Source of the DNA: Candidatus Goldiibacteriota bacterium HGW-Goldbacteria-1 | GTDB taxonomy: Bacteria; Oederibacteriota; PGYV01 | Direction of reading: 5' to 3' | Assembly (NCBI GenBank): GCA_002839855.1 | Contig: PGYV01000001.1 | Location: forward strand, 229,256-293,255 | DNA: 64,000 bases | Shown: piece after piece, positions 1 to 64,000 of the stretch | Numbering within the stretch: position 1 is the first letter of the stretch | Layout of the letters: each line of letters opens with the position of its first letter | Made by a program: the position numbers and the translations under genes | Notes under the pieces: generated by a model | What the model was told of the DNA's origin: nothing | What the model saw: the letters and a program-made list of their open reading frames with translations, nothing else | The model's database searches: none

Positions 1-339
1 ATTTGCCTTGTACTCCGGCGGAGGAGACCATTCAGCAGCCCAGCAAAGCAGGTTTGAATAGGCAGCCTTAGCCGCTACAAGATTGTTTACTTCAGCGGTG
101 TGATTTCCGTTTGGGTCTATCCTGGCCCTTAACGATGAAATCCCGATATGCCCGTTTACATTGTCATCGGCAAAAAGGGTTGTTGCATTCCCTCCTGCCA
201 AACCATACCATGCGCTTGATACGCCAATGGCACGGATGTACTGATACGTGGTGCCTGCATCAACGGTACATGTACCCGCATGCAGAACCGGAACAAACAA
301 CATCAAAAGCACAACCAACAACATACTGACTTTTTTCAT
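1..339 (-). CDS. Secreted glycoside hydrolase, GH30-like (xylanase type); N-terminal part only, runs off the window edge
   Basis: Not in the ORF track. My translation from ATG 339: MKKVSMLLVVLLMLFVPVLHAGTCTVDAGTTYQYIRAIGVSSAWYG...SLRARIDPNG...WAAEWSPPPEYKAN. It has a signal peptide plus GH30-like Q.IR..G.SSAW and W...WSPP motifs and is open to base 1. Confidence 0.7.
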   Translation of the reverse strand, partial: MKKVSMLLVVLLMLFVPVLHAGTCTVDAGTTYQYIRAIGVSSAWYGLAGGNATTLFADDNVNGHIGISSLRARIDPNGNHTAEVNNLVAAKAAYSNLLCWAAEWSPPPEYKAN

Positions 340-398
340 TTTCCGCTCCCCTTTACTTTTATTTTTGTTTCATCTCAATTATTTTTAGTCTCACTTTT

Positions 399-514
399 AT
401 ATGAACGTTCATATTTATTCCCTTAAAAAAACCTATTTGTATCTCCCTGTTATTTGCTGTATATGAACGTTCATACTTTAATACAAATTTACACCCATAA
501 ACCATGTTTGTCAA
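399..514 (-). promoter_or_regulatory. Sigma70-type promoter of the GH30 gene with two palindromic operators
   Basis: ATATGAACGTTCATAT at 399-414 (perfect 16-bp palindrome) and TATGAACGTTCATA at 462-475. On the minus strand, TTGACA (509-514) is followed by 17 nt and then TAAATT. Confidence 0.6.
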
Positions 515-639
515 GAATTATTTTAAAAAAATTTGCTTTTCCCCAAAAACACCCGGAATATGGCTGTTTTACACTACAGAATTAAGTTTATTTTTTATCA
601 ATTTACTTATGGAGGGTTGGTGATTCAGATAAAACTTAA

Positions 640-888
640 TTACCGCTGTTTTGATTTGCACCCCAGCTTCTTTGCGAATTCATCAAAATCAGTGGCGGTC
701 TTTTTGCCATATTTAACATATTCCTCATGCATCATCAAATCCTCTTTGCGTGTCTCACGCTCAATCTCATTCTAAATGGCATTACCCAGGAAAGCCCAGA
801 TTTCTATTCCCTTCTTTTCACAAAAATCCCGCATTAAATTCCTTTTAGTCTCCTCAATTTTAACTGTACACGAAACTAACTTAGCCAT
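640..888 (-). pseudogene. RHH-type antitoxin-like pseudogene (paralog of 32267-32533) with an internal TAG
   Basis: ATG 888 after a GGGGTGG RBS gives MAKLVSCTVKIEETKRNLMRDFCEKKGIEIWAFLGNAI*NEIERETRKEDLMMHEEYVKYGKKTATDFDEFAKKLGCKSKQR. TAG at 772-774, final TAA at 640-642. Colinear with the 32267-32533 protein. Confidence 0.65.
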
Positions 889-1001
889 CAAAACCACCCC
901 CTATTTATTATCATCATCGGCATTATTAAACCATAAACACCCATACTTGGACAACCCGCTACAGTTATGTTATTTAATAATGTTTCAGAATGCGGTTAAA
1001 A

Positions 1002-4000
1002 CTATATGTGAGCAGCTTTTTTCCTCACATTTTTTATGGACTCATAAGTAATTATCTTATCAAATTGCTTATAATCACGATTTGATCTTATTCTTTCATT
1101 ATTCTCATTATACTCTACGCACTTGCGTTCACCTTGAATTATCCAAATAAATTCCATTTTAGAACTCTTAAGATATGCATCCAATTTGTCTTTTCGAATG
1201 AAAAGAAAGTCCTCTTGATTATTGAAATCTTTCTCTTTTTTTAAAGGAAATATAACAACATCACCATTGCTATTATAAAAGCTATAATCTACTGGATTTA
1301 TATATAACTTCAATTTTTTTGCCAATTGTTTATCGGGAACATATGGATGTGTTCCCTGATTTAAAATGCTATGATAATATTCCCATTCAAAGTTTTTATA
1401 TGCATATCTAAATGGTATACTTCGAATATCTTTTTCAATCTTCACTTCATAATATTTACCTTTAATCTTCTTCAATCTGGATTCCATCGCAAACATATCT
1501 GCGATTGTCATGTTATTTTCTTTTAAAAAGTTTGATAGTTCTTCATTTTCAACATTAGCATCTTTTGAAGGTGGTATTCTTTCAATTAACATTCTTCTTT
1601 CCTTTAAAATGAGTTCCAGGTAGTCAGTATTCGTTTTTCTATAATATTTGTGCCATGGTATTTCACCAGCATAAGTATATGTGTCACTTGGCACATCACC
1701 TCCGCCTAATTCAAATTGCATTTTACTATTTCCGAATTCCTTTAAATCTTTTGCTGTTTCCTTACTTATGAATGCCCCTTTAGTATAAATGTGAATATAT
1801 CTTTTATCTTTTTTAGACTCTTGTACTATTAAACCACCTAACAGTACCCATTCATGACCAAAATTTTTAATACTATTAGGAACTAATAAATCATTAAGTT
1901 TTGGCACAGATTTCTGATTCAACCATTTTTCTATTGATGAAATGTTATCTCCCAAATAGGACCACTTCATGAAATCCGGTTCCCTTGGAAACTCAGGAAA
2001 ACTCGGATCAACTCCACAATCAGACAAGCGTTCAGGCCCATAATCATCTTTTATAACACCCATATCTTTTCGATAACCATATAATTCAAAAAATGATATC
2101 CAAGCATACTTTTTGCCATATCTTTCAATCTTTACATTCTCATCAGTTCGCCAACTATCAGTAGCAATCTCTTGATCAACCTTTGAAAATTTCTCAAGCG
2201 AATAACCAAGGTTATATATACGCCACCAAATATTTTGCAAAATTAATTTATAATCATTATTACTATTATCATAATTCCTTCTGGTTGGCGATAAACGTCC
2301 TAATGTATAGTTTTTAAAATCCATGCCCAACGGACAATCCCCACCTCTATATTTATTTTCATCTCTATCTTTTGCTTTCCCCCATTTTCTGCAACTTCCA
2401 CCTTTAAAAGGTTTTATCAACCTTGAATATACTATTTGTTTGTTTTTCCCGCATACTTTTGACGTTAATTCAATAATACCTAATGCAGAATCTCTTAAGA
2501 GAATATTTGTAGTAGCAAATTCAGAACTCTTACAAAACATTTGTCTATAAATTTTAGGAATCAATTTATTAACTTTAAATATTTTCTTTCTTCCCTTTTT
2601 ACTATGTACTAATCTCATTAAAGTTCCATAACTCGCAGAAAACATTCTTTCAACAATATATGGATCATTAATATTTAGACTATTGATTGTTTTCTTCAAC
2701 AAAGCTTCGGGATTTCTTATGCCTAAATATACAAGCGATCTTGTAGCCTTATCTCTTAACGATCTATTTGTTGATGATAAAACCCACGTAAGCACATCAA
2801 TATATAGTGATAGGTATCTTTTAGAGACTTTATTATGATTAATTTCTATCCAGGTAATAAGTTTTTGAATTGCTGAAGACTCATATTCATTTCTAAGGTA
2901 TTCTGTCCAAAATAAATCTCTATCAATTAAATCCATTGAAAAAAGCCATTTATATAACTTTTCATTAAAGCGATGGTTCTTAACGGCCAAAGTTATAATA
3001 GAATCCAATGCTTTAAACCGTAATTGTTGATTTTTTAAAAATAAGTTCAAATATTTACTAGTTCTTTTTGTAATAAAGTTAATTGGTCTCCAAGCCAATC
3101 CCCTAATAAAAGATTCACAATACATATAACTTATCTTTTTCCAATCTAGCAAATCAAATATTTCATTTTTATTTTCATCCCTAATCGGAAATTCTAACAT
3201 AATTGCTTCTGCAAGATTTATATATTCGCCATAATTAGATTCACAAAATATTTTTCCTAAAAAACCTTGTTTTAGAGCATTCTTTTTTTCAGTAATGTTT
3301 TTCTCCGTTAATTCCATCTTGAGAATTGATCTTGCTATCAAATGATCAGATACTTTTTGATATGGAAATTTAATCACTTCCACCCATGAATTATCTCCTT
3401 CATAAATACAAGTTTTAATAAACATACCTTCGGAACAACATTTTTTTATAAATATATCCTTTTCTGACGTCGTCATTGGTGTTAGCATTTTTAAATCATT
3501 AAATTCAGAAGGATTTATATAGTCACGTTGTTTTGCAGACATGACATCTGCAACTTCCTTTGCAACCAGCCAGCAAAAATCCCTTTTTGACGAGAAAGCA
3601 CTTACAAAACTGCCTCCAACCCTTTCATAAAATTGTTCCAAGATAAAAGTCATACTCTTTTGTCCAGAACATATCGAATTTAATTCTTTTGATTTATGTT
3701 TCTTTTCGTGCAAGAAACTAAGTGATTCAGTAAATAATTTTAGAAATAGTGGATTACTATACTCATCTTCCAGCAAAGGCACTTCAGGGGCTGGAACTTT
3801 CTTCCATTTAAAAAAAGCCTGTTGCGCATCAAATTCAATTTTACGAAATCCAAAATGTTTGATCGGAGCAATTAGAGTGCCGTTGACTTTTGTTAATAAT
3901 AGTTTTTCATATGGTGTACGACAACTTAGAACCAGCCCTATACCCTTATACAAACTCATTTTTTGTATTAAGTTTTTTAGCTGTTTCTCCCATTCCTGAA

Positions 4001-4889
4001 TAGAACTATCATTGATTGCATCTACTATCAACAACGAACGCATTTTGTTAGTTTTTGCATAGTCACTCATCTGTTTTAAAAAAGTATCTACTGTCATATT
4101 GTATCCATTTACTTTTACAATATTTTCTAGAATATCCCCTTCAACATTTAAATTTTCAGCTAATGTTATAACTGACATTGCTCCTTGTTCTACATTTCTT
4201 AAAGCTAAGTCACACAAGGTATGTGTTTTACCTATTCCAGCCTCTCCGTAAATTAAAACAAATGGTTTATTATGTATATCTGAGCCGTATTCGGTTAAAA
4301 AAATATAAAACATTTCTGTAACTTCCATTACATCTCTTAACGACGAAATAACCCCTTCATAATTATTATTTAAATCAGATTTATCGACTTTTTGAGGAGC
4401 AATTCTTTCTTCTTTTTTTCTCATACGAGAACTCATAATAATTTTATCAAGCCTCTCTTTCCCAATCTTCAGTTCTTCTAATATATCATTTAATTCAACG
4501 TCATGAAAAAGTCCAATATTGTTTCTAATAATAATTATAGTTTGTATTATTGATTTTAGATTCTTTTGACTTAAACACAAGGCGTCTTTTTCTTGGTCTG
4601 AAAGTATCGAATTTTCGCTATCAAAAATATAAAGTTTTAACGTTTCTTTTGCTTTCTTTTCAATCACGTTTAAAGTTTCAATAAATTCTCCTTTTTGAAA
4701 CAAACTATCAAAAAGATTTTCAAATTTCGCAATATGCAAATTAGGAGACATTTTGTCTAAGGCAGGAGTATATCTTGGACCAGCTTGTTTTAATGCTGCA
4801 TTTATATTTTTCCGACAACTTTTCAAAGTAATTTTATTCAATTCTATTGCTCCAAAATTAACATATATTATTTTTAAGAAACACGGCAA
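1002..4889 (-). CDS. STAND/NACHT-like ATPase, AVAST (Avs2/Avs4)-like antiphage sensor; no recognisable N-terminal effector
   Basis: 1295 aa. Walker A GEAGIGKT, Walker B LLIVDAIND, and motifs recalled from Avs-type proteins (GPRYTP, LRDKATRSL, NDPYIVERM, ERYGKKYAWI). AT-rich (about 28% GC in a sampled line versus about 50% in the neighbouring lacI gene). True start uncertain. Confidence 0.7.
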   Translation of the reverse strand: MPCFLKIIYVNFGAIELNKITLKSCRKNINAALKQAGPRYTPALDKMSPNLHIAKFENLFDSLFQKGEFIETLNVIEKKAKETLKLYIFDSENSILSDQEKDALCLSQKNLKSIIQTIIIIRNNIGLFHDVELNDILEELKIGKERLDKIIMSSRMRKKEERIAPQKVDKSDLNNNYEGVISSLRDVMEVTEMFYIFLTEYGSDIHNKPFVLIYGEAGIGKTHTLCDLALRNVEQGAMSVITLAENLNVEGDILENIVKVNGYNMTVDTFLKQMSDYAKTNKMRSLLIVDAINDSSIQEWEKQLKNLIQKMSLYKGIGLVLSCRTPYEKLLLTKVNGTLIAPIKHFGFRKIEFDAQQAFFKWKKVPAPEVPLLEDEYSNPLFLKLFTESLSFLHEKKHKSKELNSICSGQKSMTFILEQFYERVGGSFVSAFSSKRDFCWLVAKEVADVMSAKQRDYINPSEFNDLKMLTPMTTSEKDIFIKKCCSEGMFIKTCIYEGDNSWVEVIKFPYQKVSDHLIARSILKMELTEKNITEKKNALKQGFLGKIFCESNYGEYINLAEAIMLEFPIRDENKNEIFDLLDWKKISYMYCESFIRGLAWRPINFITKRTSKYLNLFLKNQQLRFKALDSIITLAVKNHRFNEKLYKWLFSMDLIDRDLFWTEYLRNEYESSAIQKLITWIEINHNKVSKRYLSLYIDVLTWVLSSTNRSLRDKATRSLVYLGIRNPEALLKKTINSLNINDPYIVERMFSASYGTLMRLVHSKKGRKKIFKVNKLIPKIYRQMFCKSSEFATTNILLRDSALGIIELTSKVCGKNKQIVYSRLIKPFKGGSCRKWGKAKDRDENKYRGGDCPLGMDFKNYTLGRLSPTRRNYDNSNNDYKLILQNIWWRIYNLGYSLEKFSKVDQEIATDSWRTDENVKIERYGKKYAWISFFELYGYRKDMGVIKDDYGPERLSDCGVDPSFPEFPREPDFMKWSYLGDNISSIEKWLNQKSVPKLNDLLVPNSIKNFGHEWVLLGGLIVQESKKDKRYIHIYTKGAFISKETAKDLKEFGNSKMQFELGGGDVPSDTYTYAGEIPWHKYYRKTNTDYLELILKERRMLIERIPPSKDANVENEELSNFLKENNMTIADMFAMESRLKKIKGKYYEVKIEKDIRSIPFRYAYKNFEWEYYHSILNQGTHPYVPDKQLAKKLKLYINPVDYSFYNSNGDVVIFPLKKEKDFNNQEDFLFIRKDKLDAYLKSSKMEFIWIIQGERKCVEYNENNERIRSNRDYKQFDKIITYESIKNVRKKAAHI

Positions 4890-4954
4890 GATACTCTAAG
4901 TGTCTGATCAAAATATCTCACAAACTGAGTGTTTTACCATATTCACCAAATCCC

Positions 4955-5971
4955 TTACGCGGATTCTCTTTTTACAAGCTCCGGTTCAAATACAAGATTC
5001 TTGGGGGTGGTAAGTTTGCCCTGCATGGCTTCAAGGGTTATCACAAACGCCTCGTTTCCCATTCTCTCCACAGGGTGCCTTACAGTAGTCAGCGACGGCG
5101 TAAACGCTGACGCTACGGGTATGTCGTCATACCCTATAACCGCAATGTCTTCCGGTACGCGAAGCCCCGCTTCTTTTACCGCGTTTATCGCGCCAATTGC
5201 CGTGCTGTCGCCCGCGCCGCAGAATATCGCGTCAATGTCTTTATGCGACTTTAAAAGGTTCTGCGTTATCGCGCGTCCTTCATTTATATAATTGTTATTT
5301 ACCTCTGCCATAATCTCATCGCGGACTGAAATGCCGCGGCCTACAAGCGCCTTTTTATAACCTTCTTCCCTTTCTATTATAGAAGGCCATGTCTCGCCGC
5401 CTGTTTTTGCCATTCCAATGTACGCTATATTGCGCCTTCCTTTATTTATAAGGTAATCAGCCGCCGTAAAAGCGCCTTTTTCATTGTCGCATTTAACGCT
5501 ATGCGCGCCATCCATACACCCGTCTATTAAAATCAGCGGCACCCCTGCTTTTTTTAACTTTTCCATATGCCCCTGTTCCGGTTTTATGCCAAGCATAATT
5601 ATAGCGTCTGCTTTTCTGTTTAAAATTATGGAATCAATTATCTGATCTTTAAACGCGCCTTCGCCCCTTGTGGAATACGGTATCAGGTCATAGTTCGCGG
5701 ACAACCCTGCTAAGTGCACGCCGTCTTCAATTTCGCGCAGTATATTCATTCCAAACACTGAAGTAAACCGCGTGCTGATAAACGCTATTGAATCCGCCTT
5801 TGCGCCCACTAACGCCCTGGCGGTTTTGTTCGGCCTGTACTGAAGTTCTTCTATTGCCTTTAAAACCCTTTCTTTTGTAGCGGGCGCCACTTTATCCACG
5901 CCATTGACCACAAAAGATACCGTGTTGTATGAAACACCCGCGATTTTCGCGACGTCTTTTATAGTTGCCAT
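4955..5971 (-). CDS. LacI-family transcriptional regulator
   Basis: N-terminal TIKDVAKIAGVSYNTVS HTH; periplasmic-binding-like core with VPEDIAVIGYDD and PSLTTV. Confidence 0.95.
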   Translation of the reverse strand: MATIKDVAKIAGVSYNTVSFVVNGVDKVAPATKERVLKAIEELQYRPNKTARALVGAKADSIAFISTRFTSVFGMNILREIEDGVHLAGLSANYDLIPYSTRGEGAFKDQIIDSIILNRKADAIIMLGIKPEQGHMEKLKKAGVPLILIDGCMDGAHSVKCDNEKGAFTAADYLINKGRRNIAYIGMAKTGGETWPSIIEREEGYKKALVGRGISVRDEIMAEVNNNYINEGRAITQNLLKSHKDIDAIFCGAGDSTAIGAINAVKEAGLRVPEDIAVIGYDDIPVASAFTPSLTTVRHPVERMGNEAFVITLEAMQGKLTTPKNLVFEPELVKRESA

Positions 5972-6415
5972 TTATTTGTTTACCTTCCCTTTTTTATTCT
6001 GCATTATTATAAAGGTATTCTCATTATAATTTTTTCTTCTTTTGTACAAAACCCTGTCGCAAAGGGCTTTTATTGTCTTTATTCCCATTTTGCCGCCCAG
6101 CCCTCTTTTAATCCTGCGCGATGTATCCGGAATTTCATACGCCGTCATGTCAAACCGCGGCGCGGAATCCAATACCGTTATTTTTGCGGCCGGATAATTA
6201 AGCTTCATTATAATATCTATCTTCCCGGGCTTCTCCGCGTACGCGTGTTTTATCAGATTTTCGCAGTGCTCTGTTATTGACACTTTCAGCGCGGATATTT
6301 TATCCTGCGCAAAACCGTGATTCTTCATGGCATCGTTTATAAATTTCCTTATCACACCCAGGTTCTGCGCTTTTGCTTCCACTTTTAATTCGGATATTTC
6401 AGCTTTATTTGGCAT
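5972..6415 (-). CDS. Anti-sigma factor / Ser kinase (RsbW/SpoIIAB-like HATPase_c_2)
   Basis: ITEHCENLIKHAY (N-box) and GGKMGIKTIK (G-box). Start adjusted to MPNKAE at 6415; its stop abuts the lacI ATG. Confidence 0.85.
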   Translation of the reverse strand: MPNKAEISELKVEAKAQNLGVIRKFINDAMKNHGFAQDKISALKVSITEHCENLIKHAYAEKPGKIDIIMKLNYPAAKITVLDSAPRFDMTAYEIPDTSRRIKRGLGGKMGIKTIKALCDRVLYKRRKNYNENTFIIMQNKKGKVNK

Positions 6416-6752
6416 AGCTGTCCAGTGCCTCTTTAACCGTTTCATAACTTTCTATCACTCCGTCAATTCCCACAAGGCTGTACACCCTTTTCGCGTCCGG
6501 CTGCATGGCCGCAAGTTTCATTTCACTGCCTTCTGCCTGTAATTCTTTGAATTCATTTAAAAATGCGGTCCAGCCGGCCGAACTTATAAAATCAAGCTGC
6601 TTCATATCCGCCACATATTTCGCTTTCTTATGCTTAGACGATATTTCTTTAAAGCCCAGCGTAAAAGCCGCCACCGACGAAGAGTCCAGTTCGCCGTAAA
6701 CCCGCACAATTATTATTTCTCCGTCCGCGTTTTCCCTGATTTCAAATGGCAT
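6405..6752 (-). CDS. STAS-domain anti-anti-sigma factor (RsbV/SpoIIAA-like)
   Basis: GELDSSS and DMKQLDFISSAGW (phosphorylatable Ser motif); 115 aa. Confidence 0.9.
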   Translation of the reverse strand: MPFEIRENADGEIIIVRVYGELDSSSVAAFTLGFKEISSKHKKAKYVADMKQLDFISSAGWTAFLNEFKELQAEGSEMKLAAMQPDAKRVYSLVGIDGVIESYETVKEALDSYAK

Positions 6753-6765
6753 TTTATTACCTCCG

Positions 6766-8256
6766 TTAAGCTGTCCTGCCTATTAACAAAACAGCGATAT
6801 CATCGCTTTGTTCTTCTTTGCCCGTAAAAACATCAACATCATAAAGCAGTGCGTCAATTATTTCCCGGCATGCACTGCCGCCGTTTTTCTGCAGTGACGT
6901 TACCGCCCTTTCCATGCCAAACCTGCCTCCGCTTTTGGACTTAGCCTCGCTTATGCCGTCCGTGAAAAGAAGCAGTTTGTCGCCTTTTTCAATTTTTACA
7001 GTTATCTTTTCAAGGCGGGTTTCAAAATTATTGCCTTTTAAAATTCCTATAGCCGCGCCTTTGGGGCAGTATGATTCCACCGCGCCCGCGCCGCTTTTAT
7101 AAAACAGTATTTCGTGGTGGCCGGCAGACGCCATTTCAATTAAACCGCCTGCCGTATCAAGCACGGCGTAAAAAATTGTCGCAAAAATATTTCCTTCCAC
7201 CCTGCCAAGAAGCCCGTTGTTAAGGTTTATAAGGACCCGCACAGGGTCAGAATTTAACATGGCTTCGGTGTTTAATACACCCCTTAACATCGTCATGATA
7301 AGCGCGGCAGGCACACCTTTGCCCGACACATCAGCCATAACAATGCCGAACTTTTTATCAGCAAGCGGAATTACATCATAATAATCGCCGCCTATTTCTT
7401 TAGCCGGTTTGTAAAATGCCGATGCTTCATATTTTCCCATATCGGGAAATTTTTTGGGCAGCAGCGAATCCTGAAGCCTGCTTGCAATTTCAAGTTCTTT
7501 TTCCATTGCCAGTTTTTCAAGCGCGGTTTTCTGCGCGCGTTTAAGGTCATCAGTCATTTCATTGAAAGCGCCGGCAAGCAGCCCAAGTTCATTTTTGCTG
7601 TTAATCACAATCTTGTGATTTAAATCGCCGCTGCCGGCAATTTTTACTCCCTGCGCGAGGATATTTATGGGTTTTGTAATAGCCGTGCTTAAAAAGAAAG
7701 CGCCTATAATACTTAAAATCACCGCGATTACCGTCACCAGCGCTATGTTAATGTACGTCTGTTTTAAAGCGCGGCTGATAAGGTCATAAGATACTGCCAC
7801 GCGCACCACGCCTGTCCTTGCTTTATGTTTGGCAATTGCCGCGGCGGTAAATTCTATTAATCTGCCGCCGGACTCTGTTTCAAATATAGTATTTTTCGCG
7901 GCAGTTGTTTTTATCACCCGTCCGGGCTGCGAATATTTCTTTTTTACCCGCGTCATATCGTTATGCGCAAGTATCACTCCGTTTGAACCCACCACCATCG
8001 CGTAAATTACGCCCTTGTTCTGCATCGCTTCTTTTAAAACTTTCGCGGCTTCAAGCTCGTGCCTCATCATTATAAAATCCGCGATATTATTGGCAATATT
8101 GCGGGCTGTACTTATACCCCTTAATTCCACTTCGTTTATAAGGCTTTTTTTATGTATGTTAAGCAGCATAAAGCTCATTATTCCGGTTATAGTAAGGGTA
8201 AGAAAAAGTACAACCCCCATCACTTCCCACTTCATGCTGTTAAAATTTTTTTTCAT
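6766..8256 (-). CDS. Membrane HAMP-domain PP2C/SpoIIE phosphatase (RsbU-like)
   Basis: Two TM helices, HAMP (NELGLLAGAFNEM), and IGGDYYD, ADVSGKG, LFTDGISE and QSDDIA motifs. Confidence 0.9.
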   Translation of the reverse strand: MKKNFNSMKWEVMGVVLFLTLTITGIMSFMLLNIHKKSLINEVELRGISTARNIANNIADFIMMRHELEAAKVLKEAMQNKGVIYAMVVGSNGVILAHNDMTRVKKKYSQPGRVIKTTAAKNTIFETESGGRLIEFTAAAIAKHKARTGVVRVAVSYDLISRALKQTYINIALVTVIAVILSIIGAFFLSTAITKPINILAQGVKIAGSGDLNHKIVINSKNELGLLAGAFNEMTDDLKRAQKTALEKLAMEKELEIASRLQDSLLPKKFPDMGKYEASAFYKPAKEIGGDYYDVIPLADKKFGIVMADVSGKGVPAALIMTMLRGVLNTEAMLNSDPVRVLINLNNGLLGRVEGNIFATIFYAVLDTAGGLIEMASAGHHEILFYKSGAGAVESYCPKGAAIGILKGNNFETRLEKITVKIEKGDKLLLFTDGISEAKSKSGGRFGMERAVTSLQKNGGSACREIIDALLYDVDVFTGKEEQSDDIAVLLIGRTA

Positions 8257-9845
8257 TCTATCCCGCGCCTTTTAAGTTCTTCAATTTCCGCCTGTGTTTT
8301 TCTTAAATCTCTCACAGACTTGACGTCATCCGGGTTTATCGCCAGGACTTTCTTCCACATTTCAACAGCTCCCTTTAAATCGCCCTCTGTGTAGCTGTTT
8401 ACAGCCAGATAATACATTCTGTCCGCCGCCTCTTTCTGTTCGCGCGTCAGCCGAACTTTGCCGCTGCCGGATTCCATATCTTTTTTCGCTTTTGCGATTA
8501 AAGACCTAAGCGCTTTATTCCCCGGCCTGCGCTTTAAGGCCGCTTCCCACTGTTTTATTGCCTCATCATACTGTTTTTTCTCGTATAATTCAATGCCCGC
8601 GGAAATATAAGCGTCCGTATCGCCGCTGTAATCCGTGCCTTCGCCGCTTTTTATCTTTTCTTTAAGTTTTTCTTCAAGAATCTTTTTCATTTTCAGCGAC
8701 GGTTCATAATCTTTTTTCCATTCCAGCGACTTTTCCGCCTCTGTAAGGGCGTCTTCAAATTCATTTCTAAGGTAATATGCGTAAGCGCGGCGGTAATACG
8801 CTTCCGCCTCTTCTTTTAATTTTATCTTAAGCCTTTCTTCCACTATCCTGCGCACTTCAGCGTAAATGCTCCTGCGCCTGTGCGCTTTCTGATCTTCCAG
8901 TGTCATGCCAAACGCGTATGAAAGGGTGTACCTGTCCATCCTTCCAAAACTGCCGTTTGATACAAACGCGTAATCAAATTTAATGTCATATAAATACAGC
9001 CCCGCGCCAAAAGTAAATTCCCCGTCTGTATAGCCCGCCCTTGCGCCCGTAATTCCCGCCCATTTTATCTCTATGCCAACCCTGTCTTTAAAACCTTCCT
9101 TTTCACCGGCAGAAATATCATAAGCGGCCTTAAATTCAAAATCCGCGTATTTGTGTTTTGCCATAACCCCAAGGGTGTATGTGCGCCCAAGCGTTTCGGT
9201 GACCGACTGCATTGAAAAAGCAGGCGTTATAAGGTTGCGGGCGATAAGCCCGGCGCGCAGAAAAGAAAAAGGTTCGTACAGCACGCCTATATCCGCGCCG
9301 AATCCGGCGTAATTAAACCGCGCCATATTGGAGTAATAAATGTCAAAATTCGCGCCGGCAGAAAAGCCGTCGGTTATTTTGCGCGCGTATGATAAGGCCG
9401 CTTTGTACTGGCCGTTTTTAAAATCAGAAGTTTGGTTTCCGTCCGTATCATAACCTTCCATACCGTCAGCGGAAAACATAAACAGCGCCGCGCCAATGGT
9501 TCCAAAATTAAGCAGCGGCTGCCCGTAAGAAACAGACCCGTAAGACACGGCTTCATATAAGGGGTAATATAACAGCGCTATTTCCTGTTTTTTAACAAGC
9601 ACAAGCCCCGCGGGGTTGTAATGAATTGCGGACAAATCATCTGCCACAGCCGTAAAAGCGCCTGCCATGCCGTCCGGCCTGGAACCGGCGCCGGCCATGA
9701 AAACATTTTCACTGCCGTAATCGCCGGGCGCCCCCTGTAAGGGAAAAAAACAAAACAACGCAAGCACTGTCAGCGCCGTTAATTTAATTTTTAGTATGCC
9801 TGTTTTAACCGCGGTCTTTTTCACAAAAACCTCATCACCCGTCAC
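8253..9845 (-). CDS. PorV/PorQ-like outer-membrane beta-barrel fused to C-terminal TPR repeats
   Basis: Signal peptide; GAGSRPDGMAGAFTAVADDLSAIHYNPAGL N-terminal motif; alternating beta-strands; TPR-like YDEAIKQWEAAL and AVEMWKKVLAINPDD. Confidence 0.7.
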   Translation of the reverse strand: MTGDEVFVKKTAVKTGILKIKLTALTVLALFCFFPLQGAPGDYGSENVFMAGAGSRPDGMAGAFTAVADDLSAIHYNPAGLVLVKKQEIALLYYPLYEAVSYGSVSYGQPLLNFGTIGAALFMFSADGMEGYDTDGNQTSDFKNGQYKAALSYARKITDGFSAGANFDIYYSNMARFNYAGFGADIGVLYEPFSFLRAGLIARNLITPAFSMQSVTETLGRTYTLGVMAKHKYADFEFKAAYDISAGEKEGFKDRVGIEIKWAGITGARAGYTDGEFTFGAGLYLYDIKFDYAFVSNGSFGRMDRYTLSYAFGMTLEDQKAHRRRSIYAEVRRIVEERLKIKLKEEAEAYYRRAYAYYLRNEFEDALTEAEKSLEWKKDYEPSLKMKKILEEKLKEKIKSGEGTDYSGDTDAYISAGIELYEKKQYDEAIKQWEAALKRRPGNKALRSLIAKAKKDMESGSGKVRLTREQKEAADRMYYLAVNSYTEGDLKGAVEMWKKVLAINPDDVKSVRDLRKTQAEIEELKRRGIE

Positions 9846-9861
9846 AGCCTGTTTTTTATTT

Positions 9862-11727
9862 TTACCTTAATACGGCCATTTTCTTAACAAGTTTTGCTGT
9901 TACTCCTGTTGATTTATCCTTAACTTCCAGCACGCATAAATAAACGCCGGACAATACTTCAATTTTATTATCATTCGTACCGTCCCATTCATCTTCAGAA
10001 TGGCGCCCCGCGGATTTTACGGTTTTATCCAGGACAGTCTTTACGTGTTTTCCCGTGACGGTAAAAATTTTTATGCTTACTTCCGAATCATTTTTTAAGT
10101 GATAACTGATACTTGCAGGCGACTGTTTTGGATCCACAGGATTGGGAAAAATATGAAACGATTCCTTAAGCGCGGGCGGAACCGGCGTGGCTGTCGCCGT
10201 GGGGCTGGGGCAGAACCCAAGCATAATATCCCCCAGATTCGCCGAACTTTCCCAGTTATTTTCATCCCCGTTCCATACAAGCTGTCCCACGCGCTCCGTG
10301 GTGCCGTTGTTAAAATCAATCTGCACGTCAAACTGATAAAAACTTCCGGTTACAGGGACAACGCCCAGCGTTGACCACGGTATCAACACTTCCATTATAT
10401 ATCCCGCAGAACCGGCTTTAAGAGTGCTTTTGTATTGAAGCCCGCCCGGCGGCAGAGCGACAGTGGCGTTTAAGCAGAACTGCAGGCAGTCGTAACTTAT
10501 CATAAAATGAAAATCGCCCACAGAGCCGGGATAAGGCTGGGTGCCGCGGTCATTGGCCATATCAAGGTATATTTCCACCGCGGAATCATTGTAATTGGCG
10601 CACGCCACCTGCGTGGCGTTAAGGTAGGAATCGTTTACGTCAACACCCACATAAAGGTTATCATTATCCCAAAGGGTTTTAAAACTTCCGGAAATATTAT
10701 TCGGGTTTGTACCAAGGCACAGTTCAGATACCTGATATTCCTGCGCGGACGCCCACGAACTTTCATTCATTAATCCGTCAATGGTTATGCCCCGCGCGCA
10801 TCCGGCGGTTGCCGTCAAAGAAGCAGACATTGTTATATAATAATTTTGATCCGCCTGGCTTCCGCAATCATCGGTATATACAGCGGCAAACGTATTAAGC
10901 CCCGGCGTTAAAGGTATTGCTGATAATTCGCGCGATAATGAAGTGAATCCTGACGGCCCGGTCCAGCTCCATGTTCCGCCCGTTAAAGGCTGCGGGCCAA
11001 GGTTTACCACAGAACCCTGATTTACGGTAACGGTGTCTGTCTGCTGCCAGGTTCCGCCGTTTACCTGAAGATATGGAATGATTTGCGGTGTCGCGCACGG
11101 CGTCCTCGTGCAGGTGGGCGTGGGCGGCATGGGGTTTATCTGCACCGCGCAGACCTGCGCATTGTCAATTACGGCAGGCCCGAACTGAATTGATATCTGC
11201 CCTGCCGCCGGAGATATATTATCAAACGTTTTGCTTACCGCCCTGAAAGCGGAACCCGCTTCATTATAAATATCAAAATCGTCAAGCACCCGCGTGCTGT
11301 TTATAAATACGTCAAATATCCTGTCACCTGCGGCTTCCCAGTATAATTCAGCGAATTTAAGCGTAACCTGATAACTGCCCGGCGGCACATTGAATGTGTA
11401 TGTGAAGGGGTTCCCGTATCTTTCAAACTGGTAAAGCGGGCTGTCAGCGGTATTTGCAACCGTAACCGTAACACTGTGCCCATACCCGCCGCTGTAATTT
11501 GTATCCGCCGCCCATGTGTTGCCCCAGCTGTCAGGATACGCGGCGCCCCCCGCGTTTACCCGCCACACGGATGAAACAGCAATATTATATGTAGGGGTGA
11601 TAGTGGCGGTGGCCGTGATGGTAAGTGTTGCTGTTGCGGCATTAGCAGCGCATGCAATTATTAAAGTATATAGGAGTACATTCAGGCTTTTGATTAGAAT
11701 TACCGGAGCACTTGCCGATTTTTTCAT
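9862..11727 (-). CDS. Secreted carbohydrate-binding protein: malectin + Ig-like + CBM9/DOMON-like + FlgD/T9SS-type C-terminal sorting domain
   Basis: WRVNAGG...LYQFERYG...LKFAELYW (malectin), ITIDG...LWDNDNLYV...DSAVEIYLD (CBM9-like), FPNP...VSIKIFTVTGKHV...WDGTND...SGVYL (sorting domain), and Thr-rich linkers. Confidence 0.75.
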   Translation of the reverse strand: MKKSASAPVILIKSLNVLLYTLIIACAANAATATLTITATATITPTYNIAVSSVWRVNAGGAAYPDSWGNTWAADTNYSGGYGHSVTVTVANTADSPLYQFERYGNPFTYTFNVPPGSYQVTLKFAELYWEAAGDRIFDVFINSTRVLDDFDIYNEAGSAFRAVSKTFDNISPAAGQISIQFGPAVIDNAQVCAVQINPMPPTPTCTRTPCATPQIIPYLQVNGGTWQQTDTVTVNQGSVVNLGPQPLTGGTWSWTGPSGFTSLSRELSAIPLTPGLNTFAAVYTDDCGSQADQNYYITMSASLTATAGCARGITIDGLMNESSWASAQEYQVSELCLGTNPNNISGSFKTLWDNDNLYVGVDVNDSYLNATQVACANYNDSAVEIYLDMANDRGTQPYPGSVGDFHFMISYDCLQFCLNATVALPPGGLQYKSTLKAGSAGYIMEVLIPWSTLGVVPVTGSFYQFDVQIDFNNGTTERVGQLVWNGDENNWESSANLGDIMLGFCPSPTATATPVPPALKESFHIFPNPVDPKQSPASISYHLKNDSEVSIKIFTVTGKHVKTVLDKTVKSAGRHSEDEWDGTNDNKIEVLSGVYLCVLEVKDKSTGVTAKLVKKMAVLR

Positions 11728-11882
11728 TAATCACCCCGCAATATCGCTGCATGTATTATCCGAGTTTTTTTTATCGGGTAATTATATATCATGGCCATTT
11801 CAAATACCATAACTATATAAACGCATACGGTCAGAATATACCGTTGTGCACGGGCTGTCAATAAAAGATATTCCCCCCTGCC

Positions 11883-13532
11883 TTAAATCTCCATCTTCTT
11901 CAGCCGGTTAATCCCCGCCCAAAGCGAAAATACGGTGATTGCAACCGATGAAACAAAGGCCGCGGCAAACAGCCATATATATTCCCGCGGGTTAAATACA
12001 ATCGCGCGGACAAGGGTTGACCTGTAATAATCCCTGACAGGGTCGGCTACAAGGGCAAGCGTTATCCCTATAAACACCATTGTCACAAACATATACGAAA
12101 GCCCGGCGACGCCCGTAATCATCTCTTCCGCATTTTTTATTTTGAAATTCGCGAAATACCCCCCAAAACCCGTGCCCACACCTGATATTACCAAAGTCAC
12201 GCACACGGTTGAAAATATGGTTACATAATTAATGAACGGGTCTGATTTTAAAATCCTGATTGACAGCAGCGCGATTACAAGCCCGATAATCATCATGGGA
12301 ATTCCGTACGCGATAAATTTATCAATAACATATTTTGTCATGGTAGTGGGGGCAGAGCGGTATATCCAGAACGCGCGCCCTTCCACGCTAATCACGGGAA
12401 GAATAAACCTGGAACCGATAGCGGAAATTATGAACCCTATGAAACCTATATTAAGGAAGTAAATTACGTTTTTAAGGTCAAACAGTTCGGACGGCATCTT
12501 ATACATATTAAAAAGATAAATCACCACAACGCCGAATAAAAATACCACCTGTATCCACTGCGAAGTGTCACGTACAAGGTATTTCACATCCTTGATAAGC
12601 TGCGATTCAAATACCTTTCTGCGGGTAAAAGCGCGGCCTGCTGCAAGGGGCTTTTCTTTCTTATAAATCCCTTTTTTTCCATAGCCGTCAAAGTACCATA
12701 GCCCCGCGGCTTTTATCACAAGGGCGAATATTAAAATCGCGGCTGACCCATACGCCAGCAAAGGTCCGATCCCGCGGTAAATGCCGTAAGCCGTGACATC
12801 TTTTACGATGGAGATAAAATGCGTGTGCGGCAGAAAGAAGCTTTCCGGAGTCCTCAGATATTTTAAGAATTCAGATACATCCTGCATGGAACCCGCTGAC
12901 AGCTTTTCCGGCTCCAGCATCCTGAAATATAAAACAATTCCCACAAGAAAAATACCGCTCATTGCTATTGCTATATTGCGTATGCTTTCCGCCGGGAAAT
13001 ACCTGACCAGCACAAGCGTAAGGGTAATACCCGCGGATGCCATAACAATAAAAAACGGAATATGCGCCGCCATTATAAAAAGGTACTGGTAAAAGTCTAT
13101 TTTTAAAACAGTACTGTACGCCGCAAACACGGGAATGGACATTAAAAGCATCATCCAGCACGCTTCAAAAATTATTTTAAGGTACTGAAAGGTAAAAATA
13201 TCCTCCGCTTTTATCGGCGAACTGAAAAGAAAATCCATATCGCGGCTTAAATACAGAACCGGTATTGCCGACACCACTGCCGACATCACAATCATGTAAG
13301 AGAAAGTCATGTAGATAGCGGACAAAAGCCTGTTTACCAGAAGCCCGCCTATTAACTGCGCCCCGTAAAAGTGTTTGAAGATAAAAAAGAAAAGCTGGTA
13401 TATCATAGGAAAGAACACCAGCGAAAAGACAATAAGCAGAAAAAACTTAACCAAGTCCCCCTTTACAGGGTGCTTGAATTTGTTTTTAAACTGCGTAAAA
13501 TAAAAACCTGATAACAGCGCAATCTCCCTCAT
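11883..13532 (-). CDS. Putative ABC transporter permease (multi-TM)
   Basis: 549 aa with about 12 hydrophobic segments and the SVEGRAFWIYRSAP motif; an ABC ATPase lies at 16047-16778. Confidence 0.7.
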   Translation of the reverse strand: MREIALLSGFYFTQFKNKFKHPVKGDLVKFFLLIVFSLVFFPMIYQLFFFIFKHFYGAQLIGGLLVNRLLSAIYMTFSYMIVMSAVVSAIPVLYLSRDMDFLFSSPIKAEDIFTFQYLKIIFEACWMMLLMSIPVFAAYSTVLKIDFYQYLFIMAAHIPFFIVMASAGITLTLVLVRYFPAESIRNIAIAMSGIFLVGIVLYFRMLEPEKLSAGSMQDVSEFLKYLRTPESFFLPHTHFISIVKDVTAYGIYRGIGPLLAYGSAAILIFALVIKAAGLWYFDGYGKKGIYKKEKPLAAGRAFTRRKVFESQLIKDVKYLVRDTSQWIQVVFLFGVVVIYLFNMYKMPSELFDLKNVIYFLNIGFIGFIISAIGSRFILPVISVEGRAFWIYRSAPTTMTKYVIDKFIAYGIPMMIIGLVIALLSIRILKSDPFINYVTIFSTVCVTLVISGVGTGFGGYFANFKIKNAEEMITGVAGLSYMFVTMVFIGITLALVADPVRDYYRSTLVRAIVFNPREYIWLFAAAFVSSVAITVFSLWAGINRLKKMEI

Positions 13533-13739
13533 ATAACTGTCTTGCCTCCTGCTTTAAATAGTAATATAATTATTATAATACAAAAACATACTAATTAACC
13601 GTCTTAAACACCGTCTAGTTTTTTACGGCCGATTATTTACAACAAATTCATCATTTTCAATGTTTTCAGATTCAATAAATCTAATATCTTTAAGCATACG
13701 CTTTTTTATACCCGGCGAATCACAGAAAAAAGCTTACTT

Positions 13740-14686
13740 TCAAGAACTCTTATTCAATTTAATCCCTTTAAGCGTGTTTATGCCTTTTTGCGTTGCAATA
13801 TACTTTTGCTTGGAACTGCTTGGTTTATCCGGTATTGTCATTTTAATCAGGTTGTATTTTATAAGCGGTTTTATAATTTCATTCCTTGTCCTGCTTTTAT
13901 TTGTTTTTCCAATCAGCTCCATTACGGCCTGCAGCGTTGTTTCGCCGGAAGCTGCGTTTAATACAGCCACCGCTGTGTTTATACTCATGAACTTAGGACA
14001 GACCTGAGACAGACTTGGGACAGACTTAGGATCAACCTGAGACATTGGAAGTGTTTTTTCAGATACGTTTTTATCTGAAGTTGTAGCTCCGGCAGAGCCA
14101 CCCCCTTTGCGCTCTCATATAAACCGCTGCCTGTGTCTTTTAAAAATTGAAGTATTATATCCCTCTTCATATCCCGTATATCGGCATTATGGTTAACCCT
14201 GTCGTCAAACGGAATGCGGGCAGATATTTCCAAAAGCTGTTTTTCCTCATGTTGATTTGCCTTTACTGTTGTGGAATGCCGCCTGATATAATAGGCTTTT
14301 TCTGAACCTTCATAGCTGACAGGCGCCTTATATGGCCGGTTTTCCCCTCCCGGTACCCATAATACCAGGACTCTTTTTTTAAAATATATTTCAGGAGATA
14401 GAATCACCTGCGGAAAAGGTAATATCTTATACTGGGTTTCGATTATTTTCTTCTGGTATGCTTCAACCTGTGATTCTTTCAAGCCGGCCGGCGGAAGTTC
14501 AGGTGCCCCATCCGAGGATTTAACACCAAAAATTATATAACCGCCCCCGATATTATTAATATCATTCGCAAAAGCGCATATTGTCTGCGTTACTTTTTCC
14601 GGATTGAACCCTTCCTTATAATCCAGCCTGTCAGACTCTACAGTAAGCCCTTTGAATAATTCCTCTATCTTTATGGGTAACGGCAT
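13740..14686 (-). pseudogene. AlbA_2/Schlafen-like ATP-binding regulator with an internal deletion and frameshift
   Basis: N-terminal ESDRLDYK...ICAFAND...GGYIIFGV (13985-14686). The C-terminal HTH tail MTIPDKPSSSKQKY (13740-14045) is in another frame, joined near 14090. The usual central domain is missing. 12-nt repeats at about 14010-14050. Confidence 0.7.
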
Positions 14687-14791
14687 TTAACCTCCTGCTT
14701 TGCCATACAAAACATATAATAGTAATTATTGTATGGCAAACATAATTATCTTTGTCTGTTAAAAAACTTTTCAGCTGTGTTCCCTGGTCTT

Positions 14792-16024
14792 TCAATCCCT
14801 GTCCTTCCACTTCTTTTTCTCATTGTGCCGGTCAAACTTGGGCGGGCGTGCGGCTTCATACGGTTTTGGCAGCGGTATCAGCGGGACCGATGTAAACCCT
14901 TCATGCGGGACTTTATGGTGTTTTATAACCGGTATTACAGTCCTTATGATTGCTTCAATGGCTTTTACTTCCGCGCCCTGGTCAGGGGCGGCAAGCGATA
15001 TCGCACGGCCGGTTAAACCGGCGCGGCCTGTCCTGCCTATCCTGTGCACGTAATTGGAAGCGTCATCAGGCAGGTCGTAATTAATTACAAGTTCAATTCC
15101 GGTAACATCAATGCCGCGGGCGGCAATATCGGTTGCCACCAGCACGCGGTACTTTTTTGATTTAAACCCTTCAAGAGACCTGTTTCTTTCATGCATTGCA
15201 AGGTCTGAATGTATCTCTGCCGCGGCAATGCCGGATTTTTTTAATTTTTGAGCAATCTTCGCCGCTGACTTTTTTGTGCGCGTAAACACAAGCACGCTGC
15301 CTGTCACTTCTTTTAAAAGCTCCAGTACAAGCACGCTTTTCATTTCCGGCTTTACAACGTAAAGTTCCTGGCTTACAAGTTCTATGGCTGTGCCTGCCGG
15401 CGCAATTTCAGTCACAACCGGCAGCTGCATATACTGCTCCGCTATTTTCAAAATATCCCCCGGCATAGTGGCGGAAAAAAGAAGCGTCTGCCTTTTTTTG
15501 CTGATGACAGAAAGTATTTCCTGAATGTCCCTTAAAAACCCCATATCAAGCATCCTGTCCGCTTCGTCAAGGACAAGAAAATTCACTTTGTTTAATTCCA
15601 GATTTCCCCGGTTAAGGTGGTCTATAAGCCGCCCCGGCGTGGCGATTATGATGTCCGGAGACTGCCCAATTCCGTCCACCTGCCCCTGCATATCATGGCC
15701 GCCGATGATTACAAGGCTTTTCATTTTAAAAGCGGGGATAAGCTGAAGCAGGGCTTCGTTTACCTGAAGCGCAAGCTCTCGCGTGGGTAATAAAATTAAG
15801 CCTTTGCCGCCGTTTTTAGAAAGCATCTGCACCATAGGGATACCAAAAGCAAAAGTCTTGCCCGTTCCGGTCTGGGCTATTCCTATTATATCTTTTCCTT
15901 CAACCGCTATTGGTATGGCTTTTGCCTGTATCGGGGTCGGGACAGTGAATTTTAATTTGGCAAGGATATCAAGAATTTTTTTATCAATACCCAACCCTGA
16001 AAATAAAGTGTGAGTATCCGTCAT
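14792..16024 (-). CDS. DEAD-box RNA helicase
   Basis: Q motif PTPIQ, AQTGTGKT, PTRELA, DEAD, SAT and HRIGRTGR. Confidence 0.95.
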   Translation of the reverse strand: MTDTHTLFSGLGIDKKILDILAKLKFTVPTPIQAKAIPIAVEGKDIIGIAQTGTGKTFAFGIPMVQMLSKNGGKGLILLPTRELALQVNEALLQLIPAFKMKSLVIIGGHDMQGQVDGIGQSPDIIIATPGRLIDHLNRGNLELNKVNFLVLDEADRMLDMGFLRDIQEILSVISKKRQTLLFSATMPGDILKIAEQYMQLPVVTEIAPAGTAIELVSQELYVVKPEMKSVLVLELLKEVTGSVLVFTRTKKSAAKIAQKLKKSGIAAAEIHSDLAMHERNRSLEGFKSKKYRVLVATDIAARGIDVTGIELVINYDLPDDASNYVHRIGRTGRAGLTGRAISLAAPDQGAEVKAIEAIIRTVIPVIKHHKVPHEGFTSVPLIPLPKPYEAARPPKFDRHNEKKKWKDRD

Positions 16025-16046
16025 AGAATTGAAATCATCCGGTACA

Positions 16047-16778
16047 TCATGATTTGATATTATTTTTATCAGTTATCATAAAGAACAGGTCTTCCAGCCG
16101 TTCTGTCCTGTTTGCCGTTTTAATCTGCTGCACCGTGCCTGTTATTAAAAGCTCCCCTTTGTCTATAATCCCGACCGTGTCGCACGTCTCTTCCGCGGTT
16201 TCCATTGAATGGGTGGACATAAAAACCGTCATGCCTTCTTTTGCCGCGGCTTTCAGTTCATTCTTTAACACCCTCATGGACTTTGGGTCAAGCCCCACCA
16301 TGGGTTCATCAAGGATAAGCACCTTCGGCGAATGTATCATTGCCGCGACTATCAGAAGTTTCTGGCTCATCCCGTGTGAATAGCTTTCTATAAAATCATT
16401 TACAAAATCACCCACGCCAAAAACTTCCACATATCTGTCATACTGTTTTTTATAGTGTTCTTTATCCACCTTATACAGGTTTGCTATAAATTCAATAAAC
16501 TCTATTCCGCGCAGTTTTTCAAACATATACGGGTTGTCCGGGATAAGCGAAAATTTATGTTTGTATTCAACGGGATTATCGCTTAAACATATCCCGTCAA
16601 TACAGGCAGAACCGGAAGTAATCTCTGTTAAACCGGTCATCATCTTTATGGTGGATGTTTTACCCGCGCCGTTGGGCCCTAAAAAACCGAAAATTTCACC
16701 CTTCTTTATTTCAAGGTTAAGCCCTTTGACCGCGGTAAAACTTCCGTATTTTTTTACAAGGTTCTCTATTTTTATCAT
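16047..16778 (-). CDS. ABC transporter ATP-binding protein
   Basis: GPNGAGKT, YSHGM signature, ILDEP and H-loop. Confidence 0.95.
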   Translation of the reverse strand: MIKIENLVKKYGSFTAVKGLNLEIKKGEIFGFLGPNGAGKTSTIKMMTGLTEITSGSACIDGICLSDNPVEYKHKFSLIPDNPYMFEKLRGIEFIEFIANLYKVDKEHYKKQYDRYVEVFGVGDFVNDFIESYSHGMSQKLLIVAAMIHSPKVLILDEPMVGLDPKSMRVLKNELKAAAKEGMTVFMSTHSMETAEETCDTVGIIDKGELLITGTVQQIKTANRTERLEDLFFMITDKNNIKS

Positions 16779-17536
16779 TTTACCCCTTCTCCCGCTTCTT
16801 TTTCTATTTCAGGAGTGACGTTGAATTTATTTTTGAAGTGTTTGATGATAGTGGGGATAAAAAACGAAAAAATAAAAAGCAGCACAGGCAATACCACATC
16901 CGCGCGCCAGATGTCCGCGGAAAGCGACTTTATGATGTCTTTATGCACAGCGTATTTAATCGCAAGTTCTTTTAAAGCCGATACCAGAAACGTTATTACC
17001 ACAAGCCCCGGTATTACACCTATCACTGTGCCCCAGAAAAAATCCCTGAACCTTATCTTGGAAAGCCCTACAGCGAAATTAAGATACGTAAAAGGCACAA
17101 ACATAAGCCTTAAATACATTATGACCGAAAAACCGTGTTCCGCCGCTTTTTCATCAAGAGCTTTAAAATGGCCTTTTTGCAGCATCTTGGCTGCCATGTC
17201 CCTCATCAGATAGCGCGCTATGTAAAACGAAACCGCGCCGCCAAGGTAAGCGCCAAGCAGGTTTAAAGCAAGGCCAAACCACTGCCCAAACAAAAGCGCG
17301 CCTATGGAAGTGAAAATGCTTGCAGGCACAAAAAATAAAAGTGATAAAGCGTATATCAGTACAAACATAAAAGGAGCCCAGAACCCAAGGCCGTCAAGAT
17401 AAGCCTGCAGCCCCGTGTAAAATTCCTGCCTTCCGTCTTCCGTAAAGAAATAATGCGACAGCGGGGAAAATTTAAGCACATATACCACCGCGGCTATAAA
17501 AAGGATAAGTATGACAACCTTTATTTCTTTTTTCAT
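16775..17536 (-). CDS. TVP38/TMEM64 (VTT/DedA-like) membrane protein
   Basis: FFVPASIF...GALLFG, LRLMFVPF and FFWGTVIGVIPG motifs. Confidence 0.85.
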   Translation of the reverse strand: MKKEIKVVILILFIAAVVYVLKFSPLSHYFFTEDGRQEFYTGLQAYLDGLGFWAPFMFVLIYALSLLFFVPASIFTSIGALLFGQWFGLALNLLGAYLGGAVSFYIARYLMRDMAAKMLQKGHFKALDEKAAEHGFSVIMYLRLMFVPFTYLNFAVGLSKIRFRDFFWGTVIGVIPGLVVITFLVSALKELAIKYAVHKDIIKSLSADIWRADVVLPVLLFIFSFFIPTIIKHFKNKFNVTPEIEKEAGEGVK

Positions 17537-17679
17537 CTTAATCTCCCGTTTTGTAAATTAACCTAATTTTATCACAACTTGTGTTCAAAGACAAAAATAT
17601 AATAAAACCCGTTTAATTATAACTTTTATCCCGTATTTTTTTTATGTTATACTGTTGAAAATCAGGAGGCTTTAAACAG

Positions 17680-18555
17680 ATGAACGAAGCAGACAGTAAA
17701 AGGTCTTTACGGGTAATTATTATCGGGCTTATAGGAAACGTCTCCCTTGCCGCGTTAAAAATGGCAGCCGGTGTTTTTGGACACAGCCAGACAATGATTG
17801 CCGATTCCGTAAACCACATAGGCGACACAATATCAGATATTATGCTGCTTATAGGCCATAGGTTCTGGACTGCGCCGCCTGATGATACGCACCCTCACGG
17901 CCACAGGCGTATTGAAACGTTTATCGCAATCATAGTGGGAGTGCTTATAGCGTTAACGGGAATTTTTATCGGCTACAACGCGATAATAACTTTCAGGGAG
18001 CCGCAAGGCGCAAAACCGGAGCTTATTGCCCTTTACGCTGCAATATTTTCCATGATAATAAAAGAACTTCTTCACCGGTACACAATAAAACACGGCAAAT
18101 CACTTCGCTCCCCCGCTTTAATAGCAAAAGCCGCAGACCACAGGGCGGACGCGGTGGAAGCAATTCCCGCGGCGCTTGCGGTTGCCGGCGCTATTTTTAT
18201 CCCGCAGTGGGGATTTCTTGACCACGTTGGCGCGCTTATAGTAAGCGTCTTTATAATTCAGATGTCAATAAAAGTAATTGTGCCTTCATTCAATGAATTA
18301 ACAGACAAAGGCGCGCCGCCGCAGACGCTTGCGTCAATTGAAGACTTATGCATGAAAGTGGACGGGGTTAAAAGTTTTCACAAACTGCGCACGCGCCACC
18401 TTGGAAGCATGCTGGCAGTGGAAATTCACATACAGCTTGACGGAGATTTAACAGTGCGCGAAGGGCATGTAATTTCCGGAAAGGTAAAAAACTGCCTTTT
18501 AAATTCAGACCTTGATATTATAGACGTGGTAATTCACATAGAACCTGATAAATAA
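17680..18555 (+). CDS. Cation diffusion facilitator family transporter
   Basis: ADSVNHIGD, PPDDTHPHGHRRIE, HRADA and a C-terminal VEIHI...HIEP domain. Confidence 0.9.
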   Translation: MNEADSKRSLRVIIIGLIGNVSLAALKMAAGVFGHSQTMIADSVNHIGDTISDIMLLIGHRFWTAPPDDTHPHGHRRIETFIAIIVGVLIALTGIFIGYNAIITFREPQGAKPELIALYAAIFSMIIKELLHRYTIKHGKSLRSPALIAKAADHRADAVEAIPAALAVAGAIFIPQWGFLDHVGALIVSVFIIQMSIKVIVPSFNELTDKGAPPQTLASIEDLCMKVDGVKSFHKLRTRHLGSMLAVEIHIQLDGDLTVREGHVISGKVKNCLLNSDLDIIDVVIHIEPDK

Positions 18556-18557
18556 AT

Positions 18558-18586
18558 AAAGGCGCGGCAAACCCTGCCGCGCCTTT
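18558..18586. terminator. Bidirectional intrinsic terminator between convergent genes
   Basis: AAAGGCGCGGCA-AACCC-TGCCGCGCCTTT, a perfect 12-bp stem flanked by A/T tracts. Confidence 0.8.
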
Positions 18587-18602
18587 AGAAATACTTTTAT
18601 TA

Positions 18603-18950
18603 TTAAACCTGTTTTTCCGCCATATCCCCTATAACCGGCAGTTTAAACATCTCTTTCTGATACGCCTTTACCATAAGAATGACCCATAGCGCAATTATAC
18701 CCAGAGTTACTGCCGGACTTAAAAGCGGCCCTATTACCGGAATAAAAGCAAGGGCAATTCCCATTATACCCGCCACAAAACTTGCTATGGAAAAAAATAT
18801 GGACTGCAGCGCGTGAAACTTGACAAATTTGCTTTCCTTTTCCGTCAAAAGAAAAATAAGCCCCGTTACCCAGCCAAACACATAACAAAGAAGCCCTTCC
18901 ACGTTCTCGTCAATCCCAAGTGATGTTTTCTTTTCATCCGCCATTTTCAA
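18603..18950 (-). CDS. DUF4870-like small membrane protein
   Basis: GLLCYVFGWVTGLIFLL.EKESKFVKFHALQSI and FKLPVIGDMAEK pattern. Confidence 0.75.
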   Translation of the reverse strand: MKMADEKKTSLGIDENVEGLLCYVFGWVTGLIFLLTEKESKFVKFHALQSIFFSIASFVAGIMGIALAFIPVIGPLLSPAVTLGIIALWVILMVKAYQKEMFKLPVIGDMAEKQV

Positions 18951-19067
18951 ATACCCTCCTCTATGTTTTTAAATTCCCTGCAATAATATATAATAATTTC
19001 AAAATTAAATCAAATTTTTTTATGATATAATTTTATTATACTATCAAAATCATCAAGGAGGCTGTTT

Positions 19068-19619
19068 ATGAAAAAATTAATATGTACGGCGCTTATATTT
19101 TCAATGCTGGCCGCGGTATCATTAAGCATGCCTGATCCGGTGTTTGCCGCAACAGCCGACGAAGAAGACGCCGAAGCCACAAAGTTTGCTTTATTAATAA
19201 CTGCCGGCGTATTGGGCGTTGTGGCTCTTATAGTACTGGCAGATTCAGCCGGAAGAGAAGAACTGGCAAAAGCCGAAAAAGTAAGGCTTGATGCCCTTGC
19301 GGTTTCTAACAATGAAAAACTGGACAAATGGACGTTTGACGACATGCTTGCCGAATACGGCAAACCCACGGAAATAACGGAAGGCGATACTATAAAAATA
19401 GCTGTATATGACGAACGTGTGGCCACCGTTGTGGAAAACACGGAATATCAGTCAGCCACTTTTTTAAGCAACGCCACTTCACAGTCGTACGCAAACACCT
19501 TAAAAAACGGCGTCCTTAAAACTTTTATATTTGATAAAAAGACAAAAAAACTTACCAAGTGGCGGTATCAGGTTTTCAGCGGCGGGTCGGCTATAACAGA
19601 CCGCGCGGGCCAGAAATAA
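19068..19619 (+). CDS. Hypothetical exported/membrane protein
   Basis: RBS GGAGG, signal peptide and a second hydrophobic segment; no family recognised. Confidence 0.7.
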   Translation: MKKLICTALIFSMLAAVSLSMPDPVFAATADEEDAEATKFALLITAGVLGVVALIVLADSAGREELAKAEKVRLDALAVSNNEKLDKWTFDDMLAEYGKPTEITEGDTIKIAVYDERVATVVENTEYQSATFLSNATSQSYANTLKNGVLKTFIFDKKTKKLTKWRYQVFSGGSAITDRAGQK

Positions 19620-19622
19620 AAT

Positions 19623-21485
19623 TTAAACGGCAGGCAGGGTAAAGCAGAATTCAGAACCTTTGCCCTCTTCAGATTCCACCCAGATATTTCCGCCATACCC
19701 TTCAATAATTTTTTTGCATTTCGCAAGGCCTATTCCGGGGCCTTCATATTCATCTTTGATGTGCAGTTTCTGCAGAATTATAAATATTCTCTGAAAATAT
19801 CTGGAAGATATTCCGATACCGTTATCCTTTACGCAAAACAGCCAGTGCTTGTTTACCGGCTTTGCCGTAATGCTTATTACAGGCTTGTTCTTTTTTGCGG
19901 AAAACTTTATGGCATTATCCAGAAGCTCCGTAAAAACTTCCACTACCTGAGAACTTTCAGCCATTACCGCCGGAAGTTTACCCACATTTATTTTCGCTTT
20001 GCTTTTTACTATCTTCTCTTCAAGGCTCTTTATTACCCCTTTAACCGCCGTGTCAGTGTCTGTTTTTCTGCTGCTGTCCCCGTCTTTATTGACCGTCATA
20101 TACTGTACAAGCCCCCTTACAAGGGCGCTTAGCTGTTTTACCCCATTAACCGTGAAATGCATATACTGCAGAGACTCCGCGTCAAGGATGCTTTCATTTC
20201 TTTTTTTAAGCATCTGCACATAAATTGATATTGTCCTTAAGGGTTCCTGAAGGTCGTGTGAAGTGGCGGCGGCAAATTTACTTAATTCATCATTGCTTTT
20301 TTTCAGCGCGTCTATTGTATCCTTCAGCCTTTCCTGCATATTTTCAATTTCTGTTACATCAGCAATATTAACAAAATCCGCCGGCCTTCCTTCGTATTGG
20401 ATGGTTCTGGAAAGGATATTAATCCACTTAATCCCGCCGGTTTTTGTTATAGCCTTAACCTGGTAATTGTTCACCACATCTTTATCGCCGGACTGTTTTT
20501 TTGCCGCCTGTTCAGCCACAAACGCCCTGTCATCAGGATGAATTAAATTTAAAAAGCCCCCCGGCTGCATCGCATAAAGTTCGCCGCTTGAATAACCGGA
20601 TATAATTGAATAACCTTCATTGCAATACCTGAACACATTATCCTGCAGGATCATTATCCCAAGCATTGACTGTTCTGACAGGGTCCTGAATTTCATTTCG
20701 CTGGCGGCAAGTTCGTCCTGCATCTTTTTCATATTGTCTTTTTCTTCTGTAAGCGTGATGTTAAGTTCACGCACTTTTTTTATCTGAATTTCAAGCGCTT
20801 CATTTTTCACTTTAATTTCACCGGCGCGTTCTTCAACCATATCTTCAAGCTGCTGCCTGTATTTAATCAGTTCCAGTTCCACCCTGCGCTGCCTGCTTCT
20901 GTCTATTCCAAAACACCTTACCCCCTGCAGTTTTCCCCCGGCCCCGTATATCCCCTTATTTGTCCAGGCAATCCATACACGCTCGCCGTTTCTGCGCATA
21001 TTTTCATTCTCGCTGCTGAAATAATTGTCAGGTTCTTCATATATCTTTTCAAGCAGGGCTTTTAAATCCCTGCCTGTACTTTCAAATTCAGGCACAATTG
21101 TGCCTACAACTTTCTTGCCCATAATTTCCGTCATATTAAACCCAAAAAAACTATATGCAAATTTATTCATGTAAGTTATTCTGCCGGAAGTATCCATATC
21201 AAGTATGATTGTGCTTGAGTTTTCAATTAAGTCCCTGTATTTTGTCTCGCTGTACCTGAGGCTGATAACACGTTTTCTGTATATCGTCCAGAAAATTAAA
21301 AGCGCAAGGCCGCCGCCCGTTAAAAACAACACCAATAAAGGCAAATAATTATAAGGACCGTTTTCGTCAGATGAATAAAGGCCGGAATTTAAACAAAGGA
21401 TAAACGGAGTTAAATAAATAACCGTTCTTGAGAGTTTCTTAGCGCGGTTAATCAATTCAATAATCACGTATTCCCCCGAATACAA
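19623..21485 (-). CDS. PAS-PAS sensor histidine kinase
   Basis: TM segment, two PAS domains, H-box SHDLQEPLR, N-box ELLDNAIKF, G-boxes DNGIG and GPGIGLA. Confidence 0.9.
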   Translation of the reverse strand: MYSGEYVIIELINRAKKLSRTVIYLTPFILCLNSGLYSSDENGPYNYLPLLVLFLTGGGLALLIFWTIYRKRVISLRYSETKYRDLIENSSTIILDMDTSGRITYMNKFAYSFFGFNMTEIMGKKVVGTIVPEFESTGRDLKALLEKIYEEPDNYFSSENENMRRNGERVWIAWTNKGIYGAGGKLQGVRCFGIDRSRQRRVELELIKYRQQLEDMVEERAGEIKVKNEALEIQIKKVRELNITLTEEKDNMKKMQDELAASEMKFRTLSEQSMLGIMILQDNVFRYCNEGYSIISGYSSGELYAMQPGGFLNLIHPDDRAFVAEQAAKKQSGDKDVVNNYQVKAITKTGGIKWINILSRTIQYEGRPADFVNIADVTEIENMQERLKDTIDALKKSNDELSKFAAATSHDLQEPLRTISIYVQMLKKRNESILDAESLQYMHFTVNGVKQLSALVRGLVQYMTVNKDGDSSRKTDTDTAVKGVIKSLEEKIVKSKAKINVGKLPAVMAESSQVVEVFTELLDNAIKFSAKKNKPVISITAKPVNKHWLFCVKDNGIGISSRYFQRIFIILQKLHIKDEYEGPGIGLAKCKKIIEGYGGNIWVESEEGKGSEFCFTLPAV

Positions 21486-21603
21486 AACAAGCTGTCACGT
21501 TAGCCTATTCACCGCATCTGAATCAATTATAACATATTTTCATTTGATTTTAAGCGCGCCTTTATGTATCATGATTTTAACGTTAAAATTTAAGGAGGGA
21601 CTG

Positions 21604-22722
21604 ATGAAAAAAATAAGAATTGCATATTTGGGCGCCGGAGAAATTTCCGACAGGTTTATAACACAGGCACAGGCGCTCAATAACACGGAACTTTGCGCGG
21701 TTTTTTCCAGGAATATAAAAAACGCGGCGGCAAAAGCAAAAAAATATTCAATCCCGGCTTATTATGACAATTATGAAAAAATGCTTAAAGAGATAAAACC
21801 GGACGCGGTTATAGTTACTTCGCCGCACTCCCTGCACGCGCGCCATACAATTGACTGCTTAAACGCGGGGTGCCATGTGCTGTGTGAAAAACCAATGGCT
21901 GTAAATTATAAAGAAGCAAAAGCCATGGCTGAAGCCGCCAAAAAAAACAAGAAACTTTTAATGGTGCTTCCGTTTGACCAGTACCCCCACTATCTGGCGT
22001 CATTTGATTTAATTAAGGAAAAATACATAGGCAAAATTGTGTCAGCGCATTCGGAACTGTCTTTTCCCGGGCCTCCCAGGGACAACTGGTATTATGATAA
22101 AAAAATCGCCAAAGGCGGGGCTATGCTTGACGTTGGCTGTTACGCCCTTTCAAGGATGATAACAATAATGGGAGGGGTAAAAAAGATATCCGCTTTTTCC
22201 AACACCCTTCTTTCTAAAAGAATTTTATCAGACGGAAAAAAAATAACCCCTTCCGTGGATGACAATAACGTAATGATTATGGAATTTGAAGGCGGGGTCT
22301 TTGGAACCGCAAAAGCCATGTGGCAGCACCCTTATGTGGAAAACAGGACTGTAATCTACGGAAGGCACGGCGCTGTGTATATTCATTTTGACGGAATAGA
22401 TGACGCTCCCGGAATTGTGGTGCAGACAAAAAACCCGTCAAAGAAACTGAAAAAAATAAAATACCGCGGGCTGCCTGACTGCTATACGCCTGTTGATATG
22501 CCCAAATGGGGCCCCAAGTATGACATTATGGGCAAATTTACGGAGTTTATCCCGGCAGGTAAGGTATTATCCTACGACGCCATACAATCCCTGCATATAA
22601 TGGAAGTTATGGATAAAGCGTATGTTTCCGCAAAGACAGGAAAAGTTCAGAGGATAAATACGCCTTTTAGGGTCTGGTGGGATAAGGAAAAAACAATACA
22701 GAAGTTTAACAGTTACGTGTAA
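21604..22722 (+). CDS. Gfo/Idh/MocA family oxidoreductase
   Basis: Start moved to ATG 21604 after AAGGAGG. GAGEIS Rossmann motif, CEKPMA, GGAMLDVGCY. Confidence 0.9.
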   Translation: MKKIRIAYLGAGEISDRFITQAQALNNTELCAVFSRNIKNAAAKAKKYSIPAYYDNYEKMLKEIKPDAVIVTSPHSLHARHTIDCLNAGCHVLCEKPMAVNYKEAKAMAEAAKKNKKLLMVLPFDQYPHYLASFDLIKEKYIGKIVSAHSELSFPGPPRDNWYYDKKIAKGGAMLDVGCYALSRMITIMGGVKKISAFSNTLLSKRILSDGKKITPSVDDNNVMIMEFEGGVFGTAKAMWQHPYVENRTVIYGRHGAVYIHFDGIDDAPGIVVQTKNPSKKLKKIKYRGLPDCYTPVDMPKWGPKYDIMGKFTEFIPAGKVLSYDAIQSLHIMEVMDKAYVSAKTGKVQRINTPFRVWWDKEKTIQKFNSYV

Positions 22723-22725
22723 ATT

Positions 22726-23088
22726 TTAAGGAAACGTTATCAGCCATTCAAGGGCTTCTTCTTCGGTTTTAAACAGCTGAAGTTTTCTTTCAGCCCCGTT
22801 CATGACAGAGGCCAGCATTTTTTCCTTAATTTCAGGAAGGCACGCAACAGCGGAAGCTTTTATATATGGGGTATTTTTTTTAAGATAATTAATAAACATT
22901 TCATGGTCCGTAAATATAGGTGTGTTTTCACCGCCGACCGCTATTGATAAAATGGAATGCGGCTGCTCTTTAGATGCCAGTTCCATGGATTTATTAAGCA
23001 TCTCCGCGAATTCAGATGCATCGCAGTCTTTCATGTCGTGATAAAGTATCCTTCTGCCTTTGTACTCCACAAATTTTACGTCGTACAT
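22726..23088 (-). CDS. Hypothetical protein, SpoIIAA/STAS-SEC14-like
   Basis: RBS AGGAG and C-terminal FKTEEEALEWL motif. Confidence 0.5.
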   Translation of the reverse strand: MYDVKFVEYKGRRILYHDMKDCDASEFAEMLNKSMELASKEQPHSILSIAVGGENTPIFTDHEMFINYLKKNTPYIKASAVACLPEIKEKMLASVMNGAERKLQLFKTEEEALEWLITFP

Positions 23089-23160
23089 GGCTTCTCCTGT
23101 TTTTGCTTGTACATATTATAGCTTACAAAATATACAAGTCAAACAGGAAAAACAGTATAA

Positions 23161-23536
23161 CAGAGGGACGGAAGATAATAAACCGGATGCTTGGACGCTT
23201 AGAGGCTTGGATGCTTGGTTTTGCCGTGGTAGACGCGGGTCTTTAGCCCGCGGTTGTAGCGAGCCTGCGAAGCGGAAATCCCGTCAATGAAGCGAGCTTG
23301 CGAGCGAAAGAAGACGGGACAATTGTGTTTACGTTTTGTTTTGGCAGCCGCGTCCCTTTAGGGCGCGTTGTTCTGCGCGTTTCTTTCAGGTAATTATCAG
23401 GTCAAATGCCGCGCCTTAAAAGGCGCGCCTACCACTGCATAAATTTAAAAAGATCCGCGGGCTAAAGACCCGCGTCTACCAGGTCATAGACTAACTTCAA
23501 CCGCTTAAAGCAAGCCGCAATATATTGCGGCTCTAC
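23161..23536. repeat. REP-like mosaic cluster 1
   Basis: GAGGGACGG head; 8-mer tract 23185-23218; REP-A 23228-23253 and inverted 23455-23480; REP-B variants 23344-23367 and 23410-23434; REP-D 23513-23536. Confidence 0.85.
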
Positions 23537-23549
23537 GGTAAAAACAAAA

Positions 23550-23975
23550 CTATTCAGAGTAATCTTTGATAAACTTTATTACCTCAGATCTTATGGAATC
23601 GCGGATACCGCGGATTTTGGCAAGTTTTTCTTCTTCTGTCCCTTCGGCCTTTGACGGGTCATTAAAAGGCCAGTGAAGTTTTTGACCGGTACCGGGAAAT
23701 ATCGGGCACCTTTCCGCGGCTTCCGCGTCGCAGACAGCCACAACATAAGAGAATAATTTTCCCTGCTTATAAAAATCAAATACGCTCTTGGTTTTATTGC
23801 CGGATATGTCTATACCGTCTTCCGCCATTACCTTTACAACAAGGGGGTTTAAAACGCCCGGTTCCAGCCCCGCGCTTTCAGCTGTGAACTTTTCCCCTCC
23901 AAATTTATTCAAATAAGCCTCTGCCATCTGTGACCGCGCGCTGTTGTGGATACAGATAAAAAGCACTTTTTCCAT
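23550..23975 (-). CDS. arsC: Arsenate reductase (LMW-PTP/thioredoxin-coupled type)
   Basis: [14 protein letters not shown]-loop, CPIFPG, HWPFNDP and RDSIR. Confidence 0.9.
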
Positions 23976-24052
23976 AACTTCCTCCTGATTTTAATTTTTA
24001 TCAGTATCCATCATGGCTGTTAAGTGTTAATGAACTTTATGTTAATATTCAG

Positions 24053-24763
24053 TTAAAAAAACGCGCCGTATAAAAGGTAAACGGCAGCCAAAATAACAAG
24101 CACACCGCACGCTTTTTTGATAATCATTACAGCCTTGGATTTTTCGCCCCAGTGCAGGTATTTTTCCACAAGTTCCGTGAATGTTCCGGCAAGCACTATT
24201 ACCCCGCAGTGGCCTGCGGCGTAAAGAGTGACAAGCAGGACCGAGTACAGAATATTTTCCGCGGCATAGTTAAACGCCACTGCCAGCATTGGCGCCATGT
24301 AAGCAAACGTGCACGGCCCAAGCGCCACGCCGAATACAAGCCCCAGAATAAAAGCAGCCCAGTATCCGCGCTTTTCAAATTTTGGCTGGCTTATACTATT
24401 TAAAAAAGGAAATGAGATTATTTCAAGCAGATACAGCCCCACAATAATAAAAACAACAGCTACAAATACATTACCCCACGGGCCTGTATTACCCAGCATT
24501 TTTCCCATAAGGCCTGTTACAACCCCGATAACGGCTATTGTAATAAGGATACCTGCCGAGAATAAAAGCGAAATTAAAAAAGCTTTTTTTATCGTAATCT
24601 TATCCCCCTGAGCGCCCACAAAACCTATTATAAGCGGTATAGAAGCCAGGTGGCACGGGCTTAAAAGGATGCTAAGTATGCCCCATATAAAAGAAGCGGA
24701 CAGCGCAATTGCCGGCGCTTTATCAAGGGCAAGGGTCAGCGATGTGAATATCTGTTCAATCAT
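24053..24763 (-). CDS. ccdA: Cytochrome c biogenesis CcdA / DsbD TM-domain protein
   Basis: SILLSPCHLASIP and GPCTFAY Cys pair; about 6 TM helices. Confidence 0.85.
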   Translation of the reverse strand: MIEQIFTSLTLALDKAPAIALSASFIWGILSILLSPCHLASIPLIIGFVGAQGDKITIKKAFLISLLFSAGILITIAVIGVVTGLMGKMLGNTGPWGNVFVAVVFIIVGLYLLEIISFPFLNSISQPKFEKRGYWAAFILGLVFGVALGPCTFAYMAPMLAVAFNYAAENILYSVLLVTLYAAGHCGVIVLAGTFTELVEKYLHWGEKSKAVMIIKKACGVLVILAAVYLLYGAFF

Positions 24764-25152
24764 TTCGCCGCTTCCTTTTCAGATGCTATTAATTTTATCT
24801 CTTCCAGCATTTTCTCTTTGTTAAAATCAGAAGCGCTTGCCCTGTAACGCACCTGATCAGATTTATCCACAAGGACAATATACGGATAAAGCCCCATCTG
24901 ATACTTGTCCATAACAGCTTTGGTGCCGTCATTTTTTGAATTATCAAACACTTTTAAATCAACTTTATTTGAAAGGGTGTTTTCTTTAATAAAATTTTTA
25001 ATTTCGCTTTCCATATTAACACACCTGTTTTTTACGCAGCTGCACGCGCTTGAATCAACCGCAAGCACCAGTTTTGCCGGCTTTACGCTTACGCATCCGC
25101 AGAAAGCCGTTAATATTACCGGTAATAACATCAGAACAAGTTTATTTTTCAA
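24760..25152 (-). CDS. Thioredoxin-fold lipoprotein
   Basis: Lipobox-like FCGC, ACSC motif and GLYPYIVL cis-Pro loop. Confidence 0.55.
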   Translation of the reverse strand: MKNKLVLMLLPVILTAFCGCVSVKPAKLVLAVDSSACSCVKNRCVNMESEIKNFIKENTLSNKVDLKVFDNSKNDGTKAVMDKYQMGLYPYIVLVDKSDQVRYRASASDFNKEKMLEEIKLIASEKEAAK

Positions 25153-25585
25153 TTTTCACCCCCGCTTTTTCAAGCACCGGCAGAATCTGTTCAAGCGGAT
25201 AAAATCCGGTATGCCTGTGAAATTCTTTCCCATTTTCATCAAGAAATATCTGCGTGGGTATTCCCCTTATCCCAAACTGCTTCGCGTACGGTTCGCCGGC
25301 AGGCGTCCACACGTCATGAAATACCACCTTTACTTCTTTGCCGTATTTTTTCTCTATCTCTTCCATTACCGGCACCATCATCTTGCACGGCACGCATTTT
25401 ACAGACCCAAGTTCAATAAATGTTACTTTAATTTTAGACGCGGATTTCACATCGGCAGCTTTAACCGGTGCAGCAGTTTCCTGAGGCTGAACCTGATTTG
25501 TACCAACAGCTTTGGGCCTGCTTCCCGCAAATATAAATACAAAAGACACAGCCAGAATTACAAATGCAATAATAATTTTTTTCAT
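25142..25585 (-). CDS. Exported thioredoxin family protein
   Basis: Start moved to MKKII (25585) after GGAG. CVPC active site, IRGIPTQIF. Confidence 0.85.
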   Translation of the reverse strand: MKKIIIAFVILAVSFVFIFAGSRPKAVGTNQVQPQETAAPVKAADVKSASKIKVTFIELGSVKCVPCKMMVPVMEEIEKKYGKEVKVVFHDVWTPAGEPYAKQFGIRGIPTQIFLDENGKEFHRHTGFYPLEQILPVLEKAGVKIEK

Positions 25586-25595
25586 TTTATTCTCC

Positions 25596-25829
25596 TTAAA
25601 GCCCCAGGGCTTTTTTAATTTCAGCTTCACTTGGTATCTTGCCGGAAACAACCACTTTGCCGTCAACCGCAACCGCAGGCGTCATCATCACGTTATATTT
25701 CATTATTTCGCTTATCTCCTTAACCTTTATCACTTCCGCGTCAACTTTATTATCCGCCACAACTTTACGCACCACTTCTTCTGTCTTAATGCACTTTGGA
25801 CATCCCGTACCCAGAACAGCTATCTTCAT
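25596..25829 (-). CDS. Small redox-active thioredoxin-like protein (MTH895/Thioredoxin_3 type)
   Basis: Start MKIAVLGTGCPKC at 25829; VMMTPAVAVDGKV. Confidence 0.9.
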   Translation of the reverse strand: MKIAVLGTGCPKCIKTEEVVRKVVADNKVDAEVIKVKEISEIMKYNVMMTPAVAVDGKVVVSGKIPSEAEIKKALGL

Positions 25830-25830
25830 T

Positions 25831-26202
25831 TTATGCCTCCATAAGCTGCCTTGCAAGCTGGCACGAAACAATATCATCGCCATTGCGCAGGCTTAATCGT
25901 TTTTTCAGCCTTTCCATATCTGTTTTAAATATTTCTTCCTGCATTTTAAGGACCGGTTCTGCCAGTTCAACTTCAGGGCTTTCAATGACAGAGTAAAGAA
26001 CCCATCTGCCTTTTCTTGTTTCCTTTACCATGCCCGCGGTCTTTAGTATCTGCAGGTGTTTTGACACGTTATACTGGCTTTCTGACAGCGCGTCTATAAG
26101 TTCGCATACCGCGATGTCTTTTCCCGCCTTTAAAAGCAACCTGTATGTGCGCAGCCTGGTTTTGTCAGACAATGCCGCAAATACTTCCAGTGCCCTTTCC
26201 AT
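25831..26202 (-). CDS. ArsR/SmtB family repressor
   Basis: FAALSDKTRL, VCEL, SQYNVSKHL, RKGRWVLY. The ATG overlaps the upstream TGA (TGATG). Confidence 0.9.
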   Translation of the reverse strand: MERALEVFAALSDKTRLRTYRLLLKAGKDIAVCELIDALSESQYNVSKHLQILKTAGMVKETRKGRWVLYSVIESPEVELAEPVLKMQEEIFKTDMERLKKRLSLRNGDDIVSCQLARQLMEA

Positions 26203-26627
26203 CAGCACTTACCGCCGCAGCCGCACGAAGAACCGCCGCCATTACAGCAGTCAGAAGGGGCTTTTGCTGAAACAGCATCCTGAATCTTTAAAAACGCGTC
26301 CTTTACAGTGTCTTCCGACATTCCTGTTTCGCCCTTTTTAAAACCAAATTCAGTGACAACATATGATTCACTTTTTACACCGTGATTATCCATTGCTTTC
26401 TTTCCGCATTTTACCGGGCAGCCGTCTATAACAATTACACGGCCGGAATCTTTGGCGCCTTTTACAAAACTTTCAATATCCGCGCCCACGCCTGCCAGGC
26501 AGTACATACTGCCGTGCCCCGCAACAGAGAGCATCCTTGCAGCCCTATCGCTTAAAAAACCCACGTCAGCCGCTCCTGAACACGCGCAGATTATCGCGTC
26601 ATTTGAACTTCCACAACAGTCACTCAT
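26202..26627 (-). CDS. DGC-domain putative zinc-binding protein
   Basis: ACSGAADVG, MYCLAG and IDGCPVKC; Cys-rich termini. Confidence 0.85.
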   Translation of the reverse strand: MSDCCGSSNDAIICACSGAADVGFLSDRAARMLSVAGHGSMYCLAGVGADIESFVKGAKDSGRVIVIDGCPVKCGKKAMDNHGVKSESYVVTEFGFKKGETGMSEDTVKDAFLKIQDAVSAKAPSDCCNGGGSSCGCGGKC

Positions 26628-26641
26628 GCTTCACCTCTTTA

Positions 26642-27802
26642 TTAGAATAAAAAACCATACAGCATGCCTGTTAAAGCAGCCATAATTACAACCAGGCCAA
26701 TATACACAGCTGTTTTCTTTAAACCCATTATACTGTTGATAACTATCATATTAGGAAGGCTTAAAGCAGGCCCTGCAAGCAAAAGCGCAAGCGCCGGGCC
26801 TTTGCCCATTCCCGCGCCTATTAAACCCTGTAATATCGGTACTTCCGTCAGCGTTGCAAAATACATAAGGGCGCCGGCAACAGACGCGAACAAATTTGAC
26901 CATATTGAGTTTCCGCCTACTAATGATACTATCCAGCTTGAAGGAATAAGCGCTTCATGGCCGGGCCTGCCAAGCAGAAATCCCGCCGCAAGAACACCCA
27001 TAAACAAAAGCGGAAGTATCTGCACCGCGAATCCCCAGCTTTCTTTTCCCCATTCTTTTATTTCGTCCTTTTTAAACCAGCCAAAAACCATAAAAGCAAG
27101 AACACCAATCAATACGCCCGATATAATCCACTTTGCCCTGTATATTAAATTCCAGACATACATATTTTCATCTTTACCCCAGTTTAAAAAAACAAGTATC
27201 GCAATCATTACCGCAAAATATGAAATCAGTTTCCACGCGGGCATGCTTTCTTCTGAATTATCCGCATTTACAAATTCTTCCATGCGTTTTTCCTCTTCTT
27301 TGCTGAATATCAGCTGCATAAGAAGGCCGATGATTACCGAGAATACTACAGCGCCGACAATACGCGCGATACCAAGTTCCAAGCCCAGCACCCGTGCGGT
27401 CAATATGATTGCAAGGACATTAATAGCCGGGCCGGAGTAAAGAAATGCGGTGGCCGGCCCTATGCCCGCTCCCCTTTTATATATTCCGGCAAACAGGGGA
27501 AGCACGGTACAGGAGCAGACAGCAAGAACAGAACCGGATACAGATGCAACCGTATACGCCACAAATTTATTTGCTTTTGCGCCAAGGTATTTTAATACGG
27601 CATTACTTTTTATAAATACCGCAATGGCGCCCGCAATTAAAAACGCGGGGATAAGGCAAAGCAAAACATGCTGGCGCGCGTAATCCTGCGTCATATAAAG
27701 CGCTTCCATTATGGCATTCTTTAACTGAACGCTTTCAACAGGTATAAAATAGAAAATTAAGAAAACAGCCAGGATGTATAAAAACTTTTTTATGTCACTC
27801 AT
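26642..27802 (-). CDS. DUF318 (ArsP-like) permease
   Basis: HVLLCLIPAF, AVCSCTVLPLF, FLYSGPAIN, YFATLTEVP and GPALSLP. Confidence 0.85.
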   Translation of the reverse strand: MSDIKKFLYILAVFLIFYFIPVESVQLKNAIMEALYMTQDYARQHVLLCLIPAFLIAGAIAVFIKSNAVLKYLGAKANKFVAYTVASVSGSVLAVCSCTVLPLFAGIYKRGAGIGPATAFLYSGPAINVLAIILTARVLGLELGIARIVGAVVFSVIIGLLMQLIFSKEEEKRMEEFVNADNSEESMPAWKLISYFAVMIAILVFLNWGKDENMYVWNLIYRAKWIISGVLIGVLAFMVFGWFKKDEIKEWGKESWGFAVQILPLLFMGVLAAGFLLGRPGHEALIPSSWIVSLVGGNSIWSNLFASVAGALMYFATLTEVPILQGLIGAGMGKGPALALLLAGPALSLPNMIVINSIMGLKKTAVYIGLVVIMAALTGMLYGFLF

Positions 27803-27941
27803 CTTTTCTCCTGATATGCTTATATGCGCTATCGTGCATACGTTATCTTAAAAAAAAGCCCTTGTCAACAATTAAATCTGCGATTGTGAAACTTTTGGAT
27901 ATTTTCTTAGGCTTGCGGCTGCAAGTTCATTGTATATGGTT

Positions 27942-28265
27942 TTACCTGTCAGTGAAAATAAAATCCATCTTAAGCCTTGCCCCTATCCCGTTTGCCACTT
28001 TCGCAAGCGTTGCCAGTTCGGCGTTTTTTTGACCGTTCAGGATGCGGGCAAGCACCTGATGGTCAATTTGAGCCTTTTTTGCAAGGGCATAATTTGTAAG
28101 GTGTTTCTTCTTCATTTCAGCCTTAACTTTTTCTATAAAATCAAACATAATGCTTTCAGCGTCATATGCTTCCATCGCTTTTTTGTTTTTCATTATTTGT
28201 TTAAATATATCATTGTGAATGTGAGAGTTAGTTCCTATTTTTGCCTTTTTTGTCGTTTTTTTCAT
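27942..28265 (-). CDS. Orphan XRE/HTH_3 regulator (HigA-like antitoxin)
   Basis: LTNYALAKKAQIDHQVLARILNG HTH; own promoter TTGACA-17-CATAAT just after hgcB. Confidence 0.75.
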   Translation of the reverse strand: MKKTTKKAKIGTNSHIHNDIFKQIMKNKKAMEAYDAESIMFDFIEKVKAEMKKKHLTNYALAKKAQIDHQVLARILNGQKNAELATLAKVANGIGARLKMDFIFTDR

Positions 28266-28345
28266 GGATTTTACCTCTTTTGCTATGTTTTACTTTTTTC
28301 AATTATGCACTTTAAAGCCCTTATTGTCAATACGTTAACTTTCAA

Positions 28346-28663
28346 TCAGCAGCAGCCGCTCTTGCCGCCGCCGCAGCACCCTGAATTTGTGTCATCACCG
28401 CAGCCGCACTCTGCTTTGCCGTTTTTTGACCCAAGTATGGCGGCGGCGCAGCCGGGGCCTGTTTCCACGTTTATCGCGCCGTAAGCGCAGTTTACCATGC
28501 ACGCGCCGCATTCAATACACGCGCCCTTATCGGCAAACGCAGCCTTGTTCCCTTCCATCTTAAAAACCCCGCGCGGACACACCTTTACGCACATTGTGCA
28601 TCCCGTGCATTTATCCTGATTGTAACTTATGGAAACCAATTCATCTATGTATCTTAGTTTCAT
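28346..28663 (-). CDS. hgcB: Mercury methylation ferredoxin HgcB
   Basis: CTGCTMCVKVCP and CIECGACMVNC 4Fe-4S motifs, GPGCA, terminal CC. ATG 28663 overlaps the hgcA TGA. Confidence 0.9.
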   Translation of the reverse strand: MKLRYIDELVSISYNQDKCTGCTMCVKVCPRGVFKMEGNKAAFADKGACIECGACMVNCAYGAINVETGPGCAAAILGSKNGKAECGCGDDTNSGCCGGGKSGCC

Positions 28664-29799
28664 ATTATCACCCTCATTATCATCTCTGTAATTATAAGCA
28701 GAACGGAAATTATGCCGCCTGCTGTTATAAAACCAATGGAATCTTTTACCTCTTTTTTCACGCCGGAAATTGATGTGAATGTCGTGCACCCGGTATAATT
28801 CATAGCGGTGAATGAAGCTATAGAGATAATGATAATCACAGATGCCGGCAGCCTTAAATACATGTAAGGCGCGGCTAAGACCCCGGATAACAGCACAAAA
28901 AATATGCTTCCCAGCAACCCTGAGAAAATACCTTTAACTGAAAAATACCTGCCCGGAAGCGCCGGCAGAAGCATAGAAAACAGCACCGTGCCCGACACCA
29001 TTCCGGTCAGCGCGGCGTATAAATAAAACATTCCGCGGTAGACAGCGTCGTACAGAACAAACCCCCTGCTGCTTATCCCCGATAAAACTATTACCGCAAT
29101 CATGGGCCAGAACAGTTTGTCCATTGCCATAACCAGTTCCAGCCACGACACTTCCACCCTGCGCCAAATTGTAAATTCCACAGTCTTCATCGCCGTGTCA
29201 TTTTCCATCCCGTTATCAATAAACTTTTTTATATCGCGCGCTTCTACCGGCCCGAATACCGCCTTAAAACCGGTCTGCCTGCGTATTTCATGCGCGGCCA
29301 CTCCCGGCGCTGACAACAGCGGAAGAATAATATTTTTATGCGTTACCACCATATCAAGTTTGGTTTCTATTATTCTTTTTATAATCTCCGCGTCACAAAA
29401 CGTGCCTTTGCCCGCGGCGCACCAGACATTTACACCCTTGGTGTCAATTACCAGAACCCACGCGTCGATTTTTGCGTCGCGCCTTAAAACATCAAATGAA
29501 AGTTTATAGTTTGCGGACACTAAAACCGGCGAGTTTTCATCCGGCTTACCCACAGCGTATAACCCCGGCGCTATGGCATAATCCATACGCTTAAAGCCAA
29601 GCCGAACCGCAATCTCTCCCATTTTATCGGACAGCTTCCAGTTAAAACCAACTCCCGGAACCACAGATGAATTCGCGGCAGCGCAGCAGCATCCGCCTTC
29701 GCTATCCGGCCCGCGGCTAATAGAATATTCCCCGACTTCTATATATTTAATATCATTTTTTGCCGCCGGCCCGCAGCAGCAATCCTCACCTTTACTCAT
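28660..29799 (-). CDS. hgcA: Mercury methylation corrinoid protein HgcA
   Basis: Cap-helix [27 protein letters not shown], 4-5 C-terminal TM helices and [17 protein letters not shown]. Confidence 0.95.
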
Positions 29800-38695: not shown

Positions 38696-38801
38696 GAAAA
38701 TCCGATTTGTCAAGTTTTTTTGATATTGCAAATTGAAGCGGCAGGATAATAAATAGGACATTTCTATTTTGCGGAAAAGGTAATTAGGGACGGTTTTGCC
38801 T

Positions 38802-39140
38802 TGGTAGACGCGGGTCTTTTAATAACGAGCCTATAATAAAATTGCTCGTTATTATGCGCGGCAGTTGATTTAATACCCAAGACAAAAAGATCCGCAGTGT
38901 AAACGCCCTGTCCGGGGCCTGACCCCGGACAGGGCGTTTAAATACAAAACCAAATATATAAATCTAAACAACGCGCCTTGCCATCTCCGCCATAGCAAAT
39001 TTTTTGCTGCGACGGCCGGGAAAAGGTGCGGCTGCCAAATCCAGATCCAAGTCCAATTCAGAATCAAATGCCGCGGGCTAAAGACCCGCGTCTACCAGGA
39101 CAATACAAATACACGGACAGCGCGGGAGCGCTATCCCTAC
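38802..39140. repeat. REP-like cluster 5
   Basis: Partial REP-A at 38802; 10-bp stem 38821-38853; 18-bp stem hairpin 38900-38940; 83-bp repeat 38960-39042; REP-A 39071-39096; REP-C 39115-39140. Confidence 0.85.
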
Positions 39141-39177
39141 AAAACAAAAACATAAACCTAAACAACGCTTATTGCCT

Positions 39178-41145
39178 TTATATATTCTTTAACCCGCTTA
39201 ACCTTCTTTTTTCCTGCACGTCGTACCTTTTTTCTGCGGCTTTGATTATAAGCCCCAGCATCTGCGAATATGACACATCGTCCATCTTTGACATCTTTGC
39301 TAAGTGGCCGTCCCAGCACCAGCCCGGGTTGGGGTTTACTTCAAGCAGTTTAGGGTTGCCTTTGGAATCCAGCCGCCAGTCAAGGCGCGCGTAATCGCGG
39401 CATTCAAGCCGCTCAAACAGCTTCACGCACCACTCCTGAATATTTTTTTCTGTTTCAGCCGGCAGTTTTGCCGGAATTGTCTTAATGTATTTCCAGTAAG
39501 GGGACGTGGGGTCCCACTTGGCCTCGTACCCGCATATCTTTGGCAGGTCAGGCGGAAGGTCGGAATAGTCCTCTTCGGTAATGGGCATAATGCGGTAGGA
39601 TTCCGGCGGATTGCCGATAATTCCCACTGTGATATCGCTGCCTATTAAGAACTCTTCAACAAGTATGGGTTTTTCATATCCGGTTTTTTCCCGGACATCA
39701 GAAATAGCGCGGTCAAGCTGTTCTAAATTATGCACCACGCTTGTCCTTGTGATGCCAAAACTTGAATCGCCAAAATTGGGTTTTACTATCAGGGGAAAAC
39801 TGAAATTAACCGGAAGTTCGTATGTGATGTCTTCCGGTTTTATAAAGAAAGCTTTGGGGACAGGTATGCCCATTTCCGCGGCTATTCCGCGCACAAGCGA
39901 TTTGTCGTAACAGTAAGCAAGGCACTGCGGCCCGCCGCCCGTATATTTAATATTAAGCATTTCAAAAAACGCCGGCACGTGAAGTTCTTTTCTGGGGTCA
40001 TTGTCATACCCTTCATCGCACAGATTAAGTACAAGGGCGTTATCCTGTGAAACTTTTTTTAAGTCATCAAGAAGATTGGCGTGGTTATCCATAAAAGAAA
40101 ACCTGTACTGCTTTAACCCTGACAGCGCGTCCTTTAACCTGTCTATGGTCTGAAAATCGTCATCATCAAAAACTTCCGAAGGTTTTACACTGTCCGGTTT
40201 CTTAGGGTCGCCCATAACCACAACAACGTCCCTGACCTTGGTATCCTTTGCCTGTTTTTCCGGCGCGCGTTCTTTTTCCACAACAGCGGTCACAATAACG
40301 CGCCTTTCCATCATGCCAAGGTCCTGATTCCGTTTTGATTCCGTATTCATAGCCCCATGAAAATTAATAGCAGAAAGCCCGGCTTTTTTCATTATGAATG
40401 ATATGCTGTCCGCGTTATAAAGCCGCTCCGCGTAAAACTGGTCCACCACCACGCCCTTTTTTGTGTCTGTCACAACCTCGCGTGATATTAAGCGTTCCCC
40501 ATCCGCTGAAAGCGACCGCTCCCTGCAGACAAAGTGTTTCTTGTCTATCCATTCCCAAGACCGCGCGCTGAAGTTCTTTTTTACATAATCCCCGTCCGTT
40601 ACATCTATAAGCACCCGTCCGCCCGGTTTTAAAACCCTTGCGACCTCTTTTAAGACCATTACATCGTCATTTAAAGTTTCAAAATACCCAAAGCTGTTGC
40701 CCAAAAGCATTAACACGTCAAAAGTGTCATTGGAATAAGGTATTTTTCTGGCATCGCCTTCCTTAAATTTAATCGCAAGGTTTTTACCCTTTGATACAGA
40801 TTTTGCCCGCGAAATAAGGTAGTGCGACCTGTCCATTCCCTGCACGTTTTTAAATCCGCGCGAAGCAAGTTCTATTGTGTGGCGCCCCTGCCCGCAGCAA
40901 AGGTCAAGGATACATTCGTCTTTTTTAAGCTTCACAGCGCCGGAAAAAAAGTCTATTTCCTGCTTTGTAATCTGATTATCTTCCACCACATCGCCGTCTG
41001 TCATTATGTAATACGAATTGAAAATGTTCCTCCACCATTCCGGATGGACGTGCTGTTCAAGGTTCTTTACCGGGCCTTTTGTTACTACCCTGTTCTTACT
41101 GCCGTTCTTCCCGTTGATTTTTTCAACAGGCTGCTGTACTTGCAT
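39178..41145 (-). CDS. Class I SAM methyltransferase fused to a D-Ala-D-Ala-ligase-like ATP-grasp domain
   Basis: ILDLCCGQGRH and LLGNSFGYF (MTase); LIVKPNFGDSSFGI, LVEEFL, YARLDWRL and LEVNPNPG (ATP-grasp). Confidence 0.85.
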   Translation of the reverse strand: MQVQQPVEKINGKNGSKNRVVTKGPVKNLEQHVHPEWWRNIFNSYYIMTDGDVVEDNQITKQEIDFFSGAVKLKKDECILDLCCGQGRHTIELASRGFKNVQGMDRSHYLISRAKSVSKGKNLAIKFKEGDARKIPYSNDTFDVLMLLGNSFGYFETLNDDVMVLKEVARVLKPGGRVLIDVTDGDYVKKNFSARSWEWIDKKHFVCRERSLSADGERLISREVVTDTKKGVVVDQFYAERLYNADSISFIMKKAGLSAINFHGAMNTESKRNQDLGMMERRVIVTAVVEKERAPEKQAKDTKVRDVVVVMGDPKKPDSVKPSEVFDDDDFQTIDRLKDALSGLKQYRFSFMDNHANLLDDLKKVSQDNALVLNLCDEGYDNDPRKELHVPAFFEMLNIKYTGGGPQCLAYCYDKSLVRGIAAEMGIPVPKAFFIKPEDITYELPVNFSFPLIVKPNFGDSSFGITRTSVVHNLEQLDRAISDVREKTGYEKPILVEEFLIGSDITVGIIGNPPESYRIMPITEEDYSDLPPDLPKICGYEAKWDPTSPYWKYIKTIPAKLPAETEKNIQEWCVKLFERLECRDYARLDWRLDSKGNPKLLEVNPNPGWCWDGHLAKMSKMDDVSYSQMLGLIIKAAEKRYDVQEKRRLSGLKNI

Positions 41146-41520
41146 AAATCTCCTTTTGGATTATTAGGCATAGCTATAGGTATAAATATAGATAGGCTAC
41201 GCCCGTTTAGGTAAGTGATTGTTTCAAAAAGAAAGGTTGAAGTTTTCCCCGGCTATGGTTCGGGCTGGTTATAAGTTTTTCCCGGTTAATAAATCCCGAC
41301 CATACTATTCGGCTATACTTTTTTCATCTCCAAATTTTTAAGGCATAAACGCCCTGACAAACTGAATTTTAGAACAAATAACGGTTTTGTCAAGGGGGAA
41401 TAATGAGAATAAAAACTATATATGAGGTCTGAAATTTTTATTTACTTTTACTTAGTATCAACTCTCAACTCAAGGTCCGTCCCCTATTACTTATATTAGA
41501 AAGAACTTCCCAGATGTACG

Positions 41521-43110
41521 TTAAGACATAATTTGTTTTGTTACTGGTATTGTAGACCAAACGCCATTAATTAAAACTTGATGGGTCGGCGCAGGGTTCG
41601 TCCAATAGTAATTGAACAATTTAATTATATCCTCTGACTCTGGACTATTTATGTTAATAATTGTAGTTGCACGCTTCCCTAATCCATTAATTGACGTACC
41701 AACTTGCCAAACATTACTATCGTCAACAATTATAAATCTATCATGTATTGGATTATATTGTTTATGTGACAAAGGATGTTGATAGAATATTTTTGCAACT
41801 TCTATTTGTAAATTTGACGACCTCGCAATTACTAAATCATTAGCAAAATCATTATTTACATAAAAAGTTAAAATCATAACCTTTGTGGATGAAGCAATAT
41901 TACTTAAAATATTCCAATCATCAGAACAATTCCCAAAATAAGGGTCAATTATTGAAACTTTTGTATTTGCTTTATCTACAATTGATTGAATTTCCATTAT
42001 GGCTGTCAGTTGGTTACCAGCTTCATATAAAACTTTCTTTTTTGTTAATCGAAGTAAATCTGCTTTCTTTTTTCGCAAAATGCTATTTTTATCTAACTTA
42101 TCACCAACCGAAAAAGTTTTTCGAACTTTTCGACCACCACCATTAATGTCCATTGTATAATGTAGTTCTTCAACATAAGGTTGTTCAGTTGTAAAATCAC
42201 ATATTTTCATGTCGTTTGAAATAAGCATAAAAAATGTTTTATCAACATCATCTGGCAACGGCTGATAAAACATGATTACTTCGTTTTCACTTCCGGTTGG
42301 ATATTTAACATTATCTAATTTATAAATGTTCCAAAGCAAGGTCTCATCAGACCTAGTAAGTTTATAAATAATTGATAATTTATTAATATCCGACTTATTC
42401 TTCGTGGCAATTCCAACTTCTACACGTGTGCCATTATGTTCACTTGGGGTTGTTCCTTTTTCCTTTTTATCACTTAAAAACCAAGCATCAAAATTTGGAA
42501 AATATATGCCAATTGAACCTTTGAGTTCATTAAATTTATCAGCACCTAAAAATCCAATTAAAGAAATTATAGGACTACTTACTTCAATTCCGTTGATTAT
42601 TGCAGTCTCAACTGGTTTTAAAGGCATATAATTCGTTTCATTTGACCACAAAGCAAAAACAGTTGAACTTCTTGCTAAATTACAATTACCAGAACTAAAA
42701 ATACTGTTAAAATGTGAACCAATAACATATTCTTCTTTATGATCAAAATCAATATCATAACTTATAATATTACCTTCAATATCTAAACGCTTTGTTGTTT
42801 CAACTTTTTTCAACAGTTTATAAAATTCTTCAACCGAAAAATGTTTTCGCATTAATAACAAATCATCTCTTAAACAAGTAAATTCTATAATCTTTTTTAC
42901 ATCATCATAATTCAAAATAGGGACAATGATTTGTGTTTTTGAGTACTCATGCCATTCAGGTTCGCCAATTGTAGCGTAAATATCATCAGAAAAAGTAAAC
43001 GAAGTGTAATAGTTTACAAATCCAACTTCGGCTTTTTGGGCTATGCATTTCAGAACAACACCTTTATAATTATTATTTTGACAAATGCTTACAATTTCAT
43101 CCATCATCAT
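41521..43110 (-). CDS. Hypothetical protein with C-terminal PLD-like domain (VPA1262-like)
   Basis: IIDPYFG, IHDRFIIVDD and VGTSINGLG resemble PLD/HKD-variant nuclease motifs; AT-rich; ATGA overlap with the MTase. Confidence 0.55.
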   Translation of the reverse strand: MMMDEIVSICQNNNYKGVVLKCIAQKAEVGFVNYYTSFTFSDDIYATIGEPEWHEYSKTQIIVPILNYDDVKKIIEFTCLRDDLLLMRKHFSVEEFYKLLKKVETTKRLDIEGNIISYDIDFDHKEEYVIGSHFNSIFSSGNCNLARSSTVFALWSNETNYMPLKPVETAIINGIEVSSPIISLIGFLGADKFNELKGSIGIYFPNFDAWFLSDKKEKGTTPSEHNGTRVEVGIATKNKSDINKLSIIYKLTRSDETLLWNIYKLDNVKYPTGSENEVIMFYQPLPDDVDKTFFMLISNDMKICDFTTEQPYVEELHYTMDINGGGRKVRKTFSVGDKLDKNSILRKKKADLLRLTKKKVLYEAGNQLTAIMEIQSIVDKANTKVSIIDPYFGNCSDDWNILSNIASSTKVMILTFYVNNDFANDLVIARSSNLQIEVAKIFYQHPLSHKQYNPIHDRFIIVDDSNVWQVGTSINGLGKRATTIININSPESEDIIKLFNYYWTNPAPTHQVLINGVWSTIPVTKQIMS

Positions 43111-43964
43111 ACAATATCCCGTATAAAATTACTTTTAGGTTTTATTATGTTATCTGAAAAAAACATTATTTCATTTCCAGTTTTCTTTTCACCCGAACTA
43201 TAGTGTAGCTTGTATTTAATACTTTTATAATTGCTATAAATACGCCTTATCTCTTTTACATCATCATAGCTTACTATCCACTTTTGCTCACCCAATCCAA
43301 ATATTTGTTCTGCTATTTGCTTATGGTCTTCTGGTTTATAATAATTCATATAAAGTGAATGTCCTTGAACAAAATATGGTGGATCCAAATACAAAATAGT
43401 CTTCATATCTTTGGATTTTTTAAGTTTTTTTATTAATGTAATCGCATCGCAATTAGATATCTCTATTCGACTTTTATATCTTGCAATTTTCTCTATCCGA
43501 CTTATTAACTCCTTCTTATTAAATCTCGCATCTATTTTCCATTTCCCTTTTTGGTCCGTTCCACCTATGACGCCACCTTTTATAATACCAGACCTATTAG
43601 TCCTATTTAAATAGAATGCTGTAAAACCAAGATTAAGTAATGTATACTCAGAAGGCCTTTTTATTCTTTTATGCATTTTTTTCCATGTTTCAACATTAAC
43701 CTTTGAATCATTTATGAGTTTACAAAGTCTTTCTGTATCGTATAAGACACTATGCCAAAAAGAGTAGATCATATTGTCAAAATCATTTATTACAATCTTC
43801 TTAACATATTCCGAAAATAATAATGATAGGGCAACTGATGCACCGCCAGCATATGGTTCTATATAAGTCCCATCCAAACAACCATTATTGCTAACGATGG
43901 TCTTTATATAATCTGCTATTTTGCCTTTTCCACCTGGATATCTTAACGGGGACAAAAATCGCAT
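43107..43964 (-). CDS. Dam-like DNA adenine methyltransferase
   Basis: SPLRYPGGK, YIEPYAGGASV, LNRTNRSG, YLDPPY and WIVSYDD. Confidence 0.9.
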   Translation of the reverse strand: MRFLSPLRYPGGKGKIADYIKTIVSNNGCLDGTYIEPYAGGASVALSLLFSEYVKKIVINDFDNMIYSFWHSVLYDTERLCKLINDSKVNVETWKKMHKRIKRPSEYTLLNLGFTAFYLNRTNRSGIIKGGVIGGTDQKGKWKIDARFNKKELISRIEKIARYKSRIEISNCDAITLIKKLKKSKDMKTILYLDPPYFVQGHSLYMNYYKPEDHKQIAEQIFGLGEQKWIVSYDDVKEIRRIYSNYKSIKYKLHYSSGEKKTGNEIMFFSDNIIKPKSNFIRDIV

Positions 43965-43965
43965 A

Positions 43966-45300
43966 CTAACACCACAACTTTAAAATAAATGTACTTAAAT
44001 TTTCCCAGCTCTTAATTAGGTCTTTTTCTTTTGGCTGGAAATATCTATTATGAACATAGCCATTAAATGTATCAATTGATATCACGTCATCTTTATCACT
44101 TACCGCAACGCGCAAAGGTTTCAATTCTTTACTTGTCATTATATTTTCTTTACACATATATTCTATGACTTTTGTAATTTTCTCCCGTAATCTTAATTTA
44201 CTTTCTATTTCTTCTTTAGTTCCGATCTTTTTATTACTCATATATTCATCAACACTCATCTCTAAAAAAACCCTAAATAGAATTGCTATTGCGTTTGTAT
44301 ATTTATCGAATTTAAGCGCTTTCAACTCAATAAAAACATCGTTAATTCTTGGCTGTCTTATTTTTAAGACATATCCACTTGGAATTAACTTATTTCTACT
44401 TTTTGTAGACTTTAAAGATCTTGGTATTATCTTTCTTTTATCAACTAAGCTCTCTCCAAGTCCCCAAACCTCTTTGCTTGTTCTTTTAGTATCGGGCTTT
44501 TCTTCCGGAGTAAATTCGTTCAAATATCTTTGTCTATCTTCTTTTTTATATATTTTTTTAACTTTTACTCTTTTATCTATTAAATCTCTTACGATTTTAA
44601 CTAAACCTTTTACTACTTCTTTTTCTTCAACTTTCGATTCAAATAAACCATTTTCAATTTTAATGCCTAAAAATTCTTGAACTTTTTTATCTTCAACAAG
44701 TCTCTCTAAATTCGTTATAGGAATCTTATCAAAGTTTGCTTTTAAAGAATCGTCAACATCATCTCTTTTAGATAAAAAATTTATTATTTGCAAAGATACA
44801 TTCATTTTTCCTTTTGTATGTTCTTCAAATCTACGTTTTTGTTGCGCGTCCCACTCCACAACTCCTTTACCTTCATTTTCGCCAGTATGTTTTAAAACTA
44901 TCCATTTATTTGCATCTTTATATTCATCAAACACAACACAATCTAACGCTTTAATTGGTTTAGCGTTAAATACGGAACTTAATTTTATTATTTTCTTATA
45001 GAAACTTTCATTTTCATTCTTTATTATATCCGGATTAAGTAACAGTTTTAAGGCTACAACACGTCTATTGCCCTCCAGAACCACATATGTGTCTGAATCC
45101 ATTTCAGAAACCATAATGACATCAGATGGGTTAACCCCATTTTCAATTATATCTTTTGAAAGATTTATTATCTTTTTTTCTTGATCATTAACCATTGCAA
45201 TAATGGCATCCCTCTGATTTTCTTTCTGGTCAAATCTGGGATTACCAAGATTTATGGTTAACTTTTCCAATTTTATAGTTTCTCTTCTGTATTCGCCCAT
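43966..45300 (-). CDS. ParB/Srx-like N-terminal domain protein
   Basis: NPRF and VLEGNRRVVALK motifs; helical C-terminal domain with FRVFLE and FNGYVHN. Confidence 0.65.
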   Translation of the reverse strand: MGEYRRETIKLEKLTINLGNPRFDQKENQRDAIIAMVNDQEKKIINLSKDIIENGVNPSDVIMVSEMDSDTYVVLEGNRRVVALKLLLNPDIIKNENESFYKKIIKLSSVFNAKPIKALDCVVFDEYKDANKWIVLKHTGENEGKGVVEWDAQQKRRFEEHTKGKMNVSLQIINFLSKRDDVDDSLKANFDKIPITNLERLVEDKKVQEFLGIKIENGLFESKVEEKEVVKGLVKIVRDLIDKRVKVKKIYKKEDRQRYLNEFTPEEKPDTKRTSKEVWGLGESLVDKRKIIPRSLKSTKSRNKLIPSGYVLKIRQPRINDVFIELKALKFDKYTNAIAILFRVFLEMSVDEYMSNKKIGTKEEIESKLRLREKITKVIEYMCKENIMTSKELKPLRVAVSDKDDVISIDTFNGYVHNRYFQPKEKDLIKSWENLSTFILKLWC

Positions 45301-45301
45301 C

Positions 45302-48244
45302 TTACACCTCCCTATTTTTATTACTAATCACTTTTATCAATTCAACTTCTTCTTGTGAAATCTTATATAACCCATATATTTCTTCATCAATTTTTTGCAT
45401 CACTGAGTCTATTTCTTTGTCAATCTGGTTACCTTGTGCGCCTTTTCTGTTATTATTTAACTGAGAACTCAGTAACAATACTGTTTTAACTAAATCAGAT
45501 ATTCTTTTTTGTCTAACCACCTGAGCTTCATCCTTCTTATCTATAACAAAAATTGGTAGATTTTTTAGAAACATAGTTTTATATATAAAGAATTCATTAG
45601 CTTTTGGCACTGTTGTTTTTTTATAATACCATTCCATTAATCGAGAATTTAGAATACCCAAAATGTAATAAATATCTACGTCGGCTTTTTCCTCAAAGTA
45701 AAAGCCACAAACCGTATCCCCGTAGTAATAACCTTTATCATCAATCATAAATCGGTTTGATTCAGCCAGTTCTGGTACAATAATTTTAATATTGGTAAAA
45801 TTCTTTGTTTTTCTCTGATTCCAAAGTTCATACCATTTTTTTGATGATTTAGTAAAGTATTCTCTCTTGTTAATTTCGGTTTTATTAGATGTTAAAAATT
45901 TATAATAATTTGGAGCTTTAGCTTTTATTTCTTTTTCAGGTATCAAATCATTATTTACATCATATGGATAAAAAACGTATTCGTCTACAGCGTCCAAGTA
46001 GTATTTTCTTATATTTCTGCCTCTTATACATGGTTTTAAAAAAGTTTTTTCGATTTTATTGTTTTTGATTGTTTCCGAATCCAAAAGGTAGATGTCATTT
46101 AAACCGGTGACAATTCCTTCGGTAATATCATCTGTCACTTCAATCAATTTTTTAACATTATCTAATTTATTGATTTTTTCTATTATTTTAGTTTCCAAAG
46201 GATTTCTAAAAATCCATAAACCCTCACCTAATTCTTTTTGTGGATAATATTCAAGCTTCCCATTTAAACCTATTTTGTATTTGAGCATATTGTCTTTAGC
46301 TTTAGATTTTGAAAATATAAATATACCTGTATAATTTAACGCATCTTTAAATATTGATTCATGTTCAAAATCAATAATTTCTTCAACATTGACATTGTTT
46401 AATATATACTTCCTTAATTCAATACCGTGATTGCGTTTCATAAAACCCGTAGGACAAATATATGACATAAGACCATTTTTGTTAATAATTTTTATACCCT
46501 TTTCTATAAATAATACATATATATCAAATTTTCCTTTGGCACTTGAATATACGTCAGTGTAAAACTCCTTTTCCTTTTTGAAACCTTGAAATCCAATATA
46601 CGGAGGGTTGCCGATAACGCAGTCGAATCCACCTTCTGCCATAACCTCTTTATACTGTTCTTCCCAATTAAAAGGTTTTATCTTGTAATAATCATTCCCA
46701 AAGTACCTTGTAAGCAGTAGCGGGTCGCCGGATATAAGGGAGTTGCCGCATTTGATGTTCTGATTAAGCATAGGTAGTACGCCCTGGCCGCCGATAGGCA
46801 CAAATTCCCCTTCAAGCATCTTTAAAACAAGTGAAAGTTTGGTAACTTCCACTGCCTGCTCGTCTAAATCTACGCCAAATATATGCCTTTTTAATATCTC
46901 TGCCTTTTCCGCGATATTCAGCACATCGCCCTGCTGTTTTCCCTGTTCAAATAACTTATCCTGGCTTTGTTTATCTGCTTTTTCTGTGGACTGTTTTCTT
47001 TTTAAATCCCTGTACCAGTTAAGCATTTCTTCATACGCGCGAATAAGAAAGCTGCCCGAACCGCATGCAGGGTCAAGTATTCTTAATTTTTTTATGTCTT
47101 TTTCCTTTAATTCCGCAAGCTTTTTGCCTACTGTATTCTTTACTATATAATCCACAATATACTCAGGCGTGTAATAAACGCCGCCTGCTTTTCTTACGTC
47201 AGGCTTTTCTTCGTACTTTACCTGTTTGTCCGTGACCCTTATTGTGTAACCTAAAAACTGCTCGTAAATATTTCCAAGCACTTCTAACGGTATGGCGTCA
47301 AACTGATATGGGTTATAGGTATCTTCTATTATAGCGTTAAGCGTCTTAAATTCTATTTTAAGGTCTTTTTCCCAGTCCTGCGGGCGGAACAGTTCGCTGT
47401 CAAATATGCGGTTATAAAAGGCAAATTCTTTGTCCAGTATTACCTGCATTGTCCTTGTTCCAAGGCTGTCGCTTCTGTCTTCAAACAGCGCCCTTAAAGA
47501 ATGCCCTGCTACAAGCCCCCTGTCTTCACAGGAACGCATAAATACTATTCGGTCTAAAAGCTTCTGGTTAATTTCTTTTAAGTAGTCCGCGTCACGTTCC
47601 AAATCTCCGGAGTGAAATAAATCCGGGTTGTTTTTGTAGATGTCTTTGGCAAGGTGCTCACGCCAGACTTTAAGGTCATTAAGGACGGCTTTATCTACAG
47701 GAACCCTGTCTTTTGGTTTGGTTGAAAGAAGTTTGTTTAAATCCCCGTTTATAACCGATTCTTTGGAAAGCATCCAAAGGTCATCAAATTTATCTACATA
47801 CTGTTTCCAGTTAAGGTCAAGTTTTATGCCTTTTCTTATGTTTCTTATATCCGGCTTTACTGTTACGTCAAATAACTTAAAGCCTTCAAAATCGGTTAAA
47901 ACCACAAAAGGCACGTCTTTTCTGCTGTACCCGTATCCTATTGCCTGATTAATAAACTTTTTATCTTCAAGGTTTACGCTTACCTGCTTAGCCTCTACAA
48001 AAAATTCCACCCTGCCGTTGTAACGCACAGAATAGTCCACACGCTTGCGGGAAATTGCGTCTTCAAGACAGACTTCATTATGATTGTTTGTATCCCACCC
48101 AAGCAGCCTTAAAAGAGGTTCAATGAAGGTGCTTTTGGTGTTAGCCTCGTTAAGTTCCATGGCTTCGCCGGATTTCATTTCTTTTTCAAATAAATCCACA
48201 AGCTTTTGCAGCTCTTGTTTTGCCTGTTCTTTTGTCAGGTTCAT
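45302..48244 (-). CDS. Type IIG (Eco57I/TaqI-like) fused restriction endonuclease-N6-adenine methyltransferase
   Basis: N-terminal PD-(D/E)xK (VDY...FVEAK), GVYYTP, ILDPACGSGSFL, VIGNPPY, and a TaqI_C-like target recognition domain (YILGILNS.L). Confidence 0.9.
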   Translation of the reverse strand: MNLTKEQAKQELQKLVDLFEKEMKSGEAMELNEANTKSTFIEPLLRLLGWDTNNHNEVCLEDAISRKRVDYSVRYNGRVEFFVEAKQVSVNLEDKKFINQAIGYGYSRKDVPFVVLTDFEGFKLFDVTVKPDIRNIRKGIKLDLNWKQYVDKFDDLWMLSKESVINGDLNKLLSTKPKDRVPVDKAVLNDLKVWREHLAKDIYKNNPDLFHSGDLERDADYLKEINQKLLDRIVFMRSCEDRGLVAGHSLRALFEDRSDSLGTRTMQVILDKEFAFYNRIFDSELFRPQDWEKDLKIEFKTLNAIIEDTYNPYQFDAIPLEVLGNIYEQFLGYTIRVTDKQVKYEEKPDVRKAGGVYYTPEYIVDYIVKNTVGKKLAELKEKDIKKLRILDPACGSGSFLIRAYEEMLNWYRDLKRKQSTEKADKQSQDKLFEQGKQQGDVLNIAEKAEILKRHIFGVDLDEQAVEVTKLSLVLKMLEGEFVPIGGQGVLPMLNQNIKCGNSLISGDPLLLTRYFGNDYYKIKPFNWEEQYKEVMAEGGFDCVIGNPPYIGFQGFKKEKEFYTDVYSSAKGKFDIYVLFIEKGIKIINKNGLMSYICPTGFMKRNHGIELRKYILNNVNVEEIIDFEHESIFKDALNYTGIFIFSKSKAKDNMLKYKIGLNGKLEYYPQKELGEGLWIFRNPLETKIIEKINKLDNVKKLIEVTDDITEGIVTGLNDIYLLDSETIKNNKIEKTFLKPCIRGRNIRKYYLDAVDEYVFYPYDVNNDLIPEKEIKAKAPNYYKFLTSNKTEINKREYFTKSSKKWYELWNQRKTKNFTNIKIIVPELAESNRFMIDDKGYYYGDTVCGFYFEEKADVDIYYILGILNSRLMEWYYKKTTVPKANEFFIYKTMFLKNLPIFVIDKKDEAQVVRQKRISDLVKTVLLLSSQLNNNRKGAQGNQIDKEIDSVMQKIDEEIYGLYKISQEEVELIKVISNKNREV

Positions 48245-48349
48245 GTAGGCTTTGCGCCCTCCCGTTGCTATTTGGTAATTATGGCTATTATAAACCCTGC
48301 CGCGTTTCGCGTCAATTTAAACCACATGATAATAAGTATCAAAATATAC

Positions 48350-48394
48350 TTCTCAACTCAAACCCGGGGTCTGACCCCAAGTTTGAGTTGAGAA
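48350..48394. terminator. Long hairpin with a GGGGTCTGACCCC core after the 48396 stop
   Basis: TTCTCAACTCAAAC / GTTTGAGTTGAGAA 14-bp perfect arms enclosing CC-GGGGTCTGACCCC-AA. Confidence 0.55.
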
Positions 48395-48395
48395 A

Positions 48396-49526
48396 CTAAT
48401 ATTTCTCCAGCCAATTGATCAGCTGTATGTCATGCGGATTTAGTTCTATTGATTTTGTATATGCTTTTTTTGCTTCTGCTTTATTTTCCAGATAAAAATT
48501 ACAATTCCCGATTCTTTTATATACATCAGCCGTCTCCTGAATTAAAGCCGCCTGTTCAAAATACACCAATGCGATTTTATAACGTTTGCGTTCAAACTCT
48601 ATATCGCCTTTTTTCATAAATTCCGTGTATTCACTGTTATCAGAGGGCAGCGCGGGCAACTTTTCTGACTCCGAAATACTTTCGACATCAGAAGGTTCTA
48701 CACCTTCATTTGATAGATTAGAGATTGAATCATCAATATCCTGTGCTACGCCAGACTCTTTTGCTTTTGATTTTCCAAAAGAAAAAGATATTCCGCCATT
48801 AATATACAAACCCGAATAATCAACAGGCTGAACCATAAGGGAGCCGTCTTGAGGGTAATAATAACCGGTTCCCCGGAATATTCCCTCTAAATCACCTTTT
48901 GAATACCTGTACCCCGCTTTAAAATTTAATCCAAAGTTATCATTAAACCAGTAATCTGTGCCCGCTTCAAAACAGGTTCCAAAAAATAAACCAAACGGCG
49001 TAACAGACAGCGTTCCCATTTCATCGCCTGTTGCTGTATATGCATTGCCTTCCACCTGATTTGCAATTGAATACATAATACCAGCATCAAATCCAAGAAA
49101 GAAATTCACCTGTTCATTTTTCCATTTGTCCTGAAAATACTTTCTAAACCCAAGGCCAAAATAATCAGCGCTTAAATTACTTTTCATAGTCAGTAATTCA
49201 TTGGTGCTGTTAGGCCAAAACACTTTACTGTCATTATCCAGAACAATAATGTAATCATTTTTCAAATAAAACGCCCATAAACCGGACGGGCTGTCAAATA
49301 TATAAGCCCCGGCAATGCTTACCAAGCCGCCGGAAGTAATCAGCCTAAAATCCGAAGATGCATTTAAAGATTCAAAACTTTCGTTTTGTTCCTGAGCGTC
49401 TTTGTTGTATTCGGTCATCGCAAGCAGATTAATTCCGCCGTTAATTTCACCAATGCTTTTAATAACTTCTCCAAAAGACATATTTGATAAAAGCAATATT
49501 ACCATTAATAGAAAGATTTTTTTCAC
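48396..49526 (-). CDS. Exported outer-membrane beta-barrel-like protein with C-terminal TPR
   Basis: Signal peptide; FGLNFKAGYRY and LYINGGISFSF strands; TPR YKRIGNCNFYL...YTKSIELNP. Confidence 0.6.
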   Translation of the reverse strand: MKKIFLLMVILLLSNMSFGEVIKSIGEINGGINLLAMTEYNKDAQEQNESFESLNASSDFRLITSGGLVSIAGAYIFDSPSGLWAFYLKNDYIIVLDNDSKVFWPNSTNELLTMKSNLSADYFGLGFRKYFQDKWKNEQVNFFLGFDAGIMYSIANQVEGNAYTATGDEMGTLSVTPFGLFFGTCFEAGTDYWFNDNFGLNFKAGYRYSKGDLEGIFRGTGYYYPQDGSLMVQPVDYSGLYINGGISFSFGKSKAKESGVAQDIDDSISNLSNEGVEPSDVESISESEKLPALPSDNSEYTEFMKKGDIEFERKRYKIALVYFEQAALIQETADVYKRIGNCNFYLENKAEAKKAYTKSIELNPHDIQLINWLEKY

Positions 49527-49552
49527 TTCACCCTCCCGGTCAGCTTTGCTGT

Positions 49553-49753
49553 TTATTTTACTTTCATTACCATATAACGCCCGCTGTTATTCTTTACAAG
49601 AAAATGTGACTTTTCGCAGAAACTGCATTTAACTTCTTTTATATCTTCCTCTGTTTCCATTACCCATGTTGTCTGCCCGCACGAACACACAAACAGGCTG
49701 TGATATTTGTCATCTTCCCACACCCTCCCAAAAACTCTTGCCTTTCCCTTCAT
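49553..49753 (-). CDS. 66-aa Zn-ribbon-like protein, copy 1
   Basis: Start MKGKARV at 49753 after GGGAG; CSC...CSFC. Confidence 0.7.
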   Translation of the reverse strand: MKGKARVFGRVWEDDKYHSLFVCSCGQTTWVMETEEDIKEVKCSFCEKSHFLVKNNSGRYMVMKVK

Positions 49754-49878
49754 CTTCGGCTCCCATCTACCCCCGCGCCACTTGCATTTATTAGAAAATG
49801 AAAGAACAATATTTATATTACATATTTGTAGGTGTTTTGTCAAGTTAATACTTCTGTTAACTACCCTAAAATACTAAT

Positions 49879-50267
49879 GGCGGCTTGGATGCTTTGAGGC
49901 TTAGAGGCTTGGTAAAAACAACTACAAAGGCCGCGGGCTGAAGACCCGCGTCTACCAGGTCATAAATACAAACTGTGCGATAACAAGACACATTCAAAAC
50001 CCGGACAGCGCGGGAGCGCTATCCCTACAAAAAATTAAGCCAACTACCGCGAACTAAAGACCCGTGTCTGCAACGGCACAAATCTAAACAACGCGCCCTG
50101 CCATCTCCGCCATAACAGTTTTTTGCTGCGACGGCCGGAAAAGGGACGCGGCTACCAATTCCAATTCAAATACGAGCTGCAATACATTGCGGTTCTACAG
50201 GTAAAAACCAGCATCACGCGTCAGAAATGTTCAATGCAAACTTGGGGTATGACCCTAAGTTTGCATT
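49879..50267. repeat. REP-like cluster 6
   Basis: 8-mer tract 49879-49912; REP-A 49931-49956; REP-C 50003-50028; degenerate REP-A at 50047; 83-bp repeat 50080-50162; REP-D 50175-50198; 16-bp hairpin 50233-50267. Confidence 0.85.
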
Positions 50268-50305
50268 AAGATCAGCGATTATCCCGGACAGGATATTAGA
50301 AATTT

Positions 50306-50506
50306 TTACGCGTTTTCCAATACCATATAACGTCCGGTTTTGCTTTTTTTCAGGTAGTGTGTGTTTGCGCAGATATTGCATATAACTTTTTTGGGATCTT
50401 CTTCGGTTTCAATTACCCACTCCCTTTTCCCGCACGAACACACAAACAGGCTTTGAAACCTGTTATCCTCCCAGATTCTCCCAAAAACTTTTTTCTTTGT
50501 ACCCAT
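50306..50506 (-). CDS. 66-aa Zn-ribbon-like protein, copy 2
   Basis: RBS AAGGGAG; CSC...CNIC; 36/66 identical to copy 1. Confidence 0.7.
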   Translation of the reverse strand: MGTKKKVFGRIWEDNRFQSLFVCSCGKREWVIETEEDPKKVICNICANTHYLKKSKTGRYMVLENA

Positions 50507-50622
50507 TTTTTTCTCCCTTCTGCCCCCTGCATCATTATGCTGCCTATATAATGATCAGGACCCAATTTAAATTTACTATTTTGTAGCTATTTTGTCAAGT
50601 AGGTTTTTTGATTAAATACGCA

Positions 50623-50776
50623 AAAGGGACGGAGGGACAGTAAAACAGATGCTTGGAAGGTTAGATGCTTGGAGGCTTTGTAAAGACAATAACAAAAACC
50701 AAATCAAATACCGGACAGCGCGGGAGCGCTGTCCCTACAAAGACAAACCAACAACCGCGGGATGAAGTCCTGCGTC
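50623..50776. repeat. REP-like cluster 7
   Basis: GGGACGGAGGGACAG head; 8-mer tract 50647-50678; REP-C 50713-50738; truncated REP-A variant 50755-50776. Confidence 0.8.
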
Positions 50777-50778
50777 AG

Positions 50779-51435
50779 TTATAGTATGCAGTCAGGATCT
50801 TCCATGTCTATTAATCCATCGCAGTCGTCATCAATCCCGTTGTTACATATCTCCGTTTGCGGCATCAACGGTTCAGCATTACAGATTGCCCCGCCGCCGC
50901 TGTCGCACACAAAAACACCGGATTGTCTGCACGCACCCAGCCCTTCAAAACACTGCTGTCCCAAATCAGGAAAATCTTCATCAACAAGGCCGTCACAGTC
51001 ATCGTCAAGGCCGTTGCATATCTCTGTCTGCGGTTCCAATGCTACAGCGTTACAGATTACCCCGCTGCTGCCGTTGCACACAAAAACACCGGATTGCCTG
51101 CATGCGCCATACCCTTCAAAACACTCCTGCCCCTGTTCAGGAAAATCATTGTCAATAATACCGTCGCAGTCGTCGTCAATACCATTACACTGCTCCGGGC
51201 TGCAGATTCTTGTGGTTGTGGGGGTTGGAGTAATTGTGCATGTGGGTGTTGCGGAAGTTATGGGCGTAGCGGTGCACGTGACCGTGGCAGTATAATCGCA
51301 TGTATGCGTGGATGTGGCTATAACCACGACAGTAACTTCCACAACCGTGGGGCAGGTATTACATGGTTTCTGGCAGGAAACTGTCAGAAACAGTATAATG
51401 TATAATAAAACAAAAACAGTTAATATTCTTTTCAT
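50779..51435 (-). CDS. Lipoprotein with Cys/Asp-rich putative metal-binding (MopE-like) repeats
   Basis: Lipobox TVSC, Thr-rich linker, and three E.CNG.DDDCDG..D repeats separated by duplicated Cys-rich units. Confidence 0.8.
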   Translation of the reverse strand: MKRILTVFVLLYIILFLTVSCQKPCNTCPTVVEVTVVVIATSTHTCDYTATVTCTATPITSATPTCTITPTPTTTRICSPEQCNGIDDDCDGIIDNDFPEQGQECFEGYGACRQSGVFVCNGSSGVICNAVALEPQTEICNGLDDDCDGLVDEDFPDLGQQCFEGLGACRQSGVFVCDSGGGAICNAEPLMPQTEICNNGIDDDCDGLIDMEDPDCIL

Positions 51436-51563
51436 TTAATTCCTCCATTTTATAAAGGCCTGATGTCTGCCCTGACATATAACTTTAAAGCTTTTCAAGT
51501 CTATAACAACACCGGGCATTCAGCAAGCGGAAAATACATAGATGAAAACTGCAATAAAAATAC

Positions 51564-51729
51564 GAGGGACGGAGGGACGGAGGGACAGTGAAACAGATGT
51601 TTGGATGATTAGATGATTGGAAGGTCGGCAAAGACAATTACAAAAACTAAATCAAATACCGGACAGCGCGGGAGCGCTATCCCTACAAAAACTGAACCAA
51701 CTACCGCGGGCTAAAGACCCGCGTCTACC
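51564..51729. repeat. REP-like cluster 8
   Basis: GAGGGACG repeated three times; 8-mer tract 51595-51628; REP-C 51661-51686; REP-A 51704-51729. Confidence 0.85.
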
Positions 51730-51773
51730 AAGACAAAAATACAATCTGTGCGATAACAAATACAAATCACCCA

Positions 51774-53207
51774 TTACTCTATCCCAAATACCACTTTTAC
51801 CTTCATATTATTCCCTTTTGGAAGCAAAACATAATCATCTTCAAACTTTTCCCACGCTTTACCGTCAATTTCCACGCTTTTTATCTTTACCTCTTTTGCT
51901 TCAAGTATGTTTACATAATGCTTTTGCCCTTCCGTATCTGAACTTAAATTAAAATACAGTTCCGCGTCTTTTTTATGGACATATAGGCTAAGATACAGGT
52001 AATTAAACAGGGCCTGTTCCATTGTATGGTAGGCGGATTTGTACATTGTCCCTTTAACGCGCGACGACGGTGTGCCGTCCGCCAGAAGGGTTTCATAACA
52101 CTCCCCGTATGTTTTATCTATGAAATACTTATCCCAGAACTCCGCGCTTTTTTTAAATATCTCAATTTACTTTTTATCTTTGGAGTGATAATACATGTTA
52201 AGCATCAGATTATTGCCTTCTTCCTGGGTCCACCAGTCTTTGGAATCGTCAATTGAACCGGGGCGGGTGCTTATGAATTTAAAAAACCATCCGCCGTGTT
52301 TTTTATCCCACATATACTTTCTTTGGGCGGAATCTATTTTCTGCGCCGCCGTTAAATACTCCTTATTACCTGTAAGATAATACATGCGCATCATAACCCA
52401 GCCGGTTTTTGTATTGTGCCCTCCCCAAAGTTCAGTTTCCTTGCCGGTCCAGTCAGCCGTATAGCTTTCACCCACAAAACCCGTTTTTTTATCCACCATT
52501 TTTTCAACAATAACATCACAAAGGCGTACTAAATCCTGTAACAGGTTTTCGTCCCCTGTTGCCAGATAATAGTAGATTAAATATGCCGTGCATGTATCAA
52601 GCTGGGCGTTAAACGATTTGGCGGTTGTAATGTTCTGCCACTGATTATCCACCATCGTATAATAACCGCCATACTTTTTATCCCATGCGTTTTCATTCAT
52701 CAGCGTATGCGTCCGCCCCACAAGTTCCAGCGCTCTTTTATCCCCCGTTACAATATAATAAAATACAGGCCCTAAATTCCCATACGTCTGGTCAAACATA
52801 TTTTTAGCGCCCATATCGCCGCCGCCGTAATCATCAGTAAAAGCGTACCAGCCGCCGTTTTCTTTATCCCACCCCGCGTCACTAAGGTATTTCATGCCAT
52901 GTTCCGCAAAACGCAGGTATTTTTCATCGCCTGAAAGCATATACGCGGCGGCAAAACCAAAAACAACCCTTGAATTCATCCTTGGAAGTTTGCTTCCCGC
53001 TTCAACCTGCCCTTCATAAGTTACGTCAGTATGAAAACCGCCGTAGTCTTCATCAATGGTTTTTTCCCAGAATGGAATTATATCCTTAATAGCCTGCGTT
53101 TTCCAGTACTGCGGATCCATGACCCCAATTGCGGTTTGATTTTTTGCACCGCATCCCATAATTAAAAATAAAAAAAGCACGCTTAACACTAATATTTTTT
53201 TGTTCAT
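51774..53207 (-). pseudogene. AGE-family (N-acylglucosamine/cellobiose 2-epimerase-like) lipoprotein interrupted by one in-frame TAA
   Basis: The frame continues past TAA 52167-52169: ...YHSKDKK*IEIFKKSAEFWDKYFIDKTYGECY...KGTMYKSAYHTMEQ..., joining ORF 51774-52046 in the same frame. Confidence 0.8.
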
Positions 53208-53240
53208 ATTATCTCCATAAGTTATATTATTTTATTACCC

Positions 53241-53303
53241 GGACGGTGCGGTAGCGCCGTCCCTGCAAAAACAAAAACCGCGGGCCGAATACCCGCGTCT
53301 ACC
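53241..53303. repeat. REP-like cluster 9
   Basis: REP-C variant GGACGGTGCGGTAGCGCCGTCCCTGC at 53241-53266; REP-A variant at 53278-53303. Confidence 0.75.
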
Positions 53304-53385
53304 AATTCCAAAAATTCTATCCCATAAATGAAAACATTATTAAGACAAAAGCCAAACCTGCCAAGGCATAATACCTGTCTCATAA

Positions 53386-54684
53386 TTAAGCGGGTTTAAG
53401 CAGCCACTTCCACATCGGCACCACTGCCACACTTAAGCCGCCATGATTTATTATCTTTTCTTCATCTTTGGTTATTATGGTCAGTTTTTTTACCTTCAAC
53501 TCGGCTGCCGCTTCTACCAGCCCCCTTATTTCCCTGTCTTTAGCCTTTTCCGCGGATATATCAAGGCACACCTGTATGGCTTCGGTTATTTTCATCCCTT
53601 CCCTGCAGACAAAATCAACCTCATGGCCGTCCTTTGATTTCCAGTAATATATTTCCCTGTTTCTTCTCTTTAATTCCAGGAAAACAGCGTTTTCATAAAT
53701 ATGCCCGGCATTTTCGGAGAATTTAAAACCTGTTACCTTGGCCATCCCCGTGTCAACGCAGTAGAATTTTCCGGGATTATATATCTGCCTTCTTACGGAA
53801 AAATCAAACATCGGCAGCCTAAAAAACATATACGCGCTTTCAAGGTATTCCAGATAATTTTTAACCGTTGTAATGTTTTTAGCATGTATCATTTTAGCAA
53901 GGTTTTCATAGCTGCATATGGTTCCTATGTTTGAAGAAAGATATACGCACAGTTCTTTAAACTCGCGCGAATTACGCAGCGCGTATCTTGAAATTATGTC
54001 CCTGTATATAATATCTTTGTAATATTGCTCCACCAGTGTGACGTCGTTGTTTTTCACGGCTTCCGGAAATCCTCCTCCGGCTATGTATAAACTTAAACGG
54101 GACTTTAGCGCGGCCTTTTTCTCGGCAGAGGGAGGTTTTGAAACAGCCGCAGAAACTTCATGAAATTTTAGGTATTCCCCAAAGGAAAAAGGCCAGTTTA
54201 CAGCCTGCCTGTTCCTGCCTGTAAGATGTGTTGATATTTCAGAACTTAACATGGATGCGTTTGACCCGGTGATAAATACCTTTGTATCCCCCCGCTCATA
54301 AAGCCTGTTTGCCCACCTCTGCCAGCCGCTTATGTTCTGTATCTCGTCAAAGAAGAAATATTTCTTCCCGCGCGGATTTTCCGCCTCCAGGTACGTTTCA
54401 TATAAAACCTCAAAATCAGCGCTGGTAAAATCTATAAAACGTTCATCATCAAAATTCACATATAATATATTTTCTTTGCGGACTCCGGCTTTCATAATAT
54501 CACCGCATATCAGCCGCATAAGCGACGACTTCCCGCTGCGCCTGACGCCGGTTATAAGCACAATTTCACCCGTATCATAAAATTTTTCCAGCCCGGACTG
54601 AAGTTCCCTTTTTATTAACCCACCACGCGCCAGAAACCTTTCCCTGTGGGACTGTACAAGCTCTTTTAGTTTCACCGTTTCCAT
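53386..54684 (-). CDS. AAA_14 ATPase with DUF4143 C-terminus
   Basis: ITGVRRSGKS, FFDEIQN, TGSNA, GGFPE, KFYCVDTG, YENAVF and EVDFV. Confidence 0.9.
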   Translation of the reverse strand: METVKLKELVQSHRERFLARGGLIKRELQSGLEKFYDTGEIVLITGVRRSGKSSLMRLICGDIMKAGVRKENILYVNFDDERFIDFTSADFEVLYETYLEAENPRGKKYFFFDEIQNISGWQRWANRLYERGDTKVFITGSNASMLSSEISTHLTGRNRQAVNWPFSFGEYLKFHEVSAAVSKPPSAEKKAALKSRLSLYIAGGGFPEAVKNNDVTLVEQYYKDIIYRDIISRYALRNSREFKELCVYLSSNIGTICSYENLAKMIHAKNITTVKNYLEYLESAYMFFRLPMFDFSVRRQIYNPGKFYCVDTGMAKVTGFKFSENAGHIYENAVFLELKRRNREIYYWKSKDGHEVDFVCREGMKITEAIQVCLDISAEKAKDREIRGLVEAAAELKVKKLTIITKDEEKIINHGGLSVAVVPMWKWLLKPA

Positions 54685-54707
54685 TATTCACCTTCTTTAC
54701 GTGTTTA

Positions 54708-54769
54708 AATATATTATATTAGTAATATAATGTTTTGTCAAATACATTATATTACTAATATAATATATT
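54708..54769. promoter_or_regulatory. Perfect 26-bp inverted repeat enclosing the -35 box of the AAA_14 gene
   Basis: AATATATTATATTAGTAATATAATGT (54708-54733), TTTGTCAAAT spacer containing TTGACA on the minus strand, then the exact reverse complement (54744-54769). Confidence 0.75.
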
Positions 54770-54804
54770 ACCACGGCTTCAGAAAGGCCAAAGGATGATA
54801 AAAC

Positions 54805-54893
54805 AGATACTCGGACGCTTAGAGGCTTGGATGTTTGGTAAATACAATTACAAAATCAAATCAACTGCCGCACCCTAAAGGGACGCGCCTACC
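54805..54893. repeat. REP-like cluster 10
   Basis: 8-mer tract 54805-54838; REP-B 54868-54893. Confidence 0.8.
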
Positions 54894-54946
54894 AAAACAA
54901 GGCAGTATCCCATAAACTTTTATCCCATATCCAATAAATAAAAACT

Positions 54947-55456
54947 TTAAAACTTTGAAGCTGTCTCGTCTGCCCATTTTTCCACTTTTGCCCAGTCCCT
55001 GAAATCCCCCTCGGGCACGCCTTTTTTAAAGGCCGGCATCAGGGTTAAAAAGTTCATGGGAAACGGTAACGTTTTAAAATCCACCTTGCCCGGAAACAGC
55101 CCTTCACTTACCGGCTTGACAAAAGCCCTGACCGGATCCAGATACCCGGCTGCGGTTTTTCTGTTATCAGGCGTGTCTTTCTGCATTGTCAGGCATACAA
55201 GAAAATAACCCACAGGAACCTTTAACAGCGCGTCTTTGTACGCGGAGACAAATTTCACGACAGAGCCTTTTATTTTCCCCATCACAACACCGCTGCCGAT
55301 GATAACGCCGTCATAGCCTTCAACTGATTTAATTTTATTTACAGGCTTCACATCAGCCTGCATGCCCTTTTCAGACAGCTTCTTTCCGATAAATTCCGCG
55401 GTTTCAGCCGTTGACCCCGAAAAAGACCCGTAGGCAATAAGTATTTTCTTTGCCAT
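54947..55456 (-). CDS. Flavodoxin-domain protein (HemG/Flavodoxin_5-like)
   Basis: ILIAYGSFSGSTAETAE, YDGVIIGSGV and DFRDW. Confidence 0.85.
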   Translation of the reverse strand: MAKKILIAYGSFSGSTAETAEFIGKKLSEKGMQADVKPVNKIKSVEGYDGVIIGSGVVMGKIKGSVVKFVSAYKDALLKVPVGYFLVCLTMQKDTPDNRKTAAGYLDPVRAFVKPVSEGLFPGKVDFKTLPFPMNFLTLMPAFKKGVPEGDFRDWAKVEKWADETASKF

Positions 55457-55508
55457 GATAGTACCCTCCGTAAAAGAAGTATTAAGCCTTAACCATATCC
55501 GGCTTCTA

Positions 55509-56564
55509 TTAAATATTTAATCTGATTGTTAAATAGTAACTTAATGGCATTTTAACATCGCCGACTTCTCTAAAATCATCATTTAATGTAAAGTTAAACA
55601 TCCAATTTTCAACTTGCCATTCCAATCCAGCAGAAACAATTGTTTTTTGAATCATCTTAAACGAATCACCGGTGTTATATATATAATAAAAGAAATCCTG
55701 CGGTTCTTCTCTTATAATAATTCCGCTTAATAACGTGATAGAATCAGAAACGCTGTAAACAAGGCCAAAGTTATAGCTGATAGTATTTGCAATAACCGGC
55801 TGAAAATATCCTGCATACGCAGGAACTACCGTAGGCAGATCAAAGTATCCTCCAATTATATTTTTAATATCAAATGCCGCTGTCAAACTGTCAAATACTT
55901 TTATACTAATGCCAAAGTCAATATCCCAAGGTAAAATATCAGATTCCATCTCCCTTCCATAATCATCCCAAATATGATATCTGTTAAAATTTATACCTCC
56001 AACATCATGAATATTAACACCCATCTTAAACTCTTCCGTTATTTCTAATAATACTCCCGCGCCAAAAAGCAAAGTATTATTGACATCTGATATCTTGGAA
56101 ATAACATGATTATATTTAACATTAATACCTATTGAGATGTTAGATAATAGATCTATTCCATACGCCCCCGCTAACTGATACTCATATATTAAGGAATCGA
56201 CAGCCTCTCCATTGTCAGAAAAAGTTTTATTCAGCACATCGCCCTGTGCTCTGACATAAATATTAAAACCATAATTTTTATTTATATAACTGACACCGTA
56301 AGCGGTAGACAAAAAATCACCGGAGTCCGCGGTATGTGTGCTTCCCTTCCAAAGGTATTTTGTCAAAGCGCCCGATAAAGAAAACGATGTATTCTCTATG
56401 CCGGCTAAACCCGCAGGATTTTGAAAGATAGCATTTTCATCATCAGCCAAAGCAGTTTTCGCATTGCCCATCCCGACAGATGATGCACTTTCCATATAAT
56501 ATGGATAACTATAAATTGAACATGCAAACAGGCATAGTATTATCAACGGCAGTATTTTTTTCAT
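55509..56564 (-). CDS. Outer-membrane beta-barrel (PorV/FadL-like N-terminal motif)
   Basis: Start moved to MKKILP at 56564 after GGAGGGG. SVGMGNAKTALADDENAIFQNPAGL; C-terminal aromatic/hydrophobic strand. Confidence 0.65.
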   Translation of the reverse strand: MKKILPLIILCLFACSIYSYPYYMESASSVGMGNAKTALADDENAIFQNPAGLAGIENTSFSLSGALTKYLWKGSTHTADSGDFLSTAYGVSYINKNYGFNIYVRAQGDVLNKTFSDNGEAVDSLIYEYQLAGAYGIDLLSNISIGINVKYNHVISKISDVNNTLLFGAGVLLEITEEFKMGVNIHDVGGINFNRYHIWDDYGREMESDILPWDIDFGISIKVFDSLTAAFDIKNIIGGYFDLPTVVPAYAGYFQPVIANTISYNFGLVYSVSDSITLLSGIIIREEPQDFFYYIYNTGDSFKMIQKTIVSAGLEWQVENWMFNFTLNDDFREVGDVKMPLSYYLTIRLNI

Positions 56565-56653
56565 TTCCCCTCCAACAACGTTATTCAAAGTAAACAGTTT
56601 TATGTTCACTTTCCGTATTCTATAGATTTTTTTATTAAAAACCAGAACAAAGG

Positions 56654-56806
56654 CCGCGGGCTGAAGACCCGCGTCTACCAGATCAAATTCCAATACCGGA
56701 TCAAAATCAACTGCCGCGCCCTAAAGGGACGCGCCTACCAGATCCAGTTACAATTTAAAATCAAGTGCGAGGCTCAAGTGCGAGGCGTAATGTATTACGC
56801 CTCTAC
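56654..56806. repeat. REP-like cluster 11
   Basis: REP-A 56654-56679; REP-B 56714-56739; 13-bp tandem TCAAGTGCGAGGC; REP-D 56782-56806. Confidence 0.85.
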
Positions 56807-56836
56807 GTTAATATAATCACAGATGCCGGAGATTAG

Positions 56837-57088
56837 TTACTCTGTTTTTTTGCCCATTTTCATGTATTTTTCTGCAAGCTTAACCGCTGTTTTCATACCC
56901 TTTTCGCTTATAGTGACAGATTTTGATTTCTTACCGCCGTATATTAAGCCTTCTTCTTCCAATTGGTCCAGAACCTCATAACGGAAATTTTTCCAGCTGC
57001 GGTTAACCTTTTCGCCGTCAATTAATTTTTCTTTCCATGAGTTTAAGTACAAAAGCAGCATTGTCAGTTCTTTAATTGTTTTTTCCAT
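56837..57088 (-). CDS. Small winged-helix-like protein (DUF6429-like)
   Basis: ELTMLLLYLNSW, RSWKNF.YEVLDQLEEEGLI and KSKSVTISEKG. Confidence 0.65.
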   Translation of the reverse strand: MEKTIKELTMLLLYLNSWKEKLIDGEKVNRSWKNFRYEVLDQLEEEGLIYGGKKSKSVTISEKGMKTAVKLAEKYMKMGKKTE

Positions 57089-57182
57089 GTCAAATTACCC
57101 TTTCCGGAGTTGTTTTATCCTGTATATTAAGAACAGAAAGTCGGAGGTAAGACCGAACATACAAACCTGCAACACCAAAAAC

Positions 57183-57257
57183 ACGCACCCTAAAGGGTGC
57201 GGCTACCAATGCTAAACCAGGTTGCCAAGCCGCTTAACTGCCCAGCTGCCAAGCTGC
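57183..57257. repeat. REP-like cluster 12
   Basis: REP-B variant CACGCACCCTAAAGGGTGCGGCTACC; inverted 8-mer tract at 57223-57257. Confidence 0.75.
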
Positions 57258-57262
57258 TGCTG

Positions 57263-58009
57263 TTACTTAACCGCCCTTTTATCCACAAACCAAACTGTGC
57301 CCGTTTCCGGGGTGATTTTTGCGGCGGGGTATTCTTTTTTGTCTGTGCCGCGTTCTTCCAGCACTGACCTTATTATTTTGCCTTTGCCCTCACCGGAGAC
57401 TATAAAGACCACATTGCACGCGGAATTTATAACCGGCAGGGTCATTGTAACGCGTTCCTGAATATTATCAGCGGTTTTTAAACTTACCACCCATCTTTTT
57501 TTCTCGTTAACCGCTTCATGGCCGGGGAATAATGATGCCGTGTGGCCGTCCGTGCCCACCCCAAGCAGCATAAGGTCAAAAACAGGCGTCCTTTTTTTTC
57601 CGTTAACCGCGCCCATGGACATAAAAAACTTTTCCATCATGCGTTCATAAAGGATTGCCGCGTACGATGCGGGGGACACTTCCACCGGCACCCTGAAGAT
57701 ATTTTCCTGCGGTATATTTACCTTTGAAAGAAAGCTTCTGTATGTCATGTAATAATTGCTGTCGTCTGACGTATGCCCTGTGTAGCGCTCGTCTCCCCAA
57801 AAAACAAAAACCCTGCGCCAGTTGATTCCCGCGTTAACCTCAGCTTCCGCAAGTTTTTCATAAACCTGCTTTGGGGATTTTCCGCCGGATAACGCAATAA
57901 TACACCTGCCTTTATTTTCAATACTGCCCTTAATAATACCAGCTATATAAAGCGCGCTTTGGCCGCTTAGTTTTTTCATGTCAGGAAATTCATGAACCGT
58001 TATTTCCAT
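57263..58009 (-). CDS. pgl: 6-phosphogluconolactonase
   Basis: IALSGGKSP, FWGDERY, SNY, LLGVGTDGHTASLFP and RVTMT. Confidence 0.95.
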   Translation of the reverse strand: MEITVHEFPDMKKLSGQSALYIAGIIKGSIENKGRCIIALSGGKSPKQVYEKLAEAEVNAGINWRRVFVFWGDERYTGHTSDDSNYYMTYRSFLSKVNIPQENIFRVPVEVSPASYAAILYERMMEKFFMSMGAVNGKKRTPVFDLMLLGVGTDGHTASLFPGHEAVNEKKRWVVSLKTADNIQERVTMTLPVINSACNVVFIVSGEGKGKIIRSVLEERGTDKKEYPAAKITPETGTVWFVDKRAVK

Positions 58010-58035
58010 TTATCCTCCAAAATTCAAAACTTCTA

Positions 58036-59598
58036 TTACTCTTTTATTATCCACTTTCTTCCGTCTTTTTCAATCAGCATATCCGCTTCTTCAGGCCCCC
58101 ATGACCCTGCCTGATACATGTGAAGAAGCTGCTGTTTTTCACCTATCCTGCAGGCTTCCCACTGTTCAAGCACGGGCTGCAGCAGCTGCCACGATATTTC
58201 CAAGCCTTCTTTTGTCCAGAACAATGTCCTGTCCCCCTGCATGCAGTCCAATATAAGGGTTTCATAATCATCAGATACCTGCCCGCCGAATAAATCATTG
58301 TAATTAAATTTCATTTCAAGCGGGGCTAAGCACATTTTTGACCCCGGCGTTTTTGCCTGAAACGTAAGGTTTACACCCTGCTCCGGCTGAATACCGAATA
58401 CCAGTATGTTGGGAGACATAGTGTTGCCCTGATGTTCCCTGCAGAACATGCACGACGGGACTTTTTTAAATACAACGGCAATCTGTGATGTTTTACGTTT
58501 TAACCTTTTGCCCGCCCTTATGTAAAACGGGACGCCTTCCCACCGCTTATTATCCACAAACATCTTTAAGGCAAAATAAGTTTCAACACAGGAATCAGAA
58601 TTAACGCCCTGTTCCTGCCTGTAACCTGTCATATTATTGCCGGCAGCATACTGCCCCATTATCACACTATCTTTTAAACCGCTTAAATCAAAAGGGGTTA
58701 TTGATTTAAAAAACTTCATTTTTTCGCTTCTTATGCTTTCTTCGTCCAGTCCCGCCGGATGTTCCATCCCTATAAGGGCGGCAAGCTGCAGCATGTGATT
58801 CTGAAAAATATCCCTTAAAGCTCCGTATTTTTCATAATAACCCGCCCTGTGTTCCACGCCTATGTCTTCGGAAAAAGTTATCTGAATATTGTCAATATAT
58901 TCACTGTTCCAGACCGGTTCAAAAATCATGTTGGCAAACCTGAACACAAGGATGTTCTGCACAGTCTCTTTGCCAAGGTAATGGTCAATACGGTAAATCT
59001 GTTTTTCTGAAAGATATTCAAGTAATTCAATATTAAGCGCTTTGGCGCTTTCTTTATCACGCCCAAAAGGTTTTTCATACATGACCCTAATAAACGGTTT
59101 TTCATCCCCGTCTTTTTTTATCAGCCCCGCTTCATACAGGCATTTTGTAATTTTTCCGAAAAATTCCGAAGGAGTGGCCATATGCACTATCAGGTTGCCC
59201 CCGGTATTAAATTCCACAGCCAGTTCATCCGCTCGTTTTTTCAGATTTAACAAAGCCTCTTTGTCATCATAACCGCCGGAAATGTAATTGCACCTGTCCA
59301 GAAAACTTTTTAGCCGTATATCATTAACAATTTTTTTTGAATTTAACACCGCGTCTTTGGCGGTTTTTCTGAATGTGTCATTATCCATAACCGTCCTGGC
59401 ATACCCCAAAATAAAAAATTCTTCCGGCAGCCTTTTAGCCGCGTATAGATTATATAATGAAGGAAGAAGCTTTCTGTAAGTTAAATCGCCTGACGCGCCG
59501 GGTATTATTACGCCGCATTTTAACCCCTTTTGAATTTCGCACAGGGCATGAGCCTGCGCATTTACGTTTACCTGTATCGTATCATCTTGGCTTTTCAT
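58036..59598 (-). CDS. zwf: Glucose-6-phosphate 1-dehydrogenase
   Basis: GASGDL..RKL, EKPFG, RIDHYLGKE, RDIFQNH and RWEGVPFYIRAGK. Confidence 0.97.
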   Translation of the reverse strand: MKSQDDTIQVNVNAQAHALCEIQKGLKCGVIIPGASGDLTYRKLLPSLYNLYAAKRLPEEFFILGYARTVMDNDTFRKTAKDAVLNSKKIVNDIRLKSFLDRCNYISGGYDDKEALLNLKKRADELAVEFNTGGNLIVHMATPSEFFGKITKCLYEAGLIKKDGDEKPFIRVMYEKPFGRDKESAKALNIELLEYLSEKQIYRIDHYLGKETVQNILVFRFANMIFEPVWNSEYIDNIQITFSEDIGVEHRAGYYEKYGALRDIFQNHMLQLAALIGMEHPAGLDEESIRSEKMKFFKSITPFDLSGLKDSVIMGQYAAGNNMTGYRQEQGVNSDSCVETYFALKMFVDNKRWEGVPFYIRAGKRLKRKTSQIAVVFKKVPSCMFCREHQGNTMSPNILVFGIQPEQGVNLTFQAKTPGSKMCLAPLEMKFNYNDLFGGQVSDDYETLILDCMQGDRTLFWTKEGLEISWQLLQPVLEQWEACRIGEKQQLLHMYQAGSWGPEEADMLIEKDGRKWIIKE

Positions 59599-60562
59599 TA
59601 TTGCCCCCGGAATGTTTTACACCGCCTGCCGAAGGCGAATCTGTTTTCACATCCGCCTTTATGCCGGCAGTTTCGTGGCCGCCAAATTCATTTCGTAAAG
59701 CCGCGGTTATTTTATTGGCAAACACGTCCTTCTGCCTTGAATTAAACCTTTTAAACAGCGATGCCGCAATCACATCCGCTGCAACGCCGTTATCCACCGC
59801 TTCTTTTAAAGCCCAGCGCGCTTCGCCGGAATCCTGCACATATCCCTGAATAGATGACAGGTCTTTGTCTTTTTCAAAAGAATTTTCCAAAAGCCCCAGC
59901 ATCCACGACCTTATAACGCTTCCGTGGTTCCACGCCCCGGCAATATTTTTTAGGTCAAACCCGTCAGCGTAAGGCGAAGCTTTTAATATCTGAAACCCCT
60001 CCGCGTATGCTTCCATCATCCCGTACTCTATCGCGTTATGCACCATTTTTACGTAATGGCCGGCGCCCGCAGTACCGCAGTACAGGTACCCTTTTTCCGG
60101 GGAAAGCGTTTTTAACGCGGGCTCTATTATTTTAAACGCCTCTTTGCTGCCGCCTGCCGTTATGCCGTAGCCGCAGTTTAAACCCCACACGCCTCCGGAT
60201 ACGCCGGCGTCCACATACATTATGCCGTATTTTTTCAGTTCTTCCGCGCGGCTTATGTCGCCGCTGTAATGCGAATTTCCGCCGTCCACTATTATATCTC
60301 CCGCTTTCATTATTACCTTTAATTCATCTATGTGGTTCTGCGACACGTCGCCCGCCGGCAGCATAAGCCACACCACGCGCGGCGCTTCAAGCGAATCTAT
60401 TACCTCTTTAAGCGAATACGCGCCCTGTATCCCTTTTTCTTTCTGCGCTTCTTTTGTTTTTTCCGGCGTGCGGTTATACGCCGTGACGCTGTGGCCGCCG
60501 CGTGCAAGCCTAAGCGCCATGTTTAACCCCATTCTGCCAAGGCCTATTACAGCAAGTTTCAT
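59582..60562 (-). CDS. gnd: Decarboxylating 6-phosphogluconate dehydrogenase (short YqeC type)
   Basis: GLGRMG, DGGNS, VSGGVWG, GHYVKMVHNAIEYG and LRNEFGGH. Confidence 0.95.
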   Translation of the reverse strand: MKLAVIGLGRMGLNMALRLARGGHSVTAYNRTPEKTKEAQKEKGIQGAYSLKEVIDSLEAPRVVWLMLPAGDVSQNHIDELKVIMKAGDIIVDGGNSHYSGDISRAEELKKYGIMYVDAGVSGGVWGLNCGYGITAGGSKEAFKIIEPALKTLSPEKGYLYCGTAGAGHYVKMVHNAIEYGMMEAYAEGFQILKASPYADGFDLKNIAGAWNHGSVIRSWMLGLLENSFEKDKDLSSIQGYVQDSGEARWALKEAVDNGVAADVIAASLFKRFNSRQKDVFANKITAALRNEFGGHETAGIKADVKTDSPSAGGVKHSGGNNEKPR

Positions 60563-60577
60563 TTTATCCTCCGTATA

Positions 60578-62572
60578 TTATTTCTTTTTAAAAATCTCAA
60601 TTGCTTTTGCCGCTATATTTTCTGCTGTCATGCCGTATTGTTCCATTACCGTGCCGCCCGGCGCGGACGCGCCAAACTTATCAATTCCAATAACAACACC
60701 ATCACTGCCTGCAAGCCCTTTAAAGAATGCCGGATGAGAAGCTTCCACAACAATACGTTTTGTTAAATGAGAAGGTATTACTGATTCACGGTAAACTTCC
60801 GGCTGCCTTAAAAATATTTCATAGGACGGCAGTGAAACCACCCTTGCTTTTATATTACTGCTTTTTAAAAGCTCTGCGGACTTTAACGCGGGATGAACTT
60901 CTGAACCCGTGGCTATTATCAGTACGTCCGGGTTCTGCCCGCCATGTTCCAGCACGTAACCGCCTTTTTGCGCGTTTTCAAATACTTTATGTTTTTCGTT
61001 ATCCAGCACAGGCAGGTCCTGCCGTGTGAACACAAGCGCGAACGGTATCTTTTGAGTTACCGCCGTGTACCATGCGGCAACGGTTTCATTGGCATCAGCC
61101 GGCCTTATTACGGTAAGCCCCGGTATCATACGCAGCGACGGCAGCTGTTCCACCGGCTGATGGGTTGGCCCGTCTTCGCCAAGCCCTATGCTGTCGTGCG
61201 TAAATACAAATATAGAATGCGTTTTCATAAGCACCGCAAGCCTTATAGCCGGCCTCATGTAATCGGAAAATATCAGAAATGTGGCGGAGTAAGGAATTAT
61301 ACCGCCGTGCAGAGCCATACCGTTTATAATTGCGCCCATCGCGTGTTCGCGCACGCCAAAATGTATATTGCGGCTGCACATCCCCGAAATACCAAAACTG
61401 CCCTGCCCTTTTAACTCTGTCTTTGTGGAAGGTGATAAATCCGCAGACCCGCCCATAAATTCCGTCATATATTTTTCAATAATGTTCATTACTTTTCCGG
61501 ATGCCGTACGCGTGGCAATTTTTTCACCCTCCGGAAAAAATTCCAGATTTTTTAAAAGGACTTCATTAACACTGCCGCTTAAATATTTATCCAGCAGCCA
61601 CTGTTCTTTGGGGAAACTTAACCTGTAAGCGTCAATCCCGTCATTCCATTCGCGCTGTGATTGAATACCTGCTTTTGCAAGCTCCGTAAAATTATCCGAT
61701 ACTTCCTTTGGCACGTAAAAATCAGATTCTTCAGGCCAGCCAAAAAACCGTCTTGTCTTTATCACATTTTCTTTTCCCAGCGGCTCACCGTGCACCTGCG
61801 CTGTATCCTGCCGGGGAGAACCAAAACCAATATGTGTCCTTACCGTAATAAGCGAAGGGCGGTTTTTTTCCCGCCGTGCTTCGTTTATCGCCTGTTCAAT
61901 GTCATATGTATTATTGCCGTCAGCCACTATACTAGTGTGCCATCCGTACGCTTCAAATCTTGCCTTTACGTTTTCCGTAAAAGAAATATCAGTGTCGCCC
62001 TCTATGGAGATCCCGTTGTCATCATACAGGTATATTATTTTTCCAAGTTTCATGGTGCCGGCAAGGGACGCGGCTTCGGAAGCAACCCCTTCCATAAGGT
62101 CGCCGTCTGACACAATGCCATAAGTATAATGGTCTATTATATTATGCCCTTTTTTATTAAAACATCCGGCAAGTTTTTTTTCCGCGATTGCCATTCCCAC
62201 ACCCATTGCAAACCCCTGGCCCAAGGGCCCTGTTGTGGCTTCAACCCCGGGCGTAAGATTGTATTCCGGGTGTCCGGGAGTAATGCTTTCCCACTGCCTG
62301 AAATTTTTAAGGTCATCCAATGAAATACCGTATCCGTAAAGATGAAGAAGCGAATATAAAAGCGCGCTGCCGTGGCCCGCTGACAGGATAAAACGGTCCC
62401 TGTCCGCCCATTTTGGGTCAGCCGGATTGTGCTTTAAGAATTTGGAGTATAAGGTATATATCATGGGCGCCGCGCCCAAAGGCATGCCCGGATGTCCGGA
62501 TTTTGCCTTTTCCACCATATCAACTGATAACATGCGAAGCGTGTTTATTGAAAGTTCTTCTGTTATTTTCAC
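60578..62572 (-). CDS. tkt: Transketolase
   Basis: SGHPG, LSAGHGS, GDLMEG, GVREHAM and [16 protein letters not shown]. Confidence 0.97.
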
Positions 62573-62594
62573 TTTAGCCCCCTTGCCGGTTTTT

Positions 62595-63173
62595 TCACCG
62601 CGCGGGTTTTACATTTAACTTTTCATTATATGTATCAATTGAATACCTGTTTTCCGCGGGCAGGCGCGCCGGCCTGTTGTCTTCCTGTTCTTTCTGCCAG
62701 TCAGACAGGGCGGATATGTCGTTTCCTTTTTTACCCACGTTAATCAGCGTTATCACTTCAAATTCATCCGGTATAGAAAGCACTTCCCTTGTTTTTTCCG
62801 GCGAGTACCCCGCAATTGGGTGCGCCACAAGGCCAAGTTCCACGGCGCGCAGCATTAAATTGCCGACCGCTATTCCCGTATCAAAAAGGTAATACAGCCT
62901 GTCTTTTATCACGCAGTCAAAATCTTTTTTAGCAAGCACCGCTATAATCATGGAATCTTTATACGCCCATTCATTGCCTTTGTTTAAAGCCGTCTTTGCT
63001 TTTTCCAGCTGTTCTTTACCTTTAACAAAGATAAATTTTGCAGGCTGATTGTTAAAACATGAAGGGGCAAGGGACGCCGCATCAGCAAGCTGCTTTATTG
63101 TTTCATCGGAAATCTCCACAGGGTCAAACGCCCTGTGCGCCCGCCTTGCGTTTATCGCGCCTTTTACATCCAT
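62595..63173 (-). CDS. Nitroreductase family protein
   Basis: [16 protein letters not shown] and [10 protein letters not shown]. Confidence 0.9.
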
Positions 63174-63198
63174 AATATGCCCCTTTTTAAAACGCTTT

Positions 63199-63543
63199 TT
63201 ATTTTACCTTTAAATCCTTTGTTAAATCCCCGAATTTTGAACATACGGCCTTAACCGTTATTTTATCACCGCTTTTAAGTTCCGGAATAACATATATAAG
63301 CTGCTGGCTTTTGTCATCCGTCTGCACGGTTGTTTCCTGGCTTATTTTTTTTACGCCGTTAACCGAAAGAATAATCTCGTCAACAAAATGCTTTGTAATG
63401 TCTTTGCTTGTGTGCATTACGTTTACCTTTACGGATTTTTCCGTAAGGTCATATTCCATGGATATTCCCGAAGGCGAATGCGCGGATACCGTTGCGCTGA
63501 TTACCAGTAAAGACGCAATGACAAACATAATTAATTTTTTCAT
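63199..63543 (-). CDS. Exported small beta-rich protein with possible His/Cys metal site
   Basis: Signal peptide ending VSA, mature N-terminal HSP, HFVDEI and CSKFG. Confidence 0.6.
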   Translation of the reverse strand: MKKLIMFVIASLLVISATVSAHSPSGISMEYDLTEKSVKVNVMHTSKDITKHFVDEIILSVNGVKKISQETTVQTDDKSQQLIYVIPELKSGDKITVKAVCSKFGDLTKDLKVK

Positions 63544-63555
63544 CTTTTCCTCCTT

Positions 63556-63747
63556 TTACCCTTTAAGGGTCATATAAATTACTATTCCGCCGTGAATAAG
63601 CGCGGTACACAAAAGAACAATGGCAAGCGTTTTATGCAGTTTTACCCTGTTTGGTATATTTATCCTGAAAAAACCCAGTATAAAAACAATAATCAGAAGC
63701 ACCGCGCTTGTAAGTCCAAGGCCTTTAATGATAAGTCCCCAGTCCAT
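63556..63747 (-). CDS. Small 2-TM membrane protein
   Basis: RBS GGAGG; two hydrophobic helices; H-x13-H in the second. Confidence 0.65.
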   Translation of the reverse strand: MDWGLIIKGLGLTSAVLLIIVFILGFFRINIPNRVKLHKTLAIVLLCTALIHGGIVIYMTLKG

Positions 63748-63760
63748 TTTATTACCTCCC

Positions 63761-64000
63761 CTATTTTCTTTTTTTTAGGAATTCCAGGACTTCTTTAATG
63801 TCCGGAACTTCCTTTATCGGATATATTTTTGACCACAAAACTTTTCTGTCAGGCCCCAGTATTATGTTAAACCTGCCGGAAATTCCCATTTTTTCTATGA
63901 ATACATCCATTTTTTTACATACTTCGCCGTGCGGCCAGAAATCTGACAGAAGGTCTGTCTGCTCTATTTCAAGGGATTCAGCCCACGCCTTTTTGGAAGG
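63761..64000 (-). CDS. Peroxiredoxin/AhpC-TSA family protein, C-terminal part (runs off the window)
   Basis: My translation: ...SKKAWAESLEIEQTDLLSDFWPHGEVCKKMDVF...GISGRFNIIL...EVPDIKEVLEFLKKRK*. LLSDFWPHGEV is typical of AhpE-like Prx. Confidence 0.8.
   Translation of the reverse strand, partial: PSKKAWAESLEIEQTDLLSDFWPHGEVCKKMDVFIEKMGISGRFNIILGPDRKVLWSKIYPIKEVPDIKEVLEFLKKRK

Follow-up and report, generated by a model that had tools for sequence, protein, structure and literature searches.

The closest precedent for the locus described here is the PorA-PorV-PorXY-SigP system of Porphyromonas gingivalis, which comprises a surface CTD protein, a PorV barrel and an inner-membrane sensor. Yukitake et al. 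2020 (PMC7712824) report that PorA, a small surface protein combining a lectin-like domain with a T9SS sorting domain, binds to PorV and functions upstream of PorY, the sensor kinase, and according to those authors the step from the surface protein PorA to PorY needs a mediator, a factor yet to be named (PMC7712824). The genes of that system are scattered, its PorV has no TPR arm, PorY is a histidine kinase, and the output is an ECF sigma factor controlling T9SS genes. A second point of comparison is the family of PorV/PorQ barrels in the T9SS shuttle and attachment complex (Glew et al. 2017, PMC5562754; SprA-PorV structure 6H3I). In Clostridium thermocellum, extracellular non-catalytic CBMs of the RsgI/SigI systems sense insoluble polysaccharide and turn on enzyme genes (PMC10328401, PMC6852018); RsgI, which spans the membrane of a monoderm once, is an anti-sigma factor activated by proteolysis.

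On the intracellular side, the RsbU-RsbV-RsbW-SigB and SpoIIE-SpoIIAA-SpoIIAB-SigF systems combine a PP2C phosphatase, a STAS protein with a conserved serine and a GHKL kinase. Partner switches with non-sigma outputs include SiaABCD and HsbR-HsbA of Pseudomonas aeruginosa and SypE-SypA of Vibrio fischeri, with diguanylate cyclases or biofilm functions as their outputs. In TonB-dependent signalling (FecA-FecR-FecI, and in Bacteroides a SusC-like transducer with an anti-sigma and an ECF sigma factor), a barrel conveys ligand information to a regulator in the inner membrane by way of a periplasmic domain. We found no description in the literature of a partner switch that starts from an outer-membrane front end and has a LacI-family protein as its output, nor of the six-gene relay architecture presented below as a unit. 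The preliminary description of this DNA had not recognised the architecture as a described system; this agrees with our search, although PorA-PorV-PorY is a partial precedent (PMC7712824).

The window, the whole 64,000-nt stretch of DNA analysed from Candidatus Goldiibacteriota bacterium HGW-Goldbacteria-1, contains six densely packed ORFs on the minus strand, preceded by a promoter-like region:

11781..11861, minus strand: candidate operon promoter region, TTGACA-17-TATTCT from 11861 to 11833
9862..11727, minus strand: gene 1, secreted non-catalytic sensor/cargo protein, 621 aa (Pfam, NCBIfam)
8253..9845, minus strand: gene 2, PorV/PorQ-family outer-membrane barrel with a TPR arm (NF033709, AF2, PDB fold match)
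6766..8256, minus strand: gene 3, inner-membrane receptor phosphatase (Pfam: TM, single-Cache-like domain 37-166, TM, HAMP, PP2C of the SpoIIE family)
6405..6752, minus strand: gene 4, STAS protein of the anti-sigma antagonist family (TIGR00377, 60 bits, cut-off 53)
5972..6445, minus strand: gene 5, RsbW-like GHKL serine kinase/switch protein (HATPase_c_2, 57 bits)
4955..5971, minus strand: gene 6, LacI-family repressor (LacI HTH PF00356, E 4e-18; Peripla_BP_3 PF13377, E 4e-32)

On balance, we lean towards reading these genes as a pathway by which an uncultured diderm plant-fibre degrader (FCPU426/Goldbacteria) senses polysaccharide across its envelope and controls one giant hemicellulase gene. 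The preliminary description had reported six co-oriented genes, and both this arrangement and its domain assignments for all six agree with our Pfam and NCBIfam searches. The junctions are also as it had given them, namely a 16-nt gap between genes 1 and 2, an ATGA overlap at 8253-8256, a 13-nt gap between genes 3 and 4, an overlap of the STAS and kinase genes, and a stop/start abutment at 5971/5972. It had named loss of the gene order in relatives as grounds for abandoning its interpretation; the six genes occur in one order at 11 of 11 orthologous loci, counted as those with enough contig context and belonging to several families of the order, at 53-94% identity. Thus, the cluster is more than a chance association. 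Within the promoter region, a second -10-like element, GATATATAAT (11790-11781), lies about 53 nt 5′ of the operon's ATG, and its counterpart (G/A)TGTATAAT is kept at equal distance in orthologous loci. No LacI-type operator was found in this region.

Genes 3 to 5 resemble the Rsb and SpoII systems in domain content, in the conserved STAS serine and in gene order. The periplasmic domain of the receptor scores 27.7 bits against sCache_3_2, just below the cut-off of 28.4, while its PP2C domain is matched by PF07228 with E 2.3e-46, metal-binding motifs (GDYYD, DVSGKG, TDG, DD) are readable in the sequence, and the HAMP-PP2C part is SiaA-like (NCBIfam). Ser58 of the STAS protein (motif FISSAGW) aligns with Ser58 of Bacillus subtilis SpoIIAA (1auz), and this phosphorylatable serine is kept in all module types described below. 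The kinase, whose true start is likely 6415, as the same-genus ortholog suggests, keeps the N-box (E..N..HAY) and the G2 box of B. subtilis RsbW (6m36); in the G1 box the Asp is kept and DSA replaces DEG (consensus DxG). Its scores against the RsbW equivalog models lie below the cut-offs. In the proposed pathway, the phosphate on Ser58 of the STAS protein would be removed by the PP2C domain and put back by the RsbW-like kinase. Unlike the Rsb and SpoII systems, the cluster has a LacI-family gene in place of the sigma gene, and its phosphatase is a Cache membrane receptor coupled to outer-membrane genes. A HAMP-PP2C protein with a STAS-type substrate and a target other than a sigma factor is likewise seen in SiaABCD, HsbR-HsbA and SypE-SypA.

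Of the six proteins, LacI is best conserved, its orthologs being 71-95% identical to it, and the coupling of the lacI start to the kinase stop is kept in nearly all orthologs. The region downstream of lacI contains the following features:

1002..4889, minus strand: Avs2-like STAND NTPase gene (NF041813, E 2.7e-145, 486 bits, below the cut-off of 1000)
486..514, minus strand: promoter-like site of the giant enzyme gene, TTGACA-17-TAAATT, with position and sequence kept in 9 other loci
463..474, no strand: predicted operator O1, palindrome ATGAACGTTCAT, just downstream of the -10 element
401..412, no strand: predicted operator O2, palindrome ATGAACGTTCAT, 62 bp downstream of O1
1..339, minus strand: 5′ end of the giant secreted enzyme gene (2108 aa), which runs on to G000:C12:223268

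The STAND NTPase gene is AT-rich (GC about 30%, against about 45% for its flanks) and missing at the equivalent position in the same-genus genome G001; it is an insertion that parts lacI from its presumed target and lies outside the system. The giant enzyme comprises GH43, CBM6, GH10, CBM4_9, malectin, CBM3 and sorting domains, and its ortholog in G003 additionally has a GH30-like N-terminal part. In the whole 2.86-Mb genome, TGAACGTTCA occurs in two copies, both in the giant enzyme promoter. Twin operators are kept 5′ of the giant enzyme gene in 10 loci, with an O1-O2 spacing of 56-62 bp in every two-copy locus, and the palindrome has the central CG looked for in LacI/GalR operators. Among genomes with the cluster, 13 of 15 contain the exact operator and the other 2 carry one-base variants of it; among those without the cluster, the exact operator occurs in 1 of 26 (Fisher p 8e-8). 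These patterns, taken from sequence comparison, indicate that the cluster LacI very probably represses the neighbouring GH43/GH10 gene via the two genome-unique predicted operators; among 12 LacI paralogs it is singled out as the putative binder by position and co-occurrence only. The preliminary description had LacI sharing a transcript with the switch genes, and the co-location holds, but LacI appears to be more than a passenger.

The preliminary description had also proposed that the switch controls a sigma factor, for which we found no support: the cluster and its surroundings lack a sigma gene. A classical output could still be served at a distance if the RsbW-like protein were the anti-sigma factor of a sigma factor encoded elsewhere and LacI an independent sugar-responsive repressor that merely shares the transcript. 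The kinase has RsbW and SpoIIAB as its best family matches, the effector-binding domain of LacI is complete, and the genome encodes 12 sigma-70-family proteins, including a 369-aa group-1/2-like sigma and FliA, all of which would suit such an arrangement. However, neither the 11 orthologous loci nor the paralogous modules have a sigma gene in or beside the cluster, FliA, the sole group-3 sigma, is the genome's only sigma of the SigB/SigF type and is located in the flagellar cluster, and the promoters of both the operon and the giant enzyme gene look sigma-70-like. In addition, lacI abuts the kinase gene in the very position of sigB/sigF, the sigma slot of the rsbV-rsbW-sigB order, and paralogous modules encode non-sigma outputs (LacI alone, or MCP-signal plus PilZ) directly after the switch genes. 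We therefore consider a sigma output unlikely, and prefer LacI as the probable output of the pathway. Against a link from the switch proteins to LacI it counts that type A paralogous modules have STAS and LacI without the kinase.

The cargo protein encoded by gene 1 consists of a signal peptide, a malectin module (residues 54-185; Malectin, E 8e-30), an X module (204-302), a CBM9 module (316-503; CBM9_1, E 8e-28) and a T9SS-type sorting domain (526-621), and no catalytic domain was found in its 621 residues with Pfam or NCBIfam. Its sequence matches in the PDB are malectin 2k46 (E 2e-15) and the CBM9 of Thermotoga Xyn10A, 1i82 (E 2e-14). The sorting domain scores 25.1 bits against TIGR04183 (T9SS type A, cut-off 23), while in Pfam both Por_Secre_tail (17.4) and FlgD_ig (22.6) stay below the cut-off of 27. 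The AF2 model of the protein is poor (pLDDT 53), with a beta-rich part at residues 538-619 (pLDDT 72-89). The malectin and X modules show 59% identity to modules of the neighbouring giant enzyme, the only X modules in the genome are those of these two proteins, and the same sharing is seen in G001, G003 and G009. Two modules of the presumed sensor would thus be copies of modules in the enzyme that it regulates. RsgI/SigI follows the same logic, in that its sensing modules are related to those of the regulated enzymes, but the likeness ends there: here the signal would cross the outer membrane and periplasm via a barrel and a phosphatase switch, and no RsgI N-terminal anti-sigma or SigI domain was found in the six proteins with Pfam or NCBIfam.

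The gene 2 product has a barrel at about residues 40-312 and a C-terminal helical/TPR arm of about 210 aa (316-526). It scores 96 bits against the family model NF033709 (cut-off 90), and below the cut-offs of the equivalog models for PorQ (71 bits), PorV2 (58 bits) and PorV (32 bits). Its AF2 model (pLDDT 85) has strands at 87-312 followed by helices to 526, and its closest fold in the PDB is that of SprA-bound PorV (6h3i_F, E 1.9e-10, TM 0.65 on target), with FadL and TodX next. With T9SS PorV/PorQ it shares the FadL-like fold, the family, a partner gene with a type A-like sorting domain and the presence in the genome of an SprA-like translocon, a 2079-aa ORF at G000:C14:108851-115090 (TIGR04189, 205.9 bits, cut-off 200). 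It differs in its TPR arm, in the pairing of one barrel with each cargo side by side, and in its phylum, which is outside Bacteroidota. The genome encodes about 20 PorV-family barrels and at least 27 CTD proteins, and in every locus examined a CTD-bearing gene lies immediately upstream of the barrel gene. A genome search for the PorU sortase body (NF033707) found none, its matches being the C-terminal sorting domains of 27 ORFs only, and the PorL/PorM motor model TIGR03517 had no match in this genome or, equally, in control genomes. With no match to a PorU sortase body and none to PorM, export and holding of the cargo may differ from those of the Bacteroidota T9SS. By whichever route, the cargo with its carbohydrate-binding modules would be exported and held at the surface through its sorting domain in this dedicated barrel, whose periplasmic TPR arm would signal to the HAMP-PP2C receptor, via the Cache domain, whether the cargo has xylan or cellulose bound. 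As in FecA-FecR-FecI, an outer-membrane barrel would relay ligand information via a periplasmic domain, unlike which the ligand-binding part is proposed to be a separate tethered protein; no TonB-dependent receptor, N-terminal signalling domain or FecR-like anti-sigma was found in the six proteins with Pfam or NCBIfam.

Signalling from barrel to phosphatase, as the preliminary description had imagined it, gains support from comparison between loci, with physical contact between the two as the part that we infer. The core of same-CTD-motif cargo, PorV-TPR, Cache-HAMP-PP2C and STAS recurs in paralogous loci at 36-44% identity, with other cargos such as a CBM35 protein and 2700-aa giants. Across 41 genomes of the phylum, 48 of 73 full-length Cache-HAMP-PP2C genes have a PorV-family gene at most 4 kb upstream on the same strand, where about 2% would be expected by chance. 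In Elusimicrobiota, each of the 14 full-length PorV-TPR genes comes after a CTD cargo gene, and 8 of the 14 (plus one variant) are followed by a homologous Cache-HAMP histidine kinase in which PP2C is replaced, its N-terminus being 30-38% identical to the Cache-HAMP part of the receptor; there is a HAMP-cyclase variant too. Since the front end recurs with other cargos and with a histidine kinase in place of PP2C, barrel and sensor are likely to work together.

The same genes could be co-regulated with no physical relay, if the Cache-HAMP-PP2C protein alone sensed a soluble periplasmic sugar (e.g. xylo-oligosaccharides) and the cargo and barrel were a binding protein and its anchor in the same regulon, the TPR arm serving assembly or anchoring. 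Cache domains commonly bind small ligands by themselves, some PorV-TPR barrels have no adjoining sensor (G000:C13, L134, L135, L138, L139), and the other periplasmic tails borne by PorV-family barrels in these phyla (OmpA, LysM-like, SH3, fn3) look structural. Yet barrel and sensor stay adjacent across two phyla despite changed transmitter domains and cargos, their genes overlap by ATGA in most loci, a Cache-HAMP-type sensor adjoins 0 of about 65 barrel-only loci, and neither an operator nor anything else that we saw marks the operon itself as a regulated target. We regard this explanation as doubtful and keep the relay as the preferred reading. A checkpoint that reports barrel loading (export success, loss or mechanical load) rather than glycan binding would suit the giant adhesin-like cargos without recognisable sugar-binding domains of paralogous and distant modules, but it is very unlikely here, where the cargo contains carbohydrate-binding modules only, two of them common to the regulated enzyme, and the output is a sugar-family repressor 5′ of a hemicellulase gene.

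In the relay that we favour, LacI from the end of the operon would bind both operators, which lie over the promoter of the neighbouring gene for the 2108-aa GH43/GH10 enzyme. Substrate would lift this repression in one of two ways: the switch proteins would act on LacI, or LacI would bind a soluble sugar as well. Compared with the P. gingivalis system, the cluster has a periplasmic arm of 210 aa, an overlap of barrel and sensor genes, a PP2C and STAS/kinase switch, and an apparent LacI output to a hemicellulase gene. A broader proposal, which we put forward only tentatively, is that PorV-family barrels with a periplasmic TPR arm are signal transducers that pass the ligand state of a tethered protein to Cache-HAMP receptors, and that in this cluster the Ser-phosphorylation switch acts directly on LacI, with the STAS or the RsbW-like protein as anti-repressor. 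If true, this would make LacI the output of a partner switch for the first time and give diderms a new route for sensing insoluble polysaccharide, and TPR-armed barrels would be candidates for the missing link from PorA to PorY.

Six co-oriented open reading frames were found on the minus strand at exactly the positions where the preliminary description had placed a candidate carbohydrate-sensing cascade, and profile searches upheld the domains it had claimed for all six proteins, as listed here.

9862-11727 (-): cargo protein, malectin, CBM9 and T9SS type A sorting domain (TIGR04183, 25.1 bits, cut-off 23)
8253-9845 (-): PorV/PorQ-family barrel (NF033709, 96 bits, cut-off 90) with TPRs at the C-terminus
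6766-8256 (-): phosphatase, sCache_3_2 (borderline match), HAMP and SpoIIE/PP2C
6405-6752 (-): STAS protein
5972-6445 (-): RsbW-like kinase, HATPase_c_2
4955-5971 (-): LacI

Judged from these profiles, the components of the cluster belong to known families. The tight junctions between the genes were all present as described: the cargo and barrel genes are 16 nt apart, the barrel and phosphatase genes share an ATGA overlap (8253-8256), a 13-nt gap precedes the STAS gene, the STAS and kinase genes overlap, and the kinase stop codon is followed immediately by the ATG of lacI. By comparison with the same-genus ortholog, 6415 is the most likely start of the kinase. A domain search of the cargo protein gave no catalytic domain, and its malectin and CBM9 parts matched the sequences of the solved malectin 2k46 and the Thermotoga Xyn10A CBM9 1i82. 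The AF2 model of the cargo, built from a 6-sequence alignment, had a mean pLDDT of 52.6, with moderate confidence only in the sorting domain and in an unannotated stretch at residues 204-302, here called the X module. The cargo signal peptide (residues 1-30, 11640-11727, minus strand) ends in LIIAC-AANA, and a Cys in (I/A)AC context recurs in the orthologs (AIACACEA, AIACSG); this context may be a lipobox, giving the protein a lipid anchor in addition to the sorting domain. The cluster region was matched in DNA metagenome runs only (groundwater 2016 and others), with no RNA run among them. The Goldbacteria lineage (candidate division FCPU426) has been noted for its abundant cellulases (PMC7031533).

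Conservation of the gene order had been set as a check on the proposed cascade, and was examined in about 20 kb fetched around relatives of the barrel gene. The order cargo, barrel-TPR, PP2C, STAS, kinase and LacI was kept in all 11 orthologous loci with enough context, which represent several families of the order and have barrel identities of 53-94%, and orthologs of the cluster occur in 15 of 24 genomes of the order. Since the upstream flanks differ between genomes, the six-gene block appears to move as a unit. Paralogous loci (36-44% identity) retain the core with altered ends, and in every one of them the gene directly upstream of the barrel ends in the sorting-domain motif SGVYLCVLEVK...VLR. 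Type A modules lack the kinase and run from a cargo, either unannotated or with a CBM35, through barrel-TPR, PP2C and STAS to LacI; type B modules begin with a cargo of about 2700 aa and barrel-TPR, continue with a small HATPase-like protein followed by PP2C and STAS, and go on to another HATPase_c_2 protein, an MCP-signal protein, PilZ and further genes. In two genomes of the comparison, lacI is broken into two ORFs (G006, L031:5623-6610) and the PP2C gene contains an in-frame TGA (G004, C4:25241-26733), reflecting degeneration of the module in individual lineages or else errors of assembly. Upstream of the cluster, a 233-aa ORF (13985-14686, minus strand) corresponds in position to a 531-aa ORF of the same-genus genome G001 (L021:14193-15788), of which it is a truncated form.

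Database names of the barrel go no further than 'PorV/PorQ family protein' or 'TPR repeat protein'. Its AF2 model (45-sequence alignment, pLDDT 85) shows a beta-barrel at residues 87-312, a 44-residue helix, and then TPR-like helices up to residue 526, and the top solved structure in a fold search was PorV in the SprA translocon complex (6h3i_F, E 1.9e-10), with FadL next. Both termini of FadL-type barrels are on the periplasmic side, so that, from family topology, the TPR arm should lie in the periplasm. The source genome contains an SprA-like translocon scoring slightly above the family cut-off, about 20 PorV-family barrels, and at least 27 ORFs with sorting domains, frequently as adjacent cargo-barrel pairs. 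A profile search of this genome for the PorU sortase body found none, and a search for GldM/PorM gave no match, but it gave none in the control genomes either. The missing sortase would be consistent with sorting domains remaining bound to their barrels, as is the case for PorU, PorZ and the CTD form of PorA in P. gingivalis (PMC7712824). Among Elusimicrobiota and metagenome sequences, PorV-family barrels carry varied C-terminal periplasmic tails (TPR, OmpA, LysM-like, SH3, fn3), and almost all have a cargo gene with a sorting domain directly upstream. Thus, whereas a single PorV is shared in the Bacteroidota T9SS, these relatives apparently use one barrel per cargo.

Association of such barrels with sensors extends beyond this locus. 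In 41 genomes of the phylum, at least 48 of 73 full-length Cache-HAMP-PP2C genes were preceded on their own strand by a PorV-family gene no more than 4 kb away, compared to a chance expectation of about 2% (based on roughly 30 listed matches per 2.8-Mb genome). A sample of 151 Elusimicrobiota genomes yielded 14 full-length PorV-TPR genes, all of them preceded by a cargo gene with a sorting domain; a Cache-HAMP histidine kinase came next in 8 of them, and a variant of it in 1 more. In one Elusimicrobia MAG, for example, the order is a cargo with Big_5 repeats, an overlapping 655-aa PorV-TPR, an sCache_3_2-HAMP-HisKA-HATPase_c protein and a hybrid kinase. The Cache-HAMP parts of the Elusimicrobiota kinase and the Goldbacterial PP2C protein are 30-38% identical. 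The input triad is thus homologous, with the transmitter swapped. A third kind of transmitter is the HAMP-guanylate/adenylate cyclase encoded in a metagenome locus (L153:1773-8773) before a 1206-aa Por_Secre_tail cargo and a 590-aa PorV-TPR. None of about 65 loci of barrel-only PorV relatives had an adjoining Cache-HAMP sensor. TPR-armed barrels without a sensor also occur, on contig C13 of the source genome and in four Elusimicrobiota loci; in one of these (L134) the gene after PorV-TPR looks LacI-like, as judged on C-terminal sequence alone, and in the others (L135, L138, L139) the barrel gene precedes a TPR protein and efflux-like genes. The only distant Cache-HAMP homolog checked, the PAS histidine kinase P0030, had no adjoining PorV gene, indicating that related Cache-HAMP sensors are not always coupled to barrels.

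Several unusual arrangements were seen in the course of this comparison. A second module in the source genome (C8:14493-18218; L157:6493-10218) encodes a 464-aa PorV-like barrel followed by a 773-aa protein in which an RsbW-like HATPase_c_2 kinase, HAMP and PP2C are fused; it has no adjoining cargo or STAS gene, and the barrel-fusion pair is conserved across the order. On C13 (38710-50133; L158:710-12133) there are two convergent cargo-barrel pairs, one with a 565-aa PorV-TPR lacking a sensor and the other with a 333-aa barrel followed by a 756-aa T2SSE-type ATPase-TPR fusion and an M50B-like protein. The contig of another protein, P0109, carries genes for a 6578-aa Kelch/beta-propeller protein, a PorV-TPR, an 840-aa kinase-FliG fusion (HisKA-HATPase_c joined to FliG_M/FliG_C), and MotA/ExbB and MotB/OmpA, an odd case of a kinase-FliG fusion that has its own stator and lies beside a cargo-barrel pair. 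A conserved C-terminal peptide of the TPR arm, EL.EL.KRGI(K/E), resembled a docking site and was considered as a docking motif; neither the sensor-coupled C8 barrel nor the Elusimicrobiota homologs have it, and it was rejected as a general one.

The proteins of a phospho-switch are present. The PP2C metal-binding motifs are legible, the STAS serine aligns with Ser58 of SpoIIAA and is kept in all module types including the kinase-less type A, and the kinase retains its N-box and G2 box but has DSA in place of DxG at the G1 box. Because type A modules are confined to genomes that also carry the six-gene module, a kinase could act in trans. A sigma factor had been proposed as the output, and this found no support: the genome was searched and no linked or SigB/F-type sigma was found. 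Its inventory is RpoD, a 369-aa group-1/2-like sigma, about nine sigmas of ECF size and a FliA encoded within the flagellar cluster, with no sigma gene near any module. The place taken by sigB and sigF in rsbV-rsbW-sigB and spoIIAA-spoIIAB-sigF is occupied here by lacI, which in most orthologs lies flush with the kinase gene or overlaps it. This position and coupling suggest LacI, instead of a sigma factor, as a partner of the switch, a reading we regard as tentative and on balance unlikely. Alternatively, LacI would answer a soluble sugar only, and the phospho-switch would have another target.

In relatives, the gene following lacI encodes a giant secreted enzyme, which in one of them (G003) contains GH30-like, GH43, CBM6, GH10 and CBM3 modules. 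The corresponding region of the source genome is arranged as follows.

1002-4889 (-): Avs2-like STAND NTPase (NF041813, E 2.7e-145, 486 bits, below the cut-off of 1000)
463-474: first copy of the palindrome ATGAACGTTCAT, putative operator
401-412: second copy of ATGAACGTTCAT, putative operator
-5987 to 339 (-): giant enzyme gene (C12:223268-229594), 2108 aa, with GH43, CBM6, GH10, CBM4_9, malectin, CBM3 and a sorting domain

The Avs2-like gene has a GC content of about 30% against about 45% in its surroundings and is not at the corresponding place in G001 (L021); this AT-rich gene is an insertion separating lacI from the operators and the giant enzyme gene, its presumed targets. Ahead of the enzyme gene is a promoter-like TTGACA-17-TAAATT, and the two palindrome copies come after it. 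The 10-mer core of ATGAACGTTCAT occurs twice in the entire genome, both times ahead of the giant enzyme gene, and the same promoter with both putative operators (56-62 bp apart) precedes the orthologous enzyme gene in 9 other loci. The exact 12-mer was present in 13 of the 15 cluster-bearing genomes, nearly always on the contig of the cluster, and G003 and G009 have one-base variants in the same position; it was found in 0 of 9 genomes of the order without the cluster, and once among 17 genomes of other classes (Fisher p 8e-8 for co-occurrence with the cluster). Such a distribution is the pattern expected of a local LacI-family repressor with a single target, and from position and co-occurrence we infer that the LacI of the cluster, rather than any of its 11 paralogs, binds ATGAACGTTCAT. 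Autoregulation of the six-gene operon by LacI was also considered and was discarded, as the region upstream of the cargo gene showed only a conserved -10 and no operator or notable near-operator. In G004, a different gene (for a 1180-aa protein with a sorting domain) lies downstream of the orthologous lacI (L030:5621-5871), and its promoter has a different LacI-type near-palindrome, TGATTGACCGGTAAATCA, and another, half-matching copy of it. Further along, past the type A module on the same contig, come the giant enzyme gene and the ATGAACGTTCAT operators.

The sensor and the enzyme also share modules. Between the two proteins, identity is 59% both for malectin (residues 55-201 in the sensor, 1519-1669 in the enzyme) and for the 100-residue, unannotated X module (204-302 in the sensor, 423-522 in the enzyme). 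Genome-wide, the sensor malectin has its best paralog in the enzyme, and the X module occurs in no protein but these two; the sharing was seen in G001, G003 and G009 as well. The RsgI sensors of Clostridium thermocellum follow the same logic, in that their modules outside the cell resemble those of the regulated enzymes (PMC10328401, PMC6852018).

The closest functional precedent for the cluster is PorA-PorV-PorXY-SigP of P. gingivalis, in which the lectin-like CTD protein PorA binds PorV and acts upstream of an inner-membrane kinase, by a route from PorA to PorY for which the authors posit a bridging factor of unknown identity (PMC7712824). The present locus differs from it in four features: a TPR arm fused to the barrel, overlapping genes for barrel and Cache-HAMP receptor, the PP2C/STAS/kinase switch, and an apparent LacI-operator output. 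No description of them was found in the literature searched. Searches for PorV with partner-switching, T9SS with an anti-sigma antagonist, and partner-switching with LacI and STAS also returned nothing relevant.

To our knowledge, how diderm bacteria sense insoluble plant polymers, which cannot pass into the cell, is still poorly understood except for the SusC/anti-sigma and hybrid two-component systems of Bacteroides. This locus offers a full candidate chain, with likely ligand modules (malectin, X and CBM9), a candidate relay in the modelled PorV-like barrel with its TPR arm, whose gene overlaps that of the Cache-HAMP receptor, a phospho-switch, and a precise read-out in two genome-unique putative operators ahead of a single giant GH43/GH10 gene; in which direction information passes along the chain is inferred. 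It thus contributes both an interpretable input, in the carbohydrate-binding modules common to sensor and enzyme, and a precise output, in the unique operators, and its parts are small enough for expression and assay in E. coli. As the same front end occurs with other transmitters in at least 2 phyla, a result obtained here would generalise, and would bear on how enzymes are regulated in uncultured fibre degraders such as the Goldbacteria.

Follow-up and report, generated by a model that had tools for sequence, protein, structure and literature searches.

The window, by which we mean the whole 64,000-nucleotide stretch analysed here, carries 30 distinct GTAG-footed hairpins between positions 23229 and 57206, spread over 13 intergenic gaps (Hamming scan and folding, plus one partial copy). 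Such hairpins are absent from positions 1-23160 and 57258-64000 of the window, and the 34 kb at 23.2-57.2 kb form the densest REP stretch of the whole genome. The stretch is variable between species. Its neighbouring genes are mixed (LMW phosphatase, GH9 cellulase, epimerase, flavodoxin, FadL-like OMP, VapBC, AAA_14 ATPase). A sequence-only reading of the window had proposed hot spots next to TA, defence and other accessory genes, but the gaps show no particular tie to TA or defence genes. The features are as follows.

23174-23219, no strand: period-8 G/T-rich tandem array adjoining a REP cluster (repeat family D7)
23229-23253, plus: REP I-A, GGTAGACGCGGGTCTTTAGCCCGCGG, outer arm of a nested inverted cluster
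23344-23368, plus: REP I-B, degenerate foot GGCAG
23409-23432, minus: REP I-B3, GGTAGGCGCGCCTTTTAAGGCGCGG (Hamming scan and folding)
23455-23479, minus: REP I-A, inverted partner of 23229
23512-23536, minus: REP III-D2 variant, GTAGAGCCGCAATATATTGCGGCT
32728-32752, plus: REP I-A
32810-32834, minus: REP I-A, inverted partner of 32728, feet outward, REPIN-like doublet
33738-33762, minus: REP I-B, preceded on the plus strand by a period-8 array (33689-33725)
34416-34440, minus: REP I-B, loop TTCA, in an 80-nt module with 95% identity to 33689-33768
37564-37588, plus: REP I-A, outer arm
37607-37630, plus: decayed I-B2 half copy
37654-37678, plus: REP III-D3, GTAGAGGCGTAATATATTACGCCTC, inner arm
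37690-37714, minus: REP III-D2 variant, inner inverted partner
37735-37759, minus: REP I-A, outer inverted partner of 37564
38803-38820, plus: truncated 5′ half of I-A, TGGTAGACGCGGGTCTTT followed by unrelated sequence (repeat family D8)
39071-39095, minus: REP I-A
39115-39140, minus: REP II-C, GTAGGGATAGCGCTCCCGCGCTGTCC
49931-49955, minus: REP I-A, loop TTCA
50003-50028, minus: REP II-C
50047-50071, minus: decayed I-A, foot GCAG, broken stem
50174-50198, minus: decayed III-D2
50713-50738, minus: REP II-C master sequence, within a 120-nt module (50625-50744) repeated at 51573-51692 (88%)
51661-51686, minus: REP II-C
51704-51728, minus: REP I-A
53241-53266, minus: II-C variant, GCAG foot, one compensatory and one broken pair
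53278-53302, minus: REP I-A variant, loop region ATTCGG
54868-54892, minus: REP I-B
56654-56678, minus: REP I-A, loop TTCA, third unit of a direct D3-B-A triplet
56714-56738, minus: REP I-B
56782-56806, minus: REP III-D3
57183-57206, minus: REP I-B2, GTAGC type, tail TGTTTTT

The sequence-only reading had counted about 30 copies in 12 clusters between 23 and 57 kb; copy number and span are right, but the clusters correspond to 13 gaps. Exact and near-exact searches recovered its four families, A to D, where it had placed them, with a chance expectation of zero matches. Family A, put at about 14 including partial copies, comes to 12 plus the half copy at 38803-38820, while the counts of about eight for B and five each for C and D agree with ours: eight B-like copies (B at 23344, 33738, 34416, 54868 and 56714, B3 at 23409, B2 at 57183 and the decayed B2 at 37607), five of C, and five of D (23512, 37654, 37690, 56782 and the decayed 50174). 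The TTTA loop and bulged T common to A and B are real; one pair separates the bulge from the loop in A, and three pairs do so in B. The layout described for the inverted and nested doublets was likewise borne out (23229+/23455-, 32728+/32810-, and 37564+/37735- around 37654+/37690-). For the variant at 53241, said to show compensatory changes, one such change (A-T to G-C) was found, but another pair is broken and the foot is GCAG. Decayed copies with GCAG feet or broken stems also occur at 50047, 50174 and 37607. The period-8 arrays, with arrays similar to 23174-23219 at 49868-49913, 50636-50681, 51584-51629 and 54794-54839, are components of the mosaic cassettes, and some composite modules of 73-120 nt recur.

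Genome-wide, a stable hairpin follows GTAG at 461 of 5707 sites (8.1%), as against 0.7-1.6% for four unrelated permutations of the same letters and 2.3-3.5% for the overlapping words GGTA and TAGG, and no other 4-mer is as strongly enriched 5′ of GC-rich hairpins as GTAG (7-fold). The foot is conserved throughout the genome, which supports the earlier assignment to GTAG REPs of the RAYT/TnpA-REP kind. However, four families was too low a number: clustering of the hairpin-bearing GTAG sites gave about 343 copies in at least nine sequence families and three architectures. Architecture I (TGGTAG-N-CGC…TTTA…GCGG) unites A and B with B2 and B3, architecture II (GTAGGG…) holds C and C2, and architecture III (TTTTAA-N-GTAGAG…) holds D1-D3. 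A REP unit measures about 45 nt and consists of a T-rich leader, the unpaired GTAG foot, a GC-rich stem of 7-10 bp and a short tail; the leader is conserved as TTTnGnnnT, and 97% of the copies in architecture I have G at -6. The architecture I stem covaries, with 95.1% of cells paired, double changes in four of seven pairs, and a score reached in 0 of 500 shuffles. The fraction of I-A copies identical to the master sequence is 0.49. The REPs are spread over 205 gaps, mostly as singlets or direct repeats, with REPIN doublets in the minority; runs of 3-6 units and inverted doublets occur in single gaps, and different architectures share 35 of the 93 multi-REP gaps.

There is no RAYT gene within the window, as had been noted, but both the genome and the lineage contain HUH transposases. 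This genome (G000) carries RAYT-III at C14:63786-64303, with the motifs HIH, NWQDGYYEHIIR and YIQLNP and four III-D1 REPs flanking the gene. It is frameshifted at a G7 run, and the frameshift is present in three independently assembled runs; the G002 ortholog is intact (172 aa) and flanked by III-D REPs. Relatives in the RAYT-III clade have lineage-specific GTAG REPs adjoining the gene, even within it. RAYT-I was seen in two sister species only, between inverted I-A REPs in G002 and between I-B2 REPs in G001, and is the sole one of the three to pass the NCBIfam model REP_Tyr_transpos (91.8 bits, cut-off 80). RAYT-II, which occurs in further families of the same order, lies between II-C REPs in G019 and G022. 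Searches of this assembly with tblastn, phmmer and a motif scan recovered neither RAYT-I nor RAYT-II. Each architecture has its own RAYT lineage, whose genes are flanked by their own REPs (REPtrons), and is probably that lineage's substrate family. The proposal of several RAYT specificities acting on these gaps holds insofar as there is more than one, but there are three rather than four, because A and B, whose stems covary, belong to a single architecture with a single RAYT lineage. Furthermore, "act" should read "acted, or act from an unassembled gene", since only the frameshifted architecture III RAYT is present here.

The two Pfam-detectable Y1 genes of this genome, on C7 and C18, were considered as cognate REP enzymes and rejected. 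They encode proteins of 320-327 aa with a Bac_DnaA_C-like HTH tail that lack four of the five GTAG-contact residues. The inverted repeats on either side of the genes are not of the GTAG type; a GGGGWSAS motif (GGGGTCAG) is present in one of them, and the two repeat families are of moderate abundance, with 8 and 16 copies. TIRYT/TIRtron (Di Nocera 2013) and TnpA_Y1 subclass 2.1.2 (Quentin 2018) resemble these genes, which differ from the system discussed here in standing outside its GTAG REPs. The window itself contains one copy of the C7-type hairpin, at 38904-38936.

The three species of the genus each carry all three architectures, while the other genus of the same family has none of them and no Y1 genes. 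Comparing cassette composition between species, in aligned blocks of 79-86% nucleotide identity, we found that REP content differs in 22 of 23 orthologous gaps with REPs and is the same in one; one gap shows a clean 38-nt one-unit indel.

We assign a probability of roughly 0.8 to an ordinary REP/RAYT system, with GTAG REPs in three architectures, each with its own RAYT, that is here probably near-orphaned. If the RAYT works like E. coli TnpA-REP and IS608, it would recognize the GTAG foot and hairpin on single-stranded DNA of the lagging-strand template and would cut and rejoin at the single-stranded REP, such that copies would build up in non-essential gaps, mostly just 3′ of genes, whether singly, in direct runs or as inverted doublets with outward feet. 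The mosaic cassettes may then reflect repeated hits on the same permissive gaps together with duplication of composite modules of period-8 array and REP. Counting against this explanation are the size of architecture I, larger here than in the sister species with RAYT-I although its cognate RAYT was not found in the assembly, the frameshift in the sole cognate RAYT, the few REPIN doublets, and a strand bias tied to gene orientation. The sequencing runs found for this organism are all of DNA.

This bias bears on a quite unlikely alternative, that the hairpins are chiefly host-selected RNA elements (intrinsic terminators or 3′-end stabilisers), kept alike by selection or gene conversion and only incidentally linked to a transposase. 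Of the copies in tandem-gene gaps, 192 (79%) run in the same direction as the genes and 50 in the opposite one (p = 8e-21), and more copies are close to the stop codon upstream than to the start codon downstream (154 vs 88); both findings would suit RNA elements. So would the T-run that follows architecture II hairpins, the 30-82% of copies per family that pass a loose hairpin plus T-rich tail test run without background control, and the five REPs among 13 terminator-like sites at 49.4-57.4 kb. In convergent and divergent gaps the GTAG strand is also the G-rich strand, presumed to be the lagging-strand template, in 49 of 66 copies; overall the GTAG strand is the G-rich strand, also the coding strand, in about 75-80% of copies, and since that strand carries 86% of the genes, the bias cannot be disentangled from gene orientation. 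A terminator needs neither the conserved unpaired foot nor the leader, in architecture I the T-run is displaced from the stem by the consensus tail GCAGTTGATTT, and the runs and inverted doublets within single gaps would be redundant for termination. Each architecture also flanks a RAYT gene of its own, and the turnover in orthologous gaps is not what conserved terminators would show. Far less credible still is an origin as MITEs of a classical (DDE) insertion sequence, or as CRISPR-like or other arrays. The units are short, repeated, partly palindromic and intergenic, and some modules recur, but they have no flanking terminal inverted repeats or target-site duplications, carry the foot on one side only, are scattered rather than arrayed, and flank Y1/HUH genes.

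A less improbable, though still doubtful, possibility is that REPs of architectures I and II are being mobilised even now, by a RAYT missed in the 18-contig assembly, by RAYT-III slipping at G7, or by a non-cognate Y1 protein in trans. Within the genus, architecture I is most numerous here (130 pattern hits, vs 93 and 59 in the RAYT-I-bearing sister species), the master-sequence fraction is high, 12 of the 23 orthologous gaps have REP content exclusive to G000, and the scaffolds contain N gaps, REPtrons lying between assembly-breaking repeats. Against this, the assembly is rated 100% complete, both sister-species RAYT-I sites are assembled here and occupied by other sequence, contigs of the three source runs contain nothing with at least 80% nucleotide identity to RAYT-I (a diverged ortholog would escape), and the C7 and C18 proteins lack the contact residues.

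Among known systems, the GTAG-tagged REP super-family (Di Nocera, De Gregorio & Rocco 2013, PMC3733652) is described as palindromes of 20-40 bp with an unpaired GTAG at one end, in hundreds of copies and several families per genome, many units paired in opposite orientation, lying mostly between unidirectional and convergent ORFs, 3′ of genes, with RAYT genes flanked by repeats. Our elements share these traits, and their distribution over gap types agrees. However, a Goldbacteria/FCPU426-type host appears not to be among the eight phyla listed there, the sequences are new, and ours are mostly singlets or direct runs with a conserved leader, often joined to period-8 arrays. The RAYTs share the HUH and Y motifs of the REPtrons (TnpA-REP) of E. 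coli and Pseudomonas and of TnpA_Y1 subclasses 2.2, 2.4, 2.5, 2.7 and 2.8, the WQ....[ED]H..R GTAG-contact motif (structure 4ER8), and the arrangement of a single-copy gene bracketed by its own REPs, with a separate RAYT lineage for each REP type. The RAYT-III clade resembles subclass 2.4 in its variable insert between HuH and Y and its REPs inside the gene (Quentin et al. 2018, PMC6006769). This genome differs in that only one of its three cognate genes was found, in frameshifted form. The mixing of subtypes in fixed relative orientations within one gap recalls the BIMEs of E. coli (Y, Z1, Z2 REP mosaics), but here architectures with different RAYTs share a gap.

Because RAYT-III is frameshifted and neither RAYT-I nor RAYT-II was recovered, the repeats have probably been orphaned, wholly or nearly so. 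RAYT loss followed by REPIN decay has been described for P. chlororaphis clades and a frameshifted N. gonorrhoeae RAYT (Bertels & Rainey, bioRxiv 10.1101/2021.07.10.451892), and the patchy RAYTs among close relatives, the frameshift, the persisting REPs and the decayed copies fit that pattern. It differs in that REPIN doublets are a minority here and the RAYT-less architecture I is the largest in the genus and about half master sequence, so that the RAYT loss is either very recent or not real; the exact I-A copies fit recent activity better than long orphanhood. Co-oriented copies would likely have a secondary role as 3′-end hairpins (weak terminators or mRNA stabilisers). What we describe is a known kind of REP/RAYT system in a new phylum, the uncultured Goldbacteria, in a genome that is probably at an early stage of RAYT loss and subsequent slow REP decay.

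In the genome of HGW-Goldbacteria-1 (G000), 461 of the 5707 GTAG sites (8.1%) are followed by a stable hairpin, defined as one that starts within 4 nt of the GTAG and reaches -6 kcal/mol or lower with DNA parameters, whereas four unrelated permutations of the same letters, used as a control, carry such hairpins at 0.7-1.6%. Counted genome-wide by family, as had been suggested, the hairpin-bearing sites form nine or more families, the smallest with 10 copies and the largest with 101. As in the GTAG-tagged REP super-family, whose units are palindromes of 20-40 bp, the copies are many and dispersed, about 343 in 205 gene gaps, and the GTAG foot is invariant across the REP alignment. This grouping rests on GTAG-anchored folding. 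K-mer linkage clustering of all repeats returned one single chained cluster, because the cassettes are mosaic; scans for perfect-stem hairpins missed the bulged families A and B, and their output was swamped by AT-rich hairpins. The sequence-only reading had proposed at least four families. Several do coexist, but A and B fit one layout and are therefore one architecture, which leaves three overall.

REP architectures in G000 (layout; copies per family)
Architecture I: TTTnGnnnTGGTAG-N-CGC-(4 variable pairs, bulged T or none)-TTTA-…-GCG-GCAGTTGA; A 101, B2 69, B3 38, B 34
Architecture II: TTGTAGGG-ACAGCGC-TCCC-GCGCTGT-CC, after which a T-run often comes; C 30, C2 10
Architecture III: TTTTAA-N-GTAGAG-ACGCAA-CATG-TTGCGT-CTC; D1 25, D2 23, D3 13

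The seven-pair stem of architecture I is 95.1% paired across 38 distinct variants. Four of its pairs show changes on both sides, with 40 double-change cells; none of 500 shuffles reached the observed pairing score, and no slid register came near it. The 5′ leader is conserved too, with a G at -6 in 97% of copies.

In the window (G000:C12:229256-293255; assembly of 2.86 Mb, 42% GC, 18 contigs), a nine-consensus scan with folding, together with one partial copy from repeat analysis, gave 30 distinct elements between 23229 and 57206, and the same genome-wide REP set has no member in the rest of the window. The earlier estimate of about 30 copies therefore holds, though they occupy 13 gene gaps, not 12 clusters; under the original family names there are 12 copies and one half copy of A, 8 B-like copies, 5 of C and 5 of D. 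The four family sequences first quoted were recovered in place (0 expected by chance), and the doublets, both inverted and nested, were confirmed along with the bulged T and the TTTA loop. The variant at 53241 does carry a compensatory change, but the compensation is only partial. Decayed copies with GCAG feet and broken stems lie at 37607, 50047, 50174 and 53241. Nowhere else in the genome are REPs as dense as in these 34 kb, where 25 copies were counted, while 34 kb of G000 contain 4.2 on average.

When gaps are typed with a crude ORF-based set of 2433 genes, 242 REP copies fall in tandem, 49 in convergent and 21 in divergent gaps, and 27 within crude ORF calls; published REPs show the same pattern, lying mostly between unidirectional or convergent ORFs and seldom between divergent ones (PMC3733652). 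In tandem gaps the GTAG strand is the coding strand in 192 copies and the opposite strand in 50 (p = 8e-21). The G-rich strand carries 86% of the genes, and in convergent and divergent gaps, where gene direction is no cue, the GTAG strand lies on it in 49 of 66 copies. By the GC-skew rule, assumed here, the G-rich strand is the lagging-strand template. Y1 transposases act by a single-strand, lagging-template mechanism (PMC6006769), and given that rule the strand bias of the REPs is a prediction of this mechanism. The bias is inseparable from a transcript-level role, because lagging-strand genes are so few.

Single REPs occupy 112 gaps and multiple REPs 93, in 35 of which architectures are mixed. 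Among neighbouring pairs, 84 are direct repeats, 48 are inverted with their feet facing outward, and 6 stand head-to-head. In REPINs, what replicates is a pair of inverted REPs separated by a short spacer (Bertels & Rainey 2011); here doublets occur, but they are not the dominant form. Period-8 arrays frequently adjoin the REPs, and there are recurring composite modules of 73-120 nt. The label of mosaic cassettes is a fair one.

Other repeats near REPs in the window
23174-23219, 33689-33725, 49868-49913, 50636-50681, 51584-51629, 54794-54839: period-8 arrays of fixed polarity adjoining REP clusters; unit types GGATGCTT, GGAGGCTT, GGACGGAA
50625-50744 and 51573-51692: period-8 array plus REP, 88% identical, an example of recurring 80-120 nt modules
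33818-34395: composite of about 280 nt in two copies at an offset of exactly 305 nt, with 84-88% identity in three blocks; both copies upstream (+ strand) of an I-B REP module
33992-34300: crude ORF with no Pfam hit, which may not be a gene
38960-39004 and 50080-50124: 45-nt non-REP repeat, 91% identical, beside the REP clusters flanking 39.2-49.8 kb
49562-49774 and 50315-50527: 213-nt repeat (73%) spanning two small paralogous genes, with a REP cluster between
50842-51183: 171-nt tandem duplication (79%) within a gene with MopE-like metal-binding motifs (50779-51435)

The 39.2-49.8 kb segment holds a low-GC restriction-modification-like operon, and both of its ends also have a doublet made of II-C and then I-A, in the same order, which suggests that it is bounded by similar cassettes. 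Across the whole of G000, the commonest 14-mers include tandem words of seven or eight nucleotides (GGTTACA, CCTGTCA, AGCTGCCT), with about 50-100 occurrences each, a frequency that rivals that of the commonest REP family.

A Pfam Y1_Tnp (PF01797) scan of G000 finds two genes, on contigs C7 and C18. Their products are long (320 and 327 aa) and end in a Bac_DnaA_C-type HTH tail (Pfam Y1_Tnp + Bac_DnaA_C). On the flanks of the C7 gene lies a 33-nt palindrome whose core is GGGGTCAG, and on those of the C18 gene a 25-bp inverted repeat, neither with a GTAG foot; these repeats have 8 and 16 copies in the genome. Aligned to 4ER8, the C7 protein has F, Q, C, Q and E at W94, Q95, E100, H101 and R104 of E. 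coli TnpA-REP, the GTAG-contact positions of that enzyme (W94, Q95, E/D100, H/R101, R104; PMC6006769). Flanks, domains and contact residues rule out both genes as REP enzymes, and searching for Y1_Tnp genes and their flanking REP family, as the sequence-only reading advised, leads through Pfam to genes without GTAG REPs. In their length, HTH C-terminus, TIR flanks and lack of nearby GTAG REPs they are like TnpA_Y1 subclass 2.1.2, for which REPs were not found (PMC6006769), and like the TIRYT/TIRtron class, whose TIRs have GGGGWSAS in common (PMC3733652).

The perfect 33-nt palindrome (CGCCCTGTC[T/C]GGGG-N5-CCCC…, with TTTAAA flanks) occurs at window 38904-38936, C7:91491-91523 and C7:92560-92592. 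Its core fits the published TIRYT motif GGGGWSAS, and the downstream C7 copy encodes the final residues and stop codon of the Y1 protein; near window 48366 the GGGGTCTGACCCC core recurs in a relative with variable arms. At C18:48495-49634 two copies of the 25-bp unit ACACCGTGCCTTGACTCATGACATT, perfectly inverted to each other, bracket the second of the long Y1 genes. The unit's 16 occurrences are clustered on two contigs (C2:432-442 kb; C15:46-63 kb), and behind each one about 40 nt are conserved (…AATAAAATATAG…). In appearance the unit is either one end of a larger element or a promoter region that is shared.

Genuine RAYTs, by comparison, are flanked by GTAG REPs, and three lineages of them pair with the three architectures in G000, its two sister species (G001, G002) and two genomes from other families of the order (G019, G022).

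RAYT genes and their REPs
RAYT-I, G001:C64: short canonical RAYT, 152 aa, GTAG-contact motif SWQKSYYDHILR, between I-B2 REPs
RAYT-I ortholog, G002:C128: 64% identical, between inverted I-A REPs
RAYT-II, G019: 195 aa, between II-C REPs; contact motif WQRSYWDSIVK, a partial match
RAYT-II, G022: 189 aa, between II-C REPs with a compensated stem variant; contact motif LWQRSFHDHIIR
RAYT-III, G000 C14:63786-64303: HIH, contact motif NWQDGYYEHIIR, YIQLNP; four flanking III-D1 REPs
RAYT-III, G002:C142: intact, 172 aa, 85% identical to the G000 copy, among III-D REPs

The genes in G001, G002, G019 and G022 are intact, with HUH and catalytic Tyr. RAYT-I, one of two Y1 hits in each sister species, passes NCBIfam REP_Tyr_transpos (91.8 bits, cut-off 80). 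Used as a tblastn query it revealed RAYT-III as the third Y1 gene of G000. Compared with its intact G002 ortholog, this gene has a net -1 frameshift at a G7 run, which splits it; the broken sequence is unchanged in independent contigs of three source metagenome runs. Relatives of the RAYT-III clade elsewhere in the order and phylum each have their own flanking GTAG hairpins, and in some of them the stretch of the gene that separates HuH from Y contains a GTAG hairpin, a hallmark feature of subclass 2.4 (PMC6006769).

In G000, tblastn, phmmer and a six-frame motif scan detected neither RAYT-I nor RAYT-II, and a search of the source metagenomes for RAYT-I, which required at least 80% nucleotide identity and would miss a diverged ortholog, matched the REP flanks only. 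The G000 assembly covers both sites that have RAYT-I in the sister species, but with other content, one of them with a III-D inverted doublet. Several RAYT specificities, as proposed earlier, are supported by three lineages each flanked by its own architecture, but only the frameshifted RAYT-III was found in G000 itself. Neither a genome and lineage lacking HUH transposases nor an unconserved GTAG foot, which had been named as evidence against REPs, is what we see: Y1 genes are present and the foot is invariant.

At G000 C2:6504-7686, the site of the G001 RAYT-I REPtron, an unrelated ORF of about 120 aa is found instead, bracketed by inverted tandem arrays with a unit of about 46 nt (…AAGCTATAAGCAATTAAGCATAAGCGGAAGA…) and N-run assembly gaps. 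Its product may resemble the four-helix-bundle proteins of rRNA intervening sequences. A similar leader (AAAAACATAGAGGGT…/AAAAACATTGAGGGGTG…) stands directly before the start codons of unrelated genes at REPtron sites, namely RAYT-I (L057 ~1757-1776; L058), RAYT-III (G000 C14 ~63765-63785) and the ORF on C2 (~7215-7235); it may be local ribosome-binding context only, or part of a REP-adjacent module.

Pattern counts per architecture in the three species
Architecture I: G000 130, G001 93, G002 59
Architecture II: G000 38, G001 37, G002 7
Architecture III: G000 49, G001 56, G002 55

The family's other genus has none of the three architectures and no Y1 gene. Aligned blocks between species are just 79-86% identical, whereas the REP master sequences are identical, and the II-C 26-mer is identical even in other families of the order. 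A cross-phylum spread of this 26-mer was considered and dropped, its exact copies being confined to the Goldbacteria/FCPU426-type lineage and a few loosely labelled MAGs; MAGs related to G000 carry the label candidate division FCPU426. Of the orthologous gaps, 23 have a REP in at least one of the two genomes compared; their content is the same in 1, differs in 6, and is found only in G000 in 12 and only in the relative in 4. The first cluster of the window (23.2-23.5 kb) has four REPs in G000 and none in G001, and gene content of the 48-58 kb stretch varies between species. Alignments to empty sites failed for most gaps at this divergence (79-86% identity), and a target-site rule is not derivable, since a single clear one-unit indel (38 nt) was found. 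For strain-level polymorphism, the Logan contigs of related metagenomes are too short, and the repeats make false joints in them.

Judged from sequence, these elements and genes are very probably GTAG REPs and REPtrons, as every defining feature that can be tested in silico was found, and the three REP-RAYT pairs share permissive gene gaps. Cleavage and rejoining of REP DNA in single-stranded form, specific for both sequence and structure, would be the predicted activity of these RAYTs. In G000 the pairs are incomplete. On a known path, a RAYT is first lost or frameshifted and its REPs then decay slowly (bioRxiv 10.1101/2021.07.10.451892); the incomplete pairs and decayed copies of G000 fit it. 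Architecture I, however, is the largest in G000, and 49% of its I-A copies are the master sequence; therefore the loss is recent, the gene is unassembled, or the repeats are copied or conserved otherwise. For the last of these we would entertain, as an improbable proposal, that I and II REPs thrive without their cognate RAYT. Either a non-cognate Y1 enzyme would copy them in trans, for which the RAYT-III switched at its G7 run and the DnaA_C-HTH proteins would be candidates, or the host would keep them as gene-3′-end elements with the attached period-8 arrays. The rule that each REP family has one RAYT and decays once that RAYT is lost would, if either of these were true, be broken.

A side role of the REPs as putative terminators or stabilisers is plausible. 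In a Rho-independent terminator the GC-rich hairpin has a U-run directly behind it on the transcribed strand. Architecture I has GCAGTTGATTT as its consensus tail. A loose test for a hairpin with a T-rich tail, run without a background control, is passed by 30-82% of the copies, depending on the family, and the terminator-like sites flagged in the window include 5 REPs. The sequencing runs that hold this stretch are of DNA only, with no RNA run among them.

Multiple REP families each with its own RAYT, mosaic clusters, covarying stems and patchy RAYT loss are already published. What is new is the host lineage, the REP sequences, the table of REP-RAYT pairs and the correction of the Pfam-visible Y1 genes to TIRYT-like. 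The Pfam Y1_Tnp scan finds these TIRYT-like genes and overlooks the genuine, broken RAYT, so that claims of "REPs with their RAYT" need a check of flanks and GTAG-contact residues. Apart from this lesson and the use of the lineage, the finding is ordinary. It extends the range of GTAG REPs and RAYTs to an uncultured, cellulose-degrading candidate lineage (Goldbacteria/FCPU426). With three architectures in the same gaps, and transposases patchily present, absent or frameshifted, the three sister species form a natural experiment, and the lineage thus suits tests of RAYT specificity and of how fast REPs decay once their RAYT is lost.

Follow-up and report, generated by a model that had tools for sequence, protein, structure and literature searches.

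Four consecutive genes on the minus strand of the window (the whole 64,000-nt stretch of DNA analysed) raise the question of whether a restriction-modification enzyme is followed here by a new defence system or by systems that can each act alone. A sequence-only reading had proposed the former, with a ParB-like protein, a Dam-like methyltransferase and a PLD-like protein forming a single three-component system behind a type IIG enzyme. The open reading frames are long and have strong family matches, and chance is not an issue. Genes 1 and 2 are separated by one nucleotide at 45301 (TAA-G-ATG), as are genes 2 and 3 at 43965 (TAG-T-ATG), and genes 3 and 4 share an ATGA overlap at 43107-43110 (gtATGAtg). 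Spacing of this kind is the expectation for subunits of one system and in itself speaks against independence of the genes. The reading frames, the gaps and the overlap had been described before, as had a TTGACG-17-TATAAT site and the AT-richness of the locus; all were confirmed in the sequence, and the four domain assignments (type IIG, ParB/Srx-like, D12 'Dam-like' methyltransferase, PLD-like) hold by profile and structure matches.

The TTGACG-17-TATAAT site matches 11 of 12 positions and is the joint best of the region in the promoter scan. As an operon promoter it is only suggestive, because the scan as a whole found 37 promoter-like sites, no excess over the 33.8 expected in shuffled sequence. 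A GGGAGG Shine-Dalgarno sequence lies 5' of the gene 1 ATG (48244). Further upstream, a hairpin with a T-run closes a TPR gene (48396-49526), setting it apart from the operon. At the opposite end, the low-GC block stops at the spacer beyond gene 4, which holds a separate promoter-like site (TTGACA-16-TAAAAT, 41393..41366) that would serve the next gene, whose product fuses a methyltransferase with a D-Ala-D-Ala ligase and whose GC content is host-like. The GC content is 0.24-0.33 over ~41500 to 46600, compared with 0.39-0.48 on either flank. As read from the sequence, genes 1-4 are probably co-transcribed from one promoter. The locus was present only in DNA metagenome runs, and the organism is known from groundwater metagenomes.

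Table 1. Features of the four-gene locus, in window coordinates.
Feature	Position	Strand	Length	Assignment or basis
Gene 1 (P0001)	45302-48244	-	980 aa	Type IIG restriction-modification enzyme
Gene 2 (P0002)	43966-45300	-	444 aa	PD-Lambda-5_A, ParB/Srx-like
Gene 3 (P0003)	43107-43964	-	285 aa	PD-Lambda-5_B, D12-class N6-adenine DNA methyltransferase
Gene 4 (P0004)	41521-43110	-	529 aa	N-terminal ~350 residues and C-terminal PLD-superfamily domain
PLD-like domain of gene 4 (residues ~357-529)	41524..42042	-		PADLOC, AlphaFold2 and Foldseek
Promoter-like site TTGACG-17-TATAAT	48287..48315	-		Consensus match only
Hairpin and T-run	48350..48394	-	20 bp (hairpin)	Terminator scan and sequence reading
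Spacer 3' of gene 4	41146..41520	-	375 nt	
GC breakpoint inside gene 1	46590..46610	.		300-nt composition profile and residue mapping

By its sequence, gene 1 is an intact, self-contained type IIG restriction-modification enzyme. It matches the PADLOC profile REase_MTase_IIG (PDLC03604) over residues 7-968 (E 4.5e-172) and the Pfam families Eco57I, N6_Mtase, MmeI_Mtase, TaqI_C and HSDR_N. Like type IIG enzymes of the MmeI/Eco57I kind, it combines in one polypeptide an N-terminal PD-(D/E)xK-type nuclease (D70...E84-A-K86), a gamma-class N6-adenine methyltransferase (DPACGSGSF at 391, NPPY at 546) and a TaqI_C-type specificity domain. The full-length match and the intact motifs of this single gene bear out the earlier view that the enzyme is self-sufficient. 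The protein itself is nothing unusual compared with that group; what sets it apart is a break in GC content at NPPY and the hypervariable, coupled downstream gene of its lineage.

Genes 2 and 3 are, judged by profile matches, the already named two-gene system PD-lambda-5, although the sequence-only reading had not recognised the trio as a named system. Gene 2 matches the PADLOC model PD-Lambda-5_A (PDLC03998) over its full length (residues 6-443, E 1.2e-148). Its N-terminus has a ParB/Srx fold, with NPR at 20 and EGNRR at 76; the middle of the protein is helical, and the C-terminal domain is all-alpha and conserved (FRVFxExS at 342, YVHN at 415). The AlphaFold2 model has a mean pLDDT of 84.7, and its top Foldseek matches are ParB, Noc, KorB, PadC and sulfiredoxin; a HEPN-like C-terminus, which had been raised for this protein, was not recovered. 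Gene 3 matches the PADLOC model PD-Lambda-5_B (PDLC04018) over its full length (E 5.3e-121) and Pfam MethyltransfD12 (E 2.8e-22), with YAGGAS at 38 and DPPY at 194, and scores 65.6 bits against TIGR00571 dam, under the cut-off of 114.85. PD-lambda-5 protects E. coli from most phages tested, and does so without a companion restriction system (Vassallo 2022, Nat Microbiol, PMC9519451). Its cloning required a strain lacking mrr, so that its methyltransferase is active in vivo (PMC9519451). The known system comes from an E. coli prophage, whereas the pair described here lies on the chromosome of a groundwater bacterium, with a type IIG gene ahead of it and a PLD-like gene behind, and shares only ~45% (A) and ~55% (B) identity with its nearest relatives.

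Gene 4 belongs to a very rare family, with three full-length members in all among 1.84e9 representative proteins and 5.8e9 clusters. It has no Pfam match above threshold and none in a PDB sequence search. For the N-terminal ~350 residues no match was found, and AlphaFold2 gave a pLDDT below 50 and no recognisable fold. The C-terminal part, on the other hand, is modelled with a pLDDT of 71-92 per 10-residue block and carries the motifs DPYF at 389, H456-D-R-x4-D463 and G471-T-S-I-N475. Foldseek placed it with NucT (6ehi, E 1.5e-6, TM 0.67) and Nuc (1byr, TM 0.68), with which it shares the predicted fold and the histidine, aspartate and GxSxN positions at 15-18% identity; it differs from both in a large fused N-terminal region and in an arginine at the motif lysine. 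The arginine runs throughout the domain family, with HDR in place of the usual HxK in 126 of 147 domain relatives, and H456, D463, G471, S473 and the remaining motif are invariant over hundreds of diverged relatives. Further structural matches were Zucchini, PLD3/4, FAM83 and TrmB/TrmBL2. FAM83 and TrmB have a PLD fold but are non-catalytic. Because of this and the arginine, the prediction of a nuclease activity for gene 4 is uncertain.

Among the PADLOC defence profiles, the domain matched PDC-S05 (E 4e-15), a candidate defence system of one gene, with weak matches to NsnC and DrmC. It shares with PDC-S05 and the NCBIfam 'VPA1262 family' a C-terminal PLD-like domain of ~150 residues with the signature HDRF[IL]IxD...GxSxN. 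The resemblance is confined to this domain: of the 306 positions in the PDC-S05 profile, just the C-terminal 128 align, the match to VPA1262 scores 62.5 bits (cut-off 80), and the 350-residue N-terminus is unrelated, being confined to the three-member family. One PDC-S05 representative is reported to have conferred protection on E. coli B by itself, as a single gene (bioRxiv 10.1101/2024.09.26.614923).

We then compared the surroundings of these genes elsewhere. Species-representative genomes supplied 80 other PD-lambda-5 loci. In 77 of them B directly follows A, with the near-zero spacing seen here, and none of the 80 has a relative of gene 4. A type IIG-like match was found near one of the 80, and it was weak. 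The 137 immediate neighbours of the pairs are heterogeneous, the commonest family being type III methyltransferases (5 times), and the 25 neighbour families listed include no PLD family. Conversely, neither PD-lambda-5 gene, nor a type IIG gene, nor any methyltransferase lies near the two other full-length relatives of gene 4; PD-lambda-5 and type IIG genes are likewise not nearby in the distant HDR-PLD-domain relatives sampled. The occurrence of gene 4 alone rests on just these two loci of a family of three, which weighs against reading it as independence. One of the two is known only from ~3 kb contigs.

On the grounds for refutation that came with the proposal itself, the ParB-Dam-PLD trio is refuted on both counts, because the pair matches a described system and the PLD-like gene is not conserved with it. 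The AT-rich, co-transcribed defence locus with separate units behind the type IIG gene stands, and what falls away is the single three-component system: the locus is an ordinary defence stack. Very probably, three immune modules, each able to function alone, are stacked behind one promoter in a variable slot downstream of the type IIG gene. They have distinct identities and intact catalytic motifs and are not co-conserved; we infer their independence from co-occurrence, not function. The type IIG enzyme would methylate host DNA at its own recognition site and cut incoming DNA that is unmethylated. In PD-lambda-5, the adenine methyltransferase would mark host DNA, probably at a site other than GATC, and the ParB-like protein would be the effector, with unmarked phage DNA or the infected cell as its target. 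This protein would combine a nucleotide-binding ParB/Srx fold with a DNA-binding helical part, and its conserved C-terminal helical domain is a candidate nuclease. Gene 4 would be a stand-alone sensor-effector whose unique N-terminal region senses infection and whose Nuc/NucT-like PLD domain, presumably as a homodimer, degrades nucleic acid.

Alternatively, gene 4 might be a lineage-specific accessory effector and genes 2-4 a three-gene PD-lambda-5 variant, in which the mark of the methyltransferase is a shared 'self' that lets the PLD nuclease as well as the ParB-like protein spare host DNA. The overlap of the gene 4 start with the methyltransferase stop codon would fit, and PLD-fold restriction nucleases are known (BfiI and NgoFVII type). 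Furthermore, roughly 15 of 77 PD-lambda-5 loci have a further gene tightly coupled to the pair, either behind B or ahead of A, among them genes for an OLD/Gabija-like ATPase, a NurA-like protein, a Lit-like peptidase and a second ParB-like protein; since this is about a fifth, the A-B core may sometimes recruit accessory effectors. However, the absence of gene 4 relatives and of listed PLD neighbours from those loci makes such a variant unlikely here, and neither the other family members nor the sampled distant relatives adjoin a methyltransferase of the gene 3 type, so that there is no general dependence on a cognate methylation mark.

The slot behind gene 1 is variable. All 40 loci holding gene 1 relatives lack genes 2, 3 and 4, and most hold another tightly coupled gene there instead. 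The downstream ORF was readable in 29 of the 40 and fell into 26 unrelated families. Of these, 24 share the strand of the gene 1 relative and lie at -28 to +77 nt; SIR2+HerA, an AbiJ-like protein and an FRG-domain protein are among them. Genes 2-4 would thus occupy a variable 'cargo' position.

Coupled defence genes downstream of gene 1 relatives are also what would be seen if all four genes formed one system, in which the type IIG enzyme is guarded by PD-lambda-5 and the PLD protein, both acting as abortive-infection back-ups that fire once a phage inhibits or evades restriction. PrrC is an abortive-infection gene embedded in type Ic hsd loci, and here too a second immune module lies within or behind a restriction-modification operon, although nothing here points to genes 2-4 as sensors of the restriction enzyme's state. 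The single promoter and near-zero spacing agree with such guarding, as do the PD-lambda-5 pairs that two diverged loci (L070 and L081) carry between type III mod and res, and those beside type I or III methyltransferases in others. Vassallo et al. call PD-lambda-5 a compacted 'RM+Abi' system (PMC9519451). We nevertheless consider guarding improbable: PD-lambda-5 works without a partner enzyme, most of its loci lack an adjacent restriction-modification gene, and 26 unrelated downstream families are more in keeping with a shared slot for insertion or recombination than with a specific guard-client relationship.

That gene 4 is no defence effector at all, but a PLD-fold protein with a DNA-binding or regulatory role and no catalysis, or else a passenger of the island that is decaying, is very hard to credit in spite of its arginine, its non-enzyme structural matches, its unrecognisable N-terminus and its tiny family, as the invariant motif residues point to selection on an active site, the three members are intact at 35-36% identity and the family is therefore under purifying selection, the sequence is identical across independent metagenome contigs, and a domain-sharing PDC-S05 member is reported to be phage-protective (bioRxiv 10.1101/2024.09.26.614923).

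Finally, the GC content of the stack is mosaic and may reflect its origin. The low-GC block begins within gene 1, at residue ~549, immediately past NPPY, where GC falls from 0.39-0.43 to 0.24-0.33 and stays low until the end of gene 4. This sharp fall suggests a joint acquisition of genes 2-4 and the specificity half of gene 1, probably through a single recombination event with its crossover in the conserved core of the methyltransferase. The N- and C-terminal halves of gene 1 also differ in their closest relatives: proteins with 54-70% identity to the N-terminal half have C-terminal halves with either no detectable match or 21-37% identity.

The four open reading frames recovered on the minus strand agree exactly with the coordinates proposed in the sequence-only reading (see table), and so do the junctions between them. 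Genes 1 and 2 are separated by a single nucleotide at 45301 (TAA-G-ATG), genes 2 and 3 by a single nucleotide at 43965 (TAG-T-ATG), and genes 3 and 4 overlap in an ATGA at 43107-43110 (gtATGAtg). The TTGACG-17-TATAAT promoter named in that reading was recovered by a consensus scan as a site matching 11 of 12 consensus positions. Since promoter-like sites in the AT-rich region show no excess over shuffled sequence (37 versus 33.8), its role as the operon promoter, based on this consensus match, is plausible but not proven. The preceding TPR gene ends in a 20-bp hairpin with a T-run, which lies just upstream of the site.

Features of the operon and its surroundings (window coordinates), and of other loci (coordinates of each locus)
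Locus	Feature	Position	Strand	Length
Window	Gene 1 (P0001), predicted type IIG enzyme	45302-48244	-	980 aa
Window	Gene 2 (P0002), PD-lambda-5 component A	43966-45300	-	444 aa
Window	Gene 3 (P0003), PD-lambda-5 component B	43107-43964	-	285 aa
Window	Gene 4 (P0004), PLD-like protein	41521-43110	-	529 aa
Window	TTGACG-17-TATAAT promoter-like site	48315..48287		
Window	Hairpin with T-run	48394-48350		20 bp
Window	Gene after the island	39178-41145	-	655 aa
Window	Second low-GC block (left end)	1000-5000		
L070	PD-lambda-5 within type III mod/res	995-8264		
L081	PD-lambda-5 within type III mod/res	8001-15439		
L029, L035, L042, L044, L051	Unannotated ORF before A	~9350-9990 each		~210 aa
L027	AAA_15/OLD-Toprim-like ATPase	5095-6660		~520 aa
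L016	AAA_15/OLD-Toprim-like ATPase	255-1808		~520 aa
L072	AAA_15/OLD-Toprim-like ATPase	8332-9906		~520 aa
L126	Long and short HDR-PLD genes with following gene	6001-9648		518, 195 or 210, and 506 or 600 aa
L129	Long and short HDR-PLD genes with following gene	6001-10041		534, 195 or 210, and 506 or 600 aa

The AT-richness ascribed to the locus is confined to part of it, with a GC content of 0.24-0.33 from ~41500 to 46600 compared with 0.39-0.48 outside. The genes flanking this island encode the TPR protein and a methyltransferase-ligase fusion rather than an integrase, and the window contains no tRNA that could mark the island border. The fusion, a class I SAM methyltransferase joined to a D-Ala-D-Ala-ligase/ATP-grasp domain, has a host-like GC content and its own promoter-like site. 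A second low-GC block at the left end of the window (GC 0.29-0.31) may represent a further acquired island. The stretch was found in only four runs, all of them groundwater DNA metagenomes, with no RNA runs among the matches. The identical four-gene locus is also present on other metagenome contigs; these copies probably derive from the same organism and hence do not constitute independent support.

Gene 1 matches the PADLOC type IIG profile REase_MTase_IIG (PDLC03604, E 4.5e-172) over residues 7-968. Its Pfam domains comprise HSDR_N/MmeI_N (19-144), N6_Mtase/Eco57I (322-655), TaqI_C (738-898) and also MmeI_Mtase, and the motifs D70...E84-A-K86, DPACGSGSF at 391 and NPPY at 546 are all intact. 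Nuclease, methyltransferase and specificity domains thus reside in a single polypeptide that is complete by domains and motifs, in keeping with the self-sufficiency attributed earlier to a type IIG enzyme. We conclude that P0001 is a complete type IIG restriction-modification enzyme, its activity being predicted, and should be annotated as such.

Genes 2 and 3 together constitute PD-lambda-5. P0002 matches PD-Lambda-5_A (PDLC03998, E 1.2e-148) with residues 6-443 covering profile positions 4-464 of 466, and 25 further PD-Lambda-5_A models match as well; P0003 matches PD-Lambda-5_B (PDLC04018, E 5.3e-121) over residues 2-279 of 285. The two genes are adjacent on the same strand across the 1-nt gap at 43965. 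PD-lambda-5 was recovered by functional selection in E. coli, its cloning required a host without mrr, and in its authors' description it is a prophage-borne, compacted form of an 'RM+Abi' system; phage protection and in vivo methyltransferase activity refer to this E. coli prototype only (PMC9519451). We found no later mechanistic paper, and the other papers listed for the term look, by title and abstract, like surveys.

The P0003 protein belongs to the D12-class adenine methyltransferases (PF02086, E 2.8e-22), with DPPY at 194. It is not an orthologue of the GATC methylase Dam, as it scores 65.6 bits against a cut-off of 114.85 for TIGR00571 and 26 against 441 for PRK10904. The prototype's need for an mrr-deleted host also argues for a recognition site that is probably not GATC.

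The AlphaFold2 model of P0002, built with 30 relatives, is confident (mean pLDDT 84.7). In a Foldseek search, the top 27 matches, to its N-terminal part, were ParB, Noc, KorB, PadC and pNOB8 ParB-N, followed by sulfiredoxin, with probabilities of up to 1.0 and a best E of 1.5e-3. Within the VLEGNRR motif, V74, E76 and G77-N-R-R80 are invariant among the 30 relatives and L75 is nearly so. These matches and the conserved arginine-rich nucleotide-binding motif bear out the ParB/Srx fold claimed for gene 2, and database relatives carry the name 'ParB/Sulfiredoxin domain-containing'. The C-terminal domain (~317-443) is all-alpha, with R343, E347, S349, Y415 and H417 invariant and N418 nearly invariant. 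The HEPN Rx4-6H motif was not recognised around the invariant H417: no arginine precedes it by 4-6 residues, the invariant R343 lying 74 residues off. No HEPN or Abi match came from Pfam scans of 16 segments of the C-terminus, from a PDB profile search or from hhalign against two HEPN/Abi_C proteins, and Foldseek gave no such signal; none of these four approaches linked the domain to any other family either.

Gene 4 encodes the least familiar protein of the operon, with no Pfam match above threshold and none in a PDB sequence search. Its last ~170 residues match the PADLOC candidate PDC-S05 (E 4e-15, 53.7 bits), where residues 357-497 align only to the C-terminal 128 positions of the profile (171-298 of 306), so that the two have a domain in common and P0004 is not a PDC-S05 member. 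The same region gives weak NsnC and DrmC matches. Assignment to the VPA1262 family (NCBIfam NF040700) was rejected at 62.5 bits against a cut-off of 80, with a best stretch of 454-500 only. AlphaFold2 modelled this PLD region mostly with confidence (pLDDT 71-92 per 10-residue block), and its closest PDB folds are the single-HKD nucleases NucT (6ehi, E 1.5e-6, target TM 0.67) and Nuc (1byr, target TM 0.68); Zucchini, PLD3/4 and bacterial PLDs come next among 58 Foldseek matches at E<=1e-3. The PLD-like fold previously proposed for gene 4 is therefore supported by the predicted structure. The motif reads H456-D-R458-x4-D463-x7-G471-T-S-I-N475, departing from the canonical HxK(x)4D(x)6G[ST]xN by replacement of the lysine with arginine, with the other positions kept. 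All five aligned relatives have this HDR form, as do 126 of 147 domain relatives. Residues 1-360 could not be modelled reliably from the five-sequence alignment (pLDDT <50 for most), and a search of a viral structure library with the N-terminus returned nothing informative.

Besides the window's own protein, an exhaustive HMMER search of 1.84 billion representatives returned only two full-length P0004 matches (35-36% identity), in agreement with a word-indexed search of 5.8 billion clusters; the other 325 matches have the PLD domain alone in common with it. P0004 represents an extremely rare new family, of which billions of proteins yielded three members. The variant PLD domain on which it is built is a known one, already included in defence-candidate catalogues, and its conserved HDR variant is common to the PDC-S05 and VPA1262 candidates. 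A PDC-S05 representative with this PLD domain reportedly conferred, as a single gene, ~1000-fold protection against T7 and T5 (bioRxiv 10.1101/2024.09.26.614923). Gene 4 would be a cheap single-gene construct for asking whether the HDR-variant PLD is an active anti-phage nuclease.

Longer HDR-PLD relatives were found in two other loci (L126 and L129). Behind each lie, overlapping slightly, a second and short HDR-PLD gene and then a gene for an unknown protein; the three genes may form one module in which the PLD active site is heteromeric. Neither the window nor the loci of the two close P0004 relatives contain these downstream genes, which were rejected as conserved partners of gene 4.

We then compared gene content across loci. 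A profile of 30 A-proteins yielded 286 confirmed PD-lambda-5 loci in species-representative genomes. Among the best 80 of these 286, B directly follows A in 77, and two of the remaining three end at contig ends; P0004 relatives are missing from all 80, and a single locus shows a weak type IIG-like match at a distance of 3 kb. The 137 ORFs immediately next to the pairs vary widely: type III methyltransferases are the commonest family (5), OLD/Gabija-like ATPases come next (4), and no PLD family is among the 25 neighbour families listed. A more sensitive search of the 137 neighbour ORFs for a distant P0004 relative (phmmer --max) returned nothing, and the one neighbour whose HxK..D string is similarly placed (L071, 527 aa) proved to be a type I HsdM. 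About 15 of the PD-lambda-5 loci carry a tightly coupled extra gene, which differs by locus: NurA-like, AAA_15/Toprim ATPase, Lit-like peptidase, second ParB-like, HsdM or type III Res. From the side of gene 4, PD-lambda-5, a type IIG gene and a methyltransferase are all absent from the surroundings of the two full-length relatives, and likewise from those of three more distant PLD-domain relatives. Genes 2-4 were found in none of the 40 loci with relatives of the N-terminal or C-terminal half of P0001. A tblastn search of the four proteins against the 80 PD-lambda-5 loci (the best 80 of 286), the 40 type IIG-relative loci and 8 PLD-relative loci showed that only A and B co-occur, so a conserved trio or quartet was rejected.

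Judged by the criteria set with it, the earlier proposal that genes 2-4 form a single unnamed three-component system is refuted on two grounds: its ParB-Dam pair is the described PD-lambda-5, and that pair shows no conserved association with the PLD gene. Genes 2 and 3 should accordingly be labelled PD-lambda-5, and a new name for the trio is unwarranted. Each of genes 1-3 is a new representative of a known kind, and the whole stack is an ordinary defence-island arrangement.

The type IIG-relative loci (L086-L125) also offer a view of how the stack may have arisen. In 29 of them the ORF downstream was readable, and in 24 it lies on the same strand at -28 to +77 nt from the type IIG gene. BLAST sorts these 29 ORFs into 26 unrelated clusters, which makes genes 2-4 of the window look like one filling of a hypervariable slot. 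An FRG-domain protein, SIR2+HerA and an AbiJ-like protein are among the recognised occupants, whereas eight of ten scanned ORFs had no Pfam or PADLOC match; the position could be mined for new defence genes. Inside gene 1 itself, GC content steps down over 300 nt at ~46600 (46590-46610), from 0.43 to 0.25, corresponding to residue ~549, just after NPPY. In relatives with N-terminal halves 54-70% identical to P0001, identity of the C-terminal half is 21-37% or no match is detectable there (L086 and L099 are exceptional at 53-54%). The relatives closest in the C-half (50-59%), in turn, mostly reach only 36-40% identity in the N-half. From the GC step and the different closest relatives of the two halves, we infer a recombination in the conserved methyltransferase core that swapped the specificity half and brought in genes 2-4 behind it.

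Judging from family membership and intact motifs, the locus would express three defence layers together. Gene 1 would carry out classical modification-dependent restriction. In PD-lambda-5, the methyltransferase would mark self DNA and the ParB-like protein would act as effector. Gene 4 would be a single-chain sensor-nuclease, presumably dimerising through its PLD domain as Nuc does, a role suggested by the single-gene protection reported for the PDC-S05 representative. The main rival casts gene 4 as an additional effector that relies on the methyl mark of gene 3; the ATGA coupling and the occurrence of this methyltransferase type with different effectors speak for it, but gene 4 relatives occur without any such methyltransferase, and we regard this rival as unlikely. 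The PD-lambda-5_B-type methyltransferase could also be a portable 'self-marking hub' licensing interchangeable effectors, here two at once, the upstream ParB-like protein and the downstream, translationally coupled HDR-PLD. In that case, a methylation-gated system would have its first PLD-type effector in gene 4. That either this hub exists, or the slot behind the type IIG gene, with at least 26 unrelated and mostly unannotated occupants, is a reservoir of undescribed immune genes, seems improbable to us. The most useful leads are PD-lambda-5 in restriction operons, the type IIG cargo slot and the tandem long/short HDR-PLD genes.

PD-lambda-5 was repeatedly found in or abutting restriction operons, type IIG here and type III mod/res elsewhere, which may hint at its mechanism. 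In two loci (L070 and L081), the type III mod and res genes enclose A and B, the gaps being 14-29 nt and -8 to +17 nt. The two loci have diverged (identities of 47% for Mod, 72% for A, 80% for B and 64% for Res), which indicates that the embedded four-gene arrangement is conserved rather than the result of a single recent insertion. Five Bacteroidota-type loci have a common unannotated ORF that ends between 4 nt past and 8 nt before the A start. The one member scanned (L029) had no Pfam or PADLOC match, and the ORF may be a clade-specific third component. In three further loci, an AAA_15/OLD-Toprim-like ATPase adjoins PD-lambda-5, and in one of them (L027) the ATPase gene has a 4-nt overlap with the methyltransferase stop codon.

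Follow-up and report, generated by a model that had tools for sequence, protein, structure and literature searches.

In the window studied here, a 64,000-nucleotide stretch of contig PGYV01000001.1 of Candidatus Goldiibacteriota bacterium HGW-Goldbacteria-1, base composition breaks sharply inside the gene for a predicted single-chain, Eco57I-like Type IIG restriction-modification (R-M) enzyme. This break is probably the border between two evolutionary modules of one gene, the locus forming a two-tier variable defence slot. The N module, comprising the promoter, a PD-(D/E)XK nuclease and methyltransferase motifs X–IV and ending at the Tyr codon of NPPY, would be resident, passed on together with the core genes on either side. 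The C module (motifs V–VIII and a TaqI_C-type recognition domain, TRD) would be one allele of a large, AT-rich, horizontally circulating pool. It may be exchanged by recombination, with the left joint in the ~33-nt motif-IV block (GFDxVIGNPPY), where conserved DNA gives way to the variable part; with a C-terminal recognition domain, the right joint would have to fall at or beyond the gene end. The stretch from 45331/45332 to 41405–41410 would be a second, independently exchangeable variable segment, here holding PD-lambda-5 genes A and B and a PLD-like gene. Presumably, homologous or short-homology recombination at DNA encoding the motifs made the joints, and selection favoured chimeras that were in frame and functional; a C-module swap would alter cleavage and methylation specificity at once. 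Coordinates are those of the window, and the features they delimit all lie on the minus strand.

Architecture and base composition of the R-M gene

The 980-aa product of the R-M gene (45302–48244) is predicted to combine a nuclease, a gamma-class N6-adenine methyltransferase and a TRD in one polypeptide. Pfam matches were obtained to HSDR_N (aa 57–131), N6_Mtase/Eco57I/MmeI_Mtase (aa 322–655) and TaqI_C (aa 738–898), and PADLOC REase_MTase_IIG matched aa 7–968 (4.5e-172). The HSDR_N match contains a PD-(D/E)XK-type motif, VDYS...VEFFVEAKQ (D-x11-EAK). Motif I (AdoMet binding), read from the translation, is DPACGSGSF at about aa 391–399, and motif IV, NPPY, occupies aa 546–549 (codons AAC CCT CCG TAT, 46609–46598). 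The N module, with the HSDR_N nuclease and motifs X and I–IV, spans aa 1–549 (46598–48244); the C module, here termed allele A, carries motifs V–VIII and the TaqI_C-type TRD (45332–46597).

The preliminary description had placed a sharp GC break at NPPY from hand counts; these proved essentially right in values and coordinates, and the break was confirmed by a sliding window, by GC3 and by a change-point estimate. Across the gene, GC falls from 0.41 to 0.27. Measured in a sliding 300-nt window, it is ~0.40–0.43 at 46650–48300, 0.26–0.31 from ~46350 down to ~41400 and 0.40–0.49 beyond. Codon usage shifts as well, with GC3 at 0.43 in the N module (GC 0.408) and 0.23 in the C module (GC 0.274); per 30 codons, it drops from ~0.43 (aa 541–570) to ~0.2 (aa 571–600). 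A maximum-likelihood fit places the change point within the gene at 46533, 65 nt beyond the NPPY codons, with GC at 0.406 5' of it and 0.269 3' of it (log-likelihood ratio 30); the GC drop starts at NPPY within the resolution of the composition statistic. The AT-rich stretch runs to ~41410, with a lower change point at 41314. The block (41411–46597, GC 0.292) is the most AT-rich 5-kb stretch of the genome: none of the 1118 5-kb windows of the 2.86-Mb genome (mean 0.421, sd 0.026) is at or below 0.29.

A junction at the NPPY codons

Comparative data placed the junction at 46598/46597. L013, a syntenic contig from a sister strain with flanks 86–92% identical, shares the N module at 93.8% nucleotide and 98.5% amino acid identity (protein P0007). 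Identity stops at 46598, where the Tyr codon of NPPY ends, and the sequence 3' of it is unalignable. Mismatches are even over the N half, 3–11 per 100 nt right up to NPPY, so there is no donor tract upstream of the joint. Allele A is unrelated to the C half of L013, which is AT-rich as well (0.42 to 0.29). The variable part extends from NPPY to the ORF end, with no return of homology within the gene. The closest relative of the N half is P0007 (98.5%, runner-up ~65%), whereas the closest relatives of the C half form a different protein set at 51–60% identity. The earlier proposal of a recombinant gene joined at motif IV is thus upheld by the differing best relatives of the halves, by the end of L013 identity at the Tyr codon, and by a GC shift that persists in a proper window analysis. 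Donor searches returned nothing closer than 60% identity with the C half and nothing closer than 47% with PD-lambda-5 A, so we infer the direction and timing of the events.

Upstream of the gene lies a sigma-70-type promoter (TTGACG-17-TATAAT, 48287–48315), the best site of the region in a promoter scan (11/12), within a stretch conserved in the window, in L013 and in G002, a genome of another species of the same genus. In G002 this promoter, the first 19 codons and the downstream flank as far as 41410 are kept, and between them lies an unrelated, AT-rich lipoprotein gene. Because promoter and first codons are kept in another species, the 5' half appears to be resident, as had been suggested at the outset. 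Behind this 93.8%-identical 5' half, L013 carries a different set, namely an unrelated specificity half followed by TrlF-like PHP/AAA ATPase cargo. The upstream slot edge is a REP-like hairpin with a terminator-like site (48350–48394; 22-nt arms, 91% complementary). Homology to L013 resumes at 48348, adjoining the hairpin, where L013 carries an additional 1.3-kb SocA_Panacea toxin–antitoxin pair.

Because the genome was binned from a metagenome (18 contigs) and many co-occurring organisms have conserved N halves, an assembly chimera of two organisms, joined at the conserved NPPY region, was considered. We regard this as exceedingly improbable. Logan contigs of two runs, possibly the window's own source samples, span 40500–49500 and 40809–47503 with 0 differences and even depth. 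X5, a run of an unrelated study, spans the joint in a 1704-nt contig at 94% identity. Host flanks stand on both sides of the block and are adjacent in G002, and the R-M ORF is intact and in frame.

The nearest solved structures match the C part only, CamA over chain residues 158–550 (1.3e-42) and TaqI over 98–181. The TaqI alignment puts NPPY inside the catalytic Rossmann domain, a point that we counted against the two-module explanation.

The joint is read from where similarity stops; if donors had the same conserved N half, a crossover at any point within that half could also have left a sharp similarity edge at NPPY.

The NPPY joint across the enzyme family

In 30 family loci, block-like nucleotide conservation extends no further than the NPPY codons: conservation at codon positions 1 and 2 is 0.83–1.0 over the 33 nt before the break and 0.4–0.5 after it. 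Nucleotide homology is lost within 0–2 nt of the NPPY end in at least 12 locus pairs. Among mosaic protein pairs, which share sequences and are not independent events, 52 of 72 break at offset −1 or 0 from the NPPY Tyr; minor joints of the mosaics fall at CGNSLISG, FGVDID and GIYYTP. As in TRD movement, the breakpoints coincide with DNA encoding conserved motifs. Also as in TRD movement, the same TRD occurs on dissimilar backbones (P0204/P0211, C half 94.7%, N half 32%), and different TRDs occur on the same backbone (P0001/P0007, N half 98.5%, C half no match). When C-class labels were mapped onto an N-half tree (FastTree, sequences selected by N-half similarity), 92 label changes were counted, where the minimum would be 49 and shuffling gave a mean of 100.6 ± 1.8. 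The C-module classes are scattered almost at random over this tree.

These data bear on the possibility that no recombination occurred, and that the AT-rich 3' half arose from a fast-evolving recognition domain under AT-biased mutation or from skewed amino acid composition. Consistent with it, GC is higher in the N half than in the C half at 30 of 31 homologous loci, whatever the host GC. We nevertheless judge it very improbable: synonymous GC3 falls too, L013 aligns at 94% nucleotide identity as far as the Tyr codon but not beyond, and neither the near-identical C halves on dissimilar N halves nor the near-random placement of C classes on the N-half tree fits such a process. The family-wide shift, common also to strains 6% apart, means that low GC of the 3' half alone is not a mark of recent capture.

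A second variable segment behind the R-M gene

PD-lambda-5 gene A (43966–45300) encodes a 444-aa ParB/sulfiredoxin-like protein (PADLOC PD-Lambda-5_A, PDLC03998, 1.2e-148), and gene B (43107–43964) encodes a 285-aa D12-class, Dam-like adenine methyltransferase (PADLOC PD-Lambda-5_B, PDLC04018, 5.3e-121; Pfam MethyltransfD12, 2.8e-22), the adjacent genes matching both PD-lambda-5 family models. The third gene (41521–43110) encodes a 529-aa protein with a PLD-like C-terminal domain (PDC-S05/VPA1262-like). Its function is weakly suggested by matches to PADLOC PDC-S05 (4.4e-15, aa 357–497) and NCBIfam VPA1262_N_dom (3.1e-17, under the curated cut-off); Pfam and PDB searches with this protein gave no match. 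Its start overlaps the stop of gene B (ATGA), and the other cargo spacers are 1 nt; genes A and B have the same arrangement in L062–L064. The promoter scan found no cargo-internal promoter stronger than that of the R-M gene, and the resident R-M promoter most likely drives the cargo genes, which are packed without promoters of their own. In a k-mer search of sequencing runs, the cargo was found only in the source study. Homologues of gene A, at most 47% identical, stand in separate A+B pairs in four other contexts, never adjoining a Type IIG gene or a PLD gene. A conserved four-gene operon was ruled out by these four contexts and by the cargo-free strain X5.

This third strain, known from short Logan contigs and 30-nt loose ends, carries the same N half (94%) and C half (allele A, ~93–94%) as the window, each ~6% diverged, without PD-lambda-5 and PLD cargo. 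Homology between X5 and the window ends at 45332 and 41405, and X5 reads a TAG stop at 45332. The window ORF, read directly, ends with the nine-codon tail VISNKNREV and its stop (45302–45331). After the conserved EEIKIIE helix, relatives have 3–5 residues, the window 9 and X5 0. The tail holds the Shine-Dalgarno sequence AGGGAGGTG of the next gene; a Shine-Dalgarno sequence was absent from the PD-lambda-5 leaders in the other loci examined. The nine-codon tail appears to be the left end of the cargo segment. Since X5 has the C half without the cargo, C module and cargo are separate exchangeable segments, and the left junction of the cargo would be the end of the R-M ORF, not NPPY. On the opposite side, a conserved downstream flank (41366–41410) contains both the slot boundary (41405–41410) and the promoter (TTGACA-16-TAAAAT, 41393–41366; 11/12 in the scan) that serves the next resident gene. 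Flank homology ends at 41410 in G002 and at 41405 in both X5 and X9, each of the latter two running into different sequence.

Close strains display three slot states: allele A with cargo, allele A without cargo, and allele B with other cargo. A second, independent case of C half and cargo both differing is provided by L028 (AbiJ-like, HEPN) and L029 (YhcG/PDC-S02), which have a common flank and N halves 93.3% identical.

The preliminary description had proposed that the TRD and three cargo genes were captured together at motif IV. The TRD joint at NPPY stands; capture of the cargo in the same event is not supported as proposed, X5 having the C half without it. A single event with its left joint at NPPY could still have brought the C module and all three cargo genes, had the X5 lineage later lost or replaced its cargo at the ORF end, and we consider this unlikely. 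It would account for the uniform composition of the four segments (GC3 0.20–0.25, being 0.23, 0.22, 0.25 and 0.20 for the C module and the three cargo genes; tetranucleotide r 0.85–0.91) and for their tight packing, with 1-nt spacers, the ATGA overlap and no internal promoter above that of the R-M gene. L013 and L028/L029, which differ in C half and cargo together, point the same way. However, X5 combines allele A with N-like divergence and a stop of its own exactly at the break. Moreover, the nine-codon tail is the ribosome-binding leader of PD-lambda-5 A, as expected from a cassette fused onto an existing gene end, and PD-lambda-5 A+B stands alone elsewhere. A common composition says little in favour of co-transfer, since all C modules, like defence cargo in general, are typically AT-rich.

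Relation to known systems

In the Type III mod genes of Helicobacter pylori, TRDs move by recombination at sequences coding for conserved methyltransferase motifs (Furuta and Kobayashi, PMC3575425); DoMo has been described for Type I and Type IIG S genes (PMC3077401). We regard the locus as a new form of such TRD movement. As in those systems, specificity domains are common to dissimilar backbones, joints fall at motif-coding sequence and no dedicated recombinase is needed. Here, however, the TRD is C-terminal in a single-chain R-M-S enzyme, and a conserved motif flanks it within the gene on one side only, the other joint lying outside the gene. The exchanged unit also includes half of the catalytic domain (motifs V–VIII), the pattern extends across many uncultivated lineages rather than within one species, and the 3' flank doubles as a cargo slot.

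The enzyme resembles Type IIG enzymes of the Eco57I, BpuSI and MmeI type in its N-terminal PD-(D/E)XK nuclease, gamma-class N6-adenine methyltransferase with NPPY and C-terminal TRD (BpuSI structure, PMC3185434); in contrast to those enzymes, the window protein is known from sequence alone. Like defence islands or hotspots and R-M-embedded defence genes, the locus has a fixed slot between conserved flanks with strain-variable content (PD-lambda-5 and PLD, TrlF-like, or none). It differs from them in that one slot border lies inside or at the end of the R-M gene, the cargo appears to use the R-M promoter, and no integrase or mobile-element hallmarks were found at the slot. In E. coli, the broad anti-phage activity of PD-lambda-5 itself has been validated by experiment (Vassallo et al. 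2022, PMC9519451). The window pair shares its two-gene layout of A (ParB-like) and B (D12 adenine methyltransferase) with a 1-nt spacer, and a corresponding anti-phage role is predicted. Unlike the E. coli system, it is fused behind a Type IIG ORF and followed by a PLD-like gene; no relative that the searches found exceeds 47% identity to it.

Programmed switching, in which a site-specific recombinase inverts or converts the TRD from silent cassettes in the manner of a shufflon or phase variation, has a precedent in Type I hsdS genes, for example of Mycoplasma pulmonis (cited in PMC3077401). At this locus it is hardly credible. The combination expected of such a system (a site-specific recombinase, silent cassettes and joint-associated inverted repeats) was not found: within 41–49 kb the joint has no inverted repeat and the gene no second copy, partial or silent, and a genome search with the R-M protein gave a single match, the one gene copy. 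The genome has no Ser recombinase, and its two Tyr recombinases are on other contigs. Additionally, contigs from four source-study runs show one arrangement only. Switching systems of this kind also occur in some pglX genes.

A broader reading is that the NPPY block is a family-wide, codon-precise joint allowing near-free reassortment of specificity halves. Because the swapped half is C-terminal, the 3' flank would become a promoter-equipped slot for unrelated defence cassettes, amounting to a general, recombinase-free renewal of defence islands around an R-M anchor. We put this forward tentatively, as a possibility that we rate somewhat below an even chance. If our interpretation is true, there would be single-nucleotide evidence for a one-polypeptide R-M enzyme changing cleavage and protection specificity together via a defined module, with the best-conserved stretch of coding DNA, not a protein-domain border, determining where exchange occurs. 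It would explain the foreign-looking 3' halves of these genes in every host and suggest integrase-free accumulation and turnover of defence genes beside R-M genes. A natural design rule, to join at NPPY, would follow for engineering Type IIG, BREX PglX-like and CamA-like specificities. With three slot states among close strains, the process is testable in population metagenomes.

A repeated motif at the right-hand end of the cargo

The right-hand tail of the cargo segment (41406–41520) contains a 36-nt repeated motif at 41454–41489. Four further copies all lie on contig C15, and the motif also occurs in unrelated contigs from other runs.

Organization and base composition of the locus

The 980-aa ORF at 45302–48244 (minus strand) is predicted to encode a single-chain Type IIG restriction-modification (R-M) enzyme, with HSDR_N nuclease, N6_Mtase/Eco57I and TaqI_C domains and a match to PADLOC REase_MTase_IIG (4.5e-172, aa 7–968). 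Its promoter, TTGACG-17-TATAAT (48315–48287), is conserved in the window, in the syntenic contig of a sister strain (L013) and in a congeneric species (G002). Packed behind it, separated by 1-nt spacers or overlapping at a single ATGA, are three cargo genes: PD-lambda-5 A (43966–45300, PADLOC 1.2e-148), PD-lambda-5 B, a D12 adenine methyltransferase (43107–43964, PADLOC 5.3e-121), and a gene for a 529-aa protein whose C-terminal domain is PLD-like (41521–43110, PDC-S05 4.4e-15). PD-lambda-5 has been validated as a broad anti-phage system and is described as R-M plus Abi in compacted form (PMC9519451). The resident flanks carry a TPR protein gene (48396–49526) and a methyltransferase/D-Ala-D-Ala-ligase-like gene (39178–41145).

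The sharp GC break reported in the preliminary description, inside the R-M gene at NPPY (aa 546–549, 46609–46598), was borne out by sliding-window GC, GC3 and change-point analysis. In 300-nt windows, GC was 0.40–0.43 over the 5′ part of the ORF, 0.26–0.31 from ~46350 down to ~41400, and 0.40–0.49 beyond. GC3 per 30 codons dropped from ~0.43 to ~0.2 across NPPY. The maximum-likelihood change point within the gene fell at 46533 (0.406 vs 0.269, log-likelihood ratio 30) and the lower one at 41314. The block 41411–46597 has a GC content of 0.292, which is not matched by any 5-kb window across the 2.86-Mb genome (mean 0.421, sd 0.026).

The R-M gene is joined at the NPPY tyrosine codon

The two halves of the protein have different closest relatives. 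The sister-strain homolog P0007, encoded by L013, is 98.5% identical over aa 1–549 and unrelated beyond, other N-half relatives being at most 66% identical; the best C-half relatives form a different set (P0106, P0086, P0008, P0042, P0070 and P0126, 51–60% identical). L013 is syntenic with the window, with flanking genes at 86–92% nucleotide identity. The segment 48348–46598 is 93.8% identical to L013, with the alignment ending on the final base of the Tyr codon (46598). Mismatches are evenly spread up to this joint (3–11 per 100 nt), arguing that no donor tract lies upstream of NPPY. Different cargo follows the same 5′ half: the unrelated 3′ half in L013, likewise AT-rich (0.42 to 0.29), precedes a TrlF-family PHP/AAA ATPase gene related to Ppl.

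An assembly artefact was ruled out, as contigs of two metagenome runs, which may be the window's own source samples, cover the whole region with no differences, and a contig from an unrelated study (run X5) also spans the joint. A programmed switch was rejected because the R-M gene is single-copy in the genome, no inverted repeats or partial R-M copies were found near the locus, and the only two tyrosine recombinases lie on other contigs; no serine recombinase was found in the genome.

Probable exchange of C modules across the family

Of 31 homologous loci drawn from genomes and metagenomes, 30 had a higher GC content before NPPY than after it (mean difference, GC +0.10 and GC3 +0.14); downstream GC was low in some and host-like in others. 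Among the retrieved proteins, 72 mosaic pairs, not independent of one another, shared an N half at ≥88% identity with C halves below 45%. Their maximum-likelihood breakpoint lay at offset −1 or 0 from the Tyr in 52 and within −1 to +8 in 63, the others clustering at the CGNSLISG motif. At the DNA level, homology was lost 0–2 nt from the end of the NPPY codons in at least 12 locus pairs. Conversely, C halves 94.7% identical occurred on N halves only 32% identical, with joints at NPPY or other conserved motifs. Codon positions 1+2 are conserved at 0.83–1.0 over the 33 nt encoding GFDxVIGNPPY and at 0.4–0.5 directly past it (30 non-redundant loci).

On an N-half tree of 114 proteins, 50 C-module classes changed 92 times (minimum possible, 49; shuffled labels, 100.6 ± 1.8), which approaches free reassortment. 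The pair L028/L029, 93.3% identical until 2 nt before the NPPY end, is a second clear example of different cargo behind a shared flank and N half: AbiJ-like, a 129-aa ORF and TPR-HEPN in L028, and a 514-aa ORF and a YhcG/PDC-S02 nuclease in L029. Minor breakpoints cluster at other conserved motifs, namely CGNSLISG (~38–47 aa before NPPY), FGVDIDxxAVE and GIYYTP (for example, P0009 pairs, P0204/P0211, P0015/P0040 and P0220/P0238).

The cargo appears to form a separate segment

The X5 strain, ~6% diverged from the window, carries the N half together with a C half of the same type (contigs covering 45332–48200), with similar divergence in both (N side, 102 differences in 1704 nt; C side, 24/395, 14/291 and 30/408). 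Its homology ends at 45332, a codon boundary where X5 has TAG; the window reads on for nine codons (VISNKNREV) containing the Shine-Dalgarno sequence AGGGAGGTG of PD-lambda-5 A. In a k-mer index the cargo appeared in the source study only, and the C half additionally in X5. PD-lambda-5 A+B homologs stand as pairs in four other contigs, with no Type IIG or PLD gene nearby. Because X5 has the C half without the cargo and such pairs stand alone elsewhere, the AT-rich block appears to comprise at least two independently exchangeable pieces, a C module (45332–46597) and the cargo (41406/41411–45331).

The preliminary description, which had the TRD and three cargo genes captured together at motif IV, is thus supported in part: the comparisons uphold the swap at NPPY and the residency of the 5′ half, while X5 contradicts one-event co-capture of the cargo as a necessity. 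Such a single capture may nonetheless have occurred in the window's own lineage, since composition is uniform over the block (GC3 0.20–0.25; tetranucleotide r 0.85–0.91), but the sequences do not require it.

The 5′ half is resident and the slot has a fixed far boundary

In G002, the P0005 gene and the region upstream of it are retained as far as 41410 (90.6% identity), as are the R-M promoter and first 19 codons (84.5%), supporting the proposed residency of the 5′ half. Between these stretches lies an unrelated AT-rich gene, into which the promoter and 19 codons run (L024, 979–2386) and which encodes a 393-aa lipoprotein-like product; this arrangement suggests that the promoter was captured once the R-M gene had been lost. 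The far flank is shared up to 41405 by X5 and by run X9 and up to 41410 by G002, each continuing with a different sequence. This boundary precedes the −35 box of the next resident gene's promoter (41393–41366) by 12–17 nt; inspection revealed no repeat or recognisable site there.

Possible mechanism and relation to known systems

In Type IIG enzymes one TRD serves both cleavage and methylation, and in M.TaqI NPPY (residues 105–108) lies within the catalytic domain. Alignment of aa 539–614 to TaqI 98–181 and of aa 539–918 to CamA 158–550 places the joint inside the predicted Rossmann fold, not at a domain border. DNA conservation may fix the joint, motif IV being the final stretch conserved enough for short-homology or homologous pairing, and selection would retain in-frame functional chimeras in which motifs V–VIII move with their TRD. 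Given the C-terminal position of the TRD, the second crossover would fall at or past the stop codon, which would make the 3′ flank, up to 41405–41410, a cassette-replacement slot. Cargo transcription probably starts from the resident R-M promoter; no strong promoter belonging to the cargo itself was found.

Among described processes, the pattern most resembles TRD movement in Type III mod genes, where recombination takes place in DNA coding for conserved methyltransferase motifs, and DoMo in S genes (PMC3575425, PMC3077401). By comparison, four features are new here: the joint is one-sided and codon-precise and lies in a single-chain enzyme, the swapped unit includes half the catalytic domain, reassortment is near-random over a very large environmental family, and there is coupling to a downstream cargo slot. 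A literature search for such a one-sided NPPY swap with a cargo slot found no description.

Other variable sites and repeats

The upstream flanks of L035 and L037 are 98.6% identical and their N halves only 86.5%, so the N module too is replaceable between close strains. Between the positions equivalent to 48393 and 48348, L013 has an additional AT-rich insert of 1.3 kb (6853–8188) whose toxin-antitoxin-like pair consists of a SocA_Panacea-domain protein and a partner of 143 aa; this second small variable slot directly adjoins a REP-like hairpin upstream of the R-M promoter. A 36-nt motif (41454–41489, TAATAGGGGACGGACCTTGAGTTGAGAG...) at the cargo's right end is similar to the 3′ arm of that hairpin (48350–48394) but lacks the partner arm. 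It has four other genome copies, all intergenic on the window genome's contig C15 (43–62 kb), and near-identical copies in other metagenomes, on unrelated contigs (X9, X13). Short cross-matches in the comparison with L013 and G002 reflect a multi-copy family of intergenic repeats (~40–80 nt) at 23219–23257, 32780–32852, 37554–37930, 38736–38794, 39061–39144, 49911–49994, 51703–51739, 53239–53339 and 56644–56710.
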